This document shows, in pieces, positions 1-64,000 of a stretch of DNA of 64,000 nt. The notes below the pieces were generated by a model. The model ran no database searches. It was not told the origin of the DNA and was given only the letters and a program-made list of their open reading frames with translations. The stretch comes from Acidobacteriota bacterium (lineage in GTDB: Bacteria; Acidobacteriota; UBA6911; RPQK01; JAJDTT01). Numbering within the stretch: position 1 is the first letter of the stretch; the number at the start of each line of letters is the position of its first letter. Where the stretch lies: positions 5,280,001 through 5,344,000 of the forward strand of contig OZ242374.1 in the NCBI GenBank assembly GCA_965209055.1, written 5' to 3'. A program made the position numbers and the translations under genes.

Positions 1-377
1 GGGAAACCGGGCCGTCTATGGTAGTTCACCAGAAAAATTATGGCTCGCGCCTCTTCTCGCGCCTCTTCCGGCACTTTGGCAGGAAGCTGAACCACCGTTG
101 CGATGCCGGGCGCAGCCCCCAATTCCTGGAGCCGGTTGAGAATGATTTCTTGGGCAAGATTCTCTTTGAATGTGGGAGTTGGGAATTGAACGATCACCAG
201 GGCCCCCGCTCGATTCGGCACCAGAATGTCCCGTTCCTGAAACGAAACGAACTGGGGATCGGGAACGATGAAGGGACCTGCGACGGGCTGTTGGCGGCAC
301 CCCGGCTGGGTCGCCAGCACCCCAATGACGGCGACGGACAAGGCTGCCGCGAACACCGTCTTGTCGACACGCCGCAT
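1..377 (-). CDS. N-terminal part of a secreted GH20/GH84-like paralog (runs off window edge)
   Basis: Not in ORF track. Manual translation from ATG 377: MRRVDKTVFAAALSVAVIGVLATQPGCRQQPVAGPFIVPDPQ... with signal/lipoprotein-like N-terminus, the same (V/I)P(D/T)PQ motif as the other paralogs, and a GAGGAG RBS just upstream. Confidence 0.75.
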   Translation of the reverse strand, partial: MRRVDKTVFAAALSVAVIGVLATQPGCRQQPVAGPFIVPDPQFVSFQERDILVPNRAGALVIVQFPTPTFKENLAQEIILNRLQELGAAPGIATVVQLPAKVPEEAREEARAIIFLVNYHRRPGF

Positions 378-391
378 TCTGAATCTCCTCG

Positions 392-2770
392 TCAGTTGCC
401 GGACGAAACGGCTTCCCGAATTCGTTTCAAGGCCGCGAGAGAGCTTCCGACTTCACCGCCGGAGGGATGGAGCGTCTCCGTCCCAAACTCGTTGCGAACG
501 AACACTTCGAGGCGCTCGGCCTGGTCCCGGATCAACTCCCTTTGGACCTCTTTCGCCCCGCCGGGCGCCATCAGGAAATACGAGTGCAGGTTGGAAATAA
601 GTTCGGCAAACCCCGCTCCGAGCCGTGCAGTCGACAACAGGTGCTCCAGGTCGGCCCTGGACTCCTCGTAGGGCCCGGTCACTCTGAGTGCTTCTTCCAG
701 GAGCCCTGCTCCCTTCCGCGTGACTCGTTCCCACTTCCTCCAGCGGGATATGAGGCGCGAATGAAGATCGTCTGACGAAAGTTGGTGTTCTTTCATGAAC
801 TGCAATAGACGATCATGCTCAATCTGTCCGCCCCAAGTCCTTCGATCCACTGCAAGATTCCGCCACATGGCCGTGAGCGGATAGAGCCTGGGCCACATTC
901 TCGGCGGCGTCTCATCGGCGGTGGCTTCCTCGAAGAGGGTGTTGAAACGCACCATCGAGGGCGCCGCCTTCTCACCGTAGAGACGGATGCAAGCCCGCTC
1001 GAGCAAGCCTCCCTGTCCATAGATCTCCTCCGGCCAAATTCGATTGTGTTGGAGGTCCAGCCGGATCGTCATCGCCGTCTCGTAGGACTTCGGGTCCCGG
1101 TAAAACCCGGTGGACTGAGCGTTCCAACTGTATTCGGCGTCAATCCACTGGAGCGGTTCCTGGTTGAACCCGTTCCCGCCGTCATAGATGGTGCCGGCTC
1201 CCAAAAACGCGGCGTTCAATGCCGGAGAAGAGGTAACGGGATAGTCGTTGTAGAAATAGTTTGCGCCACTACAGAAGAACATGAACATCTTGAAGGGCCG
1301 GTCCGCCCTTACCATCGCCTGGTTGTAGTCGTCGACAAATCGCCTGGCCGTATCCTGCTGCGGAAAGATCTCGCGGAATCCGATCTGAATGTTTCTTGAT
1401 GCCGGCAACAATCGCGCCGTCTCTTCCCAGAGTTCAATGACATTCTGCCAATCCGCCGGATCTCGGGAGTCCGTGATGTAGACGGGCGAAATCGGGACGA
1501 CGACACAGTCGCGCGAGGCATCGTAACCGGTGTCGGGATTCTTGACGCTGAAGATGGCTTCGATCAGCTCGCGGTATCCATGGGCCAGTCCGGCGGCTCC
1601 GCCATCCGGAGCCTTCAGGGCGTCGTTCGGCCAGCGGGCGCGGCAACGGTCACAGCGCTGCAGCCAGGAGCCCTGCGTGCCGTTGTATCCCCCAAAATCC
1701 TCGAAATGAATATAGAGCGCCCCAGGTTCCGTCTTCGCCACATAGTTTCGGAACTCTTCGGCCTTCAGCCGATTGAGGTCATCATTGGCCCGGCAGCTGC
1801 CTGTGGTTCGAGGATTCATTCCTCCTTTTCTCTTGTAAGGAAATCCCATACATTCATAAACCTTCCCTTCGGGATAAGATTCCCGATTCAGGAAAAGCTT
1901 GCCCAGATAAGGCGCTTCTTCGTAAAGAGGACCGCCCTGGTAGCTCATGCCATAGCTTGCGCCATAGCCGGCGGACATCAGATGGATGCCCCGCTGGCGG
2001 GCGTACTGGTTCAGTTCCTGCATCATCACCGCGAATTCGGGGAACAGATCCGTGCCCCAGCCATATCCGTGAAACAGGACCATGTTGATTTTCTGCCGCA
2101 GGCAGAGGTCGAGCTTTCGCTTGATTCGTTTGGTATAGGCCTCGACCCCGTCGCCCCAGTCATAGCTCCAACGATCGATTTCAACGTTCATCAGCCAGTC
2201 GGCAGCCAGCCTGTATTCGAAGTCGGGATGGTCCCTGATCTGACAACCTTCAATCCGGATCTCACCGGCCGCGCCCTGGATCAACTGCGCCAGAGAGACG
2301 GCTGCGTAGAGCACACCCTGGTCTCCGGAACCGATCAGGTAAATGCTTCGATTGGCCGGATCGACCCAGAGGACATATTCCTGGCCGGTTGCGCTGGGGG
2401 AGCTCAAGAGCTCGCGGTCACTGAAGCTCAATACCTCGCGCCGGGCCGAGTTGCCTGGGCGTGTCCAGTCGGCATAGGAGGCAAGCAGGATCTTCAAATC
2501 ACCGCCTGATTGTTGTTCCGACAAGCCGTAACGTTGCGGTGTGATCTCCACTTCCGCGTCCCGTAGGGCCCCGTCGATCAAGCCGACGGCGATTTCCAGC
2601 TTTTCGGACGGCGTAGCGGGCAAGAGGTAGTCGACCGTAACTTCCCCACTGAGGGAGATGGCGCCATGTGTCCGCTGAAAATCCTGAGGCGTCGGCAAAA
2701 CGCCTGAATCTTCTCCGTGAAGGACGATCGAGGGGGTAAACAAGAACAGAATGAGAACGGCTTGCCTCAT
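392..2770 (-). CDS. Secreted glycoside-hydrolase-like protein (GH20 domain-2-like N-terminus + TIM-barrel-like domain)
   Basis: Start moved to MRQAVLILF (GGAGG RBS). Motifs VLPTPQ, QEYVL, GVLYAAVSLAQL, IRDHPDFEYR, ALYIHFED, AEYSWN. Confidence 0.75.
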   Translation of the reverse strand: MRQAVLILFLFTPSIVLHGEDSGVLPTPQDFQRTHGAISLSGEVTVDYLLPATPSEKLEIAVGLIDGALRDAEVEITPQRYGLSEQQSGGDLKILLASYADWTRPGNSARREVLSFSDRELLSSPSATGQEYVLWVDPANRSIYLIGSGDQGVLYAAVSLAQLIQGAAGEIRIEGCQIRDHPDFEYRLAADWLMNVEIDRWSYDWGDGVEAYTKRIKRKLDLCLRQKINMVLFHGYGWGTDLFPEFAVMMQELNQYARQRGIHLMSAGYGASYGMSYQGGPLYEEAPYLGKLFLNRESYPEGKVYECMGFPYKRKGGMNPRTTGSCRANDDLNRLKAEEFRNYVAKTEPGALYIHFEDFGGYNGTQGSWLQRCDRCRARWPNDALKAPDGGAAGLAHGYRELIEAIFSVKNPDTGYDASRDCVVVPISPVYITDSRDPADWQNVIELWEETARLLPASRNIQIGFREIFPQQDTARRFVDDYNQAMVRADRPFKMFMFFCSGANYFYNDYPVTSSPALNAAFLGAGTIYDGGNGFNQEPLQWIDAEYSWNAQSTGFYRDPKSYETAMTIRLDLQHNRIWPEEIYGQGGLLERACIRLYGEKAAPSMVRFNTLFEEATADETPPRMWPRLYPLTAMWRNLAVDRRTWGGQIEHDRLLQFMKEHQLSSDDLHSRLISRWRKWERVTRKGAGLLEEALRVTGPYEESRADLEHLLSTARLGAGFAELISNLHSYFLMAPGGAKEVQRELIRDQAERLEVFVRNEFGTETLHPSGGEVGSSLAALKRIREAVSSGN

Positions 2771-2832
2771 CGCGATGCCTCCATCTGATGCCTTTTTCCG
2801 GAGCATGGGAGCCTGCCCCACCAACGAGATTT

Positions 2833-2868
2833 CCCACCAAGATAAAACGGGGACCAGGTGATGTCCAC
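2833..2868 (-). promoter_or_regulatory. Conserved sigma70-type promoter, copy 1
   Basis: TGGACA-N17-TATCTT; spacer nearly identical to copies at 8268 and 23776. Confidence 0.7.
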
Positions 2869-3084
2869 ACGGCTGCTGGATGTCTTGGACGAGGCCAAAC
2901 AGGCGTTACTGGCAGTTGCTGTTGCCAAGTGGATGAATCGTAGGCGATTTCAGGTCCCGATTACCGGAGTGGCTCGTTGACTCGAGTGTGCCGGAGTCCT
3001 TTCGGCGAGGTGAGATACAAGAGATTAGAGGAGTTCCCCCCCGAACGACGTGATCCTGAAGGCGATCGGGTGGGTTCCAAACGC

Positions 3085-3480
3085 GACGACGGGCCGCGGC
3101 GTGTGGGTGATCGAAGCGAAAGGAGACTGGAAAGAGATCTTGGAAGTTCTATTGAATCAAGGACATCGCTTCGCCATCCGGCATCGCGGAGACCGCCATC
3201 CGGTATCCGGTCACCGGCGCAAGAGCGTCCAATAGGGCGGACGGTTTCCGTCGTCAGCACTGGGAGGTGGTGATCAAGGAGACGAGTTCGGGAGAGCAAA
3301 TCTACGCCGTGGAGTTCGGGTTTCGGAAGGTGCGTTGTCTGGGGCGGACGGTGGATCTGTACTTGGTTGTGGATGGGCTGGGCATGAACCCACTGATCCT
3401 CCTCACGAATCGCAAGGTGATGCCGTTGCGGAAGAGCCAGTGGCGGGTCGTGGAGAGCTGGCTAGAGCTGACGAGGGAAT
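3085..3480 (+). pseudogene. Degenerate DDE (IS4-like) transposase fragment
   Basis: Frameshifted pieces GRGVWVI...ILEVLLNQGHRFAIR and VIKETSS...RKVR...LYLVVDGLGMNPLILLTNRK; related remnant at 34420-34710. Boundaries approximate. Confidence 0.55.
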
Positions 3481-3567
3481 CAAGGCGGTCTGGACGGGGC
3501 TCGTCTCGCCGCACACCCGGTGCACCGGAGCGACTTCTGTTCTTTCATAATGTCGTCCAACCACGTA

Positions 3568-3790
3568 TCAAGCACCCGAACGGCCCTGCCGCTGTGCCGA
3601 CGTGCAGTCCGCAAACAGACCCAACTGCTGTTCCTTGATCCGATTCTCCATGTCTCTCCGCGCGCAGTAGATCTTCTCGCATAATCGCCGCCCCTCGCAT
3701 TCCTGGACCGGGACCGAAGTCACAATGTACCGAGGCCCGGATTTCACCCATCTCTGGGCGGGCCTCTCGCCCTGGCTCAACGACTTGGTA
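3568..3790 (-). pseudogene. IS1380-family transposase fragment
   Basis: PRYIVTS...IYCARRDMENRIKEQQLGLFAD resembles the IS1380 Y-x2-R-x3-E-x2-IKE signature. Confidence 0.65.
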
Positions 3791-4575
3791 AACGGTGGGT
3801 ACGGACAGCTGAGTAGCAATCACAATCCCGAGACCGGAAAATCGGACTACCCGGCATCCTGGTTTTGGACTGCCCTGCTCATCGCTACCGTAGCGATGCT
3901 CTCCAGCTCGGCTTGGTTATGGGCCTGCTTAGGTCACGTAGATCGCGCGGACGCTAGTCTGGATGGGATGCATGCAGAGTCCTGGGACTGCTTCGTGGTC
4001 ATGCACAACGGACAGGAAGTTAGAATCATCGCCGAGTGTGCCCCCATTGTCCCCCGCAGTCTTGACTGGACCTGAATTGGTTTTCGTTTTCGCTCAAGTC
4101 GGGCGGCGCCGATTGATGCCGATCATATTGAGGGCGGAAGCACGGCCCCAGGAGCAGCTGACCAGACACCTACAGGAGTGGTCTGGCTCCGATAAGATCG
4201 ACTTATTATGCACTTCCGTGAGCAGATAGCATAGTTGCCAAATGTACGCCCTCAGGGTGAATGGTTGTACCGCTCTGCTTTCATCACATGTTCCACAGAT
4301 GAATTGGTCAACATTCCGAGACGATCTCCCAGCCACGCTAGGATCTCGGTTACAAGCTGACTTTTCTGCTCAATGGTCAGGTTGCCATCATCTCCATGCG
4401 GCCCCCGCGAACCCGTGGCGCCTGGGGAGCCTGGGGCGGCATCGGACTGTGCTCCCCCGAATCCTACACAACCGTCTCCACCACTACCGCCATCGCCGCC
4501 CGGGCCACCATCACCACCGTTGCCCTTCCTCAAATCGATGGCCTCCTGGTTGATGGACTGCTGGTCTTGGGGGCC

Positions 4576-4722
4576 ACCATAAACGATTCGCACACTGCCT
4601 CCGTTCCCACCCCGCCCGCCGGTCCCTCCTGGCCTACCATTTCCTCCCCGTCGGGCTGGTTCCCAGCCGCCAAATCCCGCGCAATCGCCATCAGCACCGT
4701 TACTCCCCCGCGAACCCTTCTT
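4576..4722. repeat. 147-bp target-site duplication, left copy
   Basis: Reads identical to 6628-6774 and directly abuts the IS terminal IR. Confidence 0.95.
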
Positions 4723-6627
4723 CCTGACTTCGACGGTTTTGAACCGTAAGTTATTGATTTAATTATGCAAGTGTTCTCAGAGTACACTACAGAGCTAGGA
4801 AATGGAGAGCGGGGCGGGGTTCAACTCTGGGGACGATTTGGCGACAACAGCAGGGTCGTGGTCCGGCGGAGGGTGAGGCCGACCGTCTTGTAGAGCAAGC
4901 GCTGCTCCCGGGTGGAGCCGAAGGGGACCAGGTAGCGGTTGCCGTTGCCCTGATCGCGGATCAGCGAGACGGTCACGTTGCCGAGTTCCGCCAGGATTCG
5001 GTCCTCGCTCAGCGACGGCTGGCCGGCATGCTGCCGGGCGTACTTCCAGCGCAGGATGCGCAACAGCGCGAAAGCGACGTAACAGAGGGCGACGTGGGCG
5101 CGAACCCGGCGCTCAGTCCAGTGAAAGACCGGGCGTACCCGGAGCGTGTGTTTGAGCACCCGGAAGCCCTGCTCGATCCTCCACAACTCGGCATAATGCG
5201 CCCGGATCTGTGAGGCGGGGGGTTCGCCCAGGCTGGTCCAGACCCCGTGCAGTCCATCAAAGAGAGCATCGCGTTCGATCGCCTGGCGGTTGAGCGTGAC
5301 CGCATGGCGTTTCAGCTTCAGGAACCGTCCCGGGCGCCGCCCGAGCGGTTCTCCCTTCGCGATCTTCTCTTCGGCCTTCTTCACCGCCTGCTCTCGGGCT
5401 CGGGCGTCCCGGCGCGCCTTGCTCGGACAGTACCGCACCACCAGCCGGCGACCGTTGACTTGCCGTTCGGTCAGACGCCTCAGACGTCCCTTCCGGTCCA
5501 GCGGCTGTGGAGTCCACTCCTGCGGAGAGCCCAGGGCAGCGAAGTCGGCCCGCTTGAGCTGCCGGAGCCGTGCCGCGACCACCCAGTCCAACCCCGCCTT
5601 TGTCAGCGCCCGCAGGTTCTTGTCGCTCAGCAACCCGGCGTCGGCCACCACCACCGCCCGTCCAACTTCGAACTGCTCTCGCAACTCCTGAAGCATCGGC
5701 AACAGCGTCTTGACCTCCGTCGTGTTCCCCGGGAACAAGCGATACCCGACCGGCAACCCTTCCGTCGTCTGCATCAACGCCAGCACCACTTGCGAGCGAT
5801 ACGGTTTCCCGTCCTTGCTGTATCCCTTGCGTCGCAAATCGTCTTCCACTTCGGTCGCGAAGGAGAGCGTCGTCGTGTCCAGGAACACGACTTGCACCGG
5901 CCCTCCCAACAAGCCCCGGACGGTTCCGTCCAAATGCTTCAGCAATCGGCTCTGCCGCTGACGATTCAGGCGATCCATCATCCGGTAGACCCGCTCCAGG
6001 GGGAGGTTCACCCCCTGCTCGGACAACTCCGCCGCCAGGTGGCGCTTGCTTTTGCCGGGCGCAGCCAGGCGCGCCAGCATCAACTGCCGGAACACCCGCT
6101 CGGACCCCCGTTGATTCCGGGGCCAGAGGCGAGCCAGACCGAGATCGTCGTAGAGTTGGCCGAAGACCTCGTGAAAGCCCAGCTTCAGATCCTTTTCTCC
6201 CTGGAGCTTCCGGGCGTCGGCAATCGGGATCGGCCCCAAAGCCTTCCGCTCCCGCCGCGCGGCCACCGCCTGCTCGGCCAGATACGCCGGCGGGAACAGC
6301 GCGGGCTGCCGTTGCTCCAGCAGGCGCACCTTCTCGTACTCGGCGACCCGGAGGAGTTCCTCAAGTGCGGGCCCCTCGGGAGCGGAACCCATGGAGCGGA
6401 TCAGGCGCTGGCGGGGTTGACGGTGTTCGTTGCGGTAAGACTCGACAATTTGGACGACGACATTGGGCGTGTGTCGGCGGCGAATCTGTCGCACAAACAT
6501 GGGGAAAGTCTAACAGAACAATAAGATAATATCAATATTCCAGGTACACTACAGACGGGCCCAAAACTCAACCTCAATGGGCTCAAACGTTTCCGAGCCT
6601 CAGCGCCGATAATTTGTCGAAGTCAGG
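4723..6627 (-). mobile_element. IS1634-family insertion sequence (1905 bp)
   Basis: Perfect 12-bp terminal IRs CCTGACTTCGAC...GTCGAAGTCAGG, single transposase, long flanking direct repeat. Confidence 0.92.
4821..6500 (-). CDS. IS1634-family DDE transposase
   Basis: Motifs FLDTTT, GYSKDGK, VVVADAG, Y-x-ELWRIEQGFR-x-LK, RPVFHWTE-x-RVRAHV. Confidence 0.92.
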   Translation of the reverse strand: MFVRQIRRRHTPNVVVQIVESYRNEHRQPRQRLIRSMGSAPEGPALEELLRVAEYEKVRLLEQRQPALFPPAYLAEQAVAARRERKALGPIPIADARKLQGEKDLKLGFHEVFGQLYDDLGLARLWPRNQRGSERVFRQLMLARLAAPGKSKRHLAAELSEQGVNLPLERVYRMMDRLNRQRQSRLLKHLDGTVRGLLGGPVQVVFLDTTTLSFATEVEDDLRRKGYSKDGKPYRSQVVLALMQTTEGLPVGYRLFPGNTTEVKTLLPMLQELREQFEVGRAVVVADAGLLSDKNLRALTKAGLDWVVAARLRQLKRADFAALGSPQEWTPQPLDRKGRLRRLTERQVNGRRLVVRYCPSKARRDARAREQAVKKAEEKIAKGEPLGRRPGRFLKLKRHAVTLNRQAIERDALFDGLHGVWTSLGEPPASQIRAHYAELWRIEQGFRVLKHTLRVRPVFHWTERRVRAHVALCYVAFALLRILRWKYARQHAGQPSLSEDRILAELGNVTVSLIRDQGNGNRYLVPFGSTREQRLLYKTVGLTLRRTTTLLLSPNRPQS

Positions 6628-6774
6628 ACCATAAACGATTCGCACACTGCCTCCGTTCCCACCCCGCCCGCCGGTCCCTCCTGGCCTACCATTTCCTCCC
6701 CGTCGGGCTGGTTCCCAGCCGCCAAATCCCGCGCAATCGCCATCAGCACCGTTACTCCCCCGCGAACCCTTCTT
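6628..6774. repeat. 147-bp target-site duplication, right copy
   Basis: Reads identical to 4576-4722. Confidence 0.95.
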
Positions 6775-7692
6775 GCCACGAGCACCGTTCCCTCCGATTG
6801 CCTTAATGTTTACGTCCTTGACGCGTTGGGACACAATATAAATTGACCCAGCATCGGAGCCATCCAATCTTGCCTTCATCCCATCAGTACCAGATACGTC
6901 TAACGTACCCCCATTGACGGACTCTGCGAAAATCCAGATTTTTGGAGCACGAATGATGGCGTCTTCGGATAGGGCTACGTTTTGTGCGACGATGTAGACT
7001 GGGTCAGGTGAATCAACACGTTCATGCAATTGGATAGTACGCCCGCGGATCAACTCCGATAAGTCAGTCTCGGCAGATATTCGGACATCCTGACCGCTGT
7101 TCATCGGTGTCCTGCCGACGGTCGCTGACGCATCCCTCTCCGAGGATTTCGCCGAACTGCCTAGGTTGTCAGTTTCGGTGTTGTTTGGGGATACTGCTCC
7201 TGATTCCGGCTTCTTCTGGTCAATTCCTTGCCCTTCACCGCTCATGTTGGACGCGTCACCCTCAGGCTTAGAATTGCTATCTCTCAAGATCCAAAGACCA
7301 GCAAACAGAAGCAATGCAGCAAACGATACGCCGACCCCCCATATGGAAAATGTAGCCTTGGCAGCAGGATTAGAATACCAAGGCGTTGGTCGTGAATCTC
7401 GGTCGTGTTTTTCTGTGCTCGACATCCTATGATTCCTCCTAGCCGAAATTGCTCAACACGGACGCGACAATCGGGTTATTAACAGCATTTCAGTGGTTTT
7501 TTGTCCACATGAATTCGAGAGCCGTTTCGTCGGCTCGAATGCGGTCACAAAAGCCGAAAACCGGACACCTCCAAGTGCATTTGATCTCTCACCGGCACTC
7601 ATGAGCGACGTTTCTTCCCCAGAAAGCCGACTCCAGGGCAGAATTCGTCCAACGGACTCCCAACTGGACGTCTTCCAAAGGACTGGTTTTCG

Positions 7693-7860
7693 CTAACAGC
7701 GAATCGGGAGGGCTTGGACTTGCGCCAGAGCCGTCCTCAATAACCCCACATTCGGGTAGCTCTCGGAAAACGTAAGGCAGGCCTTGTGCGTCGTGATCCG
7801 GACCTGGGCCCCGATCTTCAGCAATCTCACGCGCAGGGACCAGCTCTGCGGGTGAAGAAC
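7693..7860 (-). pseudogene. IS1380-family transposase C-terminal remnant
   Basis: SLRVRLLKIGAQVRITTHKACLTFSESYP; compare TLRRRMLKIGVRVRETTRRIWIHLSSAYP in the IS1380 at ~37340. Confidence 0.65.
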
Positions 7861-8267
7861 TCCGCAATGCCTTCGTTGCCTTTGTCGAGTAGTTGGAATC
7901 TGCCGCCCGCACATTAATTACATCACTATATTGATCACTTACCGGCAGGCATAGTATGAACGTGTGATATTGGGGTGAAATTATAAATTATTTAACTGAT
8001 AGATCCGTGAACTCTTGCGCCAGGCCGCGATCACCGGCTCTTACTGCTCTCACCGGAACCCGGCAGGACGAATTCCTGGTCCATTGAGATCCGGGACTGG
8101 CTGAGGACATCCTCACGTCTGGCGGGACTCTGGAGGAAGATCGTCAATCCCGACTCCTCCTACGGGCATTTTGGAGAAATCTGGGAATTTCTGCAGTTTC
8201 GTATACGATTCAACGTCGGCGGGATTAGTTTCGCGCCCGAAGAGGGCCCTTCAGCGCAGAGATCACG

Positions 8268-8303
8268 GTGGACTTCACTCGGTTCCCGGTCTATCGTAGT
8301 GGG
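8268..8303 (+). promoter_or_regulatory. Conserved sigma70-type promoter, copy 2
   Basis: TGGACT-N17-TATCGT just upstream of the 8331 operon. Confidence 0.7.
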
Positions 8304-8330
8304 TAACCTCGTCCTTGGGAGCACGTCGCG

Positions 8331-9443
8331 GTGACATTTAAACCTCGCATTTTCAAACTCTTACAACTAGGCATCGTCTTGCCCGCCATGCTCTTCGTGC
8401 ACTTGTCCGCTACGGACCCGCGCGTCGATGCGCTGGCCAACGAGGTGCGGGACAAGGGGTGGATCATTTACAGCGCCCGCACGGAGAGCGGCGACTGGGA
8501 CCTTTACATGAGCCGTCCGGACGGCAGCCGGCGACTCAATCTGACGAATTCACCCGACCAGCACGAAATGGGGGCGCGGTTCTCGCCGAACGGGAAGAAG
8601 CTGCTCTACCGCCGGCTGGCCGTCGGCTCGACCTTTCACCATCTCAACTGGGGCCTGCAAGGATCTCTCGTCATCGCCAATTCCGATGGGAGTCACGCGG
8701 TTGAATTGGGCGGCAAGGGCGACTACCCGTGGGCTTCGTGGAGTCCGGACGGAAGGCAAGTCGCTTGCTTGTACAAGGCTGGGATCAGGATCCATGACAT
8801 CGAGACCGGATCTGTGGTGAGCAAGATGCCGCGCCAGGGCATCTACCAACAACTGTTCTGGTCCCCGGACGGGACTATGCTGTGCGGCCCGGCAAATCGA
8901 CAAGGAGACGCTTGGGGCGTCGTGCAGATTGAGATGAATACGGGGACGCTACACTCGGTCAGCGGTCCCGGCTGTTGCACCGGTGACTGGTTTCCTGATT
9001 CCGGGCGTCTGATCTATTCTCACCGTCCTGCCAATCAAGAAATCACGGACGGGGGTGAAATGGCTCGCCGCTCCGGTCAAAAGCTCGAACACGGGTGGAC
9101 CCAACTCTGGATGGCTGACAAGACCGGGCAAAACCGAAGCTTGGTCTATGGCGAGGATGGCCGTCATATCTACGGGGGCCAGGTATCGCCCGACGGGAAC
9201 TATGTTCTCTTTACGCGATCCCCTGAAGAAGACCTCAAGGTGATGCGGTCACAAACGGATCAGACCGGAGTGCGTCGAAAAGGCGCTCCCATGGCGCTGA
9301 TGCGATTGAGTGACGCTCCGACCATCGGTGGCGAAAGCAAGGCCCTTCGCAAACTGCACGCGGCAACCAAGGATGGACCCGTCTTGCATCTTCCCGAATC
9401 CTGGGAGCCCCATTGGACCTACTCTGAAGTTCGACGGAAGTGA
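8331..9443 (+). CDS. TolB-like (PD40/beta-propeller) secreted protein
   Basis: Signal peptide; repeated FSPNG/WSPDG/WFPDS/VSPDG blades. Confidence 0.8.
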   Translation: MTFKPRIFKLLQLGIVLPAMLFVHLSATDPRVDALANEVRDKGWIIYSARTESGDWDLYMSRPDGSRRLNLTNSPDQHEMGARFSPNGKKLLYRRLAVGSTFHHLNWGLQGSLVIANSDGSHAVELGGKGDYPWASWSPDGRQVACLYKAGIRIHDIETGSVVSKMPRQGIYQQLFWSPDGTMLCGPANRQGDAWGVVQIEMNTGTLHSVSGPGCCTGDWFPDSGRLIYSHRPANQEITDGGEMARRSGQKLEHGWTQLWMADKTGQNRSLVYGEDGRHIYGGQVSPDGNYVLFTRSPEEDLKVMRSQTDQTGVRRKGAPMALMRLSDAPTIGGESKALRKLHAATKDGPVLHLPESWEPHWTYSEVRRK

Positions 9444-9925
9444 GACCGCTAATAAAGCTTTCTTCCGGTGGACGTTCCTTCACGTCCGGTCTGTTCCTGA
9501 TGGCGCTGTCATGGCCTGCGTGCAGCGGACCTCAGCAACTTTCCGGAATCGATGCTGAGATCACCACTGCGGGAAGTGTGGAGATTACCGCCGAACTCCT
9601 GGAGATTCCGGGCAAGTTCCCGCCCAACGATCTCTACGACTATGCCTACGTCCTGAAATACAAAGTCCGGGCAGTCCATCGCGGACAGGTCGGTTCCAAG
9701 AACATCCTGGTGGCCCACTACAATCCGCTGAAACTGCGTTCCGAGGCCGAGGATGAGTTCACGGGCAAAGTCGGTGGCACCGTGCGGCGTTTCAGAGAGG
9801 GAGACCTGCATCGTCTCGCCTTGGAGGAGCCACTCGATGACCACTACATGGGGGGTGTGATCGACAAGTTCCAGGAAGACGGGACCCGCTACTGGTCGGT
9901 CTGGGCCAACCTGGTCATAGAATAG
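9440..9925 (+). CDS. Hypothetical lipoprotein
   Basis: GTGA overlap with upstream gene, Cys after a hydrophobic stretch (WPAC), abuts the MBOAT gene. Confidence 0.7.
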   Translation: MRPLIKLSSGGRSFTSGLFLMALSWPACSGPQQLSGIDAEITTAGSVEITAELLEIPGKFPPNDLYDYAYVLKYKVRAVHRGQVGSKNILVAHYNPLKLRSEAEDEFTGKVGGTVRRFREGDLHRLALEEPLDDHYMGGVIDKFQEDGTRYWSVWANLVIE

Positions 9926-9926
9926 C

Positions 9927-11330
9927 TTGGTCTTCACTTCTCATATCTTTGTCTTCTACTTCCTGCCTCTCGTCCTGTTCAGCTACTGGCTGATACCGCC
10001 CCGGTTCCGCAACCTCTTCCTGATCTTCGTCAGTTACCTGTTTTACGGATGGTGGAAGCCGTGGTTCGTGCTTCTGATGCTCGCATCGACCATCGTGGAC
10101 TATCTGTGCGGCAAGACCATCGCGAATCCGGCCACCTCGATACAGGGAAAAACCGCGGCGCTGGTGTGTTCGATCGCCGCCAACCTGGGGCTGCTGGGGT
10201 TTTTCAAGTACTACATGTTCTTCGGCGAGAACTTGAACACGCTGCTGAACCTGATTGGATCCGAGACCTTTTCAATCCTCCATATCACGCTTCCCATCGG
10301 CATTTCGTTCTACACCTTCCAATCCATGAGCTACACGATCGATGTCTACCGGGGCCGCGCGCCGGCGGTCCGGTCGTTCACCGACCTCGCGTGTTTCGTC
10401 AGCCTGTTTCCTCAACTCATTGCCGGGCCCATCGTCCGCTACCGCACGATCGCCGCCCAATTGGTGCGGCGGACTCACAACTGGGAGAGGCTCGCGTCCG
10501 GGGCCTCGCTTTTCATTCTCGGGTTTTCCAAGAAGATCCTGCTGGCAAATCCCATCGGCGCCGTTGCCGATGCCGTGTTCTGGGCTGAATCCGCAGGAGC
10601 ATTGGAAGCCTGGTTCGGCGTGACTGCCTACGCCTTCCAAATCTACTTTGACTTTTCGGGTTACTCGGATATGGCTCTCGGCCTGGGACGCATCCTGGGC
10701 TTTGACTTCCCCAGGAATTTCGCCTCTCCCTATCGCGCCGAAAGCATTACCGATTTCTGGAGACGGTGGCACATCTCGCTCTCCACGTTCCTGCGGGATT
10801 ACCTGTACATCCCACTGGGGGGAAATCGGAAGGGTCCCTCCCGCACCTACGTCAATCTAATGATCGTGATGTTGGTCGGGGGGCTTTGGCATGGAGCCGG
10901 CTGGACCTTTCTGGTGTGGGGAGCCTACCACGGCGCCTTGTTGGGCATGGAGAGATGGAACGGCAAGGGCAGTTTCTATGCCTTCCTGCCGGTTCCCGCC
11001 AGAAAGGGCGCGACTTTCGTACTGGTCCTTTTCTCGTGGGTCCTCTTTCGCGCCCCAAACCTGGGCCAGGCGGGAGACTATCTGGGCTTCATGTTCGGCT
11101 TCCATTCCGAACAGGCTTCAGCAGCGCTGCTCTCGGCCCAGATCTTTACTCCGGCCAATGTTCTCATCTTTGCCGTCGCAGGCGTGTTCGCCTTCGGCCC
11201 CGCCGAGGCCGAGCCGTGGACCCGCCGTCTTTCCTGGCCAAAAGTCATGGCCTTGCTATGCCTTTTCCTGGGCTCCCTGATGGTGATGTCCGGTCAAGCC
11301 TTCAATCCTTTTCTCTATTTTCAGTTTTGA
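9927..11330 (+). CDS. algI: MBOAT family O-acyltransferase (AlgI-like)
   Basis: LPIGISFYTFQ, FPQLIAGPI, DFSGYSDMA, FWRRWHISLS, GLWHGA, C-terminal NPFLYFQF. Confidence 0.9.
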   Translation: MVFTSHIFVFYFLPLVLFSYWLIPPRFRNLFLIFVSYLFYGWWKPWFVLLMLASTIVDYLCGKTIANPATSIQGKTAALVCSIAANLGLLGFFKYYMFFGENLNTLLNLIGSETFSILHITLPIGISFYTFQSMSYTIDVYRGRAPAVRSFTDLACFVSLFPQLIAGPIVRYRTIAAQLVRRTHNWERLASGASLFILGFSKKILLANPIGAVADAVFWAESAGALEAWFGVTAYAFQIYFDFSGYSDMALGLGRILGFDFPRNFASPYRAESITDFWRRWHISLSTFLRDYLYIPLGGNRKGPSRTYVNLMIVMLVGGLWHGAGWTFLVWGAYHGALLGMERWNGKGSFYAFLPVPARKGATFVLVLFSWVLFRAPNLGQAGDYLGFMFGFHSEQASAALLSAQIFTPANVLIFAVAGVFAFGPAEAEPWTRRLSWPKVMALLCLFLGSLMVMSGQAFNPFLYFQF

Positions 11331-11337
11331 GGCATCC

Positions 11338-12498
11338 ATGGTGGAACTGAAATACCGATTTCTGGTGACGGCATTTTTCGCCGTGATCGGCTTCGTTCCC
11401 GCATCTCAGGTCGTGTTCGAGTGGACGCAGGGTGATCGACCTGTCGTGGCCGAATTGGTGTTGAACGTGCCCGCGGAGCAGCATCTCAGAGACGTCGAGG
11501 ACGAAATCGAGGAGACCTCCTGGTTCGCCCGAAACTCCCGCTCATTGGCGCAGAATATCTGGTTCCGACTGTCCGGGGAACCCGGGAGCAACGTCTTGGT
11601 CGGGCGCGACGGCTGGCTGTTCTATCTTCCCACAGTCCGTTTCCTGGTCGAGTCATTCCCGCCGGGCAAGGATCGGCAACCCGACTTCCAGGATCCCTTC
11701 GCCGCCATCATCGACTTTCATCGGCAGTTGGCCGATCGCGGAATCCAACTGTTGGTGGTGCCGGTCCCCGGCAAGGCCAGCATCTATCCCGAACGGGTCA
11801 GCTCTCGAGCCGATCCCCAGAAGATCGCGCATTCCTCCCATACGCTGGAGTTCCTCTCCCGATTGAACGACGCGGGGATACCAACGATCGATCTCTTTGG
11901 GACTTTCCATCAGGAGCGACGGCGGGACCGCTCAACCAACGGAGAGCCCCTCTATCTCTCGCAAGACACGCATTGGACGCCGGAGGGAGCCGGATTGGCC
12001 ACTCAGGCCGTGGCGCGTAGAGTCTTGAGAGAGGGTTGGGTGACCGCGGGTTCGAAAGAATACGCTCAAAAGGCGGTTACAGCGGCTCGCCGCAGCGACA
12101 TTCTCAGAATGGCGCGTTCACCTTCGATCGAAAGGCTCTTTCCTCCCCAGGAGGTCACCTGCCGGCAGGTGTTCGAATCGGATACTGGAAACCTCTACCA
12201 GGACGATCCCGATTCCCCGGTCCTCGTCCTCGGGGACAGCTTCTTGAGGATCTACCAGACTGACAATCCTAAGGCCGCGGGCTTTCTGGCGCATCTCGCC
12301 AGGAACCTGAGACGTCCGGTCGCGTCGATCGTCAACGACGGAGGCGCGTCCACGTTGGTCCGGCAACAGTTGAGCAGAAACCCCGAACTTCTGGAGGGCA
12401 AGAAACTAGTCGTTTGGGAGTTTGTTGAGAGGGACCTGCGCTTCGGAATGGAGGGCTGGCAGAAGATTCCAATTCCTTCCAATTCGGGCTGCCGATAG
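11338..12498 (+). CDS. AlgJ/AlgX-like SGNH O-acetyltransferase
   Basis: GRDGWLF, PGKASIYPE, DTHW, LGDSF, VVWEFVER. Confidence 0.85.
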   Translation: MVELKYRFLVTAFFAVIGFVPASQVVFEWTQGDRPVVAELVLNVPAEQHLRDVEDEIEETSWFARNSRSLAQNIWFRLSGEPGSNVLVGRDGWLFYLPTVRFLVESFPPGKDRQPDFQDPFAAIIDFHRQLADRGIQLLVVPVPGKASIYPERVSSRADPQKIAHSSHTLEFLSRLNDAGIPTIDLFGTFHQERRRDRSTNGEPLYLSQDTHWTPEGAGLATQAVARRVLREGWVTAGSKEYAQKAVTAARRSDILRMARSPSIERLFPPQEVTCRQVFESDTGNLYQDDPDSPVLVLGDSFLRIYQTDNPKAAGFLAHLARNLRRPVASIVNDGGASTLVRQQLSRNPELLEGKKLVVWEFVERDLRFGMEGWQKIPIPSNSGCR

Positions 12499-12504
12499 GC
12501 ACCC

Positions 12505-12540
12505 GGGAAATCCCGGCCACCGGAATTTCCTGTCTTTCAT
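12505..12540 (+). terminator. Possible intrinsic terminator
   Basis: Imperfect hairpin GGAAATCCCGG-CCA-CCGGAATTTCC followed by a T-rich tract right after the AlgJ-like stop. Confidence 0.35.
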
Positions 12541-12556
12541 TCAGGTTACGACATGT

Positions 12557-12670
12557 GGAGCGGCGGTTTCCTAACCGCCGATTCCTGAGCTGGAGGGCCA
12601 TGCGAACAGGACCGGACGATTAGGAAATCACCCTTCCTCATGCGGAGCGCCGGTTTCCAAACCGCCGGAC
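12557..12670. repeat. REP/REPIN-like palindromic cluster
   Basis: GGAGCGGCGGTTTCCTAACCGCCGA, a degenerate inverted partner and a third degenerate unit; same family at 18610 and 24851. Confidence 0.75.
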
Positions 12671-12765
12671 TCCCGCAATACAAGAGTCACGACGGACAAG
12701 AATTGCGATCTGTACGTTTGGCTCGTATTCACCCCCGCTACCTCAAGGCGTACGGGAAAAGGCTC

Positions 12766-13098
12766 TCAACGGTGCGCGGGCGCTTCTTCAACGACCCCAC
12801 GCGGATGAACCTCGATTTGCACGTCCACGCGCTGGCCGAGCTTATTGAGGACGGTCATCAGTCGGTCAATGGTGAAACGGTCAAGCTGTACGTTGCGAAT
12901 GCGGGTAAAGTCCGCATGATTGACACCGGTACGGCCCTCGGCCTTGCGGGTTGAAAGCCCCTCATCGTCAAGAATGCCAATGATGCGGGCGGCCAAAAGC
13001 GCCTTGGTCTGCTGCACGTCGGCGTCAGCGCGGCCGAAATCGCGGAAGACATTGCCGCTCCCGTGCACCAACTCAAAATCCTCGTCTGCCTTGCCCAT
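12766..13098 (-). CDS. XRE-family HTH antitoxin (HigA-like)
   Basis: GSGNVFRDFG...KALLA...FTIDRLM signature; downstream of a RelE-like toxin. Confidence 0.85.
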   Translation of the reverse strand: MGKADEDFELVHGSGNVFRDFGRADADVQQTKALLAARIIGILDDEGLSTRKAEGRTGVNHADFTRIRNVQLDRFTIDRLMTVLNKLGQRVDVQIEVHPRGVVEEAPAHR

Positions 13099-13448
13099 TG
13101 CCGTAACTCCTTCTTCAAGCGTTTTAGCCGCACACCGATTAGATCAATATCCTTCTTCGGGGTCTTGATGCCCTGCTTCGCCTTCTTCTGGAAGGCGTGC
13201 AAAACCCAAACCCGCTCCTCAAGGCGCAGAGCATAGACTGCCCGATACGCATCGGAGCGGTGCCGGAGCGCCACCTCGAATATGCCGGAGCCGAAACCCT
13301 TCAGGGGCTTGGCGATGTCGGCCTTGCGACCCTCGGCCGCGACCGTCAGCGCCCGCATGATCGCGATCTGCGGCCCCTCGGGAAAGCCGTCGAAAGCCTT
13401 GCGCGCCGCCTTGATCCACGAAATTGGCCGGGTATCTCTGCTTCTCAT
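12858..13448 (-). CDS. RelE/HigB-like toxin (Gp49-like) with read-through C-terminal extension
   Basis: RPISWIKAARKAF, KPLKGFGSG, YRAVY, VLHAFQKK...GIKTPK; the expected end near 13095 has no stop. Confidence 0.8.
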   Translation of the reverse strand: MRSRDTRPISWIKAARKAFDGFPEGPQIAIMRALTVAAEGRKADIAKPLKGFGSGIFEVALRHRSDAYRAVYALRLEERVWVLHAFQKKAKQGIKTPKKDIDLIGVRLKRLKKELRQWARQTRILSWCTGAAMSSAISAALTPTCSRPRRFWPPASLAFLTMRGFQPARPRAVPVSIMRTLPAFATYSLTVSPLTD

Positions 13449-13534
13449 GAGGGGTGGTGGTAAATATACCACCAGTCGCAATTTCGGGCAAATCTTCCCG
13501 ATAGTAGGAATCCCGCTCTGAGGATATTTGCAAG

Positions 13535-16042
13535 CTACGTTCGCCCGATCAATCGGAGCCGGGCCACAAGCGCTCGTCCCTGGGCTGCTCCAAAGGTCAT
13601 GAAATTCGGCGAATCCACATTATTGTCCACCACTGTAGGATTTTCGCGGCCTGTCACGTCATTGAAGCCCACTCCTAGAGCCCAATAGCGACCCAGCAGC
13701 CGGATTCGGCGCTCCACATGGATGTTCAACGAGAAATAGTCGGGAAAGCGCTGTGAATTGGGCAGTCCTACAAGGGCCTGGTCTTCATTGACCAGGCTGA
13801 AAGGAAACCCATCCCTCCATTCCAACGAATAGGCGAGCTGCAGGTCCTTTGGCAAAATCAGCCAACCCCATGCAATAACACGGTTGGGAGTATCCCAAGG
13901 CTGCGGACCTTCAGCCTGAGACCCGACAATGATGTTGTCGATATCAAACTCGAATACATGACTGGAACGGCTGCTGGCGCGAGTGTAGGAAGCGAGAAAG
14001 CTGGATCGATTTTCAATTGCGTGCCGCACCGTGATTTGAATCGCTGTGTAGCGGTCTTTGCGGACGTTGCGCAGCCCAAGGGTCCTGGGCCGGCTTGTTG
14101 GCTGCCGGCTTTGTTGAATGAAAGCCAGTCCGTCTCTGCCTCTCTTCTGCTGGTATTCCCCGTGCAGATGGATTCCGGCGGGCAATTTCTGCTCCAGGCC
14201 CAGACTCCAGTTCAGAAATCGGGGTGCCCTCAAGGTCTCTTGATTTGCAAGCAACCTGGTTTCAATGGGTGGTCCGGCTGGAGATGTGCCGTCCTCTGCG
14301 TAGACCTGGTCCATTCGTCGACCTGCGGCGGGGCGACTTAGAATGCTCAGGTTCGTCGCGTCATAAAAAATCCCGATTCCTCCCGTCACCTGGCTACTCT
14401 CGTTGTCAGTCAACAGGTAGCTCGAGGCCAGGCGAGGGGAAATCAGCGGTTGCCGAATCGTCTTGTCCCAGTCGAATCGCAGTCCCAGTTCCAGCAACCA
14501 GCGATCTGACAATGACCAACGATCCTGCCCGAACAGGCCAACCTCCCAGTTATTTCGGTCGATGTCCGAGCCTCCCGTAAACGTCGTCTCTCGGGAGAGG
14601 GTGCCGTCTTCGCGAAAAACGAGTATGGGTCGCCGATTCTCCGATTTCTGAAAACCGATGCGATCAAGATCCGTTCCGATTTTGAACTGGTGCCGGCCAT
14701 GCCAATGGTGGGTTGGCCAGGTGAAATTCGCGATCCACTGAAGACGTTGAGCGCCTTCCTCGGTCTGCCTGAAAAAGTTTCCTCCGCTACCGCCAGGTTT
14801 GATTTGGTACGGAGAGTCACCGAGTGGCTGCTCGTTCGTCGTGAACTCGTTCACGGCAAATCCGATCTCCAACAGAGCCCCGGAAAGGTAGATCTGGTCC
14901 TTTAACGTCACCAGGTAGGCTTGGTCCCTGCGCTGACGAGTCGTCTCCAACGGATCGAATCGAGACAAGCCCAGGTGATCGGATTCAAATCGATTGCCAA
15001 CAAATCCGGCAGTCAAAATATTGGATGGTGTCAGATTGATTTGGACTCCGGCCAGATTGTTCCATCGCCAGGCGCGGTTTCGGTCCTGACCCTGAGGCAA
15101 TTCCCTTACAACGTCCAAATTGTACTCGCCCTGCAACCCCAGAAAGAACCAGGCTGTACTTTTGCGGAGCGGCCCGGAAAAATTCATTCTCGGTGTCCAG
15201 GCGTTGATATGTACGCCCTTGCGGTCTTGAAGAGAAGGAATGAAATTGGTAGCCGAAAAGCGATACTGATCGTCTCCTGTCGCAGTCGTAAAATTGACAA
15301 TCCCACCTGATGCTTTCCCGTACTCGGCTGAGTAGCGGCTGTCCACCACCTGAATCGACCGGACGGCATCGGGACTGAATCGAAGGCGCTGTGTGCCGCC
15401 GGCCGGGTGAGTGACATTGAATCCATCCAATTGATCACGAGTCTGATAGGCCGCCGATCCACTGACGTGGATTTGTCCGTTATTGTCCTTGACCACGCCA
15501 GCGAGGAACGGCAAGGCGTTTCGGACGTCCCGGGTTGTCGGGTAAGGGAGGTTTACTATTTCTCTAGCGTCCAGGGATTCGCTGCTGACGGTCTGACTCG
15601 GATCTATGGACGATGGGGAATAAACCACATCTACGCCGTCGGAGACCTCTCTGTAGTGATTGAGCGTGACTTCTACAGCTTCTGTTTCGGGGACCGGTAC
15701 AGGATCACGGTGTGCGACATAGAAGCCTTTCTTTTCAACCTGAAGCCGGTAGGAGGAGCGGGCCAGATTGATGAACCTGCATTGCCCGATCAAGTCTGTT
15801 TTTGCTTTCGACACGGATAGGGTTCCTTGGTGGACCAGTGTCACCTGGGCGCCTTCGACAGCCTGGCCATTCTCATCAAGGACTTTGATCAAAAGCTTTA
15901 TGTTCTTTTTTTCATCTTCGTCCTCCGGGGTCGAATCGTCGCAATTGACTGTGGCACTCTCGACAGTTGCGGGACTCTCACCCATGGTGCCGACGGGGAG
16001 AAAGGAAAAAAGGATTCCGAAAACCAGGCCTTGACCGGCCAT
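13535..16042 (-). CDS. TonB-dependent receptor with N-terminal carboxypeptidase-regulatory-like domain
   Basis: Signal peptide, YSAEYGKASGG plug motif, QDRWSLSDRWLLELGLRFD, amphipathic beta strands. Confidence 0.85.
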   Translation of the reverse strand: MAGQGLVFGILFSFLPVGTMGESPATVESATVNCDDSTPEDEDEKKNIKLLIKVLDENGQAVEGAQVTLVHQGTLSVSKAKTDLIGQCRFINLARSSYRLQVEKKGFYVAHRDPVPVPETEAVEVTLNHYREVSDGVDVVYSPSSIDPSQTVSSESLDAREIVNLPYPTTRDVRNALPFLAGVVKDNNGQIHVSGSAAYQTRDQLDGFNVTHPAGGTQRLRFSPDAVRSIQVVDSRYSAEYGKASGGIVNFTTATGDDQYRFSATNFIPSLQDRKGVHINAWTPRMNFSGPLRKSTAWFFLGLQGEYNLDVVRELPQGQDRNRAWRWNNLAGVQINLTPSNILTAGFVGNRFESDHLGLSRFDPLETTRQRRDQAYLVTLKDQIYLSGALLEIGFAVNEFTTNEQPLGDSPYQIKPGGSGGNFFRQTEEGAQRLQWIANFTWPTHHWHGRHQFKIGTDLDRIGFQKSENRRPILVFREDGTLSRETTFTGGSDIDRNNWEVGLFGQDRWSLSDRWLLELGLRFDWDKTIRQPLISPRLASSYLLTDNESSQVTGGIGIFYDATNLSILSRPAAGRRMDQVYAEDGTSPAGPPIETRLLANQETLRAPRFLNWSLGLEQKLPAGIHLHGEYQQKRGRDGLAFIQQSRQPTSRPRTLGLRNVRKDRYTAIQITVRHAIENRSSFLASYTRASSRSSHVFEFDIDNIIVGSQAEGPQPWDTPNRVIAWGWLILPKDLQLAYSLEWRDGFPFSLVNEDQALVGLPNSQRFPDYFSLNIHVERRIRLLGRYWALGVGFNDVTGRENPTVVDNNVDSPNFMTFGAAQGRALVARLRLIGRT

Positions 16043-16102
16043 TGGCGCTCAACTGCCCTGTAGCTGTGATCTCTGTCGGAAGAAGGAAATGATCCGCCGG
16101 AG

Positions 16103-18592
16103 TCAGAACTTCAGCTCCTCCAGCTTGTCCCGCATGGAGTCGATGTAGAACTGCCAGGAGGATTGGTCCCCGCCGCTGGGGTCCGTCATTTCGAAAGTAA
16201 AGTTCTCGTCCTTGAAGCTCTCGACATCAGCGACGAGGCGTTTCGACTCTTCCAGCGCCTTGGTGACGGAATCGGTTTCGGCGTCATGGTGGAGTTGGAA
16301 GACACGATACAGAGCGGCTACAGCGGCCGAGAACCGGTACCCGAGTTCAAGGCGTTTGGAAAGATGACTCAAGTCTTCCTTGTTACCGGCCGTCAACCCG
16401 GCCACCTGAAGCGCCTTCTCCACATCCGCCTTCGCCTCGCGGGTCACTTCCGCACGCAGTCTCCAGATTCCCTCCAGTTTGCGATAAAGATCCTGAGTTG
16501 AGATGTCCGGACCGCCACCGGCGTTCCGCGCGAAACCAACCAGAGTTTTCCCGATCTGGGTATCGGCCAGGTTCTTCTCCCAGGTTCGCTGCGCGTTGGC
16601 CAAGTTGTAGAACATGGTGTTCATGGGGTAGATCTTGGACAGCGTCCAGCGGCCATGGCCCTCCTGGTAATAGCCGGGAGAAGCGAAGTCCCGCTGCTCG
16701 CGGGAGCGCCGGAAGTACTGATACATGTACCCACCCGCTTCGTCGCCATAGAGCTCGCGGCAGGCTTCACCCAGGAAACCTGATTCCGAGAAGATCTCTT
16801 CCGGCTCAACCAGGTTCTCCTGGTACTCCCGGAGACGGCGCTCGGTTTCGACCTGGATGGTCGGCTGCAGGAAGAAGTCCCGGGCCTTGAGATTCCATGC
16901 ATACTCGGCATTGAGAAGTTGCTGCGGTTCCTGTGCGAAGGTGCCTGAAAAGTTGTACAGCGTGGTGGCCCCGGCAAAACTGGTGCTGGCAACAGGGGCT
17001 GCCATAAAGGTGGAATCGGAATTGTAGTAGTTGGCTCCCTCCACCACGAAAACATAACTGCCGAAATTCAAGCCCAGCTCACGCAGTTTCTCGTGCAGAC
17101 GAAGTGGCCAGGTGTCTTCCGGCCCCTGGAAGGGAAACATCTCTCGAAACCCGCCCTGAACCCTGGGCCCCTGATGCTTGAGCTGCTTGAAGATGTTCAC
17201 CCAGAGTTCCTGGACGTTGTTCCAATCCTGGCGCGCCGCTTCAATGGAGTCGTGATGGCGGGGTGTCTCTCCCACTCCGAAGGCCATGTAGGAGGGTGAA
17301 ATCAGGACAACGATGCAGTCCCTGGAGGCGTCGTAGCCGGATTCCTGGTTTTTGACCGAAAAGATGGCGTCCAGCAGCGTATTGTACCCGTGGGCGAGAG
17401 CTCCCGCCCCACCGTCCATCGCCTTCAGATCGTCGTTGGGCCAGCGTTTCCGGCAGCTTTCAGCGCGAACCATCCATTCGACCTGAGTGTCCGGATAGTT
17501 GCTGAGATCCTCGTGGTGGATGTACAGGGCTCCGGGCTCAACGGACCTCACAAAAGCGGCAAGTTCCTCCTGTTTGAGCCGGTTCAACGCTTCGTTGCTG
17601 CGGCAGGTGCCCAGGGTTCGGGGCGGGAACCGCTTGTTCTCATGGGCCATGCCGATACAGGAGTAGATCTCCCCGTCCGGATAGGAACGGCGATTGTAGA
17701 AGAGTTTCCCGCGGTAGGCCGGGGTGTTGAAGAAGCCCTGGTAGGTTCCCAACCCGTAACCGGCCCCATATCCCCCGAAGAACAAGTGGATGCCGCGCTC
17801 TCTGGCATACTTGTTGATGGATCGCATCAGAGCCGCGTACTCCGGTTCCAGCGTCCAGCCGAAACCGTCGAAGGTGACTGCGTTGATCTTGTATTTCAGG
17901 CAAAAGTCGAGTTTTCTCTTGATCCGCCGGATGAAGTTGGCCTCACCGTCTCCATAGTCATATCCCCAGCGGTTGCCCTCCACGTTCTGCAACCAGTCGG
18001 CCGCCTCGCGGTATTGGATATCCGGAAAGTCGCGGATGTGAACTCGCGCCAGTTCCAGGCGGCCGGAGCGGGATTCCAACAACTGAATCAGGGTCGCCGC
18101 CGCATAGAGGGCTCCCTGATCGGTAGTGCCCACCAGGTACGCGTCTTGTTTTGCGATTCGGATGACGTAGCTCTGTTCCGTTTCTGCGGCATCGCGGAGA
18201 ACGCTGATGTCTTCGCTGTCCAGATTCACCGAGTCGGACAGGGCGACCTGCCCGTCTCGCCAAACCTGGAGACGAATGGTCAGAGCGGCTTTTTCAGCCG
18301 GGTTCGCGGATTGCCCGGTGGATGCCAGGACGTTAGTGCCTGACAATTCGGCGAGCCGTTCCCGTATGAGTTGAGCAGCCAACTGCAGTTTGGGGGATGG
18401 ATTGTCGGGTAGCGCGATGGCGACGCTTCCCGGGCGTTCAGGGATGAGAACGGGGTCGCCGGCCACAACCATCGATTGCGGGTCCGGGATTACGTAGGGC
18501 AGCCGAGCCGAATCGTCTTCGGAAGACCGACAGCTATGGACCAGCATCATGCCCATTGCCGCGGCCACTGTGAGAAACAGTCTCTGGGACAT
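16103..18592 (-). CDS. Lipoprotein, GH20/GH84-like paralog
   Basis: Start MSQRLFL after GGAGGAG; lipobox-like VHSC; VIPDPQ, IRDFPDIQYR, ALYIHHED, NAEYAWN. Confidence 0.78.
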   Translation of the reverse strand: MSQRLFLTVAAAMGMMLVHSCRSSEDDSARLPYVIPDPQSMVVAGDPVLIPERPGSVAIALPDNPSPKLQLAAQLIRERLAELSGTNVLASTGQSANPAEKAALTIRLQVWRDGQVALSDSVNLDSEDISVLRDAAETEQSYVIRIAKQDAYLVGTTDQGALYAAATLIQLLESRSGRLELARVHIRDFPDIQYREAADWLQNVEGNRWGYDYGDGEANFIRRIKRKLDFCLKYKINAVTFDGFGWTLEPEYAALMRSINKYARERGIHLFFGGYGAGYGLGTYQGFFNTPAYRGKLFYNRRSYPDGEIYSCIGMAHENKRFPPRTLGTCRSNEALNRLKQEELAAFVRSVEPGALYIHHEDLSNYPDTQVEWMVRAESCRKRWPNDDLKAMDGGAGALAHGYNTLLDAIFSVKNQESGYDASRDCIVVLISPSYMAFGVGETPRHHDSIEAARQDWNNVQELWVNIFKQLKHQGPRVQGGFREMFPFQGPEDTWPLRLHEKLRELGLNFGSYVFVVEGANYYNSDSTFMAAPVASTSFAGATTLYNFSGTFAQEPQQLLNAEYAWNLKARDFFLQPTIQVETERRLREYQENLVEPEEIFSESGFLGEACRELYGDEAGGYMYQYFRRSREQRDFASPGYYQEGHGRWTLSKIYPMNTMFYNLANAQRTWEKNLADTQIGKTLVGFARNAGGGPDISTQDLYRKLEGIWRLRAEVTREAKADVEKALQVAGLTAGNKEDLSHLSKRLELGYRFSAAVAALYRVFQLHHDAETDSVTKALEESKRLVADVESFKDENFTFEMTDPSGGDQSSWQFYIDSMRDKLEELKF

Positions 18593-18609
18593 TGCTTGAT
18601 CTCCTCCAA

Positions 18610-18685
18610 GGAGCGATTTCAAATCGCCCATTCTTCGTCGCCAAGTTGTCACATCGGAGTTCGGCGGTTGGGAAACCGCCGCTCC
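18610..18685 (-). repeat. Intact REP doublet (paralog of the island's empty site)
   Basis: Reverse complement GGAGCGGCGGTTTCCCAACCGCCGAACTCCG...GGGCGATTTGAAATCGCTCC aligns along its length with 24851-24922 joined to 44562-44569. Confidence 0.85.
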
Positions 18686-18687
18686 GC

Positions 18688-21174
18688 TTAGTCCGTCGAT
18701 AGGTCCTGCAGGCGCGCGTTGATCTGGTGCAGGCCCTCCAGCCAGGTGGCTTGGTCTCCGCCCAGTGGATCGACGGTGTCGAACGTAAAGTCCCGATCCA
18801 GGAGCGATTCCAACGCATCCAGTTCGGTCTCGGTTCGCGCGACCAGGGGAGCCACGACGTCCCGGCCCTTTTTGTCCAGCGAAGCCGCCAGCGCCTCATG
18901 GTAGCGATTCAAAACCCTGGAGAAACCCCGTCCCACTCGCAGACATTTGCGCAGGTACTCGACGTCGGGGCGGGCATCGGCGCGGAGATCGGAGGTCCCG
19001 AGCACTTCGGACACAAGCGCGACCGCTTCGGTGTTGACTTCGTCGTAGGCCTGCCAGAGTTCCGCCCACCGTTTCTGCCATTCCACGGCGTCGATGCCCA
19101 GAAGCGTCGTCAGTTCCGTGGCGCGCGCCGACAATTCCGGGCCTCCTGATTCCTGGTCCATGGCCAGAATTCGCCAGAGGATCGAGAGGGGATACAGTCT
19201 CTCGGCCGCCACCGGGACCAGAAGATCGATTTCACTTCCGTAGACCTGATCCACCGTCCGGTCGTAGTGGGTGGCCATGATCGTGCGGCCGATCCCCTCC
19301 GGCACTTCCATCCGGCGCTGAGTCCGGTAGAAGTTGAAAATCCGGTGCATTTTCGCGCCCGCATCGTCGCCGTAGAGTTGTCGGAAGGCCTCGGCGAGAA
19401 AACCGGAGGAGCCGGTGATCTCCGGTGGCAGATTCCGATTGTTCATCAACGCCCGCCAAGTCGATCGGGTCTCCTCGTAGCGGGTCGGAATGACATGGCC
19501 GGGGGCATCGACGTTCCAACTGTACTCCGCATTGAAGAGCTGAAGCGGCTCCTGGAAGCCGGCCCCACTGAAGTTGTAGATCGTCTCGGCTCCCTTGAAA
19601 ATCCCGTTCATGGCCGCAGTCCCTGCAAAGGGATAGTTGAAGGAATCTCTTGAATAGAGATCGGCGCCGCCCAGAAAGAAGAGGAAGGTGCGGTTGTTCA
19701 GGCCTTGGCTTCCCAACCTTTGGCGATAGGCATCGAGCCAGCGCACATCGGTTCCCTGTTGAGGGAAGATCTCCCGGAAGCCGATCTCGAAATTCTCGTC
19801 GTCGGGAAGCAGCGACACCACGTTTTCCCAGAAGATCAGGTGGTTCTCCCAGTCGGTGGGCAGGGTCGGAAACGGGTTGTAACCGGGACTGAGGAACATG
19901 ACGGTGCAGTCGCGGGCGGCATCATAGCCCGAATCGGCGTTCTTGACGCTTCGAATGGCCCGCAGAAGCTCGCTGTAAGCATGAGCCACGCCTCCGGCCC
20001 CGCCGTCTTTGGTGAGGAGGCTGTCGTTGGGCCATTTCTTGCGGCAACGAAAACATCTCTTTTTCCAGGTGACCCAGAGTTCGTAGTTGGTCAGGTGATA
20101 GTCGATGTTGGGATCACCGATTCCGCGGTCTTCATGGTGGATGTAGAGTGCTCCCGGCTCTACGGAGCGGACAAAGTCGGCCATCTCGGCGGCTTTGAGC
20201 CGGTTCAGCTCATCGTTCCCGCGACAGGTTCCCACGATGCCACGCCCCGGACGGTTTTCTCCGAAGCAGGAATAGATGGTTCCGTCCGGATAGTGATCGC
20301 GGTTGTACCAGACCTTGCCCACATTGTGTTCGGGCCGGACGATACGGCCGTAGTTGGCGCCGTATCCGGCAAACAGGAGCTTGATGCCTCGCGCTCTGGC
20401 GTAGGCGTTCAACTCCCTCATCATTCTCGAGTAGCCGGGAAACTTCTCCCGGTTCCACCCGTACCCGTCGAAGAAAACCATGTTGATCTTGTAGCGAAGA
20501 CAGAAATCGATTTTCCTCTTGATGCGCTGGACATAGGCCTGCTTGCCGTCACCCCAGTCATAGGACCAGCGGTTGATTTCCGCCAACAGCAACCAATCGG
20601 CCGCGGCCCGATAGCGAAAATCCGGAAAATCACGAACAGAGCCGTTGGGGACCAGAACCGCGCTACCGGCCCGCTTCATGACCTGCTGGAGAGACGCGGC
20701 AGCATAGAGAACGCCCTGGGCGCTTCCACCGACGAGCCAGACCTGTGGCGGGTTTCCCGGAACCACCTTGAGCACGTACCCTTGTTCGGCCTTGGCAGGA
20801 TCGGAAAGCAGGTCTCGATCAGCCGGCTCAAGGACGGAATCGGCTTGAGTTTTCAAAGCGCCGTCACGACTCCAGTCCACCAGGTAGATCCCGCCCGGCA
20901 CCGGCTGAGGTGCGGCGCCCGCCAGAAATGTGGGCGGCGGGAAGACTCCACTTTCCCGGGAGCGGATCAGGTCGGCCGCCAGGCGTTCCTTTGCCGAAGC
21001 TCCTTCGGCCAGGACCAGTCGAGTCGAGTCCGATCCTTTCTCAAACCGAACTGTCTGTTGGTCCCAAGCCTGATGCTGGGGCGTGGGAATGATCCGGGGC
21101 GTTCCTTCCAAGGCCTGGCCGCTGATGACCAGGAGGATCGCGCTGAGCAGTCCGGACATACTCCATCGATTCAT
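18688..21174 (-). CDS. Secreted GH20/GH84-like paralog
   Basis: Signal peptide MNRWSMSGLL...; IIPTPQ, VRDFPDFRYR, ALYIHHED, NAEYSWN. Confidence 0.78.
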   Translation of the reverse strand: MNRWSMSGLLSAILLVISGQALEGTPRIIPTPQHQAWDQQTVRFEKGSDSTRLVLAEGASAKERLAADLIRSRESGVFPPPTFLAGAAPQPVPGGIYLVDWSRDGALKTQADSVLEPADRDLLSDPAKAEQGYVLKVVPGNPPQVWLVGGSAQGVLYAAASLQQVMKRAGSAVLVPNGSVRDFPDFRYRAAADWLLLAEINRWSYDWGDGKQAYVQRIKRKIDFCLRYKINMVFFDGYGWNREKFPGYSRMMRELNAYARARGIKLLFAGYGANYGRIVRPEHNVGKVWYNRDHYPDGTIYSCFGENRPGRGIVGTCRGNDELNRLKAAEMADFVRSVEPGALYIHHEDRGIGDPNIDYHLTNYELWVTWKKRCFRCRKKWPNDSLLTKDGGAGGVAHAYSELLRAIRSVKNADSGYDAARDCTVMFLSPGYNPFPTLPTDWENHLIFWENVVSLLPDDENFEIGFREIFPQQGTDVRWLDAYRQRLGSQGLNNRTFLFFLGGADLYSRDSFNYPFAGTAAMNGIFKGAETIYNFSGAGFQEPLQLFNAEYSWNVDAPGHVIPTRYEETRSTWRALMNNRNLPPEITGSSGFLAEAFRQLYGDDAGAKMHRIFNFYRTQRRMEVPEGIGRTIMATHYDRTVDQVYGSEIDLLVPVAAERLYPLSILWRILAMDQESGGPELSARATELTTLLGIDAVEWQKRWAELWQAYDEVNTEAVALVSEVLGTSDLRADARPDVEYLRKCLRVGRGFSRVLNRYHEALAASLDKKGRDVVAPLVARTETELDALESLLDRDFTFDTVDPLGGDQATWLEGLHQINARLQDLSTD

Positions 21175-21196
21175 GGGTGCACCGTGTTCCTTTCCT

Positions 21197-23650
21197 CTAA
21201 CGAAACTCGACGCCACGACGGGGCATCGACTGGGCCCACGCCAACAGGTTGCTTCTCAGTTCCTCCAGGGTCAGCGTCCAGCTCGACAGGTCGCCGCCTT
21301 TCGGATCCACCGTATCCAACGAAAAGGAGCCGTCGAGGTAAGTCCAAACCTGCTCGATCCCGGTGAGGATCTTCCTGATTTCCCCTTGTCCGTCCGGTCC
21401 CGTCACCCCATTGCCGATGGCGTCATGATAGGACGCCAGGAGATCTCCAAACCGGATCCCCACTTCCAGGCAGCGCTCCAGGTGGCGCAGATCCGGCACG
21501 GCGTCCTCCCTCACGTCGCCGGCACCGAGGGCTTCGGCCACCATTCCCTTCCCCTTTCGATTGACCTCGGCAAGCTGCCTCCAAAAGGCAGCGATCCTTC
21601 GTTGCAAGAGAGCGTAATCCTGCGAGGAATAAGTCCGCACTCGCCCCCTGATTCGGATTTCCGTGGCGGCATCCTCCGTGTCTTCCAGCGAGCGGCTTCC
21701 CGCCGACGCCGATCCCCAATAGGCGCTGTCGGCTTGAAAGAGCCGCCAGAAGACAGTGTTCGGATAGACCTTCCTGGGGTAGAAGGCGGGAATCTCATCG
21801 TCCCCGAGCGGTTCGAAGAAGTTGAAGAAACTCGCCATGAGCTTGCCCGTCTTCGCCCCGTAGATTCGAACGCACGCCTCTTCGAACAGTCCTCCGGAAC
21901 CGAACACTTCCTCGGGAAGTTCCTGGTTCGACCGGAGGCGGTTCCATGCAGCCAGAGTTGTCTCGAAAGTCTTCGGCCGCTGGTGGCCGGGAGCCTCGAC
22001 ATTCCAACTGAATTCGGCGTTGACGACCTGCAACGGTTCCTGGTGGACGCCTCCACTGAAATTGTAGATCGCTTCCGCGCCTTCAAAGATTCCGTTGATG
22101 ACCGGGGTCGCCGCATACGGATAGTTGAAGACTCCGCCGGAATATTGGTCGGCGCCCCCCAGGAAGAACATGAAGGATTTATCGCTCAATCCTCGGGAGG
22201 CCATTCTCTCCATGAACGCCGGAATCCACGGTTCACCCGTTCCCTGCCGGGGAAAAATCTCTCGAAAGCCGACCTCGACATTGCCCTGCGACGGCAGAAG
22301 CGATACGGCATTGGCCCAGAATTCGAGGGTTTTCTCCCAGTTGAGATCTTCATCGGTGTCGACGTCCGCCAGGCCGGACCGCCCGGAATCGATTCCATAA
22401 GGAGGCGAGATCAGAATGATGGTGCAATCGCGCGCCGCGTCGTAGCCGGTATCCGGGTTGCGCACTTGTTGGACGCTTTCGACGATCTGACCGTATCGAT
22501 AGGCCAGGGCTCCGGCGCCTCCGTCAATAGCGGCGAAATCGTCGTTGGGCCAGCGGCCCTTGCACCCCGGATCGCGGGCCTTCCATCGCTCCACGTTGCT
22601 CTTGTAGTGTCCCGTGTCCTCGTGATGGATGTACAGAGCCCCGGGTTCCACCGTGCGAACCAACTCGGTGATGGCTCCGGCGATCTGCCGGTTTTGCGCC
22701 TCGTTCGAGCGGCAGGTGCCCATCGTGGGGTGCAGCGGTGTTCGGAGTTCGCCGTAACACGCGTATGTAGGTCCGTTCGGGTAGCTTTTCCGATTCAGGA
22801 ATACCTTCCCGATGTTGTGCTCGGGCTCGACCTTGAGGGGGTCGAAGTTGGCGCCGAATCCGGCATAAACCAGCTTGATCCCCCGCTCACGGGCGTAGGA
22901 GTTCAGTTCCCGCATCATGGCGCCGTAGCCGGGCGTCTTTTCGGCCGTCCACCCGAAGCCGTCAAAGAAAACCATGTTGATCTTGAAGCGCACACAGAAA
23001 TCGAGCTTTCGCTTGATCCGCTCCATGTACGCTTTCCTGCCGTCTCCCCAGTCGTAGCCCCAGCGGTTGAGCTCGGCGCGCATGAGCCAGTCCGCCGCGG
23101 CCCGGTACTTGAAGTCCGGGTAATCCCTCACTTCCACTTCAGGGACGGCGAGCTCCCCGTCCTCCACCGACCAAAGCTGCACGAGAGTCGTCGCCGCGTA
23201 GAGCACACCCAAGGGAGCGGACCCGAACAGAAGTATCCGTTGGCCTTGAAGATCCGTCTTGACCACATAAGCCTGGCCGGTCTCTTGGGGATCGTTCAGC
23301 ACCTTCCGGTCGGCGTCGGACAGGAGTCTCAGCAACTCATAGGTTCGGTTTTCCGTTCGGCTCCAGTCCACCAGCAATATGCAGGGCGTTTCGGAACATT
23401 CCGCCGCCATCTGCAGCCGAACTCCACCGGCGCCGGCCTCCTTGCGAAGAAACTCTTCCGCAAGCTCACCCATTCGGCTACTCGACGGGCGAGCCACGAC
23501 CCAACCGCCGGACCCTCCTGCACCGCTCTTCAGTATCCCGGACCCGGCTTCCAGGGCTTGAGGCATGGGAATCACGCGGGGCGTGGCCCAAAGCGCAGGG
23601 ACCGGGAGCAAAAACGAGAGGACGATCAAACTCCTTCTGACGGAACACAT
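21197..23650 (-). CDS. Secreted GH20/GH84-like paralog
   Basis: Signal peptide MCSVRRSLIVL...; VIPMPQ, VRDYPDFKYR, ALYIHHED, NAEFSWN. Confidence 0.78.
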   Translation of the reverse strand: MCSVRRSLIVLSFLLPVPALWATPRVIPMPQALEAGSGILKSGAGGSGGWVVARPSSSRMGELAEEFLRKEAGAGGVRLQMAAECSETPCILLVDWSRTENRTYELLRLLSDADRKVLNDPQETGQAYVVKTDLQGQRILLFGSAPLGVLYAATTLVQLWSVEDGELAVPEVEVRDYPDFKYRAAADWLMRAELNRWGYDWGDGRKAYMERIKRKLDFCVRFKINMVFFDGFGWTAEKTPGYGAMMRELNSYARERGIKLVYAGFGANFDPLKVEPEHNIGKVFLNRKSYPNGPTYACYGELRTPLHPTMGTCRSNEAQNRQIAGAITELVRTVEPGALYIHHEDTGHYKSNVERWKARDPGCKGRWPNDDFAAIDGGAGALAYRYGQIVESVQQVRNPDTGYDAARDCTIILISPPYGIDSGRSGLADVDTDEDLNWEKTLEFWANAVSLLPSQGNVEVGFREIFPRQGTGEPWIPAFMERMASRGLSDKSFMFFLGGADQYSGGVFNYPYAATPVINGIFEGAEAIYNFSGGVHQEPLQVVNAEFSWNVEAPGHQRPKTFETTLAAWNRLRSNQELPEEVFGSGGLFEEACVRIYGAKTGKLMASFFNFFEPLGDDEIPAFYPRKVYPNTVFWRLFQADSAYWGSASAGSRSLEDTEDAATEIRIRGRVRTYSSQDYALLQRRIAAFWRQLAEVNRKGKGMVAEALGAGDVREDAVPDLRHLERCLEVGIRFGDLLASYHDAIGNGVTGPDGQGEIRKILTGIEQVWTYLDGSFSLDTVDPKGGDLSSWTLTLEELRSNLLAWAQSMPRRGVEFR

Positions 23651-23775
23651 GAATCTATTCTCTCCTCTGAAGGGCTGCGACCGCAGAGAGGGGGGCGGGA
23701 ACACCCCTTATTCTCGAGTTTCGGGACCACACCCTGGACTCCACGGAAGTCAGGCCCACAAGCCAGCGTCGTGAA

Positions 23776-23811
23776 GTGGACTTCACCTGGTCCCCGGTCT
23801 ATCTTGGTGAA
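23776..23811 (+). promoter_or_regulatory. Conserved sigma70-type promoter, copy 3
   Basis: TGGACT-N17-TATCTT upstream of the phosphotriesterase-family gene. Confidence 0.7.
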
Positions 23812-23854
23812 CGATCTTGTCGACTTGGATGCAGGTTAGGGAGCGGGTGAGTTG

Positions 23855-24823
23855 ATGTCAAGCCAGGGCGAAATCGTGACCGTCTTGGGCCCAATTCCCC
23901 AGGAGGACGCCGGGTTTACCCTCTGTCACGAACACCTGATCTGCGACCTCTGGCCCTTGTTCCCCAGCTACAACAACATCCTGGATGAGGAGAGGCTGGC
24001 GGTACGGGAATTGTCCGAATTCAAGAAGGCGGACGGCCGCACGCTGGTGGATTGCACCAGCATCGGACTGGGCCGGGAACCAGAAACCCTGAGGCGCATC
24101 TCCCGGTCGACCGGCGTCAACATCGTGATGGGGACGGGCTGGTACCGGGAGGAGGTCTATCCGCCGGAGATTCGCGAGAAGTCCACGGACCAACTGGCGG
24201 ATCTGATGGTCCAGGAACTCCGGGAAGGGGTCGGCGATAGTGGAATACGGGCCGGATTCATCGGAGAGATCGGAACGGAACGTTATTCCATCACACCGGC
24301 CCAGGAGAAGGTGTTTCGAGCTGCAGCTCGAGCACAGAAGAGAACCGGCGTCAGCATCTGGACTCACACCACTCATTTCGGCGAGTTGGCTCTCGAGCAG
24401 ATCGATCTCCTGGAAGAGGAGGGCGTGACCAGCGATCGTATCGTCATCAGTCATTTGGGAGATCGTCCCGTACCGGATCGATTCCTGGCCATCGGCGAAA
24501 GGGGGGTGTTCCTGGGAATCGACAACATCGGATACGTGGGCGACGGTTATCCTCACGACAACGTCCGCGTCGCCAATATCCGGGCCTTGATTTCGGCGGG
24601 ACATCTGAACCAGATCATGCTCTCGCTGGACATTTGCATGAAGGGCCATCTCCTGGCCTACGGAGGCAAGGGATACGCCTATTTGCAAAGAGAATTCCTG
24701 CCCCGGTTGAAGCGCGCGGGGGTGACGGATGAACAGATTCGATGCATGACCGTGATCAACCCCGGACGTGCCCTGGTAGTGAGGGACTCCCCCCACCGGC
24801 CCGGTCCGGCGGACGCCCGGTAG
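23855..24823 (+). CDS. Phosphotriesterase-family (PTE-like lactonase) amidohydrolase
   Basis: TVLGPI, HEH, GFIGEIG, THT, ISH, LSLD, NP motifs. Confidence 0.9.
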   Translation: MSSQGEIVTVLGPIPQEDAGFTLCHEHLICDLWPLFPSYNNILDEERLAVRELSEFKKADGRTLVDCTSIGLGREPETLRRISRSTGVNIVMGTGWYREEVYPPEIREKSTDQLADLMVQELREGVGDSGIRAGFIGEIGTERYSITPAQEKVFRAAARAQKRTGVSIWTHTTHFGELALEQIDLLEEEGVTSDRIVISHLGDRPVPDRFLAIGERGVFLGIDNIGYVGDGYPHDNVRVANIRALISAGHLNQIMLSLDICMKGHLLAYGGKGYAYLQREFLPRLKRAGVTDEQIRCMTVINPGRALVVRDSPHRPGPADAR

Positions 24824-24850
24824 AAAAAGTTGGGAGCGGGAGCGGGGGCT

Positions 24851-24922
24851 GGGGCGGCGGTTTCCTAACCGCCGAACTCCGGTGTAGCAAAGTGGCGACG
24901 GAAGAACGGGCGATTGGAAATC
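24851..24922 (+). repeat. REP doublet truncated at the left att site (core GATTGGAAATC 24912-24922)
   Basis: Hairpin GGCGGTTTCCTAACCGCC; the second hairpin is cut and continues at 44562. Confidence 0.85.
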
Positions 24923-24997
24923 CGTTACCCTATCCAGATGAGTTATGGGATATATCCCTATTTATCAACAGGTTATCCCAATTCTCCCCTGTGATCA

Positions 24998-27992
24998 CTA
25001 CCCCTTGTTTTCTACCCGTTGCCTGTTTGTTGCCTGTTGCGTTTGTGAGTCTTCGTTAGCCTGTGCCTCTCGAATGCTGGCAAGAGCATGCGAACTGACG
25101 TACCCCGCATACCGCATGGTCGTGCTGATCGCCGAGTGGCCCATCAGCTTCTGCACCGTCCTCACGTCCACACCCTGCATCAGCCAGTGGCTGCAACGGA
25201 ATCGCCGCAGGTCGTGAAATCCGACCTTCAACCCCACCCGCTCGGCGGCTCGTCGCAGTGGCTTGTCCGGATTCACCCATCTCGTCCCGGTCCCGCTGTT
25301 GACAAAGACGTATGAGGTGTTCAGGTACCGTGGGAGCCCTGCCAGATATCCGGTGGCGTACTTCGACAGCGGGATCTCCCTTGTCTCGTCGTTCTTGGTG
25401 AATTCCACCCATAGCAGCCTCCGGGATAGGTCCACCCGTTTCCAGGTGAGCCACAACGCTTCTCCCTTTCGTATCCCCGTCTCGCCGATCACTGCGATCA
25501 TGGCTTGCAGGTAAGGGTTGTCTATCGCCTTGACTAGGTCGCGGAACTGTGGAACCGTCAAGGGCCGGAAGACCTTCTTCGGCTCCTTCAGATTGGGGAA
25601 CCGAATCAGCGGGTGCGTGTCCACTTCCCCGCACTCCAGCGCATAGGAAAACAGCTTGCTGATGGCGGCGATGGCGCGGTTCACCGTGGCGGGTTTGACC
25701 TGTTTCTTCCTCTGAGCGACGTAGCGGTGCAGGTCTTTGCGTTGGAACTCTTTCAAGGGTATGTTCCCCAGCATGGCATTGAGGCTCTTGAACGAACCCT
25801 CATAGCTCCGCCAGGAGCGCATGCGAGGTTTGCAGTACTCCTCGAGAAAACGCTCGTAGAAGCTCCGGACCGTCCAGATCGTGCGTTTCCCACCGGCGAG
25901 CTCTTGCTTGAGCTGCTTCCAGGTGCCGTCCAGGATGCTCGACTCGATTCGTGTTTGAAGCGCCTGTGCGCTCCGGTAATTGGGGGCGTACATTCGGAGC
26001 CGACCGGATCCGTTCGGCCAGTACTTGCTGACGACGTACCGTCGTCTCCCCCGGCGATCCTTCACCTTATGTCGCGGTAGGAACGGCGGTTTCCCTCCGC
26101 CCCCCGCACAGATCCGTGCGTGCCCGTTAGGGCACACGGCTCCTGCCTTGGGTCGTTACGGTGAGCCGTTCGCTCGGCCACGGGTGGCGAATCGTCACCG
26201 ACGGCCAGAGAAGCTTGGCCATCTTTCGGAGCCGTCTCCACGTGAAGCGCGCTCGCTGCGACCGGCGGCGCAACACCCGCATCCACTGCTCTCGCAGCCG
26301 ATATCGAAAGCCTTGCAGCCATCGTCCACTTCCGGGGACCGCAAAGTAGTTGAGCCAGCCGTTCAATACGCGGCCCAACCATTTCCCGACCTCCCAGATG
26401 TCGTCGTGCCGGCGTCTTCGCAGCCTCTCCCCCACCCGTTTCAGGGTTCGTTGCATCCGCTTCGCACTCGGTTTCCGCCCCAGCCGGAACCGCCCCTTCC
26501 GGGTCTTCGCACAGTAGTGCGTGAAGCCCAGGAAATCGAACGTTTCCGGTTTCCGCGCCCCGCGTCGCCGCCGATCCGCTGCCGCAAATCGCCCGAACTC
26601 CACCAGTCGCGTCTTTTCCGGGTGCAGTTCCAGTCCGAACTCGGCGCACCGTTCCCCCAGGTCTCGGAGAAACCGCTCCGCGTCTGCCCGCTTCTCGAAT
26701 CCGGCCACGAAGTCGTCCGCATACCGCACCAGGATCGCCTCGCCTTTCGGGACTCGTGGACGCCATTTCCGATGGAACCACTGGTCCAGCACGTAGTGCA
26801 GGTACACATTTGCCAGCACCGGGGAGACGATGGAGCCCTGAGGCGTCCCTTTCCCCGTGTCCGACCGGGTCCCTTCTTCCATCACTCCCGCGTTCAGCCA
26901 CTTGGTCAGGAGCCGCAACACCCGCCGGTCCCCGATCCGATGTTCCACGAACCGGATCATCCAGTCCCGGTCGATCGCATCGAAAAACGTTCGGATGTCC
27001 GCGTCCACGATCCAATTGACTTTCCGCCGTTCGATCCCGTAGGCCAGGGCATCCAGCGCGTCATGCGCCTTCCGTCCGGGCCGGAACCCGTAGCTGAGCC
27101 CGAGAAACTCCGCCTCATAGATCGGCGTCAGGAGCTCGTCCACCACGGCCTTCTGGAGGATCTTGTCCTCCAGTGCCGCGATCCCGAGCGGTCGTGTCCG
27201 TCCGTCCGGCTTGGGGATTCTCACCCGCCGGACGGGAGGCGCCCGGTACGCGCCCCGGTGCACGCGGCGATGCAGGTCCAGCAGTCGCTCTTCCAGCTTC
27301 GCCCCGTACTCCTCCCACCGCACTCCGTCGATTCCCGGGGCCGCATCCTTCCTCAGTCCGAGGTAGGCGCGGCGCAAGGCCTCCACGGTGATATGGTGCA
27401 ACAGCGCGGTCAGTCGCTCCTTGGGGTTTCTCGCTATGGCTCGCCGTATCCGGTCCGCCGCTTGGGACACGCTCCCCCGACTCTGCGTCCGGCGCGTGCT
27501 TTGGCACACCGAATTCCCCTTGGCTTCATCCCTTCGCTCCACCGGCTCCGCCGAGGGTTCCCCCTCTTTGTTCGCCCGCTTCATCGCTACTATGGATGAA
27601 TCCGACTGCTTCGTTTCGTCCATCATGAGGTTCGGTTTGCTCCTTTCTCATGCGGCCCTGGCTCGACCACCGGAGCGAAATGAAGCCCTCCCAGGTCCCG
27701 ACACAAGACGTACGTGCGTGCTTGGGTTCCTAGACACCGCGGTGTCCGTCTGTCCCTCACCTTCCCGGTCCAGCCGGTGTTGCCTTCGACCGCATCCACA
27801 GCCTCGGCACTTCCGTTCCTGCATGTTTCGATGCTCAATAGCCCCGCCCACACGCGCCGCTGCCGACGCTTCGCCGACACCCTCACGGGTGCCAACGCAC
27901 GGCTCGCGGAGAAACGTGGATGGTTAGTCCTTCGTTTCAGCGGACTTTCACCGCTTGTCTTGTGCCAGTTAGCCTGGCGCACAGATGCCCAT
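24998..27992 (-). CDS. int: Tyrosine integrase, spliced: exon 1 27992-27983, exon 2 26070-24998 (360 aa)
   Basis: GGAGGAG RBS then ATGGGCATCT|ATAAGGTG = MGIYKVKDRRG...; catalytic R (TGIRKGE), K (TKN), HDLRR, GHS, Y (MRYA) all present. Confidence 0.9.
25020..25038 (+). promoter_or_regulatory. Integrase arm-type binding site (left)
   Basis: TGCCTGTTTGTTGCCTGTT (tandem TGCCTGTT), identical to 44426-44444. Confidence 0.75.
26071..27982 (-). mobile_element. Group II intron (1912 nt, probably bacterial class E/F)
   Basis: 5' GTGCG at 27982; domain V GAGCCGTGTGCCCTAACGGGCACGCACGGATC (26142-26111); domain VI ending CCTACCGCGAC; RT ORF inside. Confidence 0.93.
26127..27626 (-). CDS. ltrA: Group II intron reverse transcriptase/maturase (no endonuclease domain seen)
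   Basis: RPLGI, SYGFRPGR, GTPQG, YADD, FDFLGF, domain X GWLNYF; no HNH tail. Confidence 0.93.
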   Translation of the reverse strand: MMDETKQSDSSIVAMKRANKEGEPSAEPVERRDEAKGNSVCQSTRRTQSRGSVSQAADRIRRAIARNPKERLTALLHHITVEALRRAYLGLRKDAAPGIDGVRWEEYGAKLEERLLDLHRRVHRGAYRAPPVRRVRIPKPDGRTRPLGIAALEDKILQKAVVDELLTPIYEAEFLGLSYGFRPGRKAHDALDALAYGIERRKVNWIVDADIRTFFDAIDRDWMIRFVEHRIGDRRVLRLLTKWLNAGVMEEGTRSDTGKGTPQGSIVSPVLANVYLHYVLDQWFHRKWRPRVPKGEAILVRYADDFVAGFEKRADAERFLRDLGERCAEFGLELHPEKTRLVEFGRFAAADRRRRGARKPETFDFLGFTHYCAKTRKGRFRLGRKPSAKRMQRTLKRVGERLRRRRHDDIWEVGKWLGRVLNGWLNYFAVPGSGRWLQGFRYRLREQWMRVLRRRSQRARFTWRRLRKMAKLLWPSVTIRHPWPSERLTVTTQGRSRVP

Positions 27993-28090
27993 GCATCTCC
28001 TCCTTTCTGGATCCGGGTTCTTCGCCGTGGCGCGAATCCTACCACGGCTCCAGAGAATCCGCGTAGGCGTTTAGGTCCTCCAGGTCGGAG
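27983..28090 (-). pseudogene. C-terminal remnant of an excisionase-like HTH gene overlapping the int start
   Basis: DLEDLNAYADSLEP...GGDAWAS; would end IR* after intron removal; N-terminus missing. Confidence 0.45.
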
Positions 28091-28139
28091 TCCCGGCGGC
28101 GTCTACCGCTAATTTCGGGTGAACCCCTCCAAGGCGGGT

Positions 28140-28235
28140 GACAAAACAGTCGTCGATGACTTTCGCAAAAAGTCACTGCGCGAGTTGAAGAACATCGAGG
28201 AGGCTTGGCCGGAACCCAACTACGGGCTGACTTGG
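28140..28235 (+). pseudogene. Plasmid RepA C-terminal-like fragment
   Basis: DDFRKKSLRELKNIEEAWPEPNY resembles RepA_C-family termini (from recall, not searched). Confidence 0.4.
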
Positions 28236-28513
28236 GGCGGCCTCACCCACCGGAGCGCCGCTGGGAGATGGTGGGGCTGGTGTGATCAGGACGAACGCCG
28301 TAGTCGCAAGCCCGGGAGTTCGAGACCTCGGCATCGGAGATCCGAAAGTGGGCCAAGCCGGCGGAATCGGAAGAAGGTGCTCCGGAGTGACGGGTCGAAG
28401 ATCTGCCGCTCCTCTCGCCGCCGGGGGAGCCGTGTAATGAAGCCCCTCCAGGCTTCTGTAAGTCTACCCGCTTTGTTCACTCCGATCCCATCGCGCCGAA
28501 AACCGGGAAGTCT

Positions 28514-28766
28514 GACATTTTCAAATGGCCATTGAAAGTTGACACTGGATACGACCGTCTCCCCCCATCTCCTGATTTTTCCTCCGACACTTTCGATCAA
28601 CCTCCGGTATGTATCCCAATGATCGGACCTGCGGCCTGGCTCACCGAAACAATGCGTTGGCCGGCCACGAGTCCAAAGTAGCATCCGCGAATCCTTGCGG
28701 TGGAGCTTGGGTTCCCATGGGCTCCACAGCGTAACGCTAACGTTCAACAACGAAAGGAGACTTACT
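28514..28766 (+). repeat. Conserved non-coding leader, copy A (candidate promoter + structured RNA)
   Basis: Aligns with 34837-35060 and 31061-31223; several hairpins; ends in AAAGGAGA RBS. Confidence 0.75.
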
Positions 28767-29573
28767 ATGGGATGGAAAAGTCCTGACTGGAGCGACGAAT
28801 TTTCGGGAAACAACACGAACCTGGCAAACCGTTCGGGGTGGGATGATTGGTATACGGAACTCCCCATCAACGCTGGAGTGGTGGGAGGCGGGGTTGCCAA
28901 GCTAATCAACGTTGATCCGCCCGGCGGGGACGGCGGTGATGAAGACCAGACGGTCTCCGGGGCTGTGACATCCGCATCCCAGGTTCCGGTACTCGATACG
29001 TCTCCGAACGAACGGAACAAGTGGACTGTCGTCGCGGACTTCTACGCAAAAACTCGGTACAACCCCTTGTGGGGGCATATCGGAATCTTTCTTCGAGTGC
29101 ATGATAGAGATTACCGCAAGGCAGGAGAAGCCGACACCCACCGTGACCAGACTCGGTTCGGGTGCTTCGTACGCGGAGACGAAACCAGGAATACTCCACA
29201 GGCGGCTCTTCAGTTCCATGGAGACAAGGCATCGGCTCCCGATTACAGTAAGCGATACATCCGGCGCTTCGATTTGGACGAAGACCCCTTTGACCACCCG
29301 AATACGAAGTACCGAATCCAAATCATCGAAGAGGAGTGGTTGAGTCCCCTGACCGGTTGGACTCATCGATGGAAGGGAGAGGTATGGAAGAACCCCGGAG
29401 CGAACAACGCTGTTCGAATCGGCCATTACCATTCCATCAGTGAGAACGTCCTGAGTGATCGGGACATCGCCATTCCCTCGCTGTCGGGGTCCAAGATCGC
29501 CTTGGGTAGCGGTCCTGCCCGCGCCGGCGAGGTCCATGTGGACTTTGTGGGCAACGCCGGTTGGGACTACTAA
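28767..29573 (+). CDS. Hypothetical protein A1 (268 aa, no signal peptide)
   Basis: Strong RBS; paralog of 35061-35846 (DFYA, GIFLRV, QTRFGC, EDPF, LSGSKI, GPARAG). Confidence 0.8.
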   Translation: MGWKSPDWSDEFSGNNTNLANRSGWDDWYTELPINAGVVGGGVAKLINVDPPGGDGGDEDQTVSGAVTSASQVPVLDTSPNERNKWTVVADFYAKTRYNPLWGHIGIFLRVHDRDYRKAGEADTHRDQTRFGCFVRGDETRNTPQAALQFHGDKASAPDYSKRYIRRFDLDEDPFDHPNTKYRIQIIEEEWLSPLTGWTHRWKGEVWKNPGANNAVRIGHYHSISENVLSDRDIAIPSLSGSKIALGSGPARAGEVHVDFVGNAGWDY

Positions 29574-30292
29574 GGAGAGTTCACTGGTATCCCGCTGAAG
29601 AACCCGGTTTCCCGGGAGAAGTTCAAGGCGCCTACGGCGATTTGGGTCTCCCCTTGAACGTGAACGAGTCCGGTTATCCCCGTGGACGGAGGGTTGTATC
29701 CGTCTACGGGGACCAACTCTGAGAGAAAACGGCTCAGTCGGCTCATCGGCGCAATCTCCCAGGATCGTTCCTGTGTCTCGGCCGATTTCCATCTTGGATG
29801 GAACCGGACGGTTACAATCTGCTTGCTCCCCGTGGGGTTGACGATTGACACGGTGGTCTCCTCTCCTTTCACCTTCCTTCCATAGAACCGAAAGTCGGTC
29901 CCTGGTGCTACGGCATCGGAGAAGGTCTCAAAGGCTGGTTTCCCGTCACGGTAGACGGTAATGTGGCTCAGGGCCCGAAGGGACCGGTTTGCAGGATATG
30001 TCAGACGCACCCATCCATTCCCGATGAAGTTGCCCTCGAAGTCCGGTTCGAACAGGACCCACTCGAACGAGTTTTGTCCCAGGCCATAAGTCTCCCGGTC
30101 CCCCAGGACAGGACGACCCTCAGCCGTGAACCCATGGGCCCTGAATCGAGAAGAACGCCCCTCGGCCTCCGTGACTATCAAGCCGGTGATGTAGTTGAGG
30201 GTGTTGGGATAGATAGGGGCAATCAGGGTCTTGGTCGTTTCTTGAGCAGAGAAACCCAAAAGGAGATGGAGTGCGACGATCCACGATCTCAT
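29570..30292 (-). CDS. Secreted hypothetical protein B1
   Basis: Signal peptide; paralog of 37909-38646 (LIAPI, VSIVNPTG, SRFLSELV, GET-x-IAV-x-AL). Confidence 0.8.
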   Translation of the reverse strand: MRSWIVALHLLLGFSAQETTKTLIAPIYPNTLNYITGLIVTEAEGRSSRFRAHGFTAEGRPVLGDRETYGLGQNSFEWVLFEPDFEGNFIGNGWVRLTYPANRSLRALSHITVYRDGKPAFETFSDAVAPGTDFRFYGRKVKGEETTVSIVNPTGSKQIVTVRFHPRWKSAETQERSWEIAPMSRLSRFLSELVPVDGYNPPSTGITGLVHVQGETQIAVGALNFSRETGFFSGIPVNSP

Positions 30293-30689
30293 CTAGTAAG
30301 GGCCTCCAGAGGACATCTATACTGGTCAAGTGGTGTCGACCGTCGTTCAGGTAATCCCGACTGGGAATGAAGGTATCCCGGCACGGGGGGAATGTGCAAT
30401 AACAGGGGGCGCTTCGTCTTCGAGGAAGCCGGAAGGATGTGGCAGCCGGTTGCCGGCATTCCTCCTTCGCACGTGTCAAAAAAACCGGACAACTTGACGT
30501 GCCTAATAATAGATCCCCTTTGCCGAGCACCAAGGCTATCTCACGCTAAATAGCCAGCAAATTGCCGGGAGAGCTGACTTTTTCATGCTGGGTCTTATTC
30601 CTCCGGCATGGAAGAATCAGACTTCATCTGGCCCCCCCTTGGTCAAGAACGAGACTCTCCGGCTGGCGCGCCCCGACGAGCGCCGCCGC

Positions 30690-30825
30690 TAGGATGCCAC
30701 CTTGGCCGATCATTACTATCTGGGATTCCAGCAATTTGCCGGTCGCGGTCTGAGCTATGTGGCCGAATACCAGAAGTGTTGGCTAGCCCTGATCGGTTGG
30801 CAATCGGGCGCTTTCAAGTGCCGTC
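30690..30825 (+). pseudogene. DUF4338 (transposase-associated) fragment
   Basis: DHYYLGF...GRGLSYVAEY...WLALIGWQSGAFKC; truncated. Confidence 0.55.
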
Positions 30826-31060
30826 TCCAATCGGAACTCCGCCCCCCGTCCCCCAGACCCTGGCATCCTCCAGCTGGGTCCCGGCCGTTGTGGCCTCATC
30901 AGAGTCCAAACTGGCCCCTTCCGCCCGGACTGAACTCGATGTCGATGGTCACCAACACCTGATCACTTGGTTTCCTCGGCCGAGGATCCTGGCGAACTTA
31001 TCTCCCGTCCCCTCACGTCGTGGAGGACACTCCACGAATGACAAGCGTGAGATCGCCCTC

Positions 31061-31223
31061 GACATTTGCAAATGGCCATTGACAGTGACACTGGATATGA
31101 CCGTCTCCTCCCGCATCTCCTGATATTTCCCCCGACACTTTTCACGAACCTCCGGTATGTATCCCAACAGCCGGACCTTCGGTCTGGTCCACCGAAACAA
31201 CCGGTGGGCTGGATATGAGTCCA
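31061..31223 (+). repeat. Conserved non-coding leader, copy C (partial, diverged)
   Basis: Keeps CCGACACTTT...CCGGTATGTATCCCAA and the GGAC...GAAACAA...GAGTCC hairpin; lacks the RBS-proximal 68 nt. Confidence 0.7.
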
Positions 31224-31614
31224 CACCGGTAAATGCCGTTGGATCGAGATCATTACGGAGACTGCGATAGAACTGCTTGTCAACGATCCTGACCGGATAG
31301 CGTTCCAGTTGGAGCCCGATACCGAATTGGACTCAGACTTCAAGAAACCCGAAGTCAAGACCGGCACCGTCTCTGACAAGGAGCTGGACAAGTGGCCGAA
31401 GTGCTCCATGAAGGGAGTCTACACTCGTCCTGGGCGTTCCGCGCTGTCCATCCAAATTTCGCCAATACGGGGTGAAGGCTTCTGGCGGTAGCTTTACCTC
31501 CGTCGCAGACAATCGAGAGATTCGGGGTGAACATCCACGGGTAGACACGTTTCGTCACACCTGCCCCGCAGCGGGCGATTTCATTGACGTACTGAAGGTA
31601 GAAGGAGGTCCAGA

Positions 31615-31947
31615 ATGACCGAAATAACGTTCAAGGCCGCTCTGACTCCTGCCAGACGACGCCTCGTCGAGGTGATGCAGGAGATCAACTACGGTCGGAT
31701 CGATCGGTTCGAAGTACGCGCGGGGGAGCCGGTACTCGATCCACCACCCAGGGTGGTGTGCCAGATCGTGTTCGGCAAGAACAATGGACCGAACGCTTGT
31801 CGCTACCAGGAGCAATTCGCCCTCAAGAAGCCGGTCTTGGAGTTGTTCGAGATCTTTGATCGGGAGCGGTCGCTCTCAATCCAGGAACTCGTGGTCAGCG
31901 ACGGTTTACCCGTCCGCATGACTGTGGCAGACGCGATCCGAATCTGA
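31615..31947 (+). CDS. Hypothetical protein preceding the sigma-like gene
   Basis: AGGAGG RBS; RRRLVEVMQEINYGRI...GEPVLDPPP...DGLP. Confidence 0.75.
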   Translation: MTEITFKAALTPARRRLVEVMQEINYGRIDRFEVRAGEPVLDPPPRVVCQIVFGKNNGPNACRYQEQFALKKPVLELFEIFDRERSLSIQELVVSDGLPVRMTVADAIRI

Positions 31948-32380
31948 ACCTCTGACTCGATATCAACAGCATTGTCCACACACCAGACAACCGACTGGCC
32001 GCAAGAGACGGAGGTCGTTGTGGGTGTCGCCGAAACCGGCGGCCTCACTGCGCTAACGCATCTTCGTTTGAAAACGGCCGACCCGGAAAAGATCGACACC
32101 CACTCGAGCCTACCCAAGATCCTGTGGAGGCTCAATGGGTTTCGACAAACACGACCACGGCATCGATCCATATGCTATTCGACTCATCAAATACAAAGCG
32201 AGAACGTTGGTGGGAAAAGCGGGATTTACGGCATCAGATCGCGAGGATCTGGAGCAGGAGTTGATCCTCGACCTGCTACACCGACTGCCGAGATACGACC
32301 GCAACCGCGCCCAGCGCAACTGGAGTTGACCCGCTTTCGTGGACACATCCAAAGTAAGGAAGTGAAAGGAGGAGTCCACG

Positions 32381-32695
32381 ATGGCAAGAAAGCAGCGGCG
32401 GTACCCGCCGGAGTTCCGCCAGGAGATCGTGGCGCTGGTGCGCTCGGGGCGATCGCCCGAGGCGCTGGCGCGGGAGTTCGAGCCCTCGGCGTCGGCGATC
32501 CGCAAGTGGGTCAAGCAGGCCGATCTGGACGAGGGGCACCGTAACGACGGGTTGACGACGTTCGAGCGCCAGGAGTTGCGCCAGGCGCGGCGCGAGATCA
32601 AGCGGCTGCGGATGGAGCGGGACATCTTAAAAAAAGCCGCGGCTTGGTTCGCCCGGGAGAGCGACTCGATCCCCGAAAAGGATTCAAATTCGTGA
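32381..32695 (+). CDS. IS3 transposase OrfA
   Basis: RRYPPEFR HTH, ERDILKKAAAWF; A7G slippery site at 32629-32636. Confidence 0.9.
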   Translation: MARKQRRYPPEFRQEIVALVRSGRSPEALAREFEPSASAIRKWVKQADLDEGHRNDGLTTFERQELRQARREIKRLRMERDILKKAAAWFARESDSIPEKDSNS

Positions 32696-33561
32696 AGGCG
32701 TACCGAGCCCGGTTTCCGATCCGGGTGATGTGCCGCGTTCTGGGTCTCTCCCCCAGCGGGTACTACGCTTGGCTGAAGCGGCCCCCTTCGAAGCGGGCTC
32801 GCCGGGACCAGACGCTTCGGGAAACGATCGTGTGGATCTGGAACCAGAACCGGAGAGTGTACGGTCGGCCTCGTCTGCATGCCGAGCTGAGAGCTCGAGG
32901 GGAACGGACGAGCCCGAAGCGCGTAGGTCGATTGATGAAGGAAGCCGGGATCCAGGGGGCGAGCCGGAGGCGCCGCAAGGCCGGGCTCACCCGGAGGGAC
33001 CGGAAGGCGCGCCCGGCACCGGACCTGGTGAACCGGAACTTCGCGGTTGAGGGACCGGATCAACTCTGGGTCGCGGACCTCACCTATGTCCGCACAAAGG
33101 CGGGCTGGTTGTACGTGGCCGTGGTTCTGGACGCTTGGAGCCGCCGGATCGTGGGGTGGGCAATGGCGACCCATCTGCGATCCGAACTGGTGGAGAAGGC
33201 GCTCGCCATGGCGGTGATCCAGCGCCAGCCCAAGCAGGTGATCCACCACTCGGACCAGGGAACGCAGTACACCTCGGCTGCCTTCGGCAAACGATGCCGG
33301 GAGGCGGGAGTGCGGCCGTCGATGGGCTCCGTCGGGGACGCCTACGACAACGCGATGTGCGAGAGCTTCTTCGCGACGCTGGAGTGCGAGTTGCTGGATC
33401 GTCACCGGTTCCGGAACCCGAGCGAGGCAAGGCGGGCCGTGTTCGACTTTATTGAGGGATTCTACAACCGGCGGCGCCGGCACTCGGCGCTGGGCTACGA
33501 GTCACCGGTCCACTACGAGCAGCAGGCGGCGGCGGACCAACGCCGTCTTCGAGCTGCCTGA
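32644..33561 (+). CDS. IS3 transposase OrfB (DDE), -1 frame
   Basis: WVADLTY, HHSDQG-x-QY, DNAMCESFF, YNRRRRHSALGY. Confidence 0.92.
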   Translation: MVRPGERLDPRKGFKFVKAYRARFPIRVMCRVLGLSPSGYYAWLKRPPSKRARRDQTLRETIVWIWNQNRRVYGRPRLHAELRARGERTSPKRVGRLMKEAGIQGASRRRRKAGLTRRDRKARPAPDLVNRNFAVEGPDQLWVADLTYVRTKAGWLYVAVVLDAWSRRIVGWAMATHLRSELVEKALAMAVIQRQPKQVIHHSDQGTQYTSAAFGKRCREAGVRPSMGSVGDAYDNAMCESFFATLECELLDRHRFRNPSEARRAVFDFIEGFYNRRRRHSALGYESPVHYEQQAAADQRRLRAA

Positions 33562-34419
33562 GAACGACGCCGGCACGGCCACCGTCGCACCCAGCGTCGC
33601 GCGCGACACGATTGAAGGGGGCAGGGGGGCGCTGCCCCCCTGAGACCCCCGGATGCAAAGAGACATAAAAAACTCTTAAATCCCTGGGAAGAGAGACCGA
33701 GGCCCCCTCGTTAAGCGGTATCCCATTGTGGAAAATCAGAGATTTCCCACAACGTGAGCCCTTTTGCTGACCCGTCCATAGGTCGCCCCTCACACGAAAG
33801 AAAGAGCGCTCTGTCCGTTGTCAATGGCCAAAACCCTGACATCCTCGATGGCCATTGACCGTCGTCGGGGGGAAGTCTTGCTCCCCACCGACAGAAGGAG
33901 TATTAAACCTAAGGACAACGTAGACCGCACCAATAAACCGTCCACGAAAACGGGACACCCTCACAACACTTTCATCGCCCGGGTAGTCGAGCACAAGATC
34001 GCCAACCTCATCAAGGCACAGAAGGCTGGCATTCGCGACTACCGGCGCTGCCGCTGTTCTCTGAACGATCGGTTCGAAGACGAAGACGGTCGCTCCGTCG
34101 AGCGGATAGATACCCTGGATCAGGAGCGCAACGGGCCGCACACTGGCACGCAATCGAGGCCCTCCGACGAACTTCGCTTTCTTGCCATCGACATGGGCTT
34201 CGTACTCGAAACCCTTCCTCCCGAACTCCGCGACCTGTGTCAGCGCCTCGTAGCGGAAACCGTCACCGAGATCTCCCGCAGCACCGGTGTGCCGCGGGGA
34301 ACGATCTACGAGTCCATCAAGAGGCTCCGGAAAATCTTCAGGGACGCCGGCCTGAAGGATTACCTGTGACGGCTCCGACGGTCGTAAGGGCCTGCCGCCG
34401 CAGAAGCAGCGTCCGACGA

Positions 34420-34710
34420 TAGCAGAACATCCTGAAGGTCTCGTTGAATCAAGGGTATCGCTTCATTGTGCACGACTCGCGGAAGCGGCATCTGAACTCG
34501 GACCGCCAGCACAAGAGTGTCAAAGAGTGGACCCATGGCTGTCGACGCCGGTACTGGGAATCAGTGATCCAAGAGACGAGTTCGGCGGAGACGGTCTACG
34601 AGTTTGAGACCGGGGCTCGGAAGGTGCGTCTTCCCAGGTTGGATTAGACAATGAACCTGGTGGTGGATGGACAGGTTCGGAACCCGCTGAGGCTGCTCAC
34701 GAACCGAAGG
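34420..34710 (+). pseudogene. Degenerate DDE transposase fragment
   Basis: LNQGYRFIV...VIQETSS...RKVRLP...LVVDG...PLRLLTNR; same family as 3085-3480. Confidence 0.55.
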
Positions 34711-34836
34711 TGTCCCGGCCTCGACTCGATGACCCTCTCGTCTACAACCAGTCTATCCTGTCACCAATTGTGGCATCCGGCGGATCGTGACCGAAGTGGA
34801 TGAGCCCCCGTCGACCGAAGCCTGCGCCAAGTCCAT

Positions 34837-35060
34837 ACTGGATATGACCGTCTCCCGCCGCATCGACTGATTTTTCCTCCGACACTTTCGATCAATCCCC
34901 GGTATGTATCCCAATGATCGGACCTTCGGTCTGGCTCACAGAAACAATCCGTTGGCCGGCCGCGAGTCCGTAGCAGCATTCGCGGATCATTGCGGTGGAG
35001 CTTGGGTTCCCATGGGCTCCACAGCGTAACGCTAACGTTCAACAACGAAAGGAGACTAAC
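34837..35060 (+). repeat. Conserved non-coding leader, copy B
   Basis: Includes 68 nt (34990-35057) identical to 28695-28762. Confidence 0.78.
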
Positions 35061-35846
35061 ATGGGATGGAGAAGACGTTTACCGTGGTCGGAGATTTTCC
35101 GAACGAACGCTTCGGATTTCGTGACCCAATACTCGACCTGGAATCCGATTCGGACCCAAACCCCTGTGGTCACGATTCCGATTTCCAGAAACCTGGCAAC
35201 TGTCGAACTAACCGACCCTGAAGACGATGTCTGGTCCATCGGCGGTGCGGTCACCGCGAAGTCCAAGGTCCCCACCTCCGGACAGTTCGACGAGAACGAT
35301 GACCAGACGGAACGGAATCTCTGGACCGCGACCTCCGACTTCTACGCGACCGAAAGGTTCAACGGAACCGGCGGCCACCACGGGATCTTCCTCCGGGTCA
35401 ACCCCAAGGTGTGGGGCGGAGAGGAAAACCAGACCCGGTTCGGCTGCTATATCAATGGCAAGAAGAAAACCAGACAGGGTTGTCTCCAACTGACCGGCGA
35501 CAGGTACAATGGGTCTGGGAAGGAGACGGAGGAACGTTTCTTCACCCTGACCGAGGACCCCTTCGAGGATCCGGACCGGAGGTGCCGGGTTCAGATTCTC
35601 GAAAAGGAGAAGAAGGTCAACGACGTCTACAAGCTCCATTGGAGGGCGGAGGTTCACCGCGAGAACTCCGACGGAACTTGGACCCGTATCGGCTACTACG
35701 ACTGGGTCAACGAGGACACGGTCAGGAACTCCTACAACGTCGACATCCCGACCCTTTCCGGGTCGAAAATCATGTTCGGCGTGGGTCCCGCGAGGGCCGG
35801 AACGGTGAAGATCGACCGCATCGCGACGAACTACTGGACGTACTAG
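35061..35846 (+). CDS. Hypothetical protein A2 (261 aa), paralog of A1
   Basis: Same RBS and MGW start; shared motifs throughout; both end W-x-Y. Confidence 0.8.
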   Translation: MGWRRRLPWSEIFRTNASDFVTQYSTWNPIRTQTPVVTIPISRNLATVELTDPEDDVWSIGGAVTAKSKVPTSGQFDENDDQTERNLWTATSDFYATERFNGTGGHHGIFLRVNPKVWGGEENQTRFGCYINGKKKTRQGCLQLTGDRYNGSGKETEERFFTLTEDPFEDPDRRCRVQILEKEKKVNDVYKLHWRAEVHRENSDGTWTRIGYYDWVNEDTVRNSYNVDIPTLSGSKIMFGVGPARAGTVKIDRIATNYWTY

Positions 35847-36029
35847 AAACCGTCCGCTGACAGTTCGGGGGGCAGACGATGCCTGACAATGGATCTGGTG
35901 AACAATCTGGGAGTCTTCGTCCGATATGCGAAGAAACTCCAGCCAGGTCTTGCCTCTGTTCCGAAGATCGGAGAATAAGGCGAGAGTCTCTTGATCGGAT
36001 TCGGAGAACTTCTCCACATAATCCGCTAG

Positions 36030-37659
36030 CCCGGAAAATTCACAAATGAGTGGACGGGGCTGGTGTGAGAGTCGAAAGAAAGGCCATGCCTCATTGATAT
36101 AAAAGGGTTTACTAAAAATCGACCCTTCAATGAGGTGTGGCCATGTGCAAAACAGATTGCGCGCCGAGTTTGCCATTTCACCCCGACAGAAAAATCACCG
36201 CTTGTTTCGATGGTGGCCGCATCACCTCCGATGCCAGGCTGCTGCTGCTTTACGCCCTGGATCGGCAACATCGCGTCAGTGAGGGTGTCAGCGCCTGTCT
36301 GAAGGATCGAAGAGATGTCCGCTATGTGCGCCACTCCATGCGGGAGATGATCTGCCAACGTCTGCATCAGATTCTCTGCGGCTACGAGGATTGCAACGAC
36401 GCCCAGACGTTGCGGGCGGACCCGATCTTCAAGACCGTCTGTGATCGCTTGCTCGAGAGTGGTCCAGACCTGGCCGCTCAGCCCACGTTGTGTCGGCTGG
36501 AAAACGGCGTCCAGCGCTCGGAACTGATGCGTCTGGGTCGCTGGTTGTTGCAGCTGTACCTGCGTCGGCTCATGAAGCGTCGGCCCGACAGCATCGTGCT
36601 GGACCTGGACGGCACCGACGATCCCACCCATGGCCAGCAGGAGTTCTCCTTCTACCACAGCTACTATCGAAGCCACATCCTGCATCCCCTGTTGATCTTC
36701 GATGGGGAGAGCGGGGATCTGTTGGTGGTGCTGCTGCGACCGGGCAAGAAAGGCGCCGCCGCACACTCCGTGGCCGTCTTGCGGCGAGTGGTCGAGGCCA
36801 TCCGAGCGGCGTGTCCCCGGGTGAAGATCCGGGTTCGAGCCGACTGCGGCTTTGGCACGCCGGAACTGTCGAATACTGTGAACAAGCGGGGTTACGCTAC
36901 GAGATCGGCCTGATCCGAAACACGCGGCTGCAGCAGGCGGCCGAGCCTGTGCTGGAGCGCACCCGGGAGCAGTTTCAACAAGAGGGGACCCCGCAGCGAG
37001 AGTTCGATGCGTTCCTCTATCAGGCCGGAACCTGGTCCCATCCCCGCCGGGTGGTGGTGAAAGTCGAGGTCAACTCCCGCGGGATCAACCGTCGTTTCGT
37101 GGTGAGTAATCGGACCGACCCGTCACCCCGATCGCTGTACGAGGACTACATCGACCGAGGTCAGACGGAAGACTATATTAAGCCCGTCAAGCTCCACTTG
37201 AAGAGGACCGCCTCAGTTGCCATCGCTTTCTGGCCAATCAGTTCCACTTGTTGTTGCACAGTGTGGCATACCAGATGTTCCTGATGCTGCGGGATTACCT
37301 TTACGGGACCCCCTGGCAGAAGCTGGAAGTGGAGACGTTGCGTCGTCGGATGCTCAAGATCGGAGTTCGAGTTCGGGAAACGACCCGCCGCATCTGGATC
37401 CACTTGAGCTCGGCCTACCCCGAGCAGGAGATCTTCTGGCGGGTGATGGGTCGATTACATCCGACGTAGTTGCCACCAGTCGCCACAACAACCCCGTTCG
37501 CGAACTCTCAAAGGAGGACGAGTCTCCGTAAAACAGTCTCCTGGAGGTTCACCGGCCACACTGGAGCCGAGCGGAAGGCTGAATCCCAGAACCCAAGCTC
37601 TAAGACCTACGATGCCGGCGAAAATCGAGCCCCTTTGTCGAGTTTATGAATAATGGCGG
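36030..37659 (+). mobile_element. IS1380-family element (1630 bp), TSD CTAG
   Basis: CTAG at 36026-36029 and 37660-37663; imperfect IRs CCCGGAAAATTCACAAA / CCGCCATTATTCATAAA. Confidence 0.8.
36137..37469 (+). pseudogene. IS1380 transposase, frameshifted twice
   Basis: FDGGRITSDA, GYEDCND, LDLDGTDDPTHGQQE, RADCGF spread across three frames. Confidence 0.85.
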
Positions 37660-37908
37660 CTAGGGTCTTCGCTTCTTCTATGTCTACTCCCGAATTTTGG
37701 GGCAGGCCATTGGGGTTCGAACCCCTGGCCAAGGTAGTTGAATCAGCTATAGATACCTATGGAATACAGTCTCGCGAAGCTCATTTCCTAACGCTAGCTG
37801 GGCAAATCCTAAGAGAATCCGTAGTGCCCATACTACTGTCTCGGGAGCCACGTTTTCCGGGAACTCCGAAAGTTCAGAACCGGTGATGTGTTTCATCTGA
37901 AAGGTTCT

Positions 37909-38646
37909 CTATCGGTCCGGTGTCGGGTAAGGACTGACGATAACCGAACGGAACCAGTCGGTGCGTTTCGAGTATTGCAACGCGGCGACGGCGATTCGTG
38001 TCTCCCCACGGATTCGGAGAACGCCCTGGATGACGCCGTTGTCCCCTGTCCTCACTCCGTCCAGGTCGACCAGTTCCGACAGGAACCGGCTGTGTTTGAC
38101 GTACGGACCCAGAACCACCTCCGAGTGGCGCCGTTGGGTCCCGTCCAGGTCCCAACGGACGAACTCGACCGACATCCGTTGGGACTCTCCCGTGGGGTTC
38201 ACGATGGACACCCCGGTCTGTCCCCCGGGTGACCTCTCCGCGAGCATCCAGAAACCGGGTCCCGGACGGAACGTCTGGACCACGAAAGGCTCCACGGACC
38301 GTGTCTCGTGACCGATTCTGACGACCGCGTGAGCCTGATCCGGGTTGTCGATGGTGACGAGAAGCCAACCATTGTCGGTGAATCTGCCGACCGCGATGTC
38401 AACGCCCCCATCGTGGTCCTGGATTTGGTCGTCCCCGTGGGGATAGGTCGCGGAGTAATTGTTGTCCCCATTCTCCCGGAACTCCCGGACCGAGACCTCG
38501 GTGTCGCCCCGTCCGTTTGAGATCAACAGGAGGGTGGAGTCCAGACCTCCGATCTGAGGGAAGATGGGCGCGATGAGCTGAGTCTCGACGTTTTCCCAGT
38601 AAAATGGAGTCTGTAGGAGGAATGATAAGAGGAACGTGAGTTTCAT
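37909..38646 (-). CDS. Secreted hypothetical protein B2, paralog of B1
   Basis: Start MKLTFLLSFLL; LIAPIFP, GVSIVNPTG, SRFLSELV, GETRIAVAAL. Confidence 0.8.
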   Translation of the reverse strand: MKLTFLLSFLLQTPFYWENVETQLIAPIFPQIGGLDSTLLLISNGRGDTEVSVREFRENGDNNYSATYPHGDDQIQDHDGGVDIAVGRFTDNGWLLVTIDNPDQAHAVVRIGHETRSVEPFVVQTFRPGPGFWMLAERSPGGQTGVSIVNPTGESQRMSVEFVRWDLDGTQRRHSEVVLGPYVKHSRFLSELVDLDGVRTGDNGVIQGVLRIRGETRIAVAALQYSKRTDWFRSVIVSPYPTPDR

Positions 38647-39101
38647 GTCCCCATAATACACGCCCCGAATCAATTTACGGGACTGGCGCAGGCTGGAACT
38701 CTCCGCTACACGGTCCAAGCTGTTGTTGTCGGGATGGGAGGCTTGCCGGTTATCTCCGTCTTCTCCCCTGATCTAGTCACAGCAACTCGATCAACCGTGT
38801 TCGGATACCGTCGGAAAACCCCGTGACCTTTTGGACGAACCCGATAGGGTGTTGGACATCCACACCTATGGAGTTGCGGATAGTGACCGCCTTGGACGGG
38901 TCCTTGAACCAGAACCGACAGATTTGCTTCCTCGGGCTGAAGCCGCGGGAGGAGACGATTGGAAGTAGGAGTGCGGACGCGATCCGTCTGAACGCATGGG
39001 GTTCTGCTCGACGTTGATTGGGTAGGGTCAGAATTCAGGCGGCGTGGTGTCGACTACATCTTCGTCTCTATTTTGTGGATTGAGCCCTTTGTTCTTTGTC
39101 G

Positions 39102-39446
39102 TCATGACCTTCCGCTCGCGCGAACTTTGCTGACCACCGAGAGCAGGCCTTCCGCTGCATTTAGAACCTGGGTGACCTGTTGAAGCTTTGCCAAGGCGGT
39201 TTTCAGACCGTCGATGCCTGTGAGAAGACCCTCTTCGTTTTCTTTCAAGCCGTCACGAATGTCTGCCAGGGCCAGGTTCCCGATACGCAGCCTCGCCGCT
39301 TGGGTCTCCAAGAGCACTCTTCCGGCTCGATCAATCTCTTCCTTGGTCCTCTCCCGCAAGGCCAAATGCCATTCGGGAGACATCATTCGCACTACCGTAT
39401 TCCGCAGTTGCCGAACTGTTTCGATTCGAATCTTGAACGGCGCCAT
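39102..39446 (-). CDS. Hypothetical helical protein
   Basis: RBS (GAGGA); starts 5 bp after the upstream lipoprotein stop; heptad Leu pattern. Confidence 0.65.
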   Translation of the reverse strand: MAPFKIRIETVRQLRNTVVRMMSPEWHLALRERTKEEIDRAGRVLLETQAARLRIGNLALADIRDGLKENEEGLLTGIDGLKTALAKLQQVTQVLNAAEGLLSVVSKVRASGRS

Positions 39447-39451
39447 GGGAC

Positions 39452-40447
39452 CTAATCCTCTGTACCCTCAGCAATCGCTTCCAGAAAAGCAACGAGTTCA
39501 CCCATGTCATGAACCAACGCAGCAATGTTGGGTTCACGCCCTTCCACAAGGGCCACAAAGCTCATCTTCAGGTTCTTCGCAGCATCCGCCGTCGCGGCGA
39601 CACTCGAAAGCAGCAACGTCGATGTCAGCACGGTCTTGCGATCCTCTTTCCACCCCGATGGAAGGGTGCCGCTGCCTTGGAAAGGATCGATGATCCTCTC
39701 CGTTTCCAACGATTGCAGGCGCACCAGCAGATCTGTCTCCAGATCTTCGGAAATAAAGGACATTGCGCTCTGCTGGATCTCGAGTTCTCTTTCCAGCGTC
39801 CCAACGCGTTTCTTCAACTCACTCTCCAGTTCCTTCTTCTGAAAGTTCCCGACCACGATTTCGACGACTGGACCAATAAAATCCAATACCGGCTGCCCAC
39901 CGATCTCAGCACCCCGGATGCGGCTGTTGAGGTTTCCCAACGCCTGGAATACTCCATCGGCCGATCTTCCCAGATCTCCTCGGGTCTCCCTGTCCGCCAG
40001 AGCCCCGAGCTGAATGAAGTAAGCCTTCAGCAGGTTGGCATGACGACGAAGGTCGGCCAACAGAGACAATCGCTTCTTCAGAAGAGCGTTGTGCTCGACA
40101 ATTGCCTTCTGGCGTTTCTCCGGTGTCATGTTCTGACGCAGCCGGATGAGTATGGTGCTGTCTCCGTCTATGGCTGCCGCTCCGGCTTCTTCAATGAGCA
40201 GCCCAGTGGCATCCGCATACGCAATGCCCGCCCGGGAGAACTCCCTGAACTGGTTGAGTCGTGCTGTCGCGCACGAGGTCGCGAGTAGCAAGAGAAGAGC
40301 TATTGAACTTCTTGATAGAGGACAAGATCTGAGATTGGATCGCCAACATGAAAAAATTGTCTTCTCCTGACTCGGGCTCTTGAAGCCCGGAATGTATCTC
40401 CTGCAACTCACCCGGAAAAGCATCTTCTCAGTCGCAGGCATTAACAT
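39452..40447 (-). CDS. Hypothetical helical lipoprotein (start uncertain)
   Basis: Lipobox-like LLLLLATSC near 40275; long amphipathic helices. Confidence 0.7.
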   Translation of the reverse strand: MLMPATEKMLFRVSCRRYIPGFKSPSQEKTIFSCWRSNLRSCPLSRSSIALLLLLATSCATARLNQFREFSRAGIAYADATGLLIEEAGAAAIDGDSTILIRLRQNMTPEKRQKAIVEHNALLKKRLSLLADLRRHANLLKAYFIQLGALADRETRGDLGRSADGVFQALGNLNSRIRGAEIGGQPVLDFIGPVVEIVVGNFQKKELESELKKRVGTLERELEIQQSAMSFISEDLETDLLVRLQSLETERIIDPFQGSGTLPSGWKEDRKTVLTSTLLLSSVAATADAAKNLKMSFVALVEGREPNIAALVHDMGELVAFLEAIAEGTED

Positions 40448-40522
40448 TTTCCTTCCCCCATCAACGCAGACCTTGGGAAAATCTAAACGTAGCCTTCTCT
40501 TGGATCAGCCCGACTAACGCGG

Positions 40523-41362
40523 TTACCTTCCCTTGGCCCGGGTCGCCTTATTGGCACCTGTCGCACGCAGGTGTGAGATTCTGCTCAGCAGATCGAACCA
40601 GAATGGCGCACCGAGACTGATCGCCATGACCGTCATGATCCACCCGACGATCATTCGAAAAGTGATTTTCGGGAAACCTCCCGGATAGCCGATCGGAAAC
40701 GTCCCGATCTGCTTTTCCGCGTTAATCAAGATAGCGTCTTCGTTGCTGCCCGCTTTGCCGGCCTCGGCCGCAATCACCGTGCGCAACGCATCGTTTTTCC
40801 ACAACTGCTCGGCGATATGGATCGAGTCGGCGTTGAAAGCAACCGTAACGACCATGGCGATCGCCAGCAGGAAATACTTGACCTGGCGCTTATACCAGCC
40901 GGAGACTCGGTCCATGCCGTCGTCGAACCACGCGGACAGTCGCTGCTTAGTGCCATCGACTGTGTCCTCGTCCGTTTTCACCAGGCTGAGCAGAAGATCT
41001 CGCGCGGGATTGGCACTCTCCATCTCTTTGATGGTGTCGCGGAGTTGGCAGGCGGTCAGCTCGCTTACGCTTTTCCCGGCCTTGTCCCTGGCAACGACTT
41101 CGAGAAGCGCGGCGGTGAAAATCTCAGGCTGGATATACGAGGGCAACTTGCCCGGCTTGCGCAGGCCCTTGATCAGCGGATGTTTGTAGATTGACCGTGC
41201 GTACTCGCTGCCTATGAGGTTCTTGATGCCCTTCTCAAGATTCTTGGAGCGGAGACCGAAAATACTGGCGATAATCTCCTGTATCGAGCTGCAAACCAGA
41301 CTCAGCAGCACGTAGAAAAAGATCAGTCCGATAGCGACGTCCACAATCGGGGTGTCCAGCAT
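40523..41362 (-). CDS. Hypothetical membrane protein
   Basis: GAGGAG RBS; DVAIGL, LPSYI, WFDDGMDRVSGWYKR, SLGAPFWFDLL. Confidence 0.8.
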   Translation of the reverse strand: MLDTPIVDVAIGLIFFYVLLSLVCSSIQEIIASIFGLRSKNLEKGIKNLIGSEYARSIYKHPLIKGLRKPGKLPSYIQPEIFTAALLEVVARDKAGKSVSELTACQLRDTIKEMESANPARDLLLSLVKTDEDTVDGTKQRLSAWFDDGMDRVSGWYKRQVKYFLLAIAMVVTVAFNADSIHIAEQLWKNDALRTVIAAEAGKAGSNEDAILINAEKQIGTFPIGYPGGFPKITFRMIVGWIMTVMAISLGAPFWFDLLSRISHLRATGANKATRAKGR

Positions 41363-41583
41363 CAATCTCTCCTCTCTTTGGGTTGGTCGCTACCCTGCAT
41401 TTCTCACCACATGGAACAAGGAACGGAAAATGAACCGCTGTGTGGGCGATTCTTCATCCATATGACCTTCCCGCTGGCCCACTCCAACTGCCGGACAACT
41501 TCCATCTCCGTCGCGATCCTCCGCTTCAACCAGTCCCCCTTGGATACGCCTGTCACCGAGCCGCGACTGAGGCTTCGCCATGT

Positions 41584-41955
41584 TTATTTCTCCATGACGA
41601 GACCGATCAGAAAGCTCACCAAGCCGCCCACGGCGGCTCCCAAGGTCAGCATCAGGCCGACCACCTTCCACATGGTTTCAACGCCCATCTTGTCGGATAG
41701 CCCGGTCTCAAGGGTCTTGATGTCCTTCGCGTGCCGGTGCAGATCTTCCTGGACGCTGTGCATGAGGAGGTCGATCGTTTCCTTGTCCGATTTTTTTTCG
41801 ATCTCGCGCTCGATCTTATCGAGGCGCACTTGAATCTCACGACGATGATCGTCGAGGATGCCGCGGAACTCGTTTCGCCAAGACTCGAAGGTTCGCACGA
41901 GTAGGCGCTCGCTCTCCTTCCAGTCAAAGTGCTGGCCCGGATGTGACTCGTCCAT
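41584..41955 (-). CDS. Coiled-coil protein with C-terminal TM helix (holin/XhlA-like)
   Basis: AGGAGG RBS before MDESHPG; charged coiled coil then a hydrophobic tail. Confidence 0.6.
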   Translation of the reverse strand: MDESHPGQHFDWKESERLLVRTFESWRNEFRGILDDHRREIQVRLDKIEREIEKKSDKETIDLLMHSVQEDLHRHAKDIKTLETGLSDKMGVETMWKVVGLMLTLGAAVGGLVSFLIGLVMEK

Positions 41956-42039
41956 GGGGTCCTCCTTGTTGCCACCAAGCGTGGGAAGTCTTGTGGAACG
42001 TCTCTCCACAAATGATTTGGGGCATGGTGTCGGGTTGTG

Positions 42040-43560
42040 GTTATGGCCTGATGGTTACCCATTCTTCAGCGCCGGCATTGACGGTGTCCCCGGTGTCTGG
42101 ATCGAGTAAGACCGAGTGCTGCGGTCAAAAATAGGGCGAGTGGCCGTAGGTACTTCTTGTGTTCCGGCGTTTTGATTCGTCACGATGCTCGTTCGGGGCG
42201 GATTCCGCACCTGCTTCCCTCCGGATTCCGCCAAACCTGGGGGCCGTTCGTCCAGGACCAGAAACATTCCGGTGTCGTCATTGTCGCCATAGCGCAAGCA
42301 ACGGGAACTCAGCCAGACCAGGTTTCTTTGCCGGAGCGGAACAACACCGGAATCACCCTCCGGTATCGGCCCCAGTGGCCCGAATCGTTGTCGCCGCTCT
42401 CACAGGATCACCATTTGCCTTTCCAACGGTGCATGTCGATCGCTTCATGCTGGTATTGGCTTTCGTATCCAGTTGCGGCTGATGTGGCCCGGCTCAGCGG
42501 GGTCAGTCTTTTGATCTTGATCGGCGTGACGGACAGGGTCGGAAAGAGTTCTTCGTATTCCACGACGAATGTGAAGATTTACCCAAACCGTTGCATGTTT
42601 CGCTGCTGGGAATAAATGCCAATCCCGTCGCGTCAAAAAGTCGCCAACTCGTTTTCCAGACGGGATAACTCGATGGATCTGTGTCTTCCGGTTACTTTTT
42701 GCTGTCTTGGAAGACGAACCGGTTGCTCTCGCGGACGATATTGGCCATCAGCACCTGTCCCTCAATCTGAATTCGGAACGTCGACCGGATCACTCTGAAC
42801 TCGTTGCGTCGGTTTCCGTCCACACTACGATCATCTGTAGGCTCCAGCGAATACCTACCGTCGCGTCGGCAAAAGTGTCGGCCAGACCTCCGGTGCGGAC
42901 AGGGATCGGTCAATCGGCCTAATCTTCAGTCCGTTGAATGTACGGAATCCGGTTTCGCCTGGATTATTCGGTGCGCCGTGGAAAGGCGCTTTCTCTTAGC
43001 GGGTGCGAAACCCTCACGACGACTGTCGCTTCAGCCGGTAGCAGTCGGAGGGGGGCAGCAGGCCGGGGGCACGGTCGTCAGGACAAACTCTCTCCCGACA
43101 TGGGTGATTCGGCGTCCGTCTTCACCAGAGTCTGATTTGGCCGTTCCTTTTCTCGGCCCGTTCCCGATAGCGCGCCGCCCGCAGGGCGTGCTGGCAACGC
43201 TCACACAGGGGTCCACGATCCGGGTGTCTGGTTTGCACCGGGTGCAGCAGTGCCGCTCCATCCACTGCCAGAGGGTTTCGGTGAGATCCCCGCAATGGTC
43301 ACAATGCTGTTCACCCGGATCGACTCGAAAGTCTCGGTAGCCGGCGCAGGTTCGCTCGAAACTCATCGATGTCTCGACCGGTGCCCGTGTCCAGACTCGC
43401 AGAATTCCCCGCATCGGGAACGGTTCGGACAGTCGCCTCGATAGCCACAGTTCGGGCAGCGATAGGAGTGTCGTCTTCGCAGCCGGACCACCTCCTGCTT
43501 CCTGAGGGTCTCCAGCCGTTCCTCGTGGATATCAGGGACGCGCTCATGCGCCCCATCTTG
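42040..43560 (-). pseudogene. Fragmented, possibly phage-derived genes incl. Cys-rich (CxxC) pieces
   Basis: Broken frames MANIVRESNRFVFQDS..., LLDPDTGDTVNAGAEEWVTIRP*, YRCPNCG, HCDHCG...CCTRC. Confidence 0.35.
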
Positions 43561-43603
43561 CCCGTCACGGGTGTCATTTTGGGCCTTCCCGCAGGGATCA
43601 ATG

Positions 43604-43842
43604 GGACGGGAGCGCCCCCCCCAGGGGGTGTTGCGCAGATGTGAATCGCGCAACACCCCCGCGCCCGCACTGGGCGGCAAAAAGGGGGGGTCGCTCCCGT
43701 CCACCTCTATTTTCCCCGTGCGGCCACCCGGTGGCCGGAAATGGGGCCGTAACTGACTGAAAGAAAAGAAGCTCGGGGAGAGTGCATTTGTGAATCACCG
43801 GGACCGCTTTTTGTGAATCCACCCCCTTTGTCCCATTCACAT
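43604..43842. other. Structured non-coding element with repeated TGTGAAT boxes
   Basis: 11-bp outer IR (43604-43614/43692-43702), 13-bp inner IR (43624-43636/43648-43660), four TGTGAAT motifs. Confidence 0.65.
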
Positions 43843-44216
43843 CCCGGATCGGGCGCGAGACCCTCTTTTCGCACTGCCGAAACGAGCCTCCATTGGCCCT
43901 TGCGACTGCCAAATGCGTTCAACGTCAATCACGACCTGGAAGGAGCGACTTTCCGCCGCTGGTTGCAACTCGACCGCCCGCTTCAGTGCGGCCGTCACCC
44001 CGCCACAAGAGACGAATCGGGGGCAACCAGGTCTTTTTCGGCGTTACCGATGGTCACGGCGGTTTTACGCCCAACTGTCAAAACATTGGACGCGTAGGAT
44101 GGCCCCTGTTGACCTGAAACAGGCGGACGAAGGGTCTGGCGCCTTTGATTCGGAGGCGTGAGAAGGAACCCTGCGCACAATGGCGGCGCGGCGTATTTCG
44201 TGGTAGCGTCCAACCC

Positions 44217-44387
44217 ATGATTCTGGCCCTTGCGCTTCTCCTCGCCGTCGTCGCCTGGGTCTGCTACGCCGTCGCCCGCGCCCTGGACGCGAGTCTTGAA
44301 GAGGCGGACCGCCAGGCGGCTGCGGTGTTGGCAAACGATCGTCGAATCGCATTCACGATGTCTCCGAGCATCGGGAATACGAGGTAA
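44217..44387 (+). CDS. Small membrane protein
   Basis: MILALALLLAVVAWVCYAVARA hydrophobic N-terminus, 56 aa. Confidence 0.4.
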   Translation: MILALALLLAVVAWVCYAVARALDASLEEADRQAAAVLANDRRIAFTMSPSIGNTR

Positions 44388-44425
44388 GGGAAAAAAGCGT
44401 GTCGGCTTTCAGGAGCAAAATCTAC

Positions 44426-44444
44426 TGCCTGTTTGTTGCCTGTT
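44426..44444 (+). promoter_or_regulatory. Integrase arm-type binding site (right)
   Basis: Identical to 25020-25038, about 105 bp inside the right core. Confidence 0.75.
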
Positions 44445-44550
44445 CAGCACGCCAGACATGGGGAGTCAACCACTTTACCGATTCGGCGAAGAACCCGGTA
44501 TTCCATTGAAAACGTTAATGTTTAGTAGTTATTGACTGAGGGACGGTTGG

Positions 44551-44569
44551 GATTGGAAATCGCCCCTCC
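44551..44569 (+). repeat. Right att core GATTGGAAATC plus remainder of the REP hairpin (GCCCCTCC)
   Basis: Joins to 24908-24922 to give GGGCGATTGGAAATCGCCC. Confidence 0.85.
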
Positions 44570-44589
44570 TTTTGGAGAGTGGAGGGCTG

Positions 44590-45783
44590 ATGGGCCTGAG
44601 AAGGAACGCCATATACCAGCGGATGGGCGTCCGTGAAGTGATCAACGGCCGCAGTTTCAGCACCAAGGTCGGCGGTTGCGTCATGGACCCCGAGGTGATC
44701 CAGGCGATGCAGGAAGCCAGCCGCTCCTTTGTCCGGATCGAAGACCTGGAGGAGGCGGCAAGCAGGACCATCTCGCGGATCACAGGCGCCGAAGCAGGCT
44801 ACGTCACTTCAGGCGCGGCGGCGGGGCTCACTTTGTCCATGGCTGCCTGTCTCACGGGACTCGACCCCGAAAAGATGAATCGCCTGCCCGATACGAGGGG
44901 GATGAAGAACGAAGTGATCATCCAGCGGGGTCACCGCAACGACTATGACCACGCGCTGAGAGCGGCGGGAGCAAGGGTCAAGGAGATCGGTTTCAACTAC
45001 GCCACATTTCCCTATGAGCTGGAGCGGGCCATCGACGAGAAGACCGCCGCCATCTTTTACCTGGCCGGAATCGCCGACGGCAGCCTGCCCATCGCCCGGG
45101 TCACCGAAATCGCCGGAGAAAAAGGGGTGCCCGTCATTGTCGACGCGAGCGCAGAACTGCCGCCACGGGAGAACCTCCGCAGATTTATCGGCCACGGCGC
45201 CGATCTCGTGGTCTTCAGCGGCGGAAAACACATCCGCGGACCCCAGTCGAGCGGCTTCATTTGCGGCCGAAAGGAACTGATTCTGGCAGCCGCACTGCAG
45301 CATCAGGACATGGATGTCTTCCCCGAAACCTGGAGTTTCCGCGAACTGATCGATGAGGGCGTTCTTCCCGGCCCTCCGCACCACGGGATCGGACGGGGGT
45401 TCAAGGTCGGAAAAGAGGAGATCGTCGGTCTCGTGACCGCCTTGACCCGTTATGTGGAAAGGGATCTGGAGGCGGAGCTGCAGAATTGGAAGGAGACCAC
45501 CCATTCACTGGTGGAGGGCGTGAACCGGATTGAAGGTCTGAGTGGAACATTCCAGTTTCCGAAACCGGGCGGCCGGACCGTCCCGGCGGCCCATATCCGA
45601 GTCGATCCGGTGAAGTACGGCCTGGACGCCCATGGCCTCATCAACGCGCTCCAGGATGGCGACCCCATCATCGCCGTTTACGAGAGCTTCGCCGCCAAGG
45701 GCAAGGTGATCATCTTTCCCGAGAATCTGCGGCCCGGCGACGTTACGCTGATCGTGGATCGTCTTCGGGAGATCAAGGCTTGA
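44590..45783 (+). CDS. SelA-like PLP enzyme (DgaE / D-glucosaminate-6-P ammonia-lyase family)
   Basis: GGAGG RBS; TGAEAG-x-VTSGAAAG, VDAS, FSGGK, GIGRGFKVGKEEIVG. Confidence 0.8.
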   Translation: MGLRRNAIYQRMGVREVINGRSFSTKVGGCVMDPEVIQAMQEASRSFVRIEDLEEAASRTISRITGAEAGYVTSGAAAGLTLSMAACLTGLDPEKMNRLPDTRGMKNEVIIQRGHRNDYDHALRAAGARVKEIGFNYATFPYELERAIDEKTAAIFYLAGIADGSLPIARVTEIAGEKGVPVIVDASAELPPRENLRRFIGHGADLVVFSGGKHIRGPQSSGFICGRKELILAAALQHQDMDVFPETWSFRELIDEGVLPGPPHHGIGRGFKVGKEEIVGLVTALTRYVERDLEAELQNWKETTHSLVEGVNRIEGLSGTFQFPKPGGRTVPAAHIRVDPVKYGLDAHGLINALQDGDPIIAVYESFAAKGKVIIFPENLRPGDVTLIVDRLREIKA

Positions 45784-47338
45784 AAATCCGGAACTCTTTG
45801 TCGGCGTTCTTCGATTGGAGTTCGCGGTAGGTCTTGAGTTCCGCTTGCGCCTCATCTTGCCGGCCCAGCCTGGCCAGTACCTGAGCGGCCTGGAAGTGAG
45901 CCTGGGGGAACCCGGGGTCCAATTCGATAGCCCGCCGGCTATCCCGCAACGACGCCGCAAGGTCTCCCCGCGTGAAGAGGATTTTTGCCCGCTGAAAGAG
46001 AGCGTGAACGAAGGCGGGATCGAGCGTCAGGCATTGATCGAAAAGCGCCAGAGCGCGATCCTCTTCGCCCCGTTGGGAGTGGATCAGACCCTGAAGATAG
46101 TAGATGCGCCCGTCCTCCGGGGCCAGCCGGCGGGCCCTCTCGAAATACGAGAGTGCTTGCTCCCGCTGTCCGGCTTCCAGAAATGAACTGGCGAGATAGA
46201 GCAAGCCGGAGCTGTCGGAAGGCCGAATCTCGATCAATCTTGAAAACGTTCGCTGAGCGTCCTCAAACCTCCCTTTGAGTTGCTGAGAGAATCCCATTGC
46301 CCTCAGCAATTGCGGAGACTCGGGAAAGTGCGCCAACGACTGATCGAGGACCGTAATCGCTTCGTCGTAGGCATCGGCCCTCAGAAACAGGAGCGCCAGG
46401 TTGTAGTGGGACTCCTGGTTTCGAGGTTGTAGTTCGATGGCCTTTTCGAATGACTTGCCGGCTTCCACGACTTGACCCAACCTGGCGTTGGCCGCGCCCA
46501 TGAGGTTGAAGTACTCGGCATTCTTCTCGGACTCGGGCCAACGGCTCAGTTCAGCCAGACAGCTCTCATCCTCCCCCTGCTTGAACAGAGCCGAAGCCAA
46601 TGAAAAACTCATATCCCATTTGCCGGGATTGAGTGCCCGGGCTTTCTTGAAACCGGCCACCGACTCATCCAAGCGTCCCGTCTGTTCGTAGGCTGTCGCC
46701 AGGGCGGCCCAGAGTCCGAAGCTGTCGTCACCCAGCCGGTTGGCCCGCTCCAGGCTGACAACCGCAGCCTCGGGTTTTTTCAAGGCCACATAGCATTCCC
46801 CGAGTAGTCGATAGTATTGACGACTCTGGAATCGAGGTTCTTTTCCCACCGCTTCCAAATGGTTGACGGCGCTTTTGAATTGACCCAGCTCCGCGTAGAT
46901 AACGCCCATTCGATAACGGATTTCCGACGAATCGGGACTGAGATCCAGCAACTTCCGGAACTGCTGGAGCGCCGGCTCCAACCTGCCTTGACGGACCCAG
47001 TGAAGAGCCAGATTCCTTCGGGCCTCGACGTAATCGGGCCGCAGCTCAATGGCCTTTCGGAGAGACTCTTCAAATAGTCGAGGCCGATTCATCTTCTGGT
47101 GGATGATTCCCATCAGGTTGTGAGCCTCGGCAACTTGCGGGGCCACCTCCAGGAGTTCCGCCAGGCTGGCAAGAGCCGACTGGAACCGTCCCTTTTGGAA
47201 TGCGTTGAGCGCCTCCGAATAGTGCCGGCGTATGAGTTCGCCCGTAGTCGCCTGCTTTTCAGCCAGACTCCATGGGACAGCAAAGAGGTTGAGGAGGAGC
47301 CAGAGGAGCACAAATGGCGGCCGGGAACCCTTTGCCAT
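45773..47338 (-). CDS. Secreted tetratricopeptide-repeat protein
   Basis: GAGGTGG RBS; signal peptide; many A-x3-LG...A-x3-P TPR units. Confidence 0.88.
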   Translation of the reverse strand: MAKGSRPPFVLLWLLLNLFAVPWSLAEKQATTGELIRRHYSEALNAFQKGRFQSALASLAELLEVAPQVAEAHNLMGIIHQKMNRPRLFEESLRKAIELRPDYVEARRNLALHWVRQGRLEPALQQFRKLLDLSPDSSEIRYRMGVIYAELGQFKSAVNHLEAVGKEPRFQSRQYYRLLGECYVALKKPEAAVVSLERANRLGDDSFGLWAALATAYEQTGRLDESVAGFKKARALNPGKWDMSFSLASALFKQGEDESCLAELSRWPESEKNAEYFNLMGAANARLGQVVEAGKSFEKAIELQPRNQESHYNLALLFLRADAYDEAITVLDQSLAHFPESPQLLRAMGFSQQLKGRFEDAQRTFSRLIEIRPSDSSGLLYLASSFLEAGQREQALSYFERARRLAPEDGRIYYLQGLIHSQRGEEDRALALFDQCLTLDPAFVHALFQRAKILFTRGDLAASLRDSRRAIELDPGFPQAHFQAAQVLARLGRQDEAQAELKTYRELQSKNADKEFRIFKP

Positions 47339-47366
47339 GGCCACCTCAGTTTGCCATAGTCGGCCT

Positions 47367-49370
47367 ATGACGCGGGTGCTGATTCTTGCTGCTTGGACCA
47401 TGGTCAATATGGGAGCATCCGCCGCCGAAGCTCCCGGGACTGCGAGTTCGGCCCCGTCCCTCGCGGAAAGTATTCAAGCTTGGCAAGGCTCGAATTCGAC
47501 CCGTGCCGGAGCAGACTTCCAAGTGGACACGCCCTATTGCCGATCCATCTGGGACACCCCCGGATGCACGACGGCGGCGACTCTGCCCCAGGTGGTGATG
47601 GGACCCTTGGGAGAAAATATCTCCCGGACCGAGATCGTGGTCACCAACGCGGGGCCGGTCGGGCGTGCATGCGACCTGGCGCTGCTCTTTCACCGGGGCT
47701 CTTTCCAGGCTCCGCTAGCCCTCTTCAACGGCCGGGCAGCGGAGGGGAATTTCATCCGGACGAACCTGCCTGCCGGGGGAGCCCGCATCCTTACCCTGAC
47801 TCCGGCCGATCCGGCGGAATTGGCGGTGGGAGCGGTTTCGGTCTTCACCAGGGCTCCCTGCTCCGCCGACTCTCTGGACGTTCAAGGCCGGTATCTGCTG
47901 GAACACGAATCCACCGGAGAGATCGACGAGATCTTTTCCGTTGCGGGCCAGCGGCCCGGGGAGTGGCTTTCCGACGGCGACTGCCGGGTCCTGACCGGGG
48001 TCTTCGGCCCCGGCCGGGACGTTGGATTGGCGGTGGTGTCCGGAGAGCCGGGACAAGCTGCGCCGCCCGGCACCGAACTACGCTACCGGTCCTTCGACCT
48101 GGACGGGAACCTCATCGGTGAACCTGGCGGACTTCCCGTTTCCGGAGGGCACGAACCCCAGTTTCCCTGGGATTTCAGCGAGCCCGCCATCATCGAGATG
48201 TGTCTGCGGGTCCCGGAGGTCCAGAGCGGCTTCCGCGCCTCCGTCATCGCTATCGGGATCACCGGGACCGGCGACAACATCCAGTGGAGCGACGAGATCC
48301 TGGTGGACAGTCTGAAGCCGTATGACCGGATCGAAAGTGCTCTGGTCTACGATAGCGATCCGGAAACGCGCCTGGGGGACGAGATCTTCGGCGACGTCAT
48401 CGTCGATTTCGAGAACGACGATCCGGGGCGCAACTCCCATGGGGGTCCCGTCTGCATGCAGTACGCCGACGGCCGAATCGTGGCCTTCCATTCCAATGCC
48501 AGCGACCACAACCTGGACGGCTGGAGCGAGTACGCCTACAGCGACGACGGAGCAAGGAGTTGGCAGAGATACAACAAATTCCCGTATTCCTACGACCAAT
48601 ACCTGCGCGATCCGGAGCATCCGGTCTGGGTCGAGGAGGGCCTGGTCACGGAACAGGGCACCGCCGTCCTGTTCCTGACCCATTTCCTTCTGGATAATTC
48701 CCGGACCGGCAGCGGGATCATGGTCAGCCGCGACCACGGCTCAAGCTGGACCGAGTATGCCCCCATCGACGGCGACTTTACCGGGTATCCGTGCGCGGTG
48801 GCGGTAGACGGCCCGACCAACTACGTCCTCTTCGACAGCAACTCGGGTCACCACGTGCTCTACGTCAGCACCGACGACGGGCAGACCTGGACCCGGCGGA
48901 GTAGGTTGGCGCTGGACCCCGACAAGTGGTACGGCGCCCTGTGCATCATGGAGGACGGCCGCCTGCTTGCCGGAGCCTACACCCACCGGGACGAGGACCA
49001 TTTCTACTACACCATCAGCGGGGATCAGGGAGAGACCTGGAGCCCCCAGGAGAGGGCCTACGTGGACCAGAAGATCCGCGATCCGGAACTGGCCTATCTG
49101 GGGGGTAAATACTACCTGCACGGGCGGTCCGGAAGCGTCGGGGAGGGGCGCGGCCGTTTCGTTCTCTACCAGTCCGACGACGGGATCAACTGGAGCGACG
49201 GGATCGTCGTCAGCAGCGACGTCCGGCATCTCGACGGGTACAGCCACAACTGCCTTGTCGATCGGCAGACCGGCGCGCCGAAAGAGTTGATGGTCCAATA
49301 CAGCATCATTTACGACGGCCGAGACACCAACACCTACGCTTTTTTCATCCGGGCCGACCCGGCGCCTTGA
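47367..49370 (+). CDS. Sialidase-like (BNR/Asp-box) protein with N-terminal beta-rich domain
   Basis: Asp-boxes SDDGARSW, SRDHGSSW, STDDGQTW, SGDQGETW, SDDGINW; start uncertain. Confidence 0.75.
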   Translation: MTRVLILAAWTMVNMGASAAEAPGTASSAPSLAESIQAWQGSNSTRAGADFQVDTPYCRSIWDTPGCTTAATLPQVVMGPLGENISRTEIVVTNAGPVGRACDLALLFHRGSFQAPLALFNGRAAEGNFIRTNLPAGGARILTLTPADPAELAVGAVSVFTRAPCSADSLDVQGRYLLEHESTGEIDEIFSVAGQRPGEWLSDGDCRVLTGVFGPGRDVGLAVVSGEPGQAAPPGTELRYRSFDLDGNLIGEPGGLPVSGGHEPQFPWDFSEPAIIEMCLRVPEVQSGFRASVIAIGITGTGDNIQWSDEILVDSLKPYDRIESALVYDSDPETRLGDEIFGDVIVDFENDDPGRNSHGGPVCMQYADGRIVAFHSNASDHNLDGWSEYAYSDDGARSWQRYNKFPYSYDQYLRDPEHPVWVEEGLVTEQGTAVLFLTHFLLDNSRTGSGIMVSRDHGSSWTEYAPIDGDFTGYPCAVAVDGPTNYVLFDSNSGHHVLYVSTDDGQTWTRRSRLALDPDKWYGALCIMEDGRLLAGAYTHRDEDHFYYTISGDQGETWSPQERAYVDQKIRDPELAYLGGKYYLHGRSGSVGEGRGRFVLYQSDDGINWSDGIVVSSDVRHLDGYSHNCLVDRQTGAPKELMVQYSIIYDGRDTNTYAFFIRADPAP

Positions 49371-49431
49371 ATTGGGACGGCGCCGGGGCGATCACTCGCC
49401 GGTGTTCCGCCAGATCGCGTTCTTCAAGCCG

Positions 49432-50139
49432 TTACGCAAATAATTGCCAGACTGCGGATCCCACCATGGTGATGGCGACGGCAGGGAGGAGAAATGCCAG
49501 GGTGGCGCCGACCCGGCCCAGGTCCTTGTCGATGCAGTTGGCCCCGATGCCCAGAACGATGCATTGCCAGATGGTGAAGAGGCTGATGGCGTTCATCCAG
49601 GTCCGCAAGAATCCTTCTCCCAAGAAGGGCAGGAGTGTCCCCACGCTGAGGAACGCAAACAGATCGCCCGATTGAACCTGAATCGGAATGCTGACCAGAC
49701 CGCCGACGGAAGCGATGACTCCGGAGATCAGGACCATGGAGAAATATTGCTTGAAACGTCCTTCGCCCCCCAATATGCCTCGAAACAGGAGCAGGCCCCA
49801 AAGAGCGATCAACAAACCGGTGATGATCGTAGTGAACACGATGGAAAGAAGGTTCGTCACGCTGGTCGCGCTGAAGTCTTGAGAATCCAATTCAGCCGCG
49901 GCCGCGTCACCCCCCGGCATCTTGGAGAGCATGTTGCGAGTCGACTGTTCCATGACCTCGTCGGGAATCAGGAATGCGGTCAACACTCCCAATCCCAACA
50001 CCAGGAGCAACGGCCCCACCCAGGTGGGATTCCCGGCCACGGCCCTCATCACGGCCCGAGGCTGGTAGAAGACGCCGGTGGCCCGCTGAAGAAGCGTCAT
50101 CGATTCAGGTTCGGACGAAGCGGTCTCAAAATCGTTCAC
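49432..50139 (-). CDS. Yip1-domain membrane protein
   Basis: GVFYQP...PTWVGPLL and about five TM segments. Confidence 0.75.
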   Translation of the reverse strand: MNDFETASSEPESMTLLQRATGVFYQPRAVMRAVAGNPTWVGPLLLVLGLGVLTAFLIPDEVMEQSTRNMLSKMPGGDAAAAELDSQDFSATSVTNLLSIVFTTIITGLLIALWGLLLFRGILGGEGRFKQYFSMVLISGVIASVGGLVSIPIQVQSGDLFAFLSVGTLLPFLGEGFLRTWMNAISLFTIWQCIVLGIGANCIDKDLGRVGATLAFLLPAVAITMVGSAVWQLFA

Positions 50140-50173
50140 TGTCCCTCTCTCCTCTCGTGCGAATCGTTCGGAC

Positions 50174-51133
50174 CTATTTCCACGCCGCCCATTTCTCCAG
50201 GTGCAGGTAACGGTCCACCTCCTTCGGGGCCAGCAGCCACATCAGCAGCGCCTTCTGGACGTGGAGCCGGTTCTCCGCCTGTTCGAACACCAGCGAGTAG
50301 GGAGCGTCGATGACCGCGTCGGTCACCTCCTGGTTCCGGTGGGCCGGGAGGCAGTGCATGAAGAAGGAATCCTTTCCGGTCCGGGCCATCAATTCGGGCG
50401 TCACCTGGTAGGGCCGGAATTCGGCCAGCCTCTCCTGAGCCTCGCCTTCCTGGCCCATGCTGACCCAGGTGTCGGTATAGACGGCATCGGCTCCCCGGAT
50501 CCCGTCCGGAGAATCGCTCCAATGACAAGTGGCGCGCTCGTTGGTGGACAATCGCCGGAAATCTTCCTGCCAATCCGGATAGGGCTGCCGACTCTCGGGA
50601 GTCACGGTCGTAAAGCACATGCCCGAGAGGGCGGCCGCATGAACCAGCGACGCGCAGACGTTGTTTCCGTCTCCGATGTAGGCCAGGGTCCGTCCCTCCA
50701 CGTTCGACCACTTCTCCACCAAGGTGAAGATGTCGGCCAAGGCCTGACAGGGGTGCTCCTCGTCGGTCAGGGCGTTGATCACCGAGCAACGGGCATACTC
50801 GGAGAGCTGGATCAGCACCTGGTGGGAGAAGGTGCGGGCCACCAGGCAGTCGAACCAGCGCTCCAGGTTCTTGGCCACGTCGCTCAGAGCCTCCCGCTGT
50901 CCCAGATTGGCCTCCTGGTAGTCGAGATAGACGGCGTCGCCTCCCAACTGCTGGATTCCCAGCTCGAAGGTCAGCCGGGTGCGCAACGACGGCTTCTCGA
51001 AGATCAGGACGATGCTCTTGCCCGGAATCATGCGCCTGAAATTGGATGGCCGCGACTTGACCTCCCGGCTCAGATGCAGGAGCTGGGTCCACTGCCTGGG
51101 GCTCAGGTCTGCCAGAGAGATGAAGTCCCTCAT
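50174..51133 (-). CDS. argF: Ornithine carbamoyltransferase
   Basis: FEKPSLRT, HPCQ, GDGNNV, WVSMG, HCLP, QAENR. Confidence 0.95.
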   Translation of the reverse strand: MRDFISLADLSPRQWTQLLHLSREVKSRPSNFRRMIPGKSIVLIFEKPSLRTRLTFELGIQQLGGDAVYLDYQEANLGQREALSDVAKNLERWFDCLVARTFSHQVLIQLSEYARCSVINALTDEEHPCQALADIFTLVEKWSNVEGRTLAYIGDGNNVCASLVHAAALSGMCFTTVTPESRQPYPDWQEDFRRLSTNERATCHWSDSPDGIRGADAVYTDTWVSMGQEGEAQERLAEFRPYQVTPELMARTGKDSFFMHCLPAHRNQEVTDAVIDAPYSLVFEQAENRLHVQKALLMWLLAPKEVDRYLHLEKWAAWK

Positions 51134-52545
51134 GGCTGGTCCTCCCTTGAATTACTTCCATTCCCGCGGGTCCGGAGCCGGTCCTCCCAGCGGTCGATCT
51201 GCTGCCGGATGGAGGCCAGCCCGGTGCTCCCCGAGTGGAATTTATGATCGAGGGCGCCCTCCGGTTTCAAGACGCCCTGAACGTCCGAACCGCACCGGGG
51301 CGCAAGCTTGCGGATTTCCCGCAAGGAGAGCTGCCGCAACGTCCGGTTATGCTTCACGCAATAGGCCACCAGGCGCCCGACCTGTTCGTGAGCGGTCCGG
51401 AACGGAACCCCCAGGGACACCAGGTGTTCCGCCAGATCCGTGGCGGTGAGGAATCCCCGCTCCAGCGCCGGTCCGATTCGACTCGAAACCACTCGCATCC
51501 GCCTCGCCACCAGGGTCAGGATCCCCAGCGTCTCCCCCACCGTGTCCACGGCGGGAAAGAGGTGCTCCTTGTCCTGCTGCAGGTCGCGGTTGTAGGAACT
51601 GGGCAGGCCCTTGAGAAGGATGGCCATGGCGCTGGCATGCCCCAGCACCGTGGCCGTCTTGCCCCGGCACAGCTCCAGCAGATCCGGATTCTTCTTCTGG
51701 GGCATCATGCTGCTGCCGGTGCAAAGGGACTCGGGAAGCTCCACCCACCCTACCGGCGTGCTGGAGAAATAGATCAGGTCCTCGGCCATGCGGCTGGCGT
51801 GGAGCATGATCTGGGTGGCGATCTGAAGCAGCTCCAGCAGGAAGTCCCGGTCCCCCACCACGTCGTAGCTGTTTTCGAAGCTGGAGGCGAATCCCAGCTC
51901 CCGTGCGGTCCAGCCCGGATCCAGAGGCAAGGTGCTGCCGGCCAGAGCGCCGGCGCCCAGGGGACTGACGCTGTGGAGGCGCCGGTAGGCGGCCAGCCTC
52001 TGGTGGTCCCGGTCGAACATGTCGCAGTAGGCCAGCAGATAATGCGCCCAGGAGACCGGTTGAGCGGCCTGCAGATGGGTCCAGCCGGGGAAGAGCTCGC
52101 GCTCCAGGCTCCGGGCCCGGGCCAATAGACCCTCCTGGACCCGCCGGATCATCTCCTGCCATCCCAGCGCCGCGTCCAGGCAGAACAGCTTCAGATCCAC
52201 GGCCACCTGGTCGTTGCGGCTTCGACCCGTGTGGAGCCGGCGCCCCTCGTCGCCCACCAGCTCACACAGGCGGACCTCGATGTTCATGTGAATGTCTTCC
52301 AGTTCGTCCCGGTACGGAAACTGTCCGGACCGGATCTCCTCCTCAACCTGGTCCAGTCCCTGCAGGATCCGGTCCCGGTCCCCGCGGCTGACGATCCCCT
52401 GCCGGCACAGCATCCTGACGTGGGCCCGGCTGCCCTGGATGTCGTAGCCGGCCAATCGCCGGTCCACATGAAGAGACCGGGTGTAGTCCTGGACCGCCTG
52501 GTCCGGATCTTCCGTGAATCGGCCTGCCCAGGGAGATCGGGTCAT
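51130..52545 (-). CDS. argH: Argininosuccinate lyase
   Basis: WAGRF, EDIHMNIE, HTGRSRNDQ, THLQ-x-AQP, GSSMMPQKKNPD. Confidence 0.96.
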   Translation of the reverse strand: MTRSPWAGRFTEDPDQAVQDYTRSLHVDRRLAGYDIQGSRAHVRMLCRQGIVSRGDRDRILQGLDQVEEEIRSGQFPYRDELEDIHMNIEVRLCELVGDEGRRLHTGRSRNDQVAVDLKLFCLDAALGWQEMIRRVQEGLLARARSLERELFPGWTHLQAAQPVSWAHYLLAYCDMFDRDHQRLAAYRRLHSVSPLGAGALAGSTLPLDPGWTARELGFASSFENSYDVVGDRDFLLELLQIATQIMLHASRMAEDLIYFSSTPVGWVELPESLCTGSSMMPQKKNPDLLELCRGKTATVLGHASAMAILLKGLPSSYNRDLQQDKEHLFPAVDTVGETLGILTLVARRMRVVSSRIGPALERGFLTATDLAEHLVSLGVPFRTAHEQVGRLVAYCVKHNRTLRQLSLREIRKLAPRCGSDVQGVLKPEGALDHKFHSGSTGLASIRQQIDRWEDRLRTRGNGSNSREDQP

Positions 52546-52558
52546 GGTCTTCTGTCTT

Positions 52559-53830
<1,272 letters not shown>

Positions 53831-53843
53831 GCCGGCGGCAGCG

Positions 53844-54287
53844 TCACCGCTCCCGCCGCCAGCCGGGACCTCCACCGCGAGCTCCCAGTTGGCGCTTCAC
53901 CAGACGGGCATCATGGCCGTCGGCAACGACGGCCAGGAGAGTGTCCTCTCCCGCCACGGTGCCCAGGATCCCCGCCAGTCCCATCTCGTCGATCCGGTAG
54001 GCGACTGCCGGAGCCATCCCGGCATCCGTATGCACCACGAGGAGGTTCCCGCTGACCTCGCAACTCCGAAAGAGCGGAGCGCGTCGATTCTCCCGGAACG
54101 CATATTTATACCCGCCCCCATCGTCCACGGTCTTGATCACGCCCAGTTCCTTGAGGTCCCTGGAGAGCGTCGCCTGGGTGACACTCAACCCCTTTTCCAT
54201 TAACGCCTTTCGCAAGGACTTCTGACTGGAAATGGTCTTGGTCTCCACGATTCGGACGATGGCCTCCTGTCTCAGTTTCTTATTCAT
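53844..54287 (-). CDS. argR: Arginine repressor
   Basis: RQEAI, TQATLSRDLKELG, GTVAGEDT. Confidence 0.93.
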   Translation of the reverse strand: MNKKLRQEAIVRIVETKTISSQKSLRKALMEKGLSVTQATLSRDLKELGVIKTVDDGGGYKYAFRENRRAPLFRSCEVSGNLLVVHTDAGMAPAVAYRIDEMGLAGILGTVAGEDTLLAVVADGHDARLVKRQLGARGGGPGWRRER

Positions 54288-54297
54288 TTCCAGGAAG

Positions 54298-54315
54298 AAT
54301 GCAATTTTATACAGG
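54298..54315. promoter_or_regulatory. ARG box (ArgR operator)
   Basis: TGCAATTTTATACA (54300-54313) fits TGMAT-W4-ATKCA with two mismatches, 12 bp upstream of argR. Confidence 0.65.
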
Positions 54316-54369
54316 ATTCCCCCCCGGAGTCAAACCGGGAGAACTGAGTATCCGGGCGGACGTCCGGAA

Positions 54370-55452
54370 TCAGGCGATTTTCTTGAAGGTGCTGTAGACG
54401 GAGTTTCTTTGAGCGGGAGTGAAGCCGGCGTCGAGGATCAATTGAACCAGATCGGAGCGCCGGGCCGTGTAATGGGCGCCGGCGGTGCTGATCACGTTCT
54501 CCTCGATCATGATGCTGCCCACGTCATTGGCACCGAAATGGAGCGCGATCTGGCCCACCTGGAGACCCTGGGTCAACCAGGAGACCTGGAGGTTGACGAT
54601 GTTGTCCAGGTAGATCCGGGCGACCGCCAAGAGGGTGAGGTATTCCACCGCCGCAACCTCCCGCTGGATGGACTGCTGCATGGGGGTCCCCTCCAACTGG
54701 ACGTTCCACGGGATGAAGGCCACGAACCCTCCCGTCTCATCCTGGAGGCTGCGGATGCCCTCCAGGTGCTCGACCCGCTCCCGGAGGGATTCGCCGCCGC
54801 CGATCATCATGGTGGCGGTGGTGGGCAGCCCCTCTTCGTGGCCGACCCGCATCACCTCCAACCACTGCCGGGCGGTGCACTTGCCGGGACTGATTTCCCG
54901 GCGCATCCGCTCGGTCAGGATCTCGGCGCCGCCGCCGGGAATGGATTGGAGTCCCGCCGCCTTCAGCCTTCGAATCGACTCCCGGAGGGAGAGCCGGCTG
55001 AGCCGGGCCAGGACGACGATCTCCGGCGGAGAAAAGCAGTGCAGGTGGATGGCGGGGTAGCGTTCCCGAATGGAGCTGAGCAGTTCTTCGTAGTAGTCGA
55101 TCTTGAGTTCGGGGTGCATGCCCCCCTGCATCAGAATTCCGGTCCCGCCGAGGGCCAGGGTCTCCTCGATTTTCTTGAAGATGGTCTCGTTGGACAGGAC
55201 GTAGCCCTCGTCATGGCCGGGCCGCCGGTAGAAATTGCAGAAGGTGCAACGGGCGACGCACACGTTGGTGTAGTTGACGTTCCGGTCCACCAGGAAGGAG
55301 ACGACGCCGTCCGGATGCAGTCTGCGCCGCATCCAGTCGGCGGCCTGGCCCAACTGCTGGAGTTCACCGGACTTCAATAGAACGAGAGCATCGGACGCCT
55401 CCAACCGCTGTCCGCGGTACACACCCTCCAGGATGCTCTCCGGCGTCTTCAT
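54370..55452 (-). CDS. mqnC: Cyclic dehypoxanthinyl futalosine synthase (radical SAM)
   Basis: DRNVNYTNVCVARCTFC, LMQGG, SIPGGGAEIL, FGANDVGSIMIEENV. Confidence 0.88.
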   Translation of the reverse strand: MKTPESILEGVYRGQRLEASDALVLLKSGELQQLGQAADWMRRRLHPDGVVSFLVDRNVNYTNVCVARCTFCNFYRRPGHDEGYVLSNETIFKKIEETLALGGTGILMQGGMHPELKIDYYEELLSSIRERYPAIHLHCFSPPEIVVLARLSRLSLRESIRRLKAAGLQSIPGGGAEILTERMRREISPGKCTARQWLEVMRVGHEEGLPTTATMMIGGGESLRERVEHLEGIRSLQDETGGFVAFIPWNVQLEGTPMQQSIQREVAAVEYLTLLAVARIYLDNIVNLQVSWLTQGLQVGQIALHFGANDVGSIMIEENVISTAGAHYTARRSDLVQLILDAGFTPAQRNSVYSTFKKIA

Positions 55453-55628
55453 GACCAGCGTATTCTAGCAGCCTGCGCCGAAACCCGCCGTGGCGCGACA
55501 CCGGCCGCAACGCCCCGCTTTCTCTGTCTTCTCTTCACTCTTTCCTCATTTTCTTTTCCCTCTGTTACAATCGCGCGGATCGGCAAGTTGCCCGAAACCT
55601 GCTTGCCGGACCCGTACAGGGCAGGATC

Positions 55629-55826
55629 ATGATCTGGACACCTCTCGCCTACCTGGATCCCGGATCGGGGAGTCTCTTTCTTCAACTGCTGCTGGGGGGC
55701 ATCGCGGGAGTGGCCGTCTTGGGAAAAGTCGTCTGGCACCGGATCAAGTCTGCCCTTGGAGTGCGGTCCGCCGCTCCGGAGAAGGCCGCCGCATCCCTGG
55801 AGCGGACCGGCCGGAAGACGGAATAA
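55629..55826 (+). CDS. Small membrane protein with AYLDPGSGS motif
   Basis: AYLDPGSGSLFLQLLLGG + TM; AGGA RBS; directly upstream of the methyltransferase. Confidence 0.75.
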   Translation: MIWTPLAYLDPGSGSLFLQLLLGGIAGVAVLGKVVWHRIKSALGVRSAAPEKAAASLERTGRKTE

Positions 55827-55869
55827 CGGATCTCGAGCATCCCGGTCCGACGAAAATCGTTCCTTTCCC

Positions 55870-57270
55870 ATGTCTGAAGTCCGAAGCGAGCCTGGATCGT
55901 TCCGCGATCGCCATGGCCGCGTCTTCTACCGGGACGGGGCCGTCTATCGCTCCCTGAGCCGGCAAGCCGTCGAAGCCTGGGAAAGGTTGGAGAAGACCCG
56001 ATTCTTTCCCCGGCTGGTGGATGAGGGCCTGATCGTCAGAACCCGTCGCGTGGACGCCGACGGATTGGCGTCCACGGATGCGCCGCCCGGAGACTGGGCG
56101 GGCATTCTGCACCACGAGACCGTCCCCTACGTCTCCTATCCCTACGAGTGGTCGTTCCGGATGCTGCAGGATGCCGCCCTGCTGCAGCTCCGGCTGATCT
56201 CCGAGTCTCTGGCCGAAGGGATGATCCTCAAGGACGCCACCCCCTACAACGTTCAGTGGAACGGGAGCCGGCCGGTCTTCATCGACATTCCCTCCTTTGA
56301 ACCCTTGCCGCCGGGCGGAGCCTGGACCGGATACCGGCAATTCTGCAGCCTCTACCTGTACCCGCTGATGTTGCAGGCCTATCGAAACCTGCCGTTCCAG
56401 CACTGGCTCAGGGGGAGTCTCGACGGAATCTCGCCGCGAGAGTGCCGGGACGTACTCTCCACCCGGGATCTGTTCCGCTCCGGAGTCCTCCCTCACGTCT
56501 GGCTCCAGAGCCGCTTCCAGGAGAAATACGGCGCGCGCAAGGAGAGCGCCAGCCAGCTTCTCAAGGACGCCGGCTTCAACCGGAAGGCGATCCTCTCCAA
56601 CGTCAGCCGTCTGACCCGGCTGGTTTCACGACTGAGATGGACACCCCCCGCCTCCCAGTGGACCGGATATGCCGGGGACAACACCTATTCCGGGCCGGAC
56701 CGGGAAGCCAAACGGGAATTCGTCCGCTGGGCGGTGGATCGAAAGCGATGGAAGACGACCTGGGACCTGGGAGCCAACACGGGCGACTACTCGCGACTGG
56801 CCGCCGCCGGGTCAGAGTACGTCCTGGCCCTGGAGCGGGACTCGGCCTCGGTGGACCTCCTCTACCGGGACCTGCGCCGGGAGGGTCCCGGCAACATACT
56901 TCCGCTGGTGGTCAACCTGGCCGATCCCTCGCCGTCACTGGGATGGCGTTGCCGGGAAAGGACCTCCCTCACGGAGCGAGGATCCCCGCAATTGGTCCTC
57001 TCCCTGGCGCTGATCCATCACATGGTCATCGCCGCCAACATTCCACTGGCGGAGTTCGTCGAATGGCTTTCGGGGCTGGGAGGCTCACTGGTCATCGAGT
57101 TCGTGCGCCGGGACGACCCCATGGTCCGGATGCTCCTGCGGAACAAGGAGGACCAGTACACCGACTACCGGATGGAGTCCTTCGAGGAGTGCCTGGGAAA
57201 TTTCTTCCGGGTCCACCGGCGCCGGGAACTGCCCTCCGGGTCCAGGGTCCTCTACTTCGCGGAGGCATGA
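55870..57270 (+). CDS. SAM-dependent methyltransferase (NoeA-like)
   Basis: SFRD, SYPYEW, LKDATPYN, DLGANTG, LALIHH. Confidence 0.8.
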   Translation: MSEVRSEPGSFRDRHGRVFYRDGAVYRSLSRQAVEAWERLEKTRFFPRLVDEGLIVRTRRVDADGLASTDAPPGDWAGILHHETVPYVSYPYEWSFRMLQDAALLQLRLISESLAEGMILKDATPYNVQWNGSRPVFIDIPSFEPLPPGGAWTGYRQFCSLYLYPLMLQAYRNLPFQHWLRGSLDGISPRECRDVLSTRDLFRSGVLPHVWLQSRFQEKYGARKESASQLLKDAGFNRKAILSNVSRLTRLVSRLRWTPPASQWTGYAGDNTYSGPDREAKREFVRWAVDRKRWKTTWDLGANTGDYSRLAAAGSEYVLALERDSASVDLLYRDLRREGPGNILPLVVNLADPSPSLGWRCRERTSLTERGSPQLVLSLALIHHMVIAANIPLAEFVEWLSGLGGSLVIEFVRRDDPMVRMLLRNKEDQYTDYRMESFEECLGNFFRVHRRRELPSGSRVLYFAEA

Positions 57271-57299
57271 CCGGTCACGGCGGTGCCTTCCGACTCCAC

Positions 57300-57372
57300 T
57301 CTCGATCAGAACGGACTTGACTGCCGCCGTCGCCCGGTCAGGGTAGTCCCCCGCGTATTGAGGCTCTGTCAC
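57300..57372 (-). pseudogene. Truncated N-terminus of the AbiEi partner (nucleotidyltransferase toxin)
   Basis: GTGA overlap with the AbiEi stop; (M)TEPQYAGDYPDRATAAVKSVLIE, then the frame runs antisense into the methyltransferase. Confidence 0.55.
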
Positions 57373-58475
57373 AACCACGGAAAGCACCTTGAGGCCAAGT
57401 GGTCGGCAGCCTCACGTTCTCGATCATTGCCGAGCCAGAGATCGAGGTATGTGACGATCGGACTGGTGCAGAATATGCCCGGCGCCGGCTGAACGGCGTC
57501 CTCGAGCAAACTCTCATCGTTCGGGATGCACACGACTACATTCGTTCCTTTTTCGGTATGAACAAGCTTCAACGCCTGCTCCAGCATCCGAGCACCAGAC
57601 TCGTCGGCGTAGAAGCTGTGTGTGCCGCCCCGGGCGAAGGGCGCGATCCATTGGGCGGCCGAGTTTGACGAGAAAACTGCGCGTGGAAGCTGGGGTTCCG
57701 GATTCAGCTTTCCCGACAACTGTTTGCTGAGCTGCTCGCCGTGCAAGAGCGTATATCCGCTAATGCGGCGACCCGCCGGCTCGCGGTATTCGTCGCGCCA
57801 TGTCCTCAATAACGTATTCGGTTGGACAAGGATGGTGCCGTCCGTCCCGTTTTCGATCCATTCTCGTGCGAGCAGGGCTTTACGGACGTTGCTCACATGG
57901 CCAAGGCTCGCATTGGCCGCTTCCGCCAGGTCGGTGACACGCCATGGCTGACCAGGATCGCGAAGGAGCACCCGCAGAATTGCCGCCGCCTTCGGGGCGA
58001 AGATCGACCTTAGAGCACGGGTTTCGGGCTTGGGCCTGTCCGCAACCGCCCGATCGATATACACATTGTCGAAAGCGAGGTGAGCGTTTCCGACCATGTC
58101 CAGGTAGGCAATATCGTGGTCCACGCAGATCGATCGAGACTCGGGAGACAGGTAGGGACTCACGAGCATGGGGATCAAACGTCCGTCGGAATCCCCGTGA
58201 CCGGACTGACGAGCATGGGCCAAGTAGCCTTTGAGTTCATAGACCGCAGACCGTACGAAACGGGGTGCACCGTTCGACTTGAATTCGATGACGAGTGCAT
58301 AGGTGTCCTCACCATGGTCGAACTCGATACGTCCGTCTATGGGATAGTCGCTTCCACGCCACTGTTCGTGCTGAACTGAACTGGTAACAAGGTGCGGCAC
58401 ATGGGTGAGCAGGTCACGCGCCGCATGCACGGCGGCGACCTGCAGATCTTTTACTGATTTCTGTTTTTTCAGCAT
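57369..58475 (-). CDS. Type IV TA antitoxin AbiEi-family protein
   Basis: PYLSP, YLD-x2-GN, wHTH (WRVTDLAEAANASLGHVS), SPIVTYLDL...R-x-REAA. Confidence 0.8.
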   Translation of the reverse strand: MLKKQKSVKDLQVAAVHAARDLLTHVPHLVTSSVQHEQWRGSDYPIDGRIEFDHGEDTYALVIEFKSNGAPRFVRSAVYELKGYLAHARQSGHGDSDGRLIPMLVSPYLSPESRSICVDHDIAYLDMVGNAHLAFDNVYIDRAVADRPKPETRALRSIFAPKAAAILRVLLRDPGQPWRVTDLAEAANASLGHVSNVRKALLAREWIENGTDGTILVQPNTLLRTWRDEYREPAGRRISGYTLLHGEQLSKQLSGKLNPEPQLPRAVFSSNSAAQWIAPFARGGTHSFYADESGARMLEQALKLVHTEKGTNVVVCIPNDESLLEDAVQPAPGIFCTSPIVTYLDLWLGNDREREAADHLASRCFPWL

Positions 58476-58553
58476 GTATTGAAAATACTGAATTGTAGTG
58501 AAAATTCCAAGAGACTTTCACTAATATAGGGTTTTCAACGATTTGCTGAAAAA
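58466..58553. promoter_or_regulatory. Long imperfect inverted repeat over the AbiEi promoter (likely operator)
   Basis: TTTTTCAGCA..TTGAAAA..TAGTGAAA / TTTCACTA..TTTTCAA..TGCTGAAAAA. Confidence 0.6.
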
Positions 58554-58635
58554 AGAGCATGGTGACAGCGCCAATGGAAGAAATATGGACCGGGAGCGAC
58601 GCTTGGAGGGTTGGAGGGCGAGTGTTGAAAACACG

Positions 58636-58812
58636 CTAGGCCAACACGGAGCGTTTGACACGTATGGTGACCTGCTCCGTAAGGTCAGGCTGAACGAGTT
58701 CCGCCTGCCGCCAGAAGGTCTCGTCCAACTCGGGGATATCGCCGAAGTCGATGTTCTCGTCCTTCGTGGCTGCGATCTCTGTGGGGCTAAGGGGCCTATC
58801 GTGTTCGCTCAT
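58636..58812 (-). pseudogene. Truncated BrnA-family antitoxin
   Basis: DENIDFGDIPELDETFW...QVTIRV...VLA* ends before the C-terminal helix; no intact BrnT. Confidence 0.65.
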
Positions 58813-58906
58813 CGTAAGCCTTATAACACGACTGGTTTTCAGGTAGCGTGCCAAGGGGCTAGAATGGGGGCAACTCGCTTGCCTCTTCAGTACTCAGGAG
58901 TGTCCC

Positions 58907-60703
58907 ATGCCGAACAAGTCTCGATTGCCAACCCTCCCCTTCCCGCTGATCATCCATTTGCTCGTCGGCGCCGTCCTGCCGGCATGTGCTGCACCCCAGG
59001 GCGCGGAGGAACCCAGGTCCCAACCCGAGTATCGCATCAGGACCCAAATCAACCTGAAGGTTCCCATGCGCGACGGGGTGAATCTCGCGGCCGATGTCTT
59101 TCGCCCGGACGCACCCGGAAAATTTCCCACCTTGCTCCTGCGCAGCTACCACGGGACGCAGGGGTACATGACGATGGCCCTCTACTTCGCCCGCAGGGGC
59201 TATGCGGTGGTCATGGTGGATGTTCGAGGCCGATACGATTCGGACGGGGAGTTCGAATTCTACGTGTACGAACCGGAGGACGGCTACGACACCCAGCAAT
59301 GGGTGGCGAAACAGACCTGGTGCAATGGAAAGATCGGCCTCTTCGGCCATTCCTACAACGGCTTCACCCAGTTGATGCCGGCGCCATTGCAGAGTCCCCA
59401 TGTCCTGTGCATGATCCCCAGCTCCTGCCAGCAGACCAATTTCGGCCATATCTACAACGATGGCGTGCTCCAGCTCAACGTCGTGATCACGGCCGGCCTG
59501 TTCGGTTCCGGACGTGTGCTGCAGCCCACCATCGCCGGTGTCTACTCGGGTGATCCCTTCATCGACTACGACGAGATCTATCGGCGCCTGCCGTTGATCA
59601 CCGCCCTGGACGACATCGTGGAATTGCCCAACGTCAAGAAATGGATCGAGCATTCCACCTATGACGAGTACTGGAAGGCGCACGGAATACGGGACAAGTA
59701 CCATCTCATCCAAGCCCCCGCCTTTTTCATCAACGGCTGGTACGGCAATCTCCTCCTCGAAGGTTGGAAGAATCTGAACGGGTTTCGTCTCCAGGGAGGA
59801 TCTGCCGCCGCCCGCGAGGGCACCAAGATCATCGTCGGGCCCTGGACCCACGCGGTGAATCGGGTGGACCCGGACTGGCCCGTCGACTTCGGCGACACGG
59901 CAACCTACGACAGTCTCGATTTCCACGTGCGCTGGTACGACCACTGGCTCAAGGGGATGGACAACGGCATCGGCGAGGAGCCGCCCATCAAGATCTTCGT
60001 GATGGGAGCCAACCAGTGGCGCTTCGAGAACGAGTGGCCTCTGGAGCGAACCCGATTCACGCCGTTCTATCTGCACAGTGGAGGAAAGGCCAATTCGCTC
60101 TGCGGCGACGGATCTCTGACGGCTGAAGATCCCCTCCCGAATGCTCCAACGGACGGCTTTGTCTACGATCCGGAGAACCCCGTCCCCACCGTGGGTGGGC
60201 GGATTTCCACGAATCCCGAGCTCCAGGGACCTCGCGACCGGCAGGCGTTGCAGGAGCGTCAGGATATTCTCGTCTACACCTCGGAACCCCTGGAAGCGGA
60301 CCTGGAAGTCACCGGACCGGTGGAACTCAAGTTGTATGCCGCATCGAGCGCCGTGGACACCGATTTCACAGCGGCCCTGAGCGACGTCTACCCGGACGGC
60401 CGGGCGATTCTCATCTGTGAGGGAATCCGGAGGGCCAGCTTTCGGGAGTCACTGGAGCACCCGACTCCCATCGAACCGGGGAAGATCTATGAATACTCGA
60501 TCAGCCTTTGGGAGACCAGCAACGTCTTCAAGGCGGGTCACCGGATGCGGCTCGAGATCTCGAGCAGTGACTTTCCCCGCTACGCCCGGAACCTGAACAC
60601 GGGGAACCGGTCGGGGATGAGCGCCGAGATGTTGAAGGCCCGCCAGACCATCCATCACAGCGCGCGGTACCCGTCCCGTCTCGTGCTGCCGGTCATTCCG
60701 TAG
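58907..60703 (+). CDS. CocE/NonD-family hydrolase (probable lipoprotein)
   Basis: VPMRDGVNLAADVFRP, DVRGR, GHSY nucleophile, GPWTH, ISSSDFPRY. Confidence 0.92.
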   Translation: MPNKSRLPTLPFPLIIHLLVGAVLPACAAPQGAEEPRSQPEYRIRTQINLKVPMRDGVNLAADVFRPDAPGKFPTLLLRSYHGTQGYMTMALYFARRGYAVVMVDVRGRYDSDGEFEFYVYEPEDGYDTQQWVAKQTWCNGKIGLFGHSYNGFTQLMPAPLQSPHVLCMIPSSCQQTNFGHIYNDGVLQLNVVITAGLFGSGRVLQPTIAGVYSGDPFIDYDEIYRRLPLITALDDIVELPNVKKWIEHSTYDEYWKAHGIRDKYHLIQAPAFFINGWYGNLLLEGWKNLNGFRLQGGSAAAREGTKIIVGPWTHAVNRVDPDWPVDFGDTATYDSLDFHVRWYDHWLKGMDNGIGEEPPIKIFVMGANQWRFENEWPLERTRFTPFYLHSGGKANSLCGDGSLTAEDPLPNAPTDGFVYDPENPVPTVGGRISTNPELQGPRDRQALQERQDILVYTSEPLEADLEVTGPVELKLYAASSAVDTDFTAALSDVYPDGRAILICEGIRRASFRESLEHPTPIEPGKIYEYSISLWETSNVFKAGHRMRLEISSSDFPRYARNLNTGNRSGMSAEMLKARQTIHHSARYPSRLVLPVIP

Positions 60704-62153
60704 GGCCCGGCCTCTGCCCTGAGGCGGGGAAACGCGGCCGCTTCCTGCCTTCCCAACGGCTGCCCACCACCAGCACGACCAGCGAAACGAGCACTCCGAC
60801 CAGGACCGGATCCATGAATCCCCAGACAAAGAAGCTGGTCCCTGCCTTGAGCTCCCGGGGGGACAAGAGTTGACACAGGATGACAGCCCCGGCGCTGGAG
60901 GTCAGGGACGCCAGCACTGTCCGGCCCCTTCTGCGCATGGAGGGAAACAGCAGGATCGCAATCAGGACGGGTGCGAGCGAGCCGCCGACAATGCGGCCCC
61001 CGATCAGGAAAAGCTCCATGAGGAAGGGAATGTAGTAATAGGTGACGCAGGCCAGGACCGCGGTCAGGAGGATGCTGACGCGTGAGATCCAGAGCATCCT
61101 GCGGGAACCGGCATCCGGATCGATGAACCGCTGATAGATGTCGACCGTGACGTTGGATCCCATGGTGCCGATGGTCGAACTCAGGGTGGACATGTTGGCA
61201 CTCATGAGGGCCACAAAGATGATGCTCCCCAGGACGGGTCCGGCCACCTCGTTGGTCAGGTTGATGAAGACCTGGTCGGCCTCCACCTCCTTTCCGAAGA
61301 AGGCGATTCCGGTCAGTCCCAACAGGGCGGGAGTGATGTACCAGAAAACACAGAAGATCCCCCCGTAGATGAAACCACGTTGCGCCGCTTCGCGGCTGCG
61401 TGCGGCAAACGCCCTCTGGGCCAGGGTCTGGTAACCGCTGGATAGAAAGAACGCCACCGAAAACCATCCCATGATCTCGAGAGCTTCGAAGTTTCCGGTC
61501 GGCGAAAAAAGGGTCGGATCGTCCACTTTCTGGAAGATCCCGCCGAAGCCCCCCGCGCCCTGAATCGATAAAACCAGCAGCAGCACCGTCCCCAGAACGA
61601 TGATGAAGAACTGAATCGTGTCGGTGACCAGGACGGCCCACATTCCACCCAGCGTGACATAGAGCACGGTCACGAAGTAGGTCAGAACCAGCGCCTCGAA
61701 AATGCTGATTCCGAGTGCGGCAGAGGCCACGATCGCGGTCGCCCCGATGGTCCCCGCGGTGGCCGCGAAATCGCGCAGCATCGCCACCACCAAGGCCGCC
61801 AGGCGATGAGTCGGACCGAAGAAGCGTTCCAGGATCTGGGGAGTCGTGATGACCTGGAGTTTCCACATCCTCGGAACGAGGTAGATCCCGGCCCACAGGG
61901 TTCCGATTCCCACGGCGCCCATGTGCCAGTAACCGCTCAAGCCGAAGCTCTTCCCAAAGCCGGTCACGGTGATCAGAGTTACCCCGTTGATCCACGTGGC
62001 GGCCACCGAACACGCGATCAGGAAGGGTCCGACCCCCCGGCCGGCGACGGTCATGTCTTCATACGTCGCGACGCGCTTCCGGGCGCTCCAGACCCCGATT
62101 CCGATGAGCACGACGAGGTAGGCGGCGACCAAGGGCCAGAGAATGGCGTTCAT
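60693..62153 (-). CDS. Sodium:solute symporter
   Basis: VAGR, YVTLGGMWAVLVTDTIQ, SANMSTLSS; many TM helices. Confidence 0.9.
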   Translation of the reverse strand: MNAILWPLVAAYLVVLIGIGVWSARKRVATYEDMTVAGRGVGPFLIACSVAATWINGVTLITVTGFGKSFGLSGYWHMGAVGIGTLWAGIYLVPRMWKLQVITTPQILERFFGPTHRLAALVVAMLRDFAATAGTIGATAIVASAALGISIFEALVLTYFVTVLYVTLGGMWAVLVTDTIQFFIIVLGTVLLLVLSIQGAGGFGGIFQKVDDPTLFSPTGNFEALEIMGWFSVAFFLSSGYQTLAQRAFAARSREAAQRGFIYGGIFCVFWYITPALLGLTGIAFFGKEVEADQVFINLTNEVAGPVLGSIIFVALMSANMSTLSSTIGTMGSNVTVDIYQRFIDPDAGSRRMLWISRVSILLTAVLACVTYYYIPFLMELFLIGGRIVGGSLAPVLIAILLFPSMRRRGRTVLASLTSSAGAVILCQLLSPRELKAGTSFFVWGFMDPVLVGVLVSLVVLVVGSRWEGRKRPRFPASGQRPGPTE

Positions 62154-62314
62154 GGGGAAGAATACCGAAACAGCCCCACCCAGAAGAGGAAGAAAAGACC
62201 GACCGAGAGGAAGATAATGACGAAACCGATGAGGGCGCTTTGCCAGGAGGGTTCGTTCCGGTCGAGATGATCCAGATCTTCGAAGGAGTGTTCGTCGTTC
62301 ACGGAACCGTCCAT
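62150..62314 (-). CDS. Small single-TM protein coupled to the symporter
   Basis: MDGSVNDEHSFEDLDHLDRNEPSWQSALIGFVIIFLSVGLFFLFWVGLFRYSSP* (54 aa); ATGA overlap with the symporter start; below ORF-track cutoff. Confidence 0.7.
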   Translation of the reverse strand: MDGSVNDEHSFEDLDHLDRNEPSWQSALIGFVIIFLSVGLFFLFWVGLFRYSSP

Positions 62315-62547
62315 GAAATGAGCACCATTATGGGTGTCAAAGCCGCTTTTGGATCGTCTCGCACTTCGCGTCCCGCACCGGGATCGCCGGGTTTGAATAG
62401 CGCAGTTGCCGTCTCGACCGGCTCACCGGAAAGCTCGACCCCGATTCCGGGACCATGGGCATCTCAACGCAACCGAATAAGACTCTGGTGAGCGTTTCCT
62501 CCATGATATCGTGTTCCCACATCACCAGATAGCGCTCGCGAGGCGAG

Positions 62548-64000
62548 GTGCCGGAACAAGTCGATCCCATCCTTTTTGAGGTGATCCGCAACGCGCTGGT
62601 CGAGGCGACCGAAGAGATGTCGGTCTCCCTGCAGCGGACCGCGTATTCGACCAACATCAAGACTCGGCTGGATTATTCCTGTGCCTTTGTGGACCGCAGA
62701 GGACGAATGGTGGCCCAGGCCTTCTGCCAGCCCGCTCACCTGGTAACCATCGGCAGGCTGGTGCCGCGGGCCGTGGCCGAGTACGGGCCGGAAAACCTCC
62801 ACCCCGGCGACATGCTCGTGGTGAACGATCCCCATCGGCAGGCGAGTCACCTCAACGACATTTTTCTGGTCGCCCCTTTTTTCCACGCCGGAGAACTGCT
62901 GGGTTACGTCACGAACACCTGCCACCACGTCGACGTCGGAGGAGGCGCGCCGGCCAGCATCGGAGCTTTCCGGGAGATCTACCAGGAGGGCTTCATTCTG
63001 CCCGTGGTCAAGCTGGTCTCCCGGGAAAAAGTGGACGCCGATATCTGGAAGATGGTGCTGGCCAATGTCAGGGCGGCGCGGGAGGTGTCCGGAGACCTGC
63101 GGGCGCAGATCGCGGCCAACAAGATGGGCATGCGCCGCTTGGCGGCTCTCGTGGAACGCTATGGAATCGAGAAGCTCAAATCCTATATGGAAAGGCTGCT
63201 CGAATACACGGAGCAGCGGACCCGCAGCGAACTGGAGAAACTGCCCCGGGGAAGCTACGAAGCCGAAGGATGGCTGGACGACGACGGAATCACCGACCGG
63301 CCGGTGCACTTGAAGGCGCGGGCGACCCTGGACGGGGAAACCATCACCTTTGACTTCACCGGCTCGGACCGGCAGCGCTGGGCGCCCATGAACAGCAACT
63401 TGACTCAGACCTTTACCGCCTGTGTCTACGTGTTGAAGTGCCTGGTGGATCCGGACATACCGGTCAACGACGGCTTTTACCAGCCGATCCGCGTGATTGC
63501 GCCGAGTGGTTCGGTCGTGAACGCTCGGCATCCGGCCGCCATCGTCGGCGGCTGGGAAGTCTCCGTCCGCCTTTGCGAGATCCTTTTCCAAGCGCTCTCC
63601 CAAGTTCTGTCCAACTCGGTTCCGGCGGGTACCAAGGGGATGATGTGCCAGGTCGGTTTCGGGGGTCGAGATCCGAAAAGCGGCGAATACTACACCTATT
63701 ACGAGAGTCTGGCGGGAGGGTACGGCGGCCGCGTCGGCTCGGACGGACCGGACGCGGTGCAGACCCATATGCAGAACACCCAGAATGCACCCATCGAGGA
63801 GACGGAGCTCAACTACCCGGTTCGCATCACACGGTACAGCCTGATCCCTGATTCGGAGGGTCCGGGCCGGTTCCGGGGTGGTCTGGGGCTGTGTCGCGAA
63901 TACCTCTTTCCCGGCCACAAAGCGGTCTTCACTTCGCTCTCCGACCGGGCCAGGTTCGCGCCGCACGGACTGTTCGGGGGAGAGGCCGGCAAACTGGCCC
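62548..64000 (+). CDS. Hydantoinase B / 5-oxoprolinase-family protein (partial)
   Basis: Manual translation: DPILFEVIRNAL...AYSTNIKTRLDYSCA, NDP...HLND, HHVDVGG, GPGRFRGGLG; runs off the window. Confidence 0.9.
   Translation, partial: MPEQVDPILFEVIRNALVEATEEMSVSLQRTAYSTNIKTRLDYSCAFVDRRGRMVAQAFCQPAHLVTIGRLVPRAVAEYGPENLHPGDMLVVNDPHRQASHLNDIFLVAPFFHAGELLGYVTNTCHHVDVGGGAPASIGAFREIYQEGFILPVVKLVSREKVDADIWKMVLANVRAAREVSGDLRAQIAANKMGMRRLAALVERYGIEKLKSYMERLLEYTEQRTRSELEKLPRGSYEAEGWLDDDGITDRPVHLKARATLDGETITFDFTGSDRQRWAPMNSNLTQTFTACVYVLKCLVDPDIPVNDGFYQPIRVIAPSGSVVNARHPAAIVGGWEVSVRLCEILFQALSQVLSNSVPAGTKGMMCQVGFGGRDPKSGEYYTYYESLAGGYGGRVGSDGPDAVQTHMQNTQNAPIEETELNYPVRITRYSLIPDSEGPGRFRGGLGLCREYLFPGHKAVFTSLSDRARFAPHGLFGGEAGKLA

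Follow-up and report, generated by a model that had tools for sequence, protein, structure and literature searches.

Some insertion sequences use REP repeats as targets, namely IS621 (IS110 family) and IS1397 and ISKpn1 (IS3 family), which employ DEDD or DDE transposases, in IS621 together with a bridge RNA. Lambda integrase requires overlap identity between its two recombining sites, and the use of secondary sites ('saf') can alter the overlap that is carried. Anticodon-centred attachment sites in tRNA genes (class A of Islander) were reportedly described by Williams in 2002. The available text of the Islander description (PMC4383910) lists an anticodon-centred attP for 2,083 islands, and its table counts a 5' tRNA fragment in 159 islands versus a 3' fragment in 3,760. 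The island studied here lies in a window of 64,000 nucleotides from an Acidobacteriota bacterium (contig OZ242374.1, positions 5,280,001 to 5,344,000). Its junctions and empty site, a census of its paralogs, outgroups that target a tRNA gene, the family of the protein and its catalytic residues are all shown below, and it is very probably an integrative element that was put into a REP hairpin by a lambda-Int-type integrase formerly targeting tRNA-Arg. Like IS621, IS1397 and ISKpn1, it belongs to small, multicopy elements for which REP or palindromic-unit repeats offer many neutral landing sites. Unlike them, it has long att arms and an enzyme that is by structural model a tyrosine recombinase of the lambda-Int type; these elements carry up to 25 kb of cargo, and no DEDD or DDE transposase acts as their mobilising enzyme. 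Literature searches turned up no tyrosine integrase described as targeting REPs.

The 19,639-bp insert is bounded by the attL core (24912..24922, plus strand) and the attR core (44551..44561, plus strand; proposed overlap 44553-44559), which are exact direct repeats of the 11-mer GATTGGAAATC. This 11-mer has no other copy on either strand of the window, and the identity stops at 11 bp on either side. The left part of the REPIN-like host REP doublet (24851..24911, strandless) consists of hairpin 1 (CGGCGGTT-tcc-TAACCGCCG, 24855-24874), a spacer and the 5' stem of hairpin 2, and it aligns both with a copy at 18600-18695 and with an intact doublet in genome G001 of the same genus. The right part of hairpin 2 (GCCC) and a CTCC tail follow the attR core (44562..44569, strandless). 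Joining the two flanks in silico rebuilt the hairpin GGGCGATT-GGA-AATCGCCC plus the CTCC tail. The rebuilt doublet (~85 nt) aligned end to end, with few mismatches and two short gaps, to the reverse complement of 18600-18695, where an unoccupied doublet of the same family lies on the minus strand (18610..18685). The bounding 11-mer, the restored hairpin and its unoccupied relative had all been proposed in the original prediction and were confirmed.

The flanking host genes encode a phosphotriesterase family protein on the left (23852..24823, plus strand; PF02126, E 1.8e-72) and a SelA/DgaE-like PLP enzyme on the right (44590..45783, plus strand; PF03841, E 1.8e-10). Orthologs of the latter (89–98% identity) occur in five genomes of the same genus, and in all five the two genes are directly adjacent, in line with the expectation that they would be neighbours without the island. 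A search of related genomes for the empty site, suggested as a check, was successful in G001, where the same two genes enclose an intact, unoccupied REP doublet and where no match to an integrase of the REP-targeting family was found in the genome. Relatives lacking an intact REP at this locus had been named as a finding that would speak against the prediction; this describes the other four of the five relatives and not G001, and we take the REP to be missing from the four because it is a later insertion at this locus.

Counting the exact core, likewise suggested beforehand, gave 104 copies of GATTGGAAATC in the 6.08-Mb genome versus ~3 expected by simple arithmetic. The REP 17-mer GGCGATTGGAAATCGCC has 79 copies (reversed control: 0), and the recurrence of core and REP is not due to chance. 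The 17-mer is present in all eight genomes of the genus (7–79 copies), including the integrase-free G001, and absent from eight genomes of seven other genera (0/8). A census of perfect 8-3-8 hairpins found 419 in the genome, dominated by four related types with 25–49 copies each; the GGGCGATT-gga/tcc hairpin accounts for 48 copies. The repeat is genus-specific and has the properties of REP and REPIN families, i.e., it is a short GC-rich palindrome that is intergenic, multicopy and often found in inverted doublets. Two matches to PF01797 (Y1 transposase) were found at genome positions 1142970-1143203 (30.8 bits) and 3750831-3751106 (23.6 bits), and the first adjoins REP hairpins in the vicinity of element 5, making it a RAYT-like candidate. 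Its distribution across genomes argues that the REP belongs to the host and does not depend on the elements. The GGGGGACT-aac/gtt-AGTCCCCC hairpin has only 7 perfect free copies versus 18 occupied ones, and the description as a multicopy host repeat is therefore weaker for that class.

The genome encodes 26 full-length integrase paralogs (88–94% amino acid identity), each ~100 bp from a left junction, and 30 right-end modules. Pairing of left and right ends yielded 26 elements of 2.7–25 kb with the integrase at one end. Both junctions were resolved in 25 elements, all of them in REP-type hairpins at different loci, and in silico removal restored a REP-type hairpin with a CTCC tail in 25/25. 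The 11-bp core GATTGGAAATC recurs in three other elements of this genome and in one each in G005 and G007, which are located in REP doublets at unrelated loci. The central claim of the prediction, a multicopy REP-like hairpin serving as attB, is borne out by these same-core elements, the 25 restored hairpins and the empty site in G001. Identity blocks in the resolved elements span 7–15 bp (computed, except in elements 7, 12, and 23, which were read by eye) and always include the central 7 nt of the hairpin. Five classes of this 7-nt sequence occur in the host genome, and a sister genome adds another four. Of the 22 computed rows, 19 have 3–7 Watson-Crick pairs immediately bordering these 7 nt in the rebuilt attB, and the remaining three have a stem shifted by one base.

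Several copies are nearly or fully identical. Elements 16 and 24 share 100% identity over 2,778 bp and elements 8 and 14 over 10,537 bp (intron excepted), with unrelated flanks on both sides in either pair. Elements 11 and 26 share 99.96% identity and differ in their right flanks, the only ones comparable (the genome is a metagenome-assembled single contig ending inside element 26, whose left junction is lost). Judged from sequence, such copies at different sites indicate probable recent movement. The tyrosine integrase is the sole gene common to all elements; the minimal 2.7-kb elements contain no transposase or DDE gene and no convincing ORF besides the integrase, and a search for an excisionase-like gene found none. 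In the assembled contigs of the sequencing runs, we saw no attP or attB junction, and attP circles, excision products and polymorphic insertions were likewise not seen; contig joints across the island trace to REP paralogs with other spacers.

The integrase gene of the island is split on the minus strand into exon 1 (ATGGGCATCT, 27983..27992), preceded by a GGAGG ribosome-binding site, and exon 2 (24998..26070), which runs from codon 4 to the stop. These boundaries were mapped by alignment to an intron-less paralog (genome position 4721929-4723008), and both the window copy (PF00589, E 3.6e-25) and this intact paralog (E 1.1e-26) match the integrase family. The interruption in codon 4 is a 1,912-nt group II intron (26071..27982, minus strand) that has the RNA domains (RF02005 at 27725-27948, 160.7 bits; RF00029 at 26071-26144, 41 bits), the intron-encoded reverse transcriptase and the GUGYG...AY ends (here GTGCG...AC) of such introns. 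The reverse transcriptase/maturase (26127..27626, minus strand; PF00078 [RVT_1], E 2.8e-36), with a weak GIIM match under the cut-off (PF08388, E 8.4e-4), had been regarded as cargo beside the integrase and has to be reassigned to the intron. Three identical intron copies exist in the genome, each at the same place in an integrase, and intron-less joints (26068 to 27983) are present in contigs of three runs. Splicing would restore a working integrase in the window copy, which may be active at present.

The catalytic hexad (R205, K230, H290, R293, H316, Y325) is invariant among 32 homologs (30–90% identity). An AlphaFold model (pLDDT 87.9) has an N-domain of three strands (3-8, 14-21, 28-33) plus a helix (36-52), modelled at pLDDT 83–90, and aligns with full-length lambda integrase (1z1b_A) over 349 columns. 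A profile search found no match to a Pfam arm-domain in the integrase; the N-terminal domain is predicted from the model to be of the arm-binding type. By model and fold match, the protein shares the three-domain, heterobivalent (two-site-binding) architecture of lambda integrase. Assignment to IntI-type integrases was tried and rejected (TIGR02249: 63.3 bits, cut-off 265; NF011946: 27.5 bits, cut-off 435).

Attachment arms flank the cores at both ends. The P' arm (24923..24997, minus strand) carries a decayed tRNA-Arg 5' half (D-arm and 5' strand of the anticodon stem) up to the core, and the conserved P arm of the right-end module (44400..44550, plus strand) has 30 genome copies (78–100% identity), each ending at a core. 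The 19-mer TGCCTGTTTGTTGCCTGTT marks a candidate arm-type site pair on the P' side (25020..25038; two TGCCTGTT copies 11 bp apart) and another on the P side (44426..44444), both on the plus strand and 98 and 107 bp inside the cores. Identical arm-type sites ~100 bp inside each end had been predicted, and their positions are correct; the left copy, however, overlaps the 3' coding tail of the integrase, 19–30 nt from the stop, and its conservation could therefore stem from the protein. The 8-mer TGCCTGTT occurs at the P' position in 25 elements (the remaining one of the 26 is cut off by the end of the contig) and at least once in 26/26 right ends, and it is not enriched genome-wide (193 copies versus ~185 expected by simple arithmetic). 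These pairs may act as arm-type sites.

The interior of the island contains an IS3-family insertion sequence (32381..33561, plus strand; orfA 32381-32695, orfB 32644-33561; PF00665 rve, HTH_21), whose orfA matches NCBIfam transpos_IS3 under the cut-off. A cargo ORF that weakly resembles ECF-type sigma factors (33818..34369, plus strand; TIGR02937, E 1.6e-4, under cut-off; phrog_1740, E 8e-7) is followed by a broken IS with a DDE_Tnp_1_4 transposase split over two frames (36137..37284, plus strand; PF13701, consecutive ORFs covering profile positions 6-239 and 231-345). Near the right end lies a structured non-coding repeat of ~170 nt (43595..43775, strandless) that occurs in elements and elsewhere in the genome. 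Alignment of 50 copies revealed nested stems with compensatory changes at two pairs and no codon periodicity (0.133/0.107/0.118); the repeat has no Rfam match.

The closest outgroup integrases (G003: 83%, G010: 71% amino acid identity) are both inserted in the anticodon loop of tRNA-Arg, with an intact tRNA-Arg after the integrase and the tRNA 5' end closest to it. At its other end, 47 kb away, the G003 element still has the displaced 5' half of the tRNA, which begins in the anticodon loop. A tree places the REP clade (35 rows, support 100/92) within these tRNA-targeting sequences. P' arms of sister copies read GTAGCTCAGTTGGACAGAGC-A-CCGGA, then the loop, and the real tRNA-Arg(TCT) of G003 and G000 reads GTAGCTCAGCTGGACAGAGC-A-ACGGA at the matching place downstream of the integrase; the REP-targeting elements retain a decayed tRNA 5' half beside the core. 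In the register of this vestigial tRNA, the central 7 nt correspond to tRNA positions 32-38, and only two positions separate the inner 11 bp of the REP hairpin from the anticodon arm of tRNA-Arg(UCU). ARAGORN detected no tRNA in the window or in 21 rebuilt attP (elements with a repeat of at least 10 bp). The target of the island is a REP hairpin and not a tRNA gene that the element regenerates, as is the case for its G003 and G010 homologs. The prediction had also listed tRNA use by close homologs as a finding against it. This applies to the 83%-identical G003 homolog, but that homolog is an outgroup to the REP clade. The two adverse findings are each partly true, yet the reading is enriched rather than refuted.

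All targets are hairpins whose stems vary between classes (GGGCGA, GGGGGA, GGGGGT) with the structure kept, and the integrase has weak matches to NCBIfam integron-integrase models. These features would fit an integron-like mechanism, in which the REP is recognised as a folded single-stranded or cruciform hairpin in the manner of IntI and attC, not as a duplex with a 7-bp overlap; integron integrases are also tyrosine recombinases with imperfect palindromes of variable sequence as targets. In contrast to integrons, the integrase here is part of the mobile unit and there is no cassette array. We consider this mechanism unlikely: the scores are far under the model cut-offs (63 versus 265 bits), the architecture is lambda-like (an N-domain predicted to be arm-binding, and long arms that are conserved at either end), the ancestors insert into tRNA genes in the classical manner, centred on the anticodon and leaving a displaced fragment, and loop-centred identity blocks of 7–15 bp suit a duplex overlap.

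It is more doubtful still that the hairpin halves are owned by the elements, with the 'REPs' as their footprints or solo ends. The GGGGGACT class is mostly occupied (~28 of the 37 occurrences of its 15-mer are at element ends) and right-end modules without an integrase exist in the genome, but G001 has REP hairpins, also at the island locus, with no integrase match, and G003 has 58 REP 17-mer copies and a sole integrase match, in a tRNA gene. Hairpin 1 of the doublet is also without counterpart in the element ends, and a candidate RAYT-like Y1 transposase gene is flanked by such hairpins. Spread by homologous recombination or segmental duplication, with the 11-bp repeat as target-site duplication of an island DDE transposase, is barely credible. 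The island does contain an IS3-family element and a broken IS; however, these are internal (7–12 kb from the ends), the 2.7-kb elements lack a DDE gene, identical copies have unrelated flanks, and the repeat sequence is constant within a class and also found in the reconstructed attP.

Under the preferred reading of integration into a REP hairpin, conservative site-specific recombination would have placed 24923-44561 in hairpin 2 of the host doublet. Points against this reading are the intron that splits the integrase of this copy, the two IS insertions in the island (one of them broken), the failure to find an excisionase-like gene, and the lack of excision or attP products among the assembled contigs. 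The REP hairpin would be the attB core: its two stem halves would serve as inverted core-type binding sites, and TTGGAAA (24914-24920), the central 7 nt, would be the overlap region for strand exchange. We infer the exact cleavage positions as well as the extent of the overlap, the latter from four sister elements with an identity block of just these 7 nt. Unlike in lambda, a repeat family provides the targets, and the overlap has changed naturally at least five times within a single genome. The geometry of this attB would be that of a tRNA anticodon stem-loop. As in anticodon-centred tRNA islands, of which the G003 and G010 outgroups in tRNA-Arg are true members, the integrase is a tyrosine recombinase at one end, the putative crossover falls in a 7-nt loop between inverted stem halves, and part of a tRNA is copied in the element. 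The present lineage differs in that its target is a non-gene REP hairpin with tens of copies, there is nothing to restore and the tRNA piece in attP has decayed, 26 copies occupy one genome, and the tRNA half is the 5' one, which is rare in the available Islander table (PMC4383910).

The ancestral lineage would have targeted the tRNA-Arg anticodon loop, with the 5' half of the tRNA carried in its attP. A switch to REP hairpins within the genus would have been followed by diversification of the 7-nt overlap and multiplication of copies within genomes, and a site-specific integrase would thereby have turned into a multi-site, copy-spreading one.

The island (24923–44561) is an integrative element inserted in the second hairpin of a host REP doublet, between a gene encoding a phosphotriesterase (PTE; 23852–24823) and a gene for a SelA/DgaE-like enzyme (44590–45783), the flanking genes that had been named. 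As the original prediction held, with every coordinate correct, the island is bounded by the 11-mer GATTGGAAATC, which occurs in the window only at 24912–24922 (attL core) and 44551–44561 (attR core), both on the plus strand; the identity of this direct repeat stops at 11 bp and is extendable on neither side. In silico removal of the island rebuilds the expected hairpin GGGCGATT-GGA-AATCGCCC, followed by CTCC, with another hairpin upstream (CGGCGGTT-tcc-TAACCGCCG, 24855–24874), and the rebuilt doublet aligns lengthwise with the reverse complement of the copy at 18600–18695. The 19-mer TGCCTGTTTGTTGCCTGTT described for both ends is present at 25020–25038 and 44426–44444, and the predicted attP circle junction reads ...GGACGGTTGG-GATTGGAAATC-CGTTACCC....

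An ortholog of the DgaE-like gene is found in five same-genus genomes (89–98% identity), with the PTE gene as its immediate neighbor in all five. The empty site sought in relatives was recovered in one of them, G001, where an intact REP doublet with an unbroken hairpin lies between the two genes, exactly the predicted attB, and where no integrase of the island's family was detected. In the remaining four (G002, G004, G005, and G008), the REP is absent at the locus and the ribosome-binding site of the downstream gene comes directly after the PTE stop codon. Given four relatives without the REP, and G001 with the REP and without the island, the REP itself was inserted here secondarily, and the island later still. 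The REP hairpin is therefore attB, as had been inferred, and its dyad symmetry supplies core-type sites flanking a proposed 7-bp overlap. When the PTE/DgaE-like intergenic region (window 24824–24922 plus 44562–44589) was compared with loci L002–L006, the doublet was present only in G001 and in the genome carrying the window (G000), and was absent even in G008, the closest relative by the DgaE-like gene (98%); this patchiness could reflect repeated gain, precise loss, or strain exchange. Four sequencing runs, all stored as assembled contigs, were compared with 24750–44700, and no recombination product was observed in these contigs over that interval. Contig joints at ~24875 to 44551 were rejected as an empty site, with two records carrying 24–38 other letters between the sides, i.e., other REP doublets.

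The host repeat is abundant, with 419 perfect 8-3-8 hairpins in G000, the predominant types being CGGCGGTT-tcc/gga (49 copies), GGGCGATT-tcc/gga (48 copies), CGGCGATT (25 copies), and GGGCGATT-aga/tct (14 copies). From this census, the window's class has dozens of free sites, and the GGGGGACT class has 7 perfect free copies versus 18 occupied ones. The window's 11-bp class also occurs in REP doublets elsewhere in G005 and G007. As read from the sequence, a doublet pairs two related hairpins in inverted arrangement, like a REPIN. The 17-mer GGCGATTGGAAATCGCC was found in all eight genomes of the genus (7 to 79 copies each) and in none of eight genomes from seven other genera, and the reversed control gave no match anywhere. 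The repeat is present in G001, from which the integrase is absent, and in G003 (58 copies of the 17-mer), whose sole integrase match lies in a tRNA gene. At genome position 1142970–1143203 on the minus strand (locus L072, 1141470–1144703), an IS200-like Y1 transposase domain (PF01797, 30.8 bits) was detected within a 307-codon open frame that adjoins REP hairpins and the left end of another element (element 5); this gene, at 1.143 Mb, may be the RAYT of the REP family.

Because the 19-mer TGCCTGTTTGTTGCCTGTT occurs 26 times in the 6.08-Mb genome, we undertook a census of the family. tBLASTn against G000 recovered 26 full-length integrase copies (88–94% amino acid identity), together with one frameshifted copy and a few fragments, and BLASTn recovered 30 copies of the ~150-bp right-end module (P arm). 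Pairing of left and right ends by position and orientation yielded 26 elements of 2,692 to 25,072 bp, of which the seven shorter than 3.6 kb contain only the integrase and non-coding DNA. Both junctions were resolved in 25 of them; the left junction of element 26 is lost where the element runs into the contig end. Several copies at different sites are nearly identical: elements 16 and 24 match at 100% over 2,778 bp, elements 8 and 14 at 100% over 10,537 bp (the intron of element 14 excepted), elements 11 and 26 at 99.96%, and elements 2 and 9 at 99.18%. The flanks of the 8/14 and 16/24 pairs are unrelated on both sides, and those of elements 11 and 26 differ on the right, the only side that can be compared. 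Judged from these sequences, such copies indicate probable recent mobility of the elements. G000 is a metagenome assembly, and its contig stops 62 nt past the integrase stop codon of element 26 (6074477–6077182), within the integrase-side end module (P' arm), while its first bases do not continue that element; the assembly was therefore broken or linearised inside a repeat copy. Four right-end modules in G000 have no nearby integrase (416742, 474713, 484433, and 4708503), two of them facing outward ~10 kb apart, and in G004 the 28 right-end module matches versus 9 integrase matches suggest that integrase-less derivatives are common in that genome. In genome G016, neither the integrase, nor the REP 17-mer, nor a structured repeat carried by the elements (described below) was matched, and the flank-gene query matched paralogs only; no positive conclusion depends on this genome.

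The junctions share one organization. Read in the integrase direction past the stop codon, each element shows a sequence resembling a tRNA 5' half, made up of a D-arm, a single base, and one stem strand of 5 nt; 7 nt separate it from the host DNA, and the same 7 nt recur at the opposite end beside the conserved P arm. The end-to-end identity block (computed except for elements 7, 12, and 23, which were read by eye) is 15, 14, 11, 10, or 7 bp long and always includes these 7 nt; in elements 8, 12, 14, and 17, it consists of the 7 nt alone, which places the strand-exchange region there. In silico removal of the elements leaves an inverted repeat around the 7 nt, with 3–7 pairs immediately beside them in 19 of 22 computed rows, a stem offset by one base in three rows with the loop TTTCCTA, and a CCTCC/GGAGG tail at one side of every rebuilt site. 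In tRNA register, the loop is CTGTTAG in nine elements resolved at both ends (with element 26 as a probable tenth), CTAACAG in eight, TTTCCAA in five, including the window's island, TTTCTAA in one, and TTTCCTA in four. CTGTTAG and CTAACAG are one host hairpin entered in either orientation. Four more loops (CTTCCAG, TTTCTAG, CTTTTAG, and CTTTCCT) were read at the left junctions of elements in G004, the side examined there, giving nine loop classes across two sister genomes among integrases 88–94% identical to that of the window. ARAGORN called no tRNA in the window or in 21 rebuilt attP sequences, the tRNA half being too decayed or incomplete.

Intact tRNA-Arg genes lie downstream of the integrase homologs in G003 (83% amino acid identity, TCT) and in G010 (71%, TCG), in both with the tRNA 5' end nearest the integrase. 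In G003, the right-end module is 47 kb away and is followed by a displaced tRNA 5' half that begins in the anticodon loop; the crossover of this element thus falls in the anticodon loop, and the element provides the 5' half. In more remote homologs (40–52%), which adjoin tRNA-Arg or tRNA-Leu, the tRNA has the usual orientation and faces the integrase with its 3' end. The Islander study (PMC4383910) counts 2,083 islands with an anticodon-centered attP, and 5' tDNA fragments in 159 islands versus 3' fragments in 3,760; by these counts, the ancestral type was already known and is the rarer of the two. A midpoint-rooted maximum-likelihood tree, built after exclusion of four rows that were truncated or contained stops, unites the 35 REP-associated integrases in a single group (support 100/92), with G003, G010, and other tRNA-associated sequences as successive neighbors. 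Orientation classes A and B were not separated in this tree, and we propose no relative timing inside the REP clade, given very short branches and probable gene conversion. The tRNA-Arg(TCT) of G000 carries no insertion and has the same sequence as that of G003, and its anticodon arm (ACGGA-CTTCTAA-TCCGT) differs from the REP hairpin (GGCGA-TTTCCAA-TCGCC) at two positions in the inner 11 bp.

We tentatively propose, with slightly less than even confidence, that an integrase of the tRNA-Arg anticodon loop was naturally re-targeted to REP hairpins mimicking an anticodon arm, and that a single-site integrative element thereby became an IS-like family that multiplies within genomes and whose 7-bp overlap has been rewritten repeatedly, likely by copying of the target loop at imperfect sites. 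Under this mechanism, an element would acquire the loop of each new target when it recombines with an imperfect site. New relative to the original prediction are the scale of the family, its proposed descent from an integrase that used the tRNA-Arg anticodon loop (attP retains a fossil tRNA half), and the repeated overlap change. The literature searched contained no description of a tyrosine integrase using REP repeats, which is not proof of absence.

The integrase itself belongs to a small homolog family (165 proteins at E ≤ 1e-10, named only 'integrase'), and residues R205, K230, H290, R293, H316, and Y325 are invariant in 32 homologs. In the predicted model (pLDDT 87.9), a three-strand sheet and a helix make up the N-terminal part, followed by core-binding and catalytic domains; the model aligns with full-length lambda integrase over 349 columns, and XerA, Tn1549 Int, and IntI match it as well, in the two C-terminal domains. 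No Pfam arm-binding domain was detected in the N-terminal 60 aa, even at E ≤ 5. The model fits a heterobivalent integrase that would bind arm sites as well, and pairs of TGCCTGTT, 11 bp apart in like orientation and ~100 bp inside both element ends, are candidate arm sites, the left pair overlapping the integrase coding tail.

The integrase gene (PF00589) lies at the left end of the island on the minus strand and is seemingly overlapped by a reverse transcriptase (RT). Cargo, a retron, and a DIRS-like integrase partner were ruled out as explanations of this RT, which is the protein of a 1,912-nt group II intron found with identical RT in 3 of the 26 integrase genes of G000, each time at codon 4. 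Rfam placed domains 1–4 at 27725–27948 and domains 5/6 at 26071–26144, and alignment with an intron-less paralog set the limits at 26071–27982 (GTGCG...AC), so that the coding sequence is join(27992–27983, 26070–24998), 360 codons. The other copies are at genome ~784.2–786.1 kb and 3708.0–3710.0 kb, upstream of two other integrase copies; the same intron at one place in three paralogs implies homing of the intron to the integrase gene in this family of elements. The intron-less joint 26068 to 27983 was seen in contigs of three runs, and the window's copy, from its sequence, would need splicing for its product. Besides the intron, Rfam (24000–46000, E ≤ 0.1) matched only a sub-threshold Moco motif within it. 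The remaining content comprises an IS3-family element, a broken transposase (DDE_Tnp_1_4), one ORF with weak similarity to ECF sigma factors, and unnamed ORFs; most cargo ORFs received no name from Pfam, NCBIfam, or PHROGs, and no phage or conjugation genes were recognized in the island. Candidates for an excisionase or second conserved gene (44065–44352, minus strand; 43813–44097, plus strand) were rejected as low-complexity, not protein-like translations. A direct repeat of 130–210 nt is present in three copies (28542–28765, 31090–31222, and 34837–35060; 72–91% identical), each adjoining unnamed ORFs, with a related 26-mer at 42352.

A structured non-coding repeat of ~170 nt (window 43595–43775) has at least 50 copies in G000, including those at 814794, 815552, 816435, 467752, and 2677343. 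It comprises an outer stem (GACGGGAGCGA/TCGCTCCCGTC), a C7/G7 stem, and a 14-bp hairpin (GGGGGTGTTGCGCA...TGCGCAACACCCCC), with compensatory changes at two pairs and with neither codon periodicity nor an Rfam match. It was found within the elements examined, including one minimal 2.7-kb element, and also clustered outside elements in G000. All eight genomes of the genus have it, the integrase-free G001 among them (13 matches), as does G023, from another family (7 matches, 85% identity). ARAGORN calls of an 85-nt 'tRNA-Val' at 5203736–5203820 and 3841235–3841319 coincide with copies of this repeat and are probably false.

Tyrosine integrases are the textbook case of single-site specificity, and REP repeats are landing sites of transposase-driven IS elements. 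A lambda-type integrase with a repeat family as attB and 26 copies in a single genome blurs the boundary between integrative island and insertion sequence. The evolutionary route is visible in the tRNA-targeting outgroups, the fossil tRNA half in attP, and the anticodon-arm-like target, and it bears on the old question of why integrases prefer tRNA genes: a symmetric stem-loop is a ready-made core site. Related integrases with differing 7-bp overlaps are a natural experiment on change of overlap and core specificity, and a possible source of multi-site landing tools; if the proposed reading is true, nature would offer in this family a series of near-identical integrases whose specificities differ and are easily re-set. 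Among 20 runs that contain the flank, the 14 with a readable label are labeled as sponge metagenome and six carry coded organism names. For this uncultured, sponge-associated Acidobacteriota lineage, the elements add a cost or a function to its REP repeats.

Follow-up and report, generated by a model that had tools for sequence, protein, structure and literature searches.

The window that we analysed, a 64,000-nt stretch of an Acidobacteriota genome, holds a tyrosine integrase gene at the right end of a genomic island. Close to its start, the gene is interrupted by what, judged from its sequence, is a mobile group II intron that shares the gene's orientation (Table 1).

Table 1. Features of the intron, the interrupted integrase gene and the island, in window positions.
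Feature	Position	Strand	Remarks
SD-like GGAGGAG of the integrase	27997..28003	-	4 nt upstream of the ATG; kept in 26/26 paralogs
IBS2, GCATG	27990..27994	-	positions -12 to -8; includes the integrase start codon; 5/5 pairs with EBS2
5' exon, coding part, ATGGGCATCT	27983..27992	-	codons 1-3 and base 1 of codon 4
IBS1, GCATCT	27983..27988	-	positions -6 to -1; 6/6 pairs (one G-U) with EBS1
Group II intron, GTGCG...AC	26071..27982	-	1912 nt; IIB-like pairings; intron protein without endonuclease (En) domain
EBS2, CATGC	27821..27825	-	intron nt 158-162; 13-nt internal loop of Rfam D1 model
EBS1, GGATGC	27792..27797	-	intron nt 186-191; terminal loop of conserved D1 hairpin, Rfam model
Candidate EBS3, U	27732	-	intron nt 251; unpaired base, basal D1 stem
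Intron-encoded RT/maturase	26127..27626	-	499 aa; YADD 26723-26712; no En domain found
Domain V (DV)	26111..26142	-	RF00029; compensatory changes within DV among relatives
Domain VI (DVI)	26074..26109	-	bulged A at 26078, 8 nt from 3' splice site
3' exon, remainder of tyrosine integrase	24998..26070	-	356 codons and stop; base 1 (26070, A) is IBS3
Integrative element (island)	24912..44561	-	19,650 bp including the intron; integrase at right end
attL core, left copy of 11-bp direct repeat GATTTCCAATC	44551..44561	-	
Left-end motif of the element family, ACTACTAAACATTAACGTTTTCA	44507..44529	-	conserved
attR core, right copy of 11-bp direct repeat GATTTCCAATC	24912..24922	-	
REP-like dispersed repeat	24849..24922	.	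74 nt; its hairpin, rejoined across the island, is the putative attB

The intron and the integrase gene

The intron splits codon 4 of the integrase. Read directly from the sequence, the ATG (27992-27990) is followed by GGCATCT ending at 27983, and the insertion point lies between bases 1 and 2 of the codon (T/AT), 10 nt downstream of the ATG. The 5' end of the intron, GTGCG (27982-27978), fits the GUGYG consensus, and its 3' end, ...CGCGAC, closes with AC at 26072-26071, as in the AY consensus; the 3' exon opens with ATAAGGTG at 26070. Without splicing, translation from the ATG gives MGICAPG and a stop. Joining the exons in a script yields an open frame of 360 amino acids with the N-terminus MGIYKVKDRRGR, which reproduces the predicted MGIYKV start; because the intron divides codon 4, the MGIY N-terminus can come only from ligated exons. 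The ends of the intron are fixed independently, since copies in the genome are 100% identical over exactly nt 1-1912 and the exon ends are adjacent in 23 of 26 paralogs. The original prediction of an intron at 27982-26071, 10 nt past the ATG, is thus borne out to the base.

The interrupted gene encodes a tyrosine recombinase (PF00589 Phage_integrase, 89 bits against a cutoff of 27.1). Aligned to chain 5c6k_A, a solved integrase, it keeps R (TGIRKGEA), K (TKND), H and R (HDLRR), H (GHS) and Y (MRYAG), which we take to be the catalytic residues R..K..HxxR..H..Y; the claim that the joined frame carries all of them agrees with this alignment. Scores for XerA (97.3 against 220), XerC (95.1 against 335) and integron integrase (63.1 against 265) all fall below the NCBIfam equivalog cutoffs. 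Intron-less homologs were expected to begin MGIYK, and at seven of the nine loci inspected they do: MGIYK[VA]KDR opens the homologs in G005, G004, G007, G003 and G006 (83-94% identity) and in G035 and G010 (71%). The expectation fails for the remaining two, which are 51% and 39% relatives.

The intervening sequence has the features of a group II intron, namely its ends, a D1-D4 architecture, DV and DVI, an RT/maturase within domain IV and EBS-IBS pairing. At Rfam gathering thresholds, RF02005 (group-II-D1D4-6) matches 27948-27725 over its full model (1-225) with 160.7 bits against a cutoff of 49. The RF00029 match to DV/DVI at 26144-26071 is marginal, its 41.0 bits lying 1 bit over the cutoff of 40. 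DV has the AGC triad and 2-nt bulge and DVI has its bulged A, with one mismatch in the triad, where a G stands opposite A, not U. This state is invariant in the multi-copy sister introns, and the same DV is present in the lineages of G002, which has 10 loci, and G007, which has 11. A Moco riboswitch over DV/DVI was dismissed (23.9 bits against a cutoff of 36). The start given by the open-reading-frame track, a GTG at 26137, does lie inside DV, as the original prediction held.

The intron-encoded protein scores 363.8 bits against the NCBIfam model TIGR04416 (cutoff 300) and 125.6 bits against RVT_1, while its GIIM score of 19.7 bits is under the cutoff of 23. DV, DVI and a YADD reverse transcriptase, all claimed from the first inspection, are therefore present, DV/DVI with the marginal score and the G-A triad just described. 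The best sequence matches of the protein in the PDB are IIC reverse transcriptases (1.1e-44), narrowly ahead of other classes.

The island and its boundaries

We classify the island as a site-specific integrative element, given its integrase at one end, the direct repeats and an empty site in relatives. The locus is empty in five sister genomes: the genes that flank the island, a phosphotriesterase-family (PTE) gene and a SelA-like gene, abut in G008, G002, G005 and G004 and lie ~76 nt apart in G001. The left-end motif has one match in the window and none in each of 100 shuffles. Genome-wide it has 28 matches, 27 of them with a same-strand integrase downstream, 26 of these at 1.5-24 kb. Direct repeats, left-end motif and empty loci together uphold the proposal that the intron rides on an island. 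The island's cargo mostly lacks Pfam matches and includes two IS-type transposase ORFs. Its attB would be the REP-like hairpin, rejoined across the island.

Targeting of a tRNA gene was not seen. ARAGORN finds no tRNA in the window, and by eye none of its 69 calls in the genome (68 tRNAs and one tmRNA) lies next to an integrase copy; the tail of copy L021 likewise yields no tRNA match in Rfam at E<=1. The integrase-proximal tails of 16 of the 26 copies do have BLAST matches to tRNA-Arg genes, from nt 4 or 10 to about nt 27-41 and at 87-97% similarity over 17-38 nt, and the window's copy has no match. We rejected a tRNA reading of the tail, as ARAGORN and Rfam are negative and there is only BLAST likeness to the 5' part of tRNA-Arg.

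Intron copies, empty sites and target pairing

The genome holds 26 full-length paralogs of the interrupted integrase, three of which carry the intron at the same base. These three introns are 100% identical over nt 1-1912, although the genome is a long-read MAG in which polishing could homogenise repeat copies and exaggerate that identity. The other 23 paralogs read ATGGGCATCTAY-AAGGTG uninterrupted. Among the paralogs with a perfect target, 3/22 are occupied and 19 are empty, which suggests that homing is either very recent or inefficient. Contig depth fits three copies: unique flanks have a depth of about 20, and the intron reaches about 57 and 50. All three occupied sites are co-directional with the replication fork, compared with 16/26 overall, a bias that is not significant (hypergeometric P 0.215).

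We show that filled and empty sites occur on twin elements within this one genome. With the intron removed in a script, the element at C1:3710022 is 100% identical to the intron-less element at C1:2810397 over 9374 bp upstream of the integrase, and C1:783102 (with intron) is identical to C1:2828159 (without) over 2994 bp. Base +2 (T or C) differs between occupied sites and matches the empty twin in each case, so no flanking marker has been co-converted. A genome search found no full-length intron copies beyond the three in integrase genes; the simplest source of the later insertions would thus be intron RNA released by splicing from an integrase transcript.

Sequencing runs were also searched. 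Eleven RNA runs contained 0.05-0.09 of the sampled words each, and four runs of unknown kind contained 0.73-0.80. Contig joints that link 26068/26070 to 27983 (X12, X13, X1, X3) have depths of 68-267 against a unique flank of ~20. Because this depth far exceeds that of unique flanks, we read the joints as intron-less DNA paralogs and not as spliced RNA. What X1 and X3 contain is limited to short fragments of a related intron, each with 1-6 differences, and the exact 33-nt pattern of the 5' junction matches no stretch in the metagenome contigs.

The exon-binding sites co-vary with their targets. Our comparison set comprised 22 full-length intron copies from four genomes. IBS1 pairs at 6/6 positions in 21 copies; IBS2 pairs at 5/5 in 13 copies, 4/5 in 8 and 3/5 in 1; the IBS3-EBS3 pair forms in 21/22. 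When lineages are swapped, mean pairs fall from 5.95 to 4.77 for IBS1, from 4.55 to 2.23 for IBS2 and from 0.95 to 0.05 for IBS3. EBS1 occurs as GGATGC, AGTCGC and AACCCC, and in a fourth form, AGTCCC (L072, read from the printed line), opposite GGGACT. At the aligned EBS2 position the sister introns have GCTCC, facing GGAGC-type exons. Intron nt 251 is U against exon +1 A in this genome and A against +1 T in the sister introns. A delta-delta' pairing is disfavoured, since every copy has a U as the base 5' of EBS1, which would form no pair with the +1 T of the sisters. By its EBS3-IBS3 pairing we term the intron IIB-like, a label that stops short of a formal class (A-F, CL, ML). Structural class IIC was rejected, as a co-varying EBS2 is present.

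The predicted EBS1, GGATGC at 27797-27792, is therefore correctly placed. The two models of D1 differ on its exposure in a loop: it occupies a terminal loop in the Rfam model, whereas a single-sequence MFE fold of D1 leaves EBS2 and two EBS1 bases paired. For that reason, loop placement relies on the Rfam model alignment together with co-variation.

The related intron in the sister genomes, ~88% identical, sits in the loops of REP-like hairpins and not in integrase genes. Taken together, these comparisons characterise the intron as real, recently mobile, retargeted and, as far as genome comparison can tell, parasitic on a family of integrative elements. It offers a natural example of a target change by a group II intron, in which three sets of pairings differ between sister genomes and each fits its own site. 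The same data provide filled and empty twins inside one genome.

Spread of the intron, its possible cost and its precedents

We consider it highly probable that this is a selfish, recently mobile, IIB-like intron whose exon-binding sites have diverged toward the integrase start region and which splices with the help of its maturase. The diverged sites would direct homing into GCATG-G-GCATCT/A, the translation-initiation region of a 26-copy tyrosine integrase family. Transcription from the integrase promoter would produce a pre-mRNA with the integrase frame closed after seven codons. Maturase-assisted splicing would rejoin T/AT and restore the MGIYKV... integrase, and the excised lariat-protein particle could reverse-splice into other integrase copies. 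Integrase genes would then serve as a repeated, tolerated landing site, and any drop in integrase output would be a by-product, probably buffered by intact paralogs. It follows from this account that the intron presumably splices in vivo, spreads by retrohoming and has no dedicated regulatory role.

The original prediction had suggested a regulatory throttle, with splicing efficiency limiting excision and integration of the island, here as a selected function. We find this unlikely. The integrase frame is indeed closed unless spliced, and IBS2 together with IBS1 spans the AUG and codons 2-4, which should make ribosome binding and EBS-IBS pairing mutually exclusive. There is a precedent in RmInt1, for which unproductive splicing is described as limiting transposition of ISRm2011-2 in extracts of PMC4238363. 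However, for every interrupted integrase there are intact paralogs whose elements share its att core; in the window's TTTCCAA group these are at C1:4721929, 1126245 and 5216684, with 94% amino acid identity and near-identical left ends. Supply of integrase from another copy is thus plausible, which weakens the throttle idea. The three identical introns and 19 empty perfect targets point to an invasion too recent for a function to have been selected, and sister genomes bear the intron outside integrase genes.

Splicing might also be too poor, or blocked by translation that starts 10 nt upstream, which would silence the three interrupted integrases and leave their islands unable to move unless another copy supplied the enzyme. 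In favour, IBS2 includes the start codon, a ribosome translating MGICAPG-stop would enter the first 14 nt of D1, and the G-A mismatch in the DV triad goes with a marginal RF00029 score. Such a failure is nevertheless quite improbable, because spread to three sites requires RNA of an excised intron and all donors found lie within integrase genes; moreover, the lineages with 10 and 11 loci have the same DV. Spread at the DNA level among paralogs, through gene conversion or homologous recombination in place of retrohoming, strikes us as very improbable indeed. Paralog flanks are near-identical for ~75 nt upstream and >1 kb downstream and would permit recombination, but co-conversion is absent, with +2 matching each empty twin where the twins are otherwise 100% identical, and EBS1, EBS2 and EBS3 fit the site exactly.

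A bolder reading, which we regard as quite improbable, is that intron and elements compete for one resource, with the intron acting as a hyperparasite: by making integrase translation depend on splicing, it would damp the mobility of the islands. Sister introns would enter the loops of anticodon-arm-like REP hairpins, the attB of the islands, and split the att core. In this genome all three exon-binding sites would have been re-aimed at the islands' integrase start, where EBS-IBS pairing and ribosome binding would exclude each other. If such rivalry exists, host or intron could be selected to keep the conflict device.

Mobility genes that contain introns have been described before, and the present locus is a clear new example. 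Ll.LtrB lies in the ltrB relaxase gene of a conjugative element of Lactococcus, and transfer of that element is splicing-dependent; our intron likewise sits within the mobility gene of a mobile element. The protein of Ll.LtrB, a IIA intron, has an endonuclease domain; the intron occupies a mid-gene position, and its host element is not known to form a family of 26 copies. The intron described here differs in being IIB-like and near the gene start, in lacking an En domain and in having a host family of 26 copies.

In Clostridium difficile, the conjugative transposon Tn5397 carries a group II intron within its orf14 (extracts of PMC4430133). This intron, too, lies within a gene of an integrated mobile element; on that description it differs in gene (orf14 is not a recombinase), host and class, and it is not known to transpose. 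Group IIC-attC introns occur at integron attC hairpins (PMC3001079 and PMC7923331, in part). Our sister copies resemble them in inserting at hairpins also used as tyrosine recombinase sites. Unlike IIC-attC introns as these excerpts portray them, they have an EBS2 and insert inside the hairpin loop, and the window's copy is in a recombinase gene and not a recombination site. A full-text search, with most subscription journals outside its scope, returned no report of a group II intron inside a tyrosine-integrase gene, and in the text of PMC12350094, on introns in phages, both "integrase" and "recombinase" are absent. PMC9229058, PMC6053426 and PMC10197636 proved to have no bearing on the question.

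Tyrosine integrases of integrative elements thus join relaxase and transposase as mobility genes that host such introns, and the splice site is near enough to the start codon to make an interaction between splicing and translation initiation unavoidable. Otherwise, the locus is typical of bacterial group II introns, whose residence inside other mobile DNA is well established. A close parallel in description is RmInt1, which resides in the insertion sequence ISRm2011-2 of Sinorhizobium meliloti (extracts of PMC4238363 and PMC4615759). As depicted there, both introns encode a protein without an endonuclease domain, home in sense orientation into a repeated mobile element, have relatives with diverged target specificity, and leave the mobility gene of the host element in need of splicing. 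Unlike that of RmInt1 in the same extracts, our host gene is the tyrosine integrase of an integrative element and not a transposase, and the insertion point is codon 4, with the start codon spanned by IBS2. The likeness drawn here is one of description; the nearest plasmid-borne ltrA genes are 55-59% identical.

A group II intron within the integrase gene

The island's integrase gene is interrupted immediately after its start codon region by a group II intron. Read on the minus strand, GGAGGAG and four further nucleotides precede ATGGGCATCT, after which GTGCG opens the intron; its 3' end is ...CCTACCGCGAC, and ATAAGGTGAAGG comes next. Rfam searches of the window at gathering thresholds place the intron as originally predicted. 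So do its three copies in the source genome (one contig, 6.08 Mb), which have 100% identity over exactly nt 1-1912, an identity that polishing of this metagenome-assembled genome could overstate. The bulged A of DVI lies 8 nt from the intron 3' end, and DV keeps GAGCC...GGAUC in four of four genomes, with the triad G opposite A and compensatory changes within the helix. The intron protein has an RVT_1 domain (125.6 bits), YADD and a sub-threshold GIIM match (19.7 against 23 bits); domain profile searches found no endonuclease domain in its 499 aa.

Coordinates of features in the window
Feature	Position	Strand	Evidence or remark
Group II intron	27982-26071	-	inside integrase gene
group-II-D1D4-6	27948-27725	-	Rfam, 160.7 bits (cutoff 49)
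DV/DVI model	26144-26071	-	Rfam, 41.0 bits (cutoff 40)
Intron ORF, 499 aa	27626-26127	-	NCBIfam TIGR04416 group II intron RT/maturase, 363.8 bits (cutoff 300)
Tyrosine recombinase, 356 codons	downstream of intron	-	PF00589, 89 bits
5'-exon hairpin	27983-28000		AGATGC-ATGG-GCATCT
Region matched by X1 and X3 contigs	27846-27984
11-bp repeat GATTTCCAATC	44561-44551 and 24922-24912	-	bounds 19,650 bp
IS3-type transposase ORF (rve, HTH_21)	32644-33561		inside island
DDE_Tnp_1_4 fragment	36490-37284		inside island
REP-like repeat, 74 nt	24849-24922		dispersed repeat

Joining the exons in silico yields the 360-aa frame that had been claimed. It starts MGIYKVKDRRGR, and alignment to an integrase of solved structure matches its motif residues R, K, HxxR, H and Y. 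Unspliced RNA translated from the ATG, which is covered by IBS2, would give MGICAPG and a stop. The expectation that intron-less homologs begin MGIYKV is largely borne out: MGIYK opens seven of the nine loci inspected, while a 51% relative starts MAINRV and a 39% relative gave no clear start. The form MGIYK[VA]KDR occurs in G005, G004, G007, G003 and G006 (83-94% identity) and in G035 and G010 (71%).

The 5' exon ends in 16 nt that fold as a perfect hairpin whose loop holds the start codon (-8.6 kcal/mol for a folded 30-nt stretch, in which a 3-bp stem upstream forms as well). The 5' arm of the hairpin is similar to EBS1, and the hairpin is not conserved in the 71% homologs. Contigs from two RNA runs, a sponge metagenome (X1) and another metatranscriptome (X3), cover the first ~140 nt of the intron in pieces that each differ at 0-6 positions, at a high word depth of 172-616. 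The 5' RNA of a related intron seems abundant in these samples, which concerns a relative rather than the window locus.

Occupied and empty targets, and matching exon-binding sites

Each of the three introns interrupts a different integrase paralog at one identical base, with slight differences between their flanks. The source genome has 26 full-length paralogs (88-100% amino acid identity), of which 23 read ...GGAGGAGATGC ATG GGC ATC TAY AAG GTG... uninterrupted. The exact -12 to +1 target is found in 22, the other four having a 1-2 nt insertion in IBS2; the intron thus occupies three perfect sites and leaves 19 empty. Once the intron is deleted in silico, the 9374 bp that precede the integrase are 100% identical between the occupied copy at C1:3710022 (source-genome position) and an empty twin at C1:2810397, and the occupied copy at C1:783102 is identical to its empty twin at C1:2828159 over 2994 bp. 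The family has thus expanded in the source genome, with 26 full copies; G004 has about nine matches, and the six remaining genomes of the genus have 0-2. Besides the three intron proteins, the source genome encodes one other RT (36% identical; C1:1095669-1096697), and a 201-nt piece from the 5' end of a related intron (C1:5641015-5641215; 84% identity) has the EBS1 loop GGGCGC.

Related introns in the same genus (~88% DNA identity, 87-90% for the protein) occupy different sites. There are ten in G002, 11 in G007 (12 protein matches, two from one copy) and one in G004, and none of these 22 loci is at an integrase start. The 5' junction is intact at 20 of them, and at 19 of these the exons form a hairpin that crosses the point of insertion, with folding energies of -9.0 to -23.0 kcal/mol. 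The exception, L040, has -4.9 kcal/mol, and integrase sites have -2.5. The consensus sister site is GGAGcGGCGaCT before and TTCTTGyCGCC after the insertion point.

In an alignment of D1, differences between the introns here and their sisters are concentrated at three places. EBS1 is the terminal loop of a conserved hairpin of the Rfam model and reads GGATGC here, AGTCGC in G002 and G007, and AACCCC in G004, opposite exons GCATCT, GCGACT/GCGGCT and GGGGTT, respectively. This co-variation across four genomes confirms the EBS1 proposed from the window. EBS2, in a 13-nt internal loop, is CATGC here versus GCTCC elsewhere (exon GCATG versus GGAGC/GGAGT), and the candidate EBS3, one unpaired base, is U versus A (exon +1 A versus T). 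Across 22 full-length copies, IBS1 pairs at 6/6 positions in 21, IBS2 at 5/5 in 13, 4/5 in eight and 3/5 in one, and IBS3 in 21; this count omits L039 and L081 (5'-truncated), L004 (the fragment) and L072 (outside the search pattern). Swapping lineages lowers mean pairs from 5.95 to 4.77 for IBS1, 4.55 to 2.23 for IBS2 and 0.95 to 0.05 for IBS3. The L072 loop AGTCCC and exon GGGACT, read from the printed row, are a fourth matching EBS1 variant. MFE folding gave no support for the EBS loops.

Retargeting, spread and island excision

The intron is most likely a selfish retroelement that has changed its target, from the loops of REP hairpins to the initiation region of the integrase, a repeated and tolerated landing site. 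Since the only full-length donors lie in integrase genes, the intron has most probably been spliced out of integrase transcripts recently. The absence of flanking co-conversion fits spread by retrohoming rather than recombination. Introns lacking an endonuclease domain are expected to prime at replication forks. All three occupied sites are oriented with the replication fork; since 16 of 26 sites overall are as well, the bias is not significant (P = 0.215). From cumulative GC skew, the origin lies at about 1.44 Mb and the terminus at about 4.20 Mb. On this map both empty twins are head-on to replication, while their occupied counterparts are co-directional with it.

The original prediction's observation thus stands, and its interpretation is supported in part; none of the conclusions depends on the unpublished genome G016. 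The proposal that splicing throttles island excision has a published parallel in RmInt1 within ISRm2011-2 (PMC4238363), but is weakened here by intact integrase paralogs with the same att core in the same genome. The locus adds a new member to a known kind, mobile elements whose mobility gene carries a group II intron; the literature searched, with partial coverage, held no report of one in a tyrosine-integrase gene. The locus is an unusually clear natural record of intron retargeting.

The island family and its hairpin sites

Twin comparisons reveal the element ends: a conserved left-end motif, ACTACCRAACRTTAACGTTTTCA, and a right end just past the integrase. The motif occurs 28 times in the genome, with a same-strand integrase downstream in 27 cases (at 1.5-24 kb in 26 of those), and once in the window, against no match in each of 100 shuffles. 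Rejoining the outer flanks yields a REP-like hairpin, GGGCGATTTCCAATCGCCC. The phosphotriesterase-family gene (up to 24784) abuts the SelA-like gene (from about 44574) in G008, G002, G005 and G004, and the two are ~76 nt apart in G001; the whole 19,650-bp interval is therefore an insertion. Most cargo has no Pfam match; it also includes the IS3-type rve ORF and the DDE transposase fragment. With IS elements inside the island, the island inside a REP and the intron inside the island's integrase, several layers of mobile DNA are nested.

Genome-wide, the family numbers 28 left ends and 26 integrases, and its elements span roughly 3 to 25 kb, with the integrase at the right end and the conserved motif at the left. 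Their insertion sites are loops of REP hairpins that resemble the anticodon arms of tRNAs; the core types are TTTCCAA, TTTCCTA, CTAACAG and CTGTTAG. The 74-nt REP-like repeat, which contains a CGGCGGTTAGGAAACCGCCG-type hairpin, also occurs at C1:3248923-3249395 and in more than 100 other places, including tandem arrays with an 80-nt period. ARAGORN makes no tRNA call on it, although two of its calls, both odd, overlap repeats of this sort. Past the integrase stop, 16 of 26 tails (e.g., L021, about 1390-1500) match the 5' part of tRNA-Arg genes, from nt 4 or 10 to about nt 27-41 (87-97% over 17-38 nt), which suggests that the ancestral att site was an anticodon loop. The window's own copy has no tRNA-Arg match, and Rfam finds no tRNA in the tail of L021.

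The sister introns (L039-L041, L056, L057 and L065-L081) sit in the loop of the attB-type hairpin used by islands, and thus intron and islands may compete for these sites. The G004 site, GTGGGGGTT followed by TTCCTACCCCCAC, matches the TTTCCTA core type. L040 (G007:C2, about 3931640) lies outside a hairpin, after AGGAGATGCGGCT, and its +1 base, G, is a mismatch to EBS3. The insertion point may fall 8 nt inside another ORF, which would start ATGCGGCT and continue GACC past the junction; this copy is a candidate for ectopic insertion close to a start codon.
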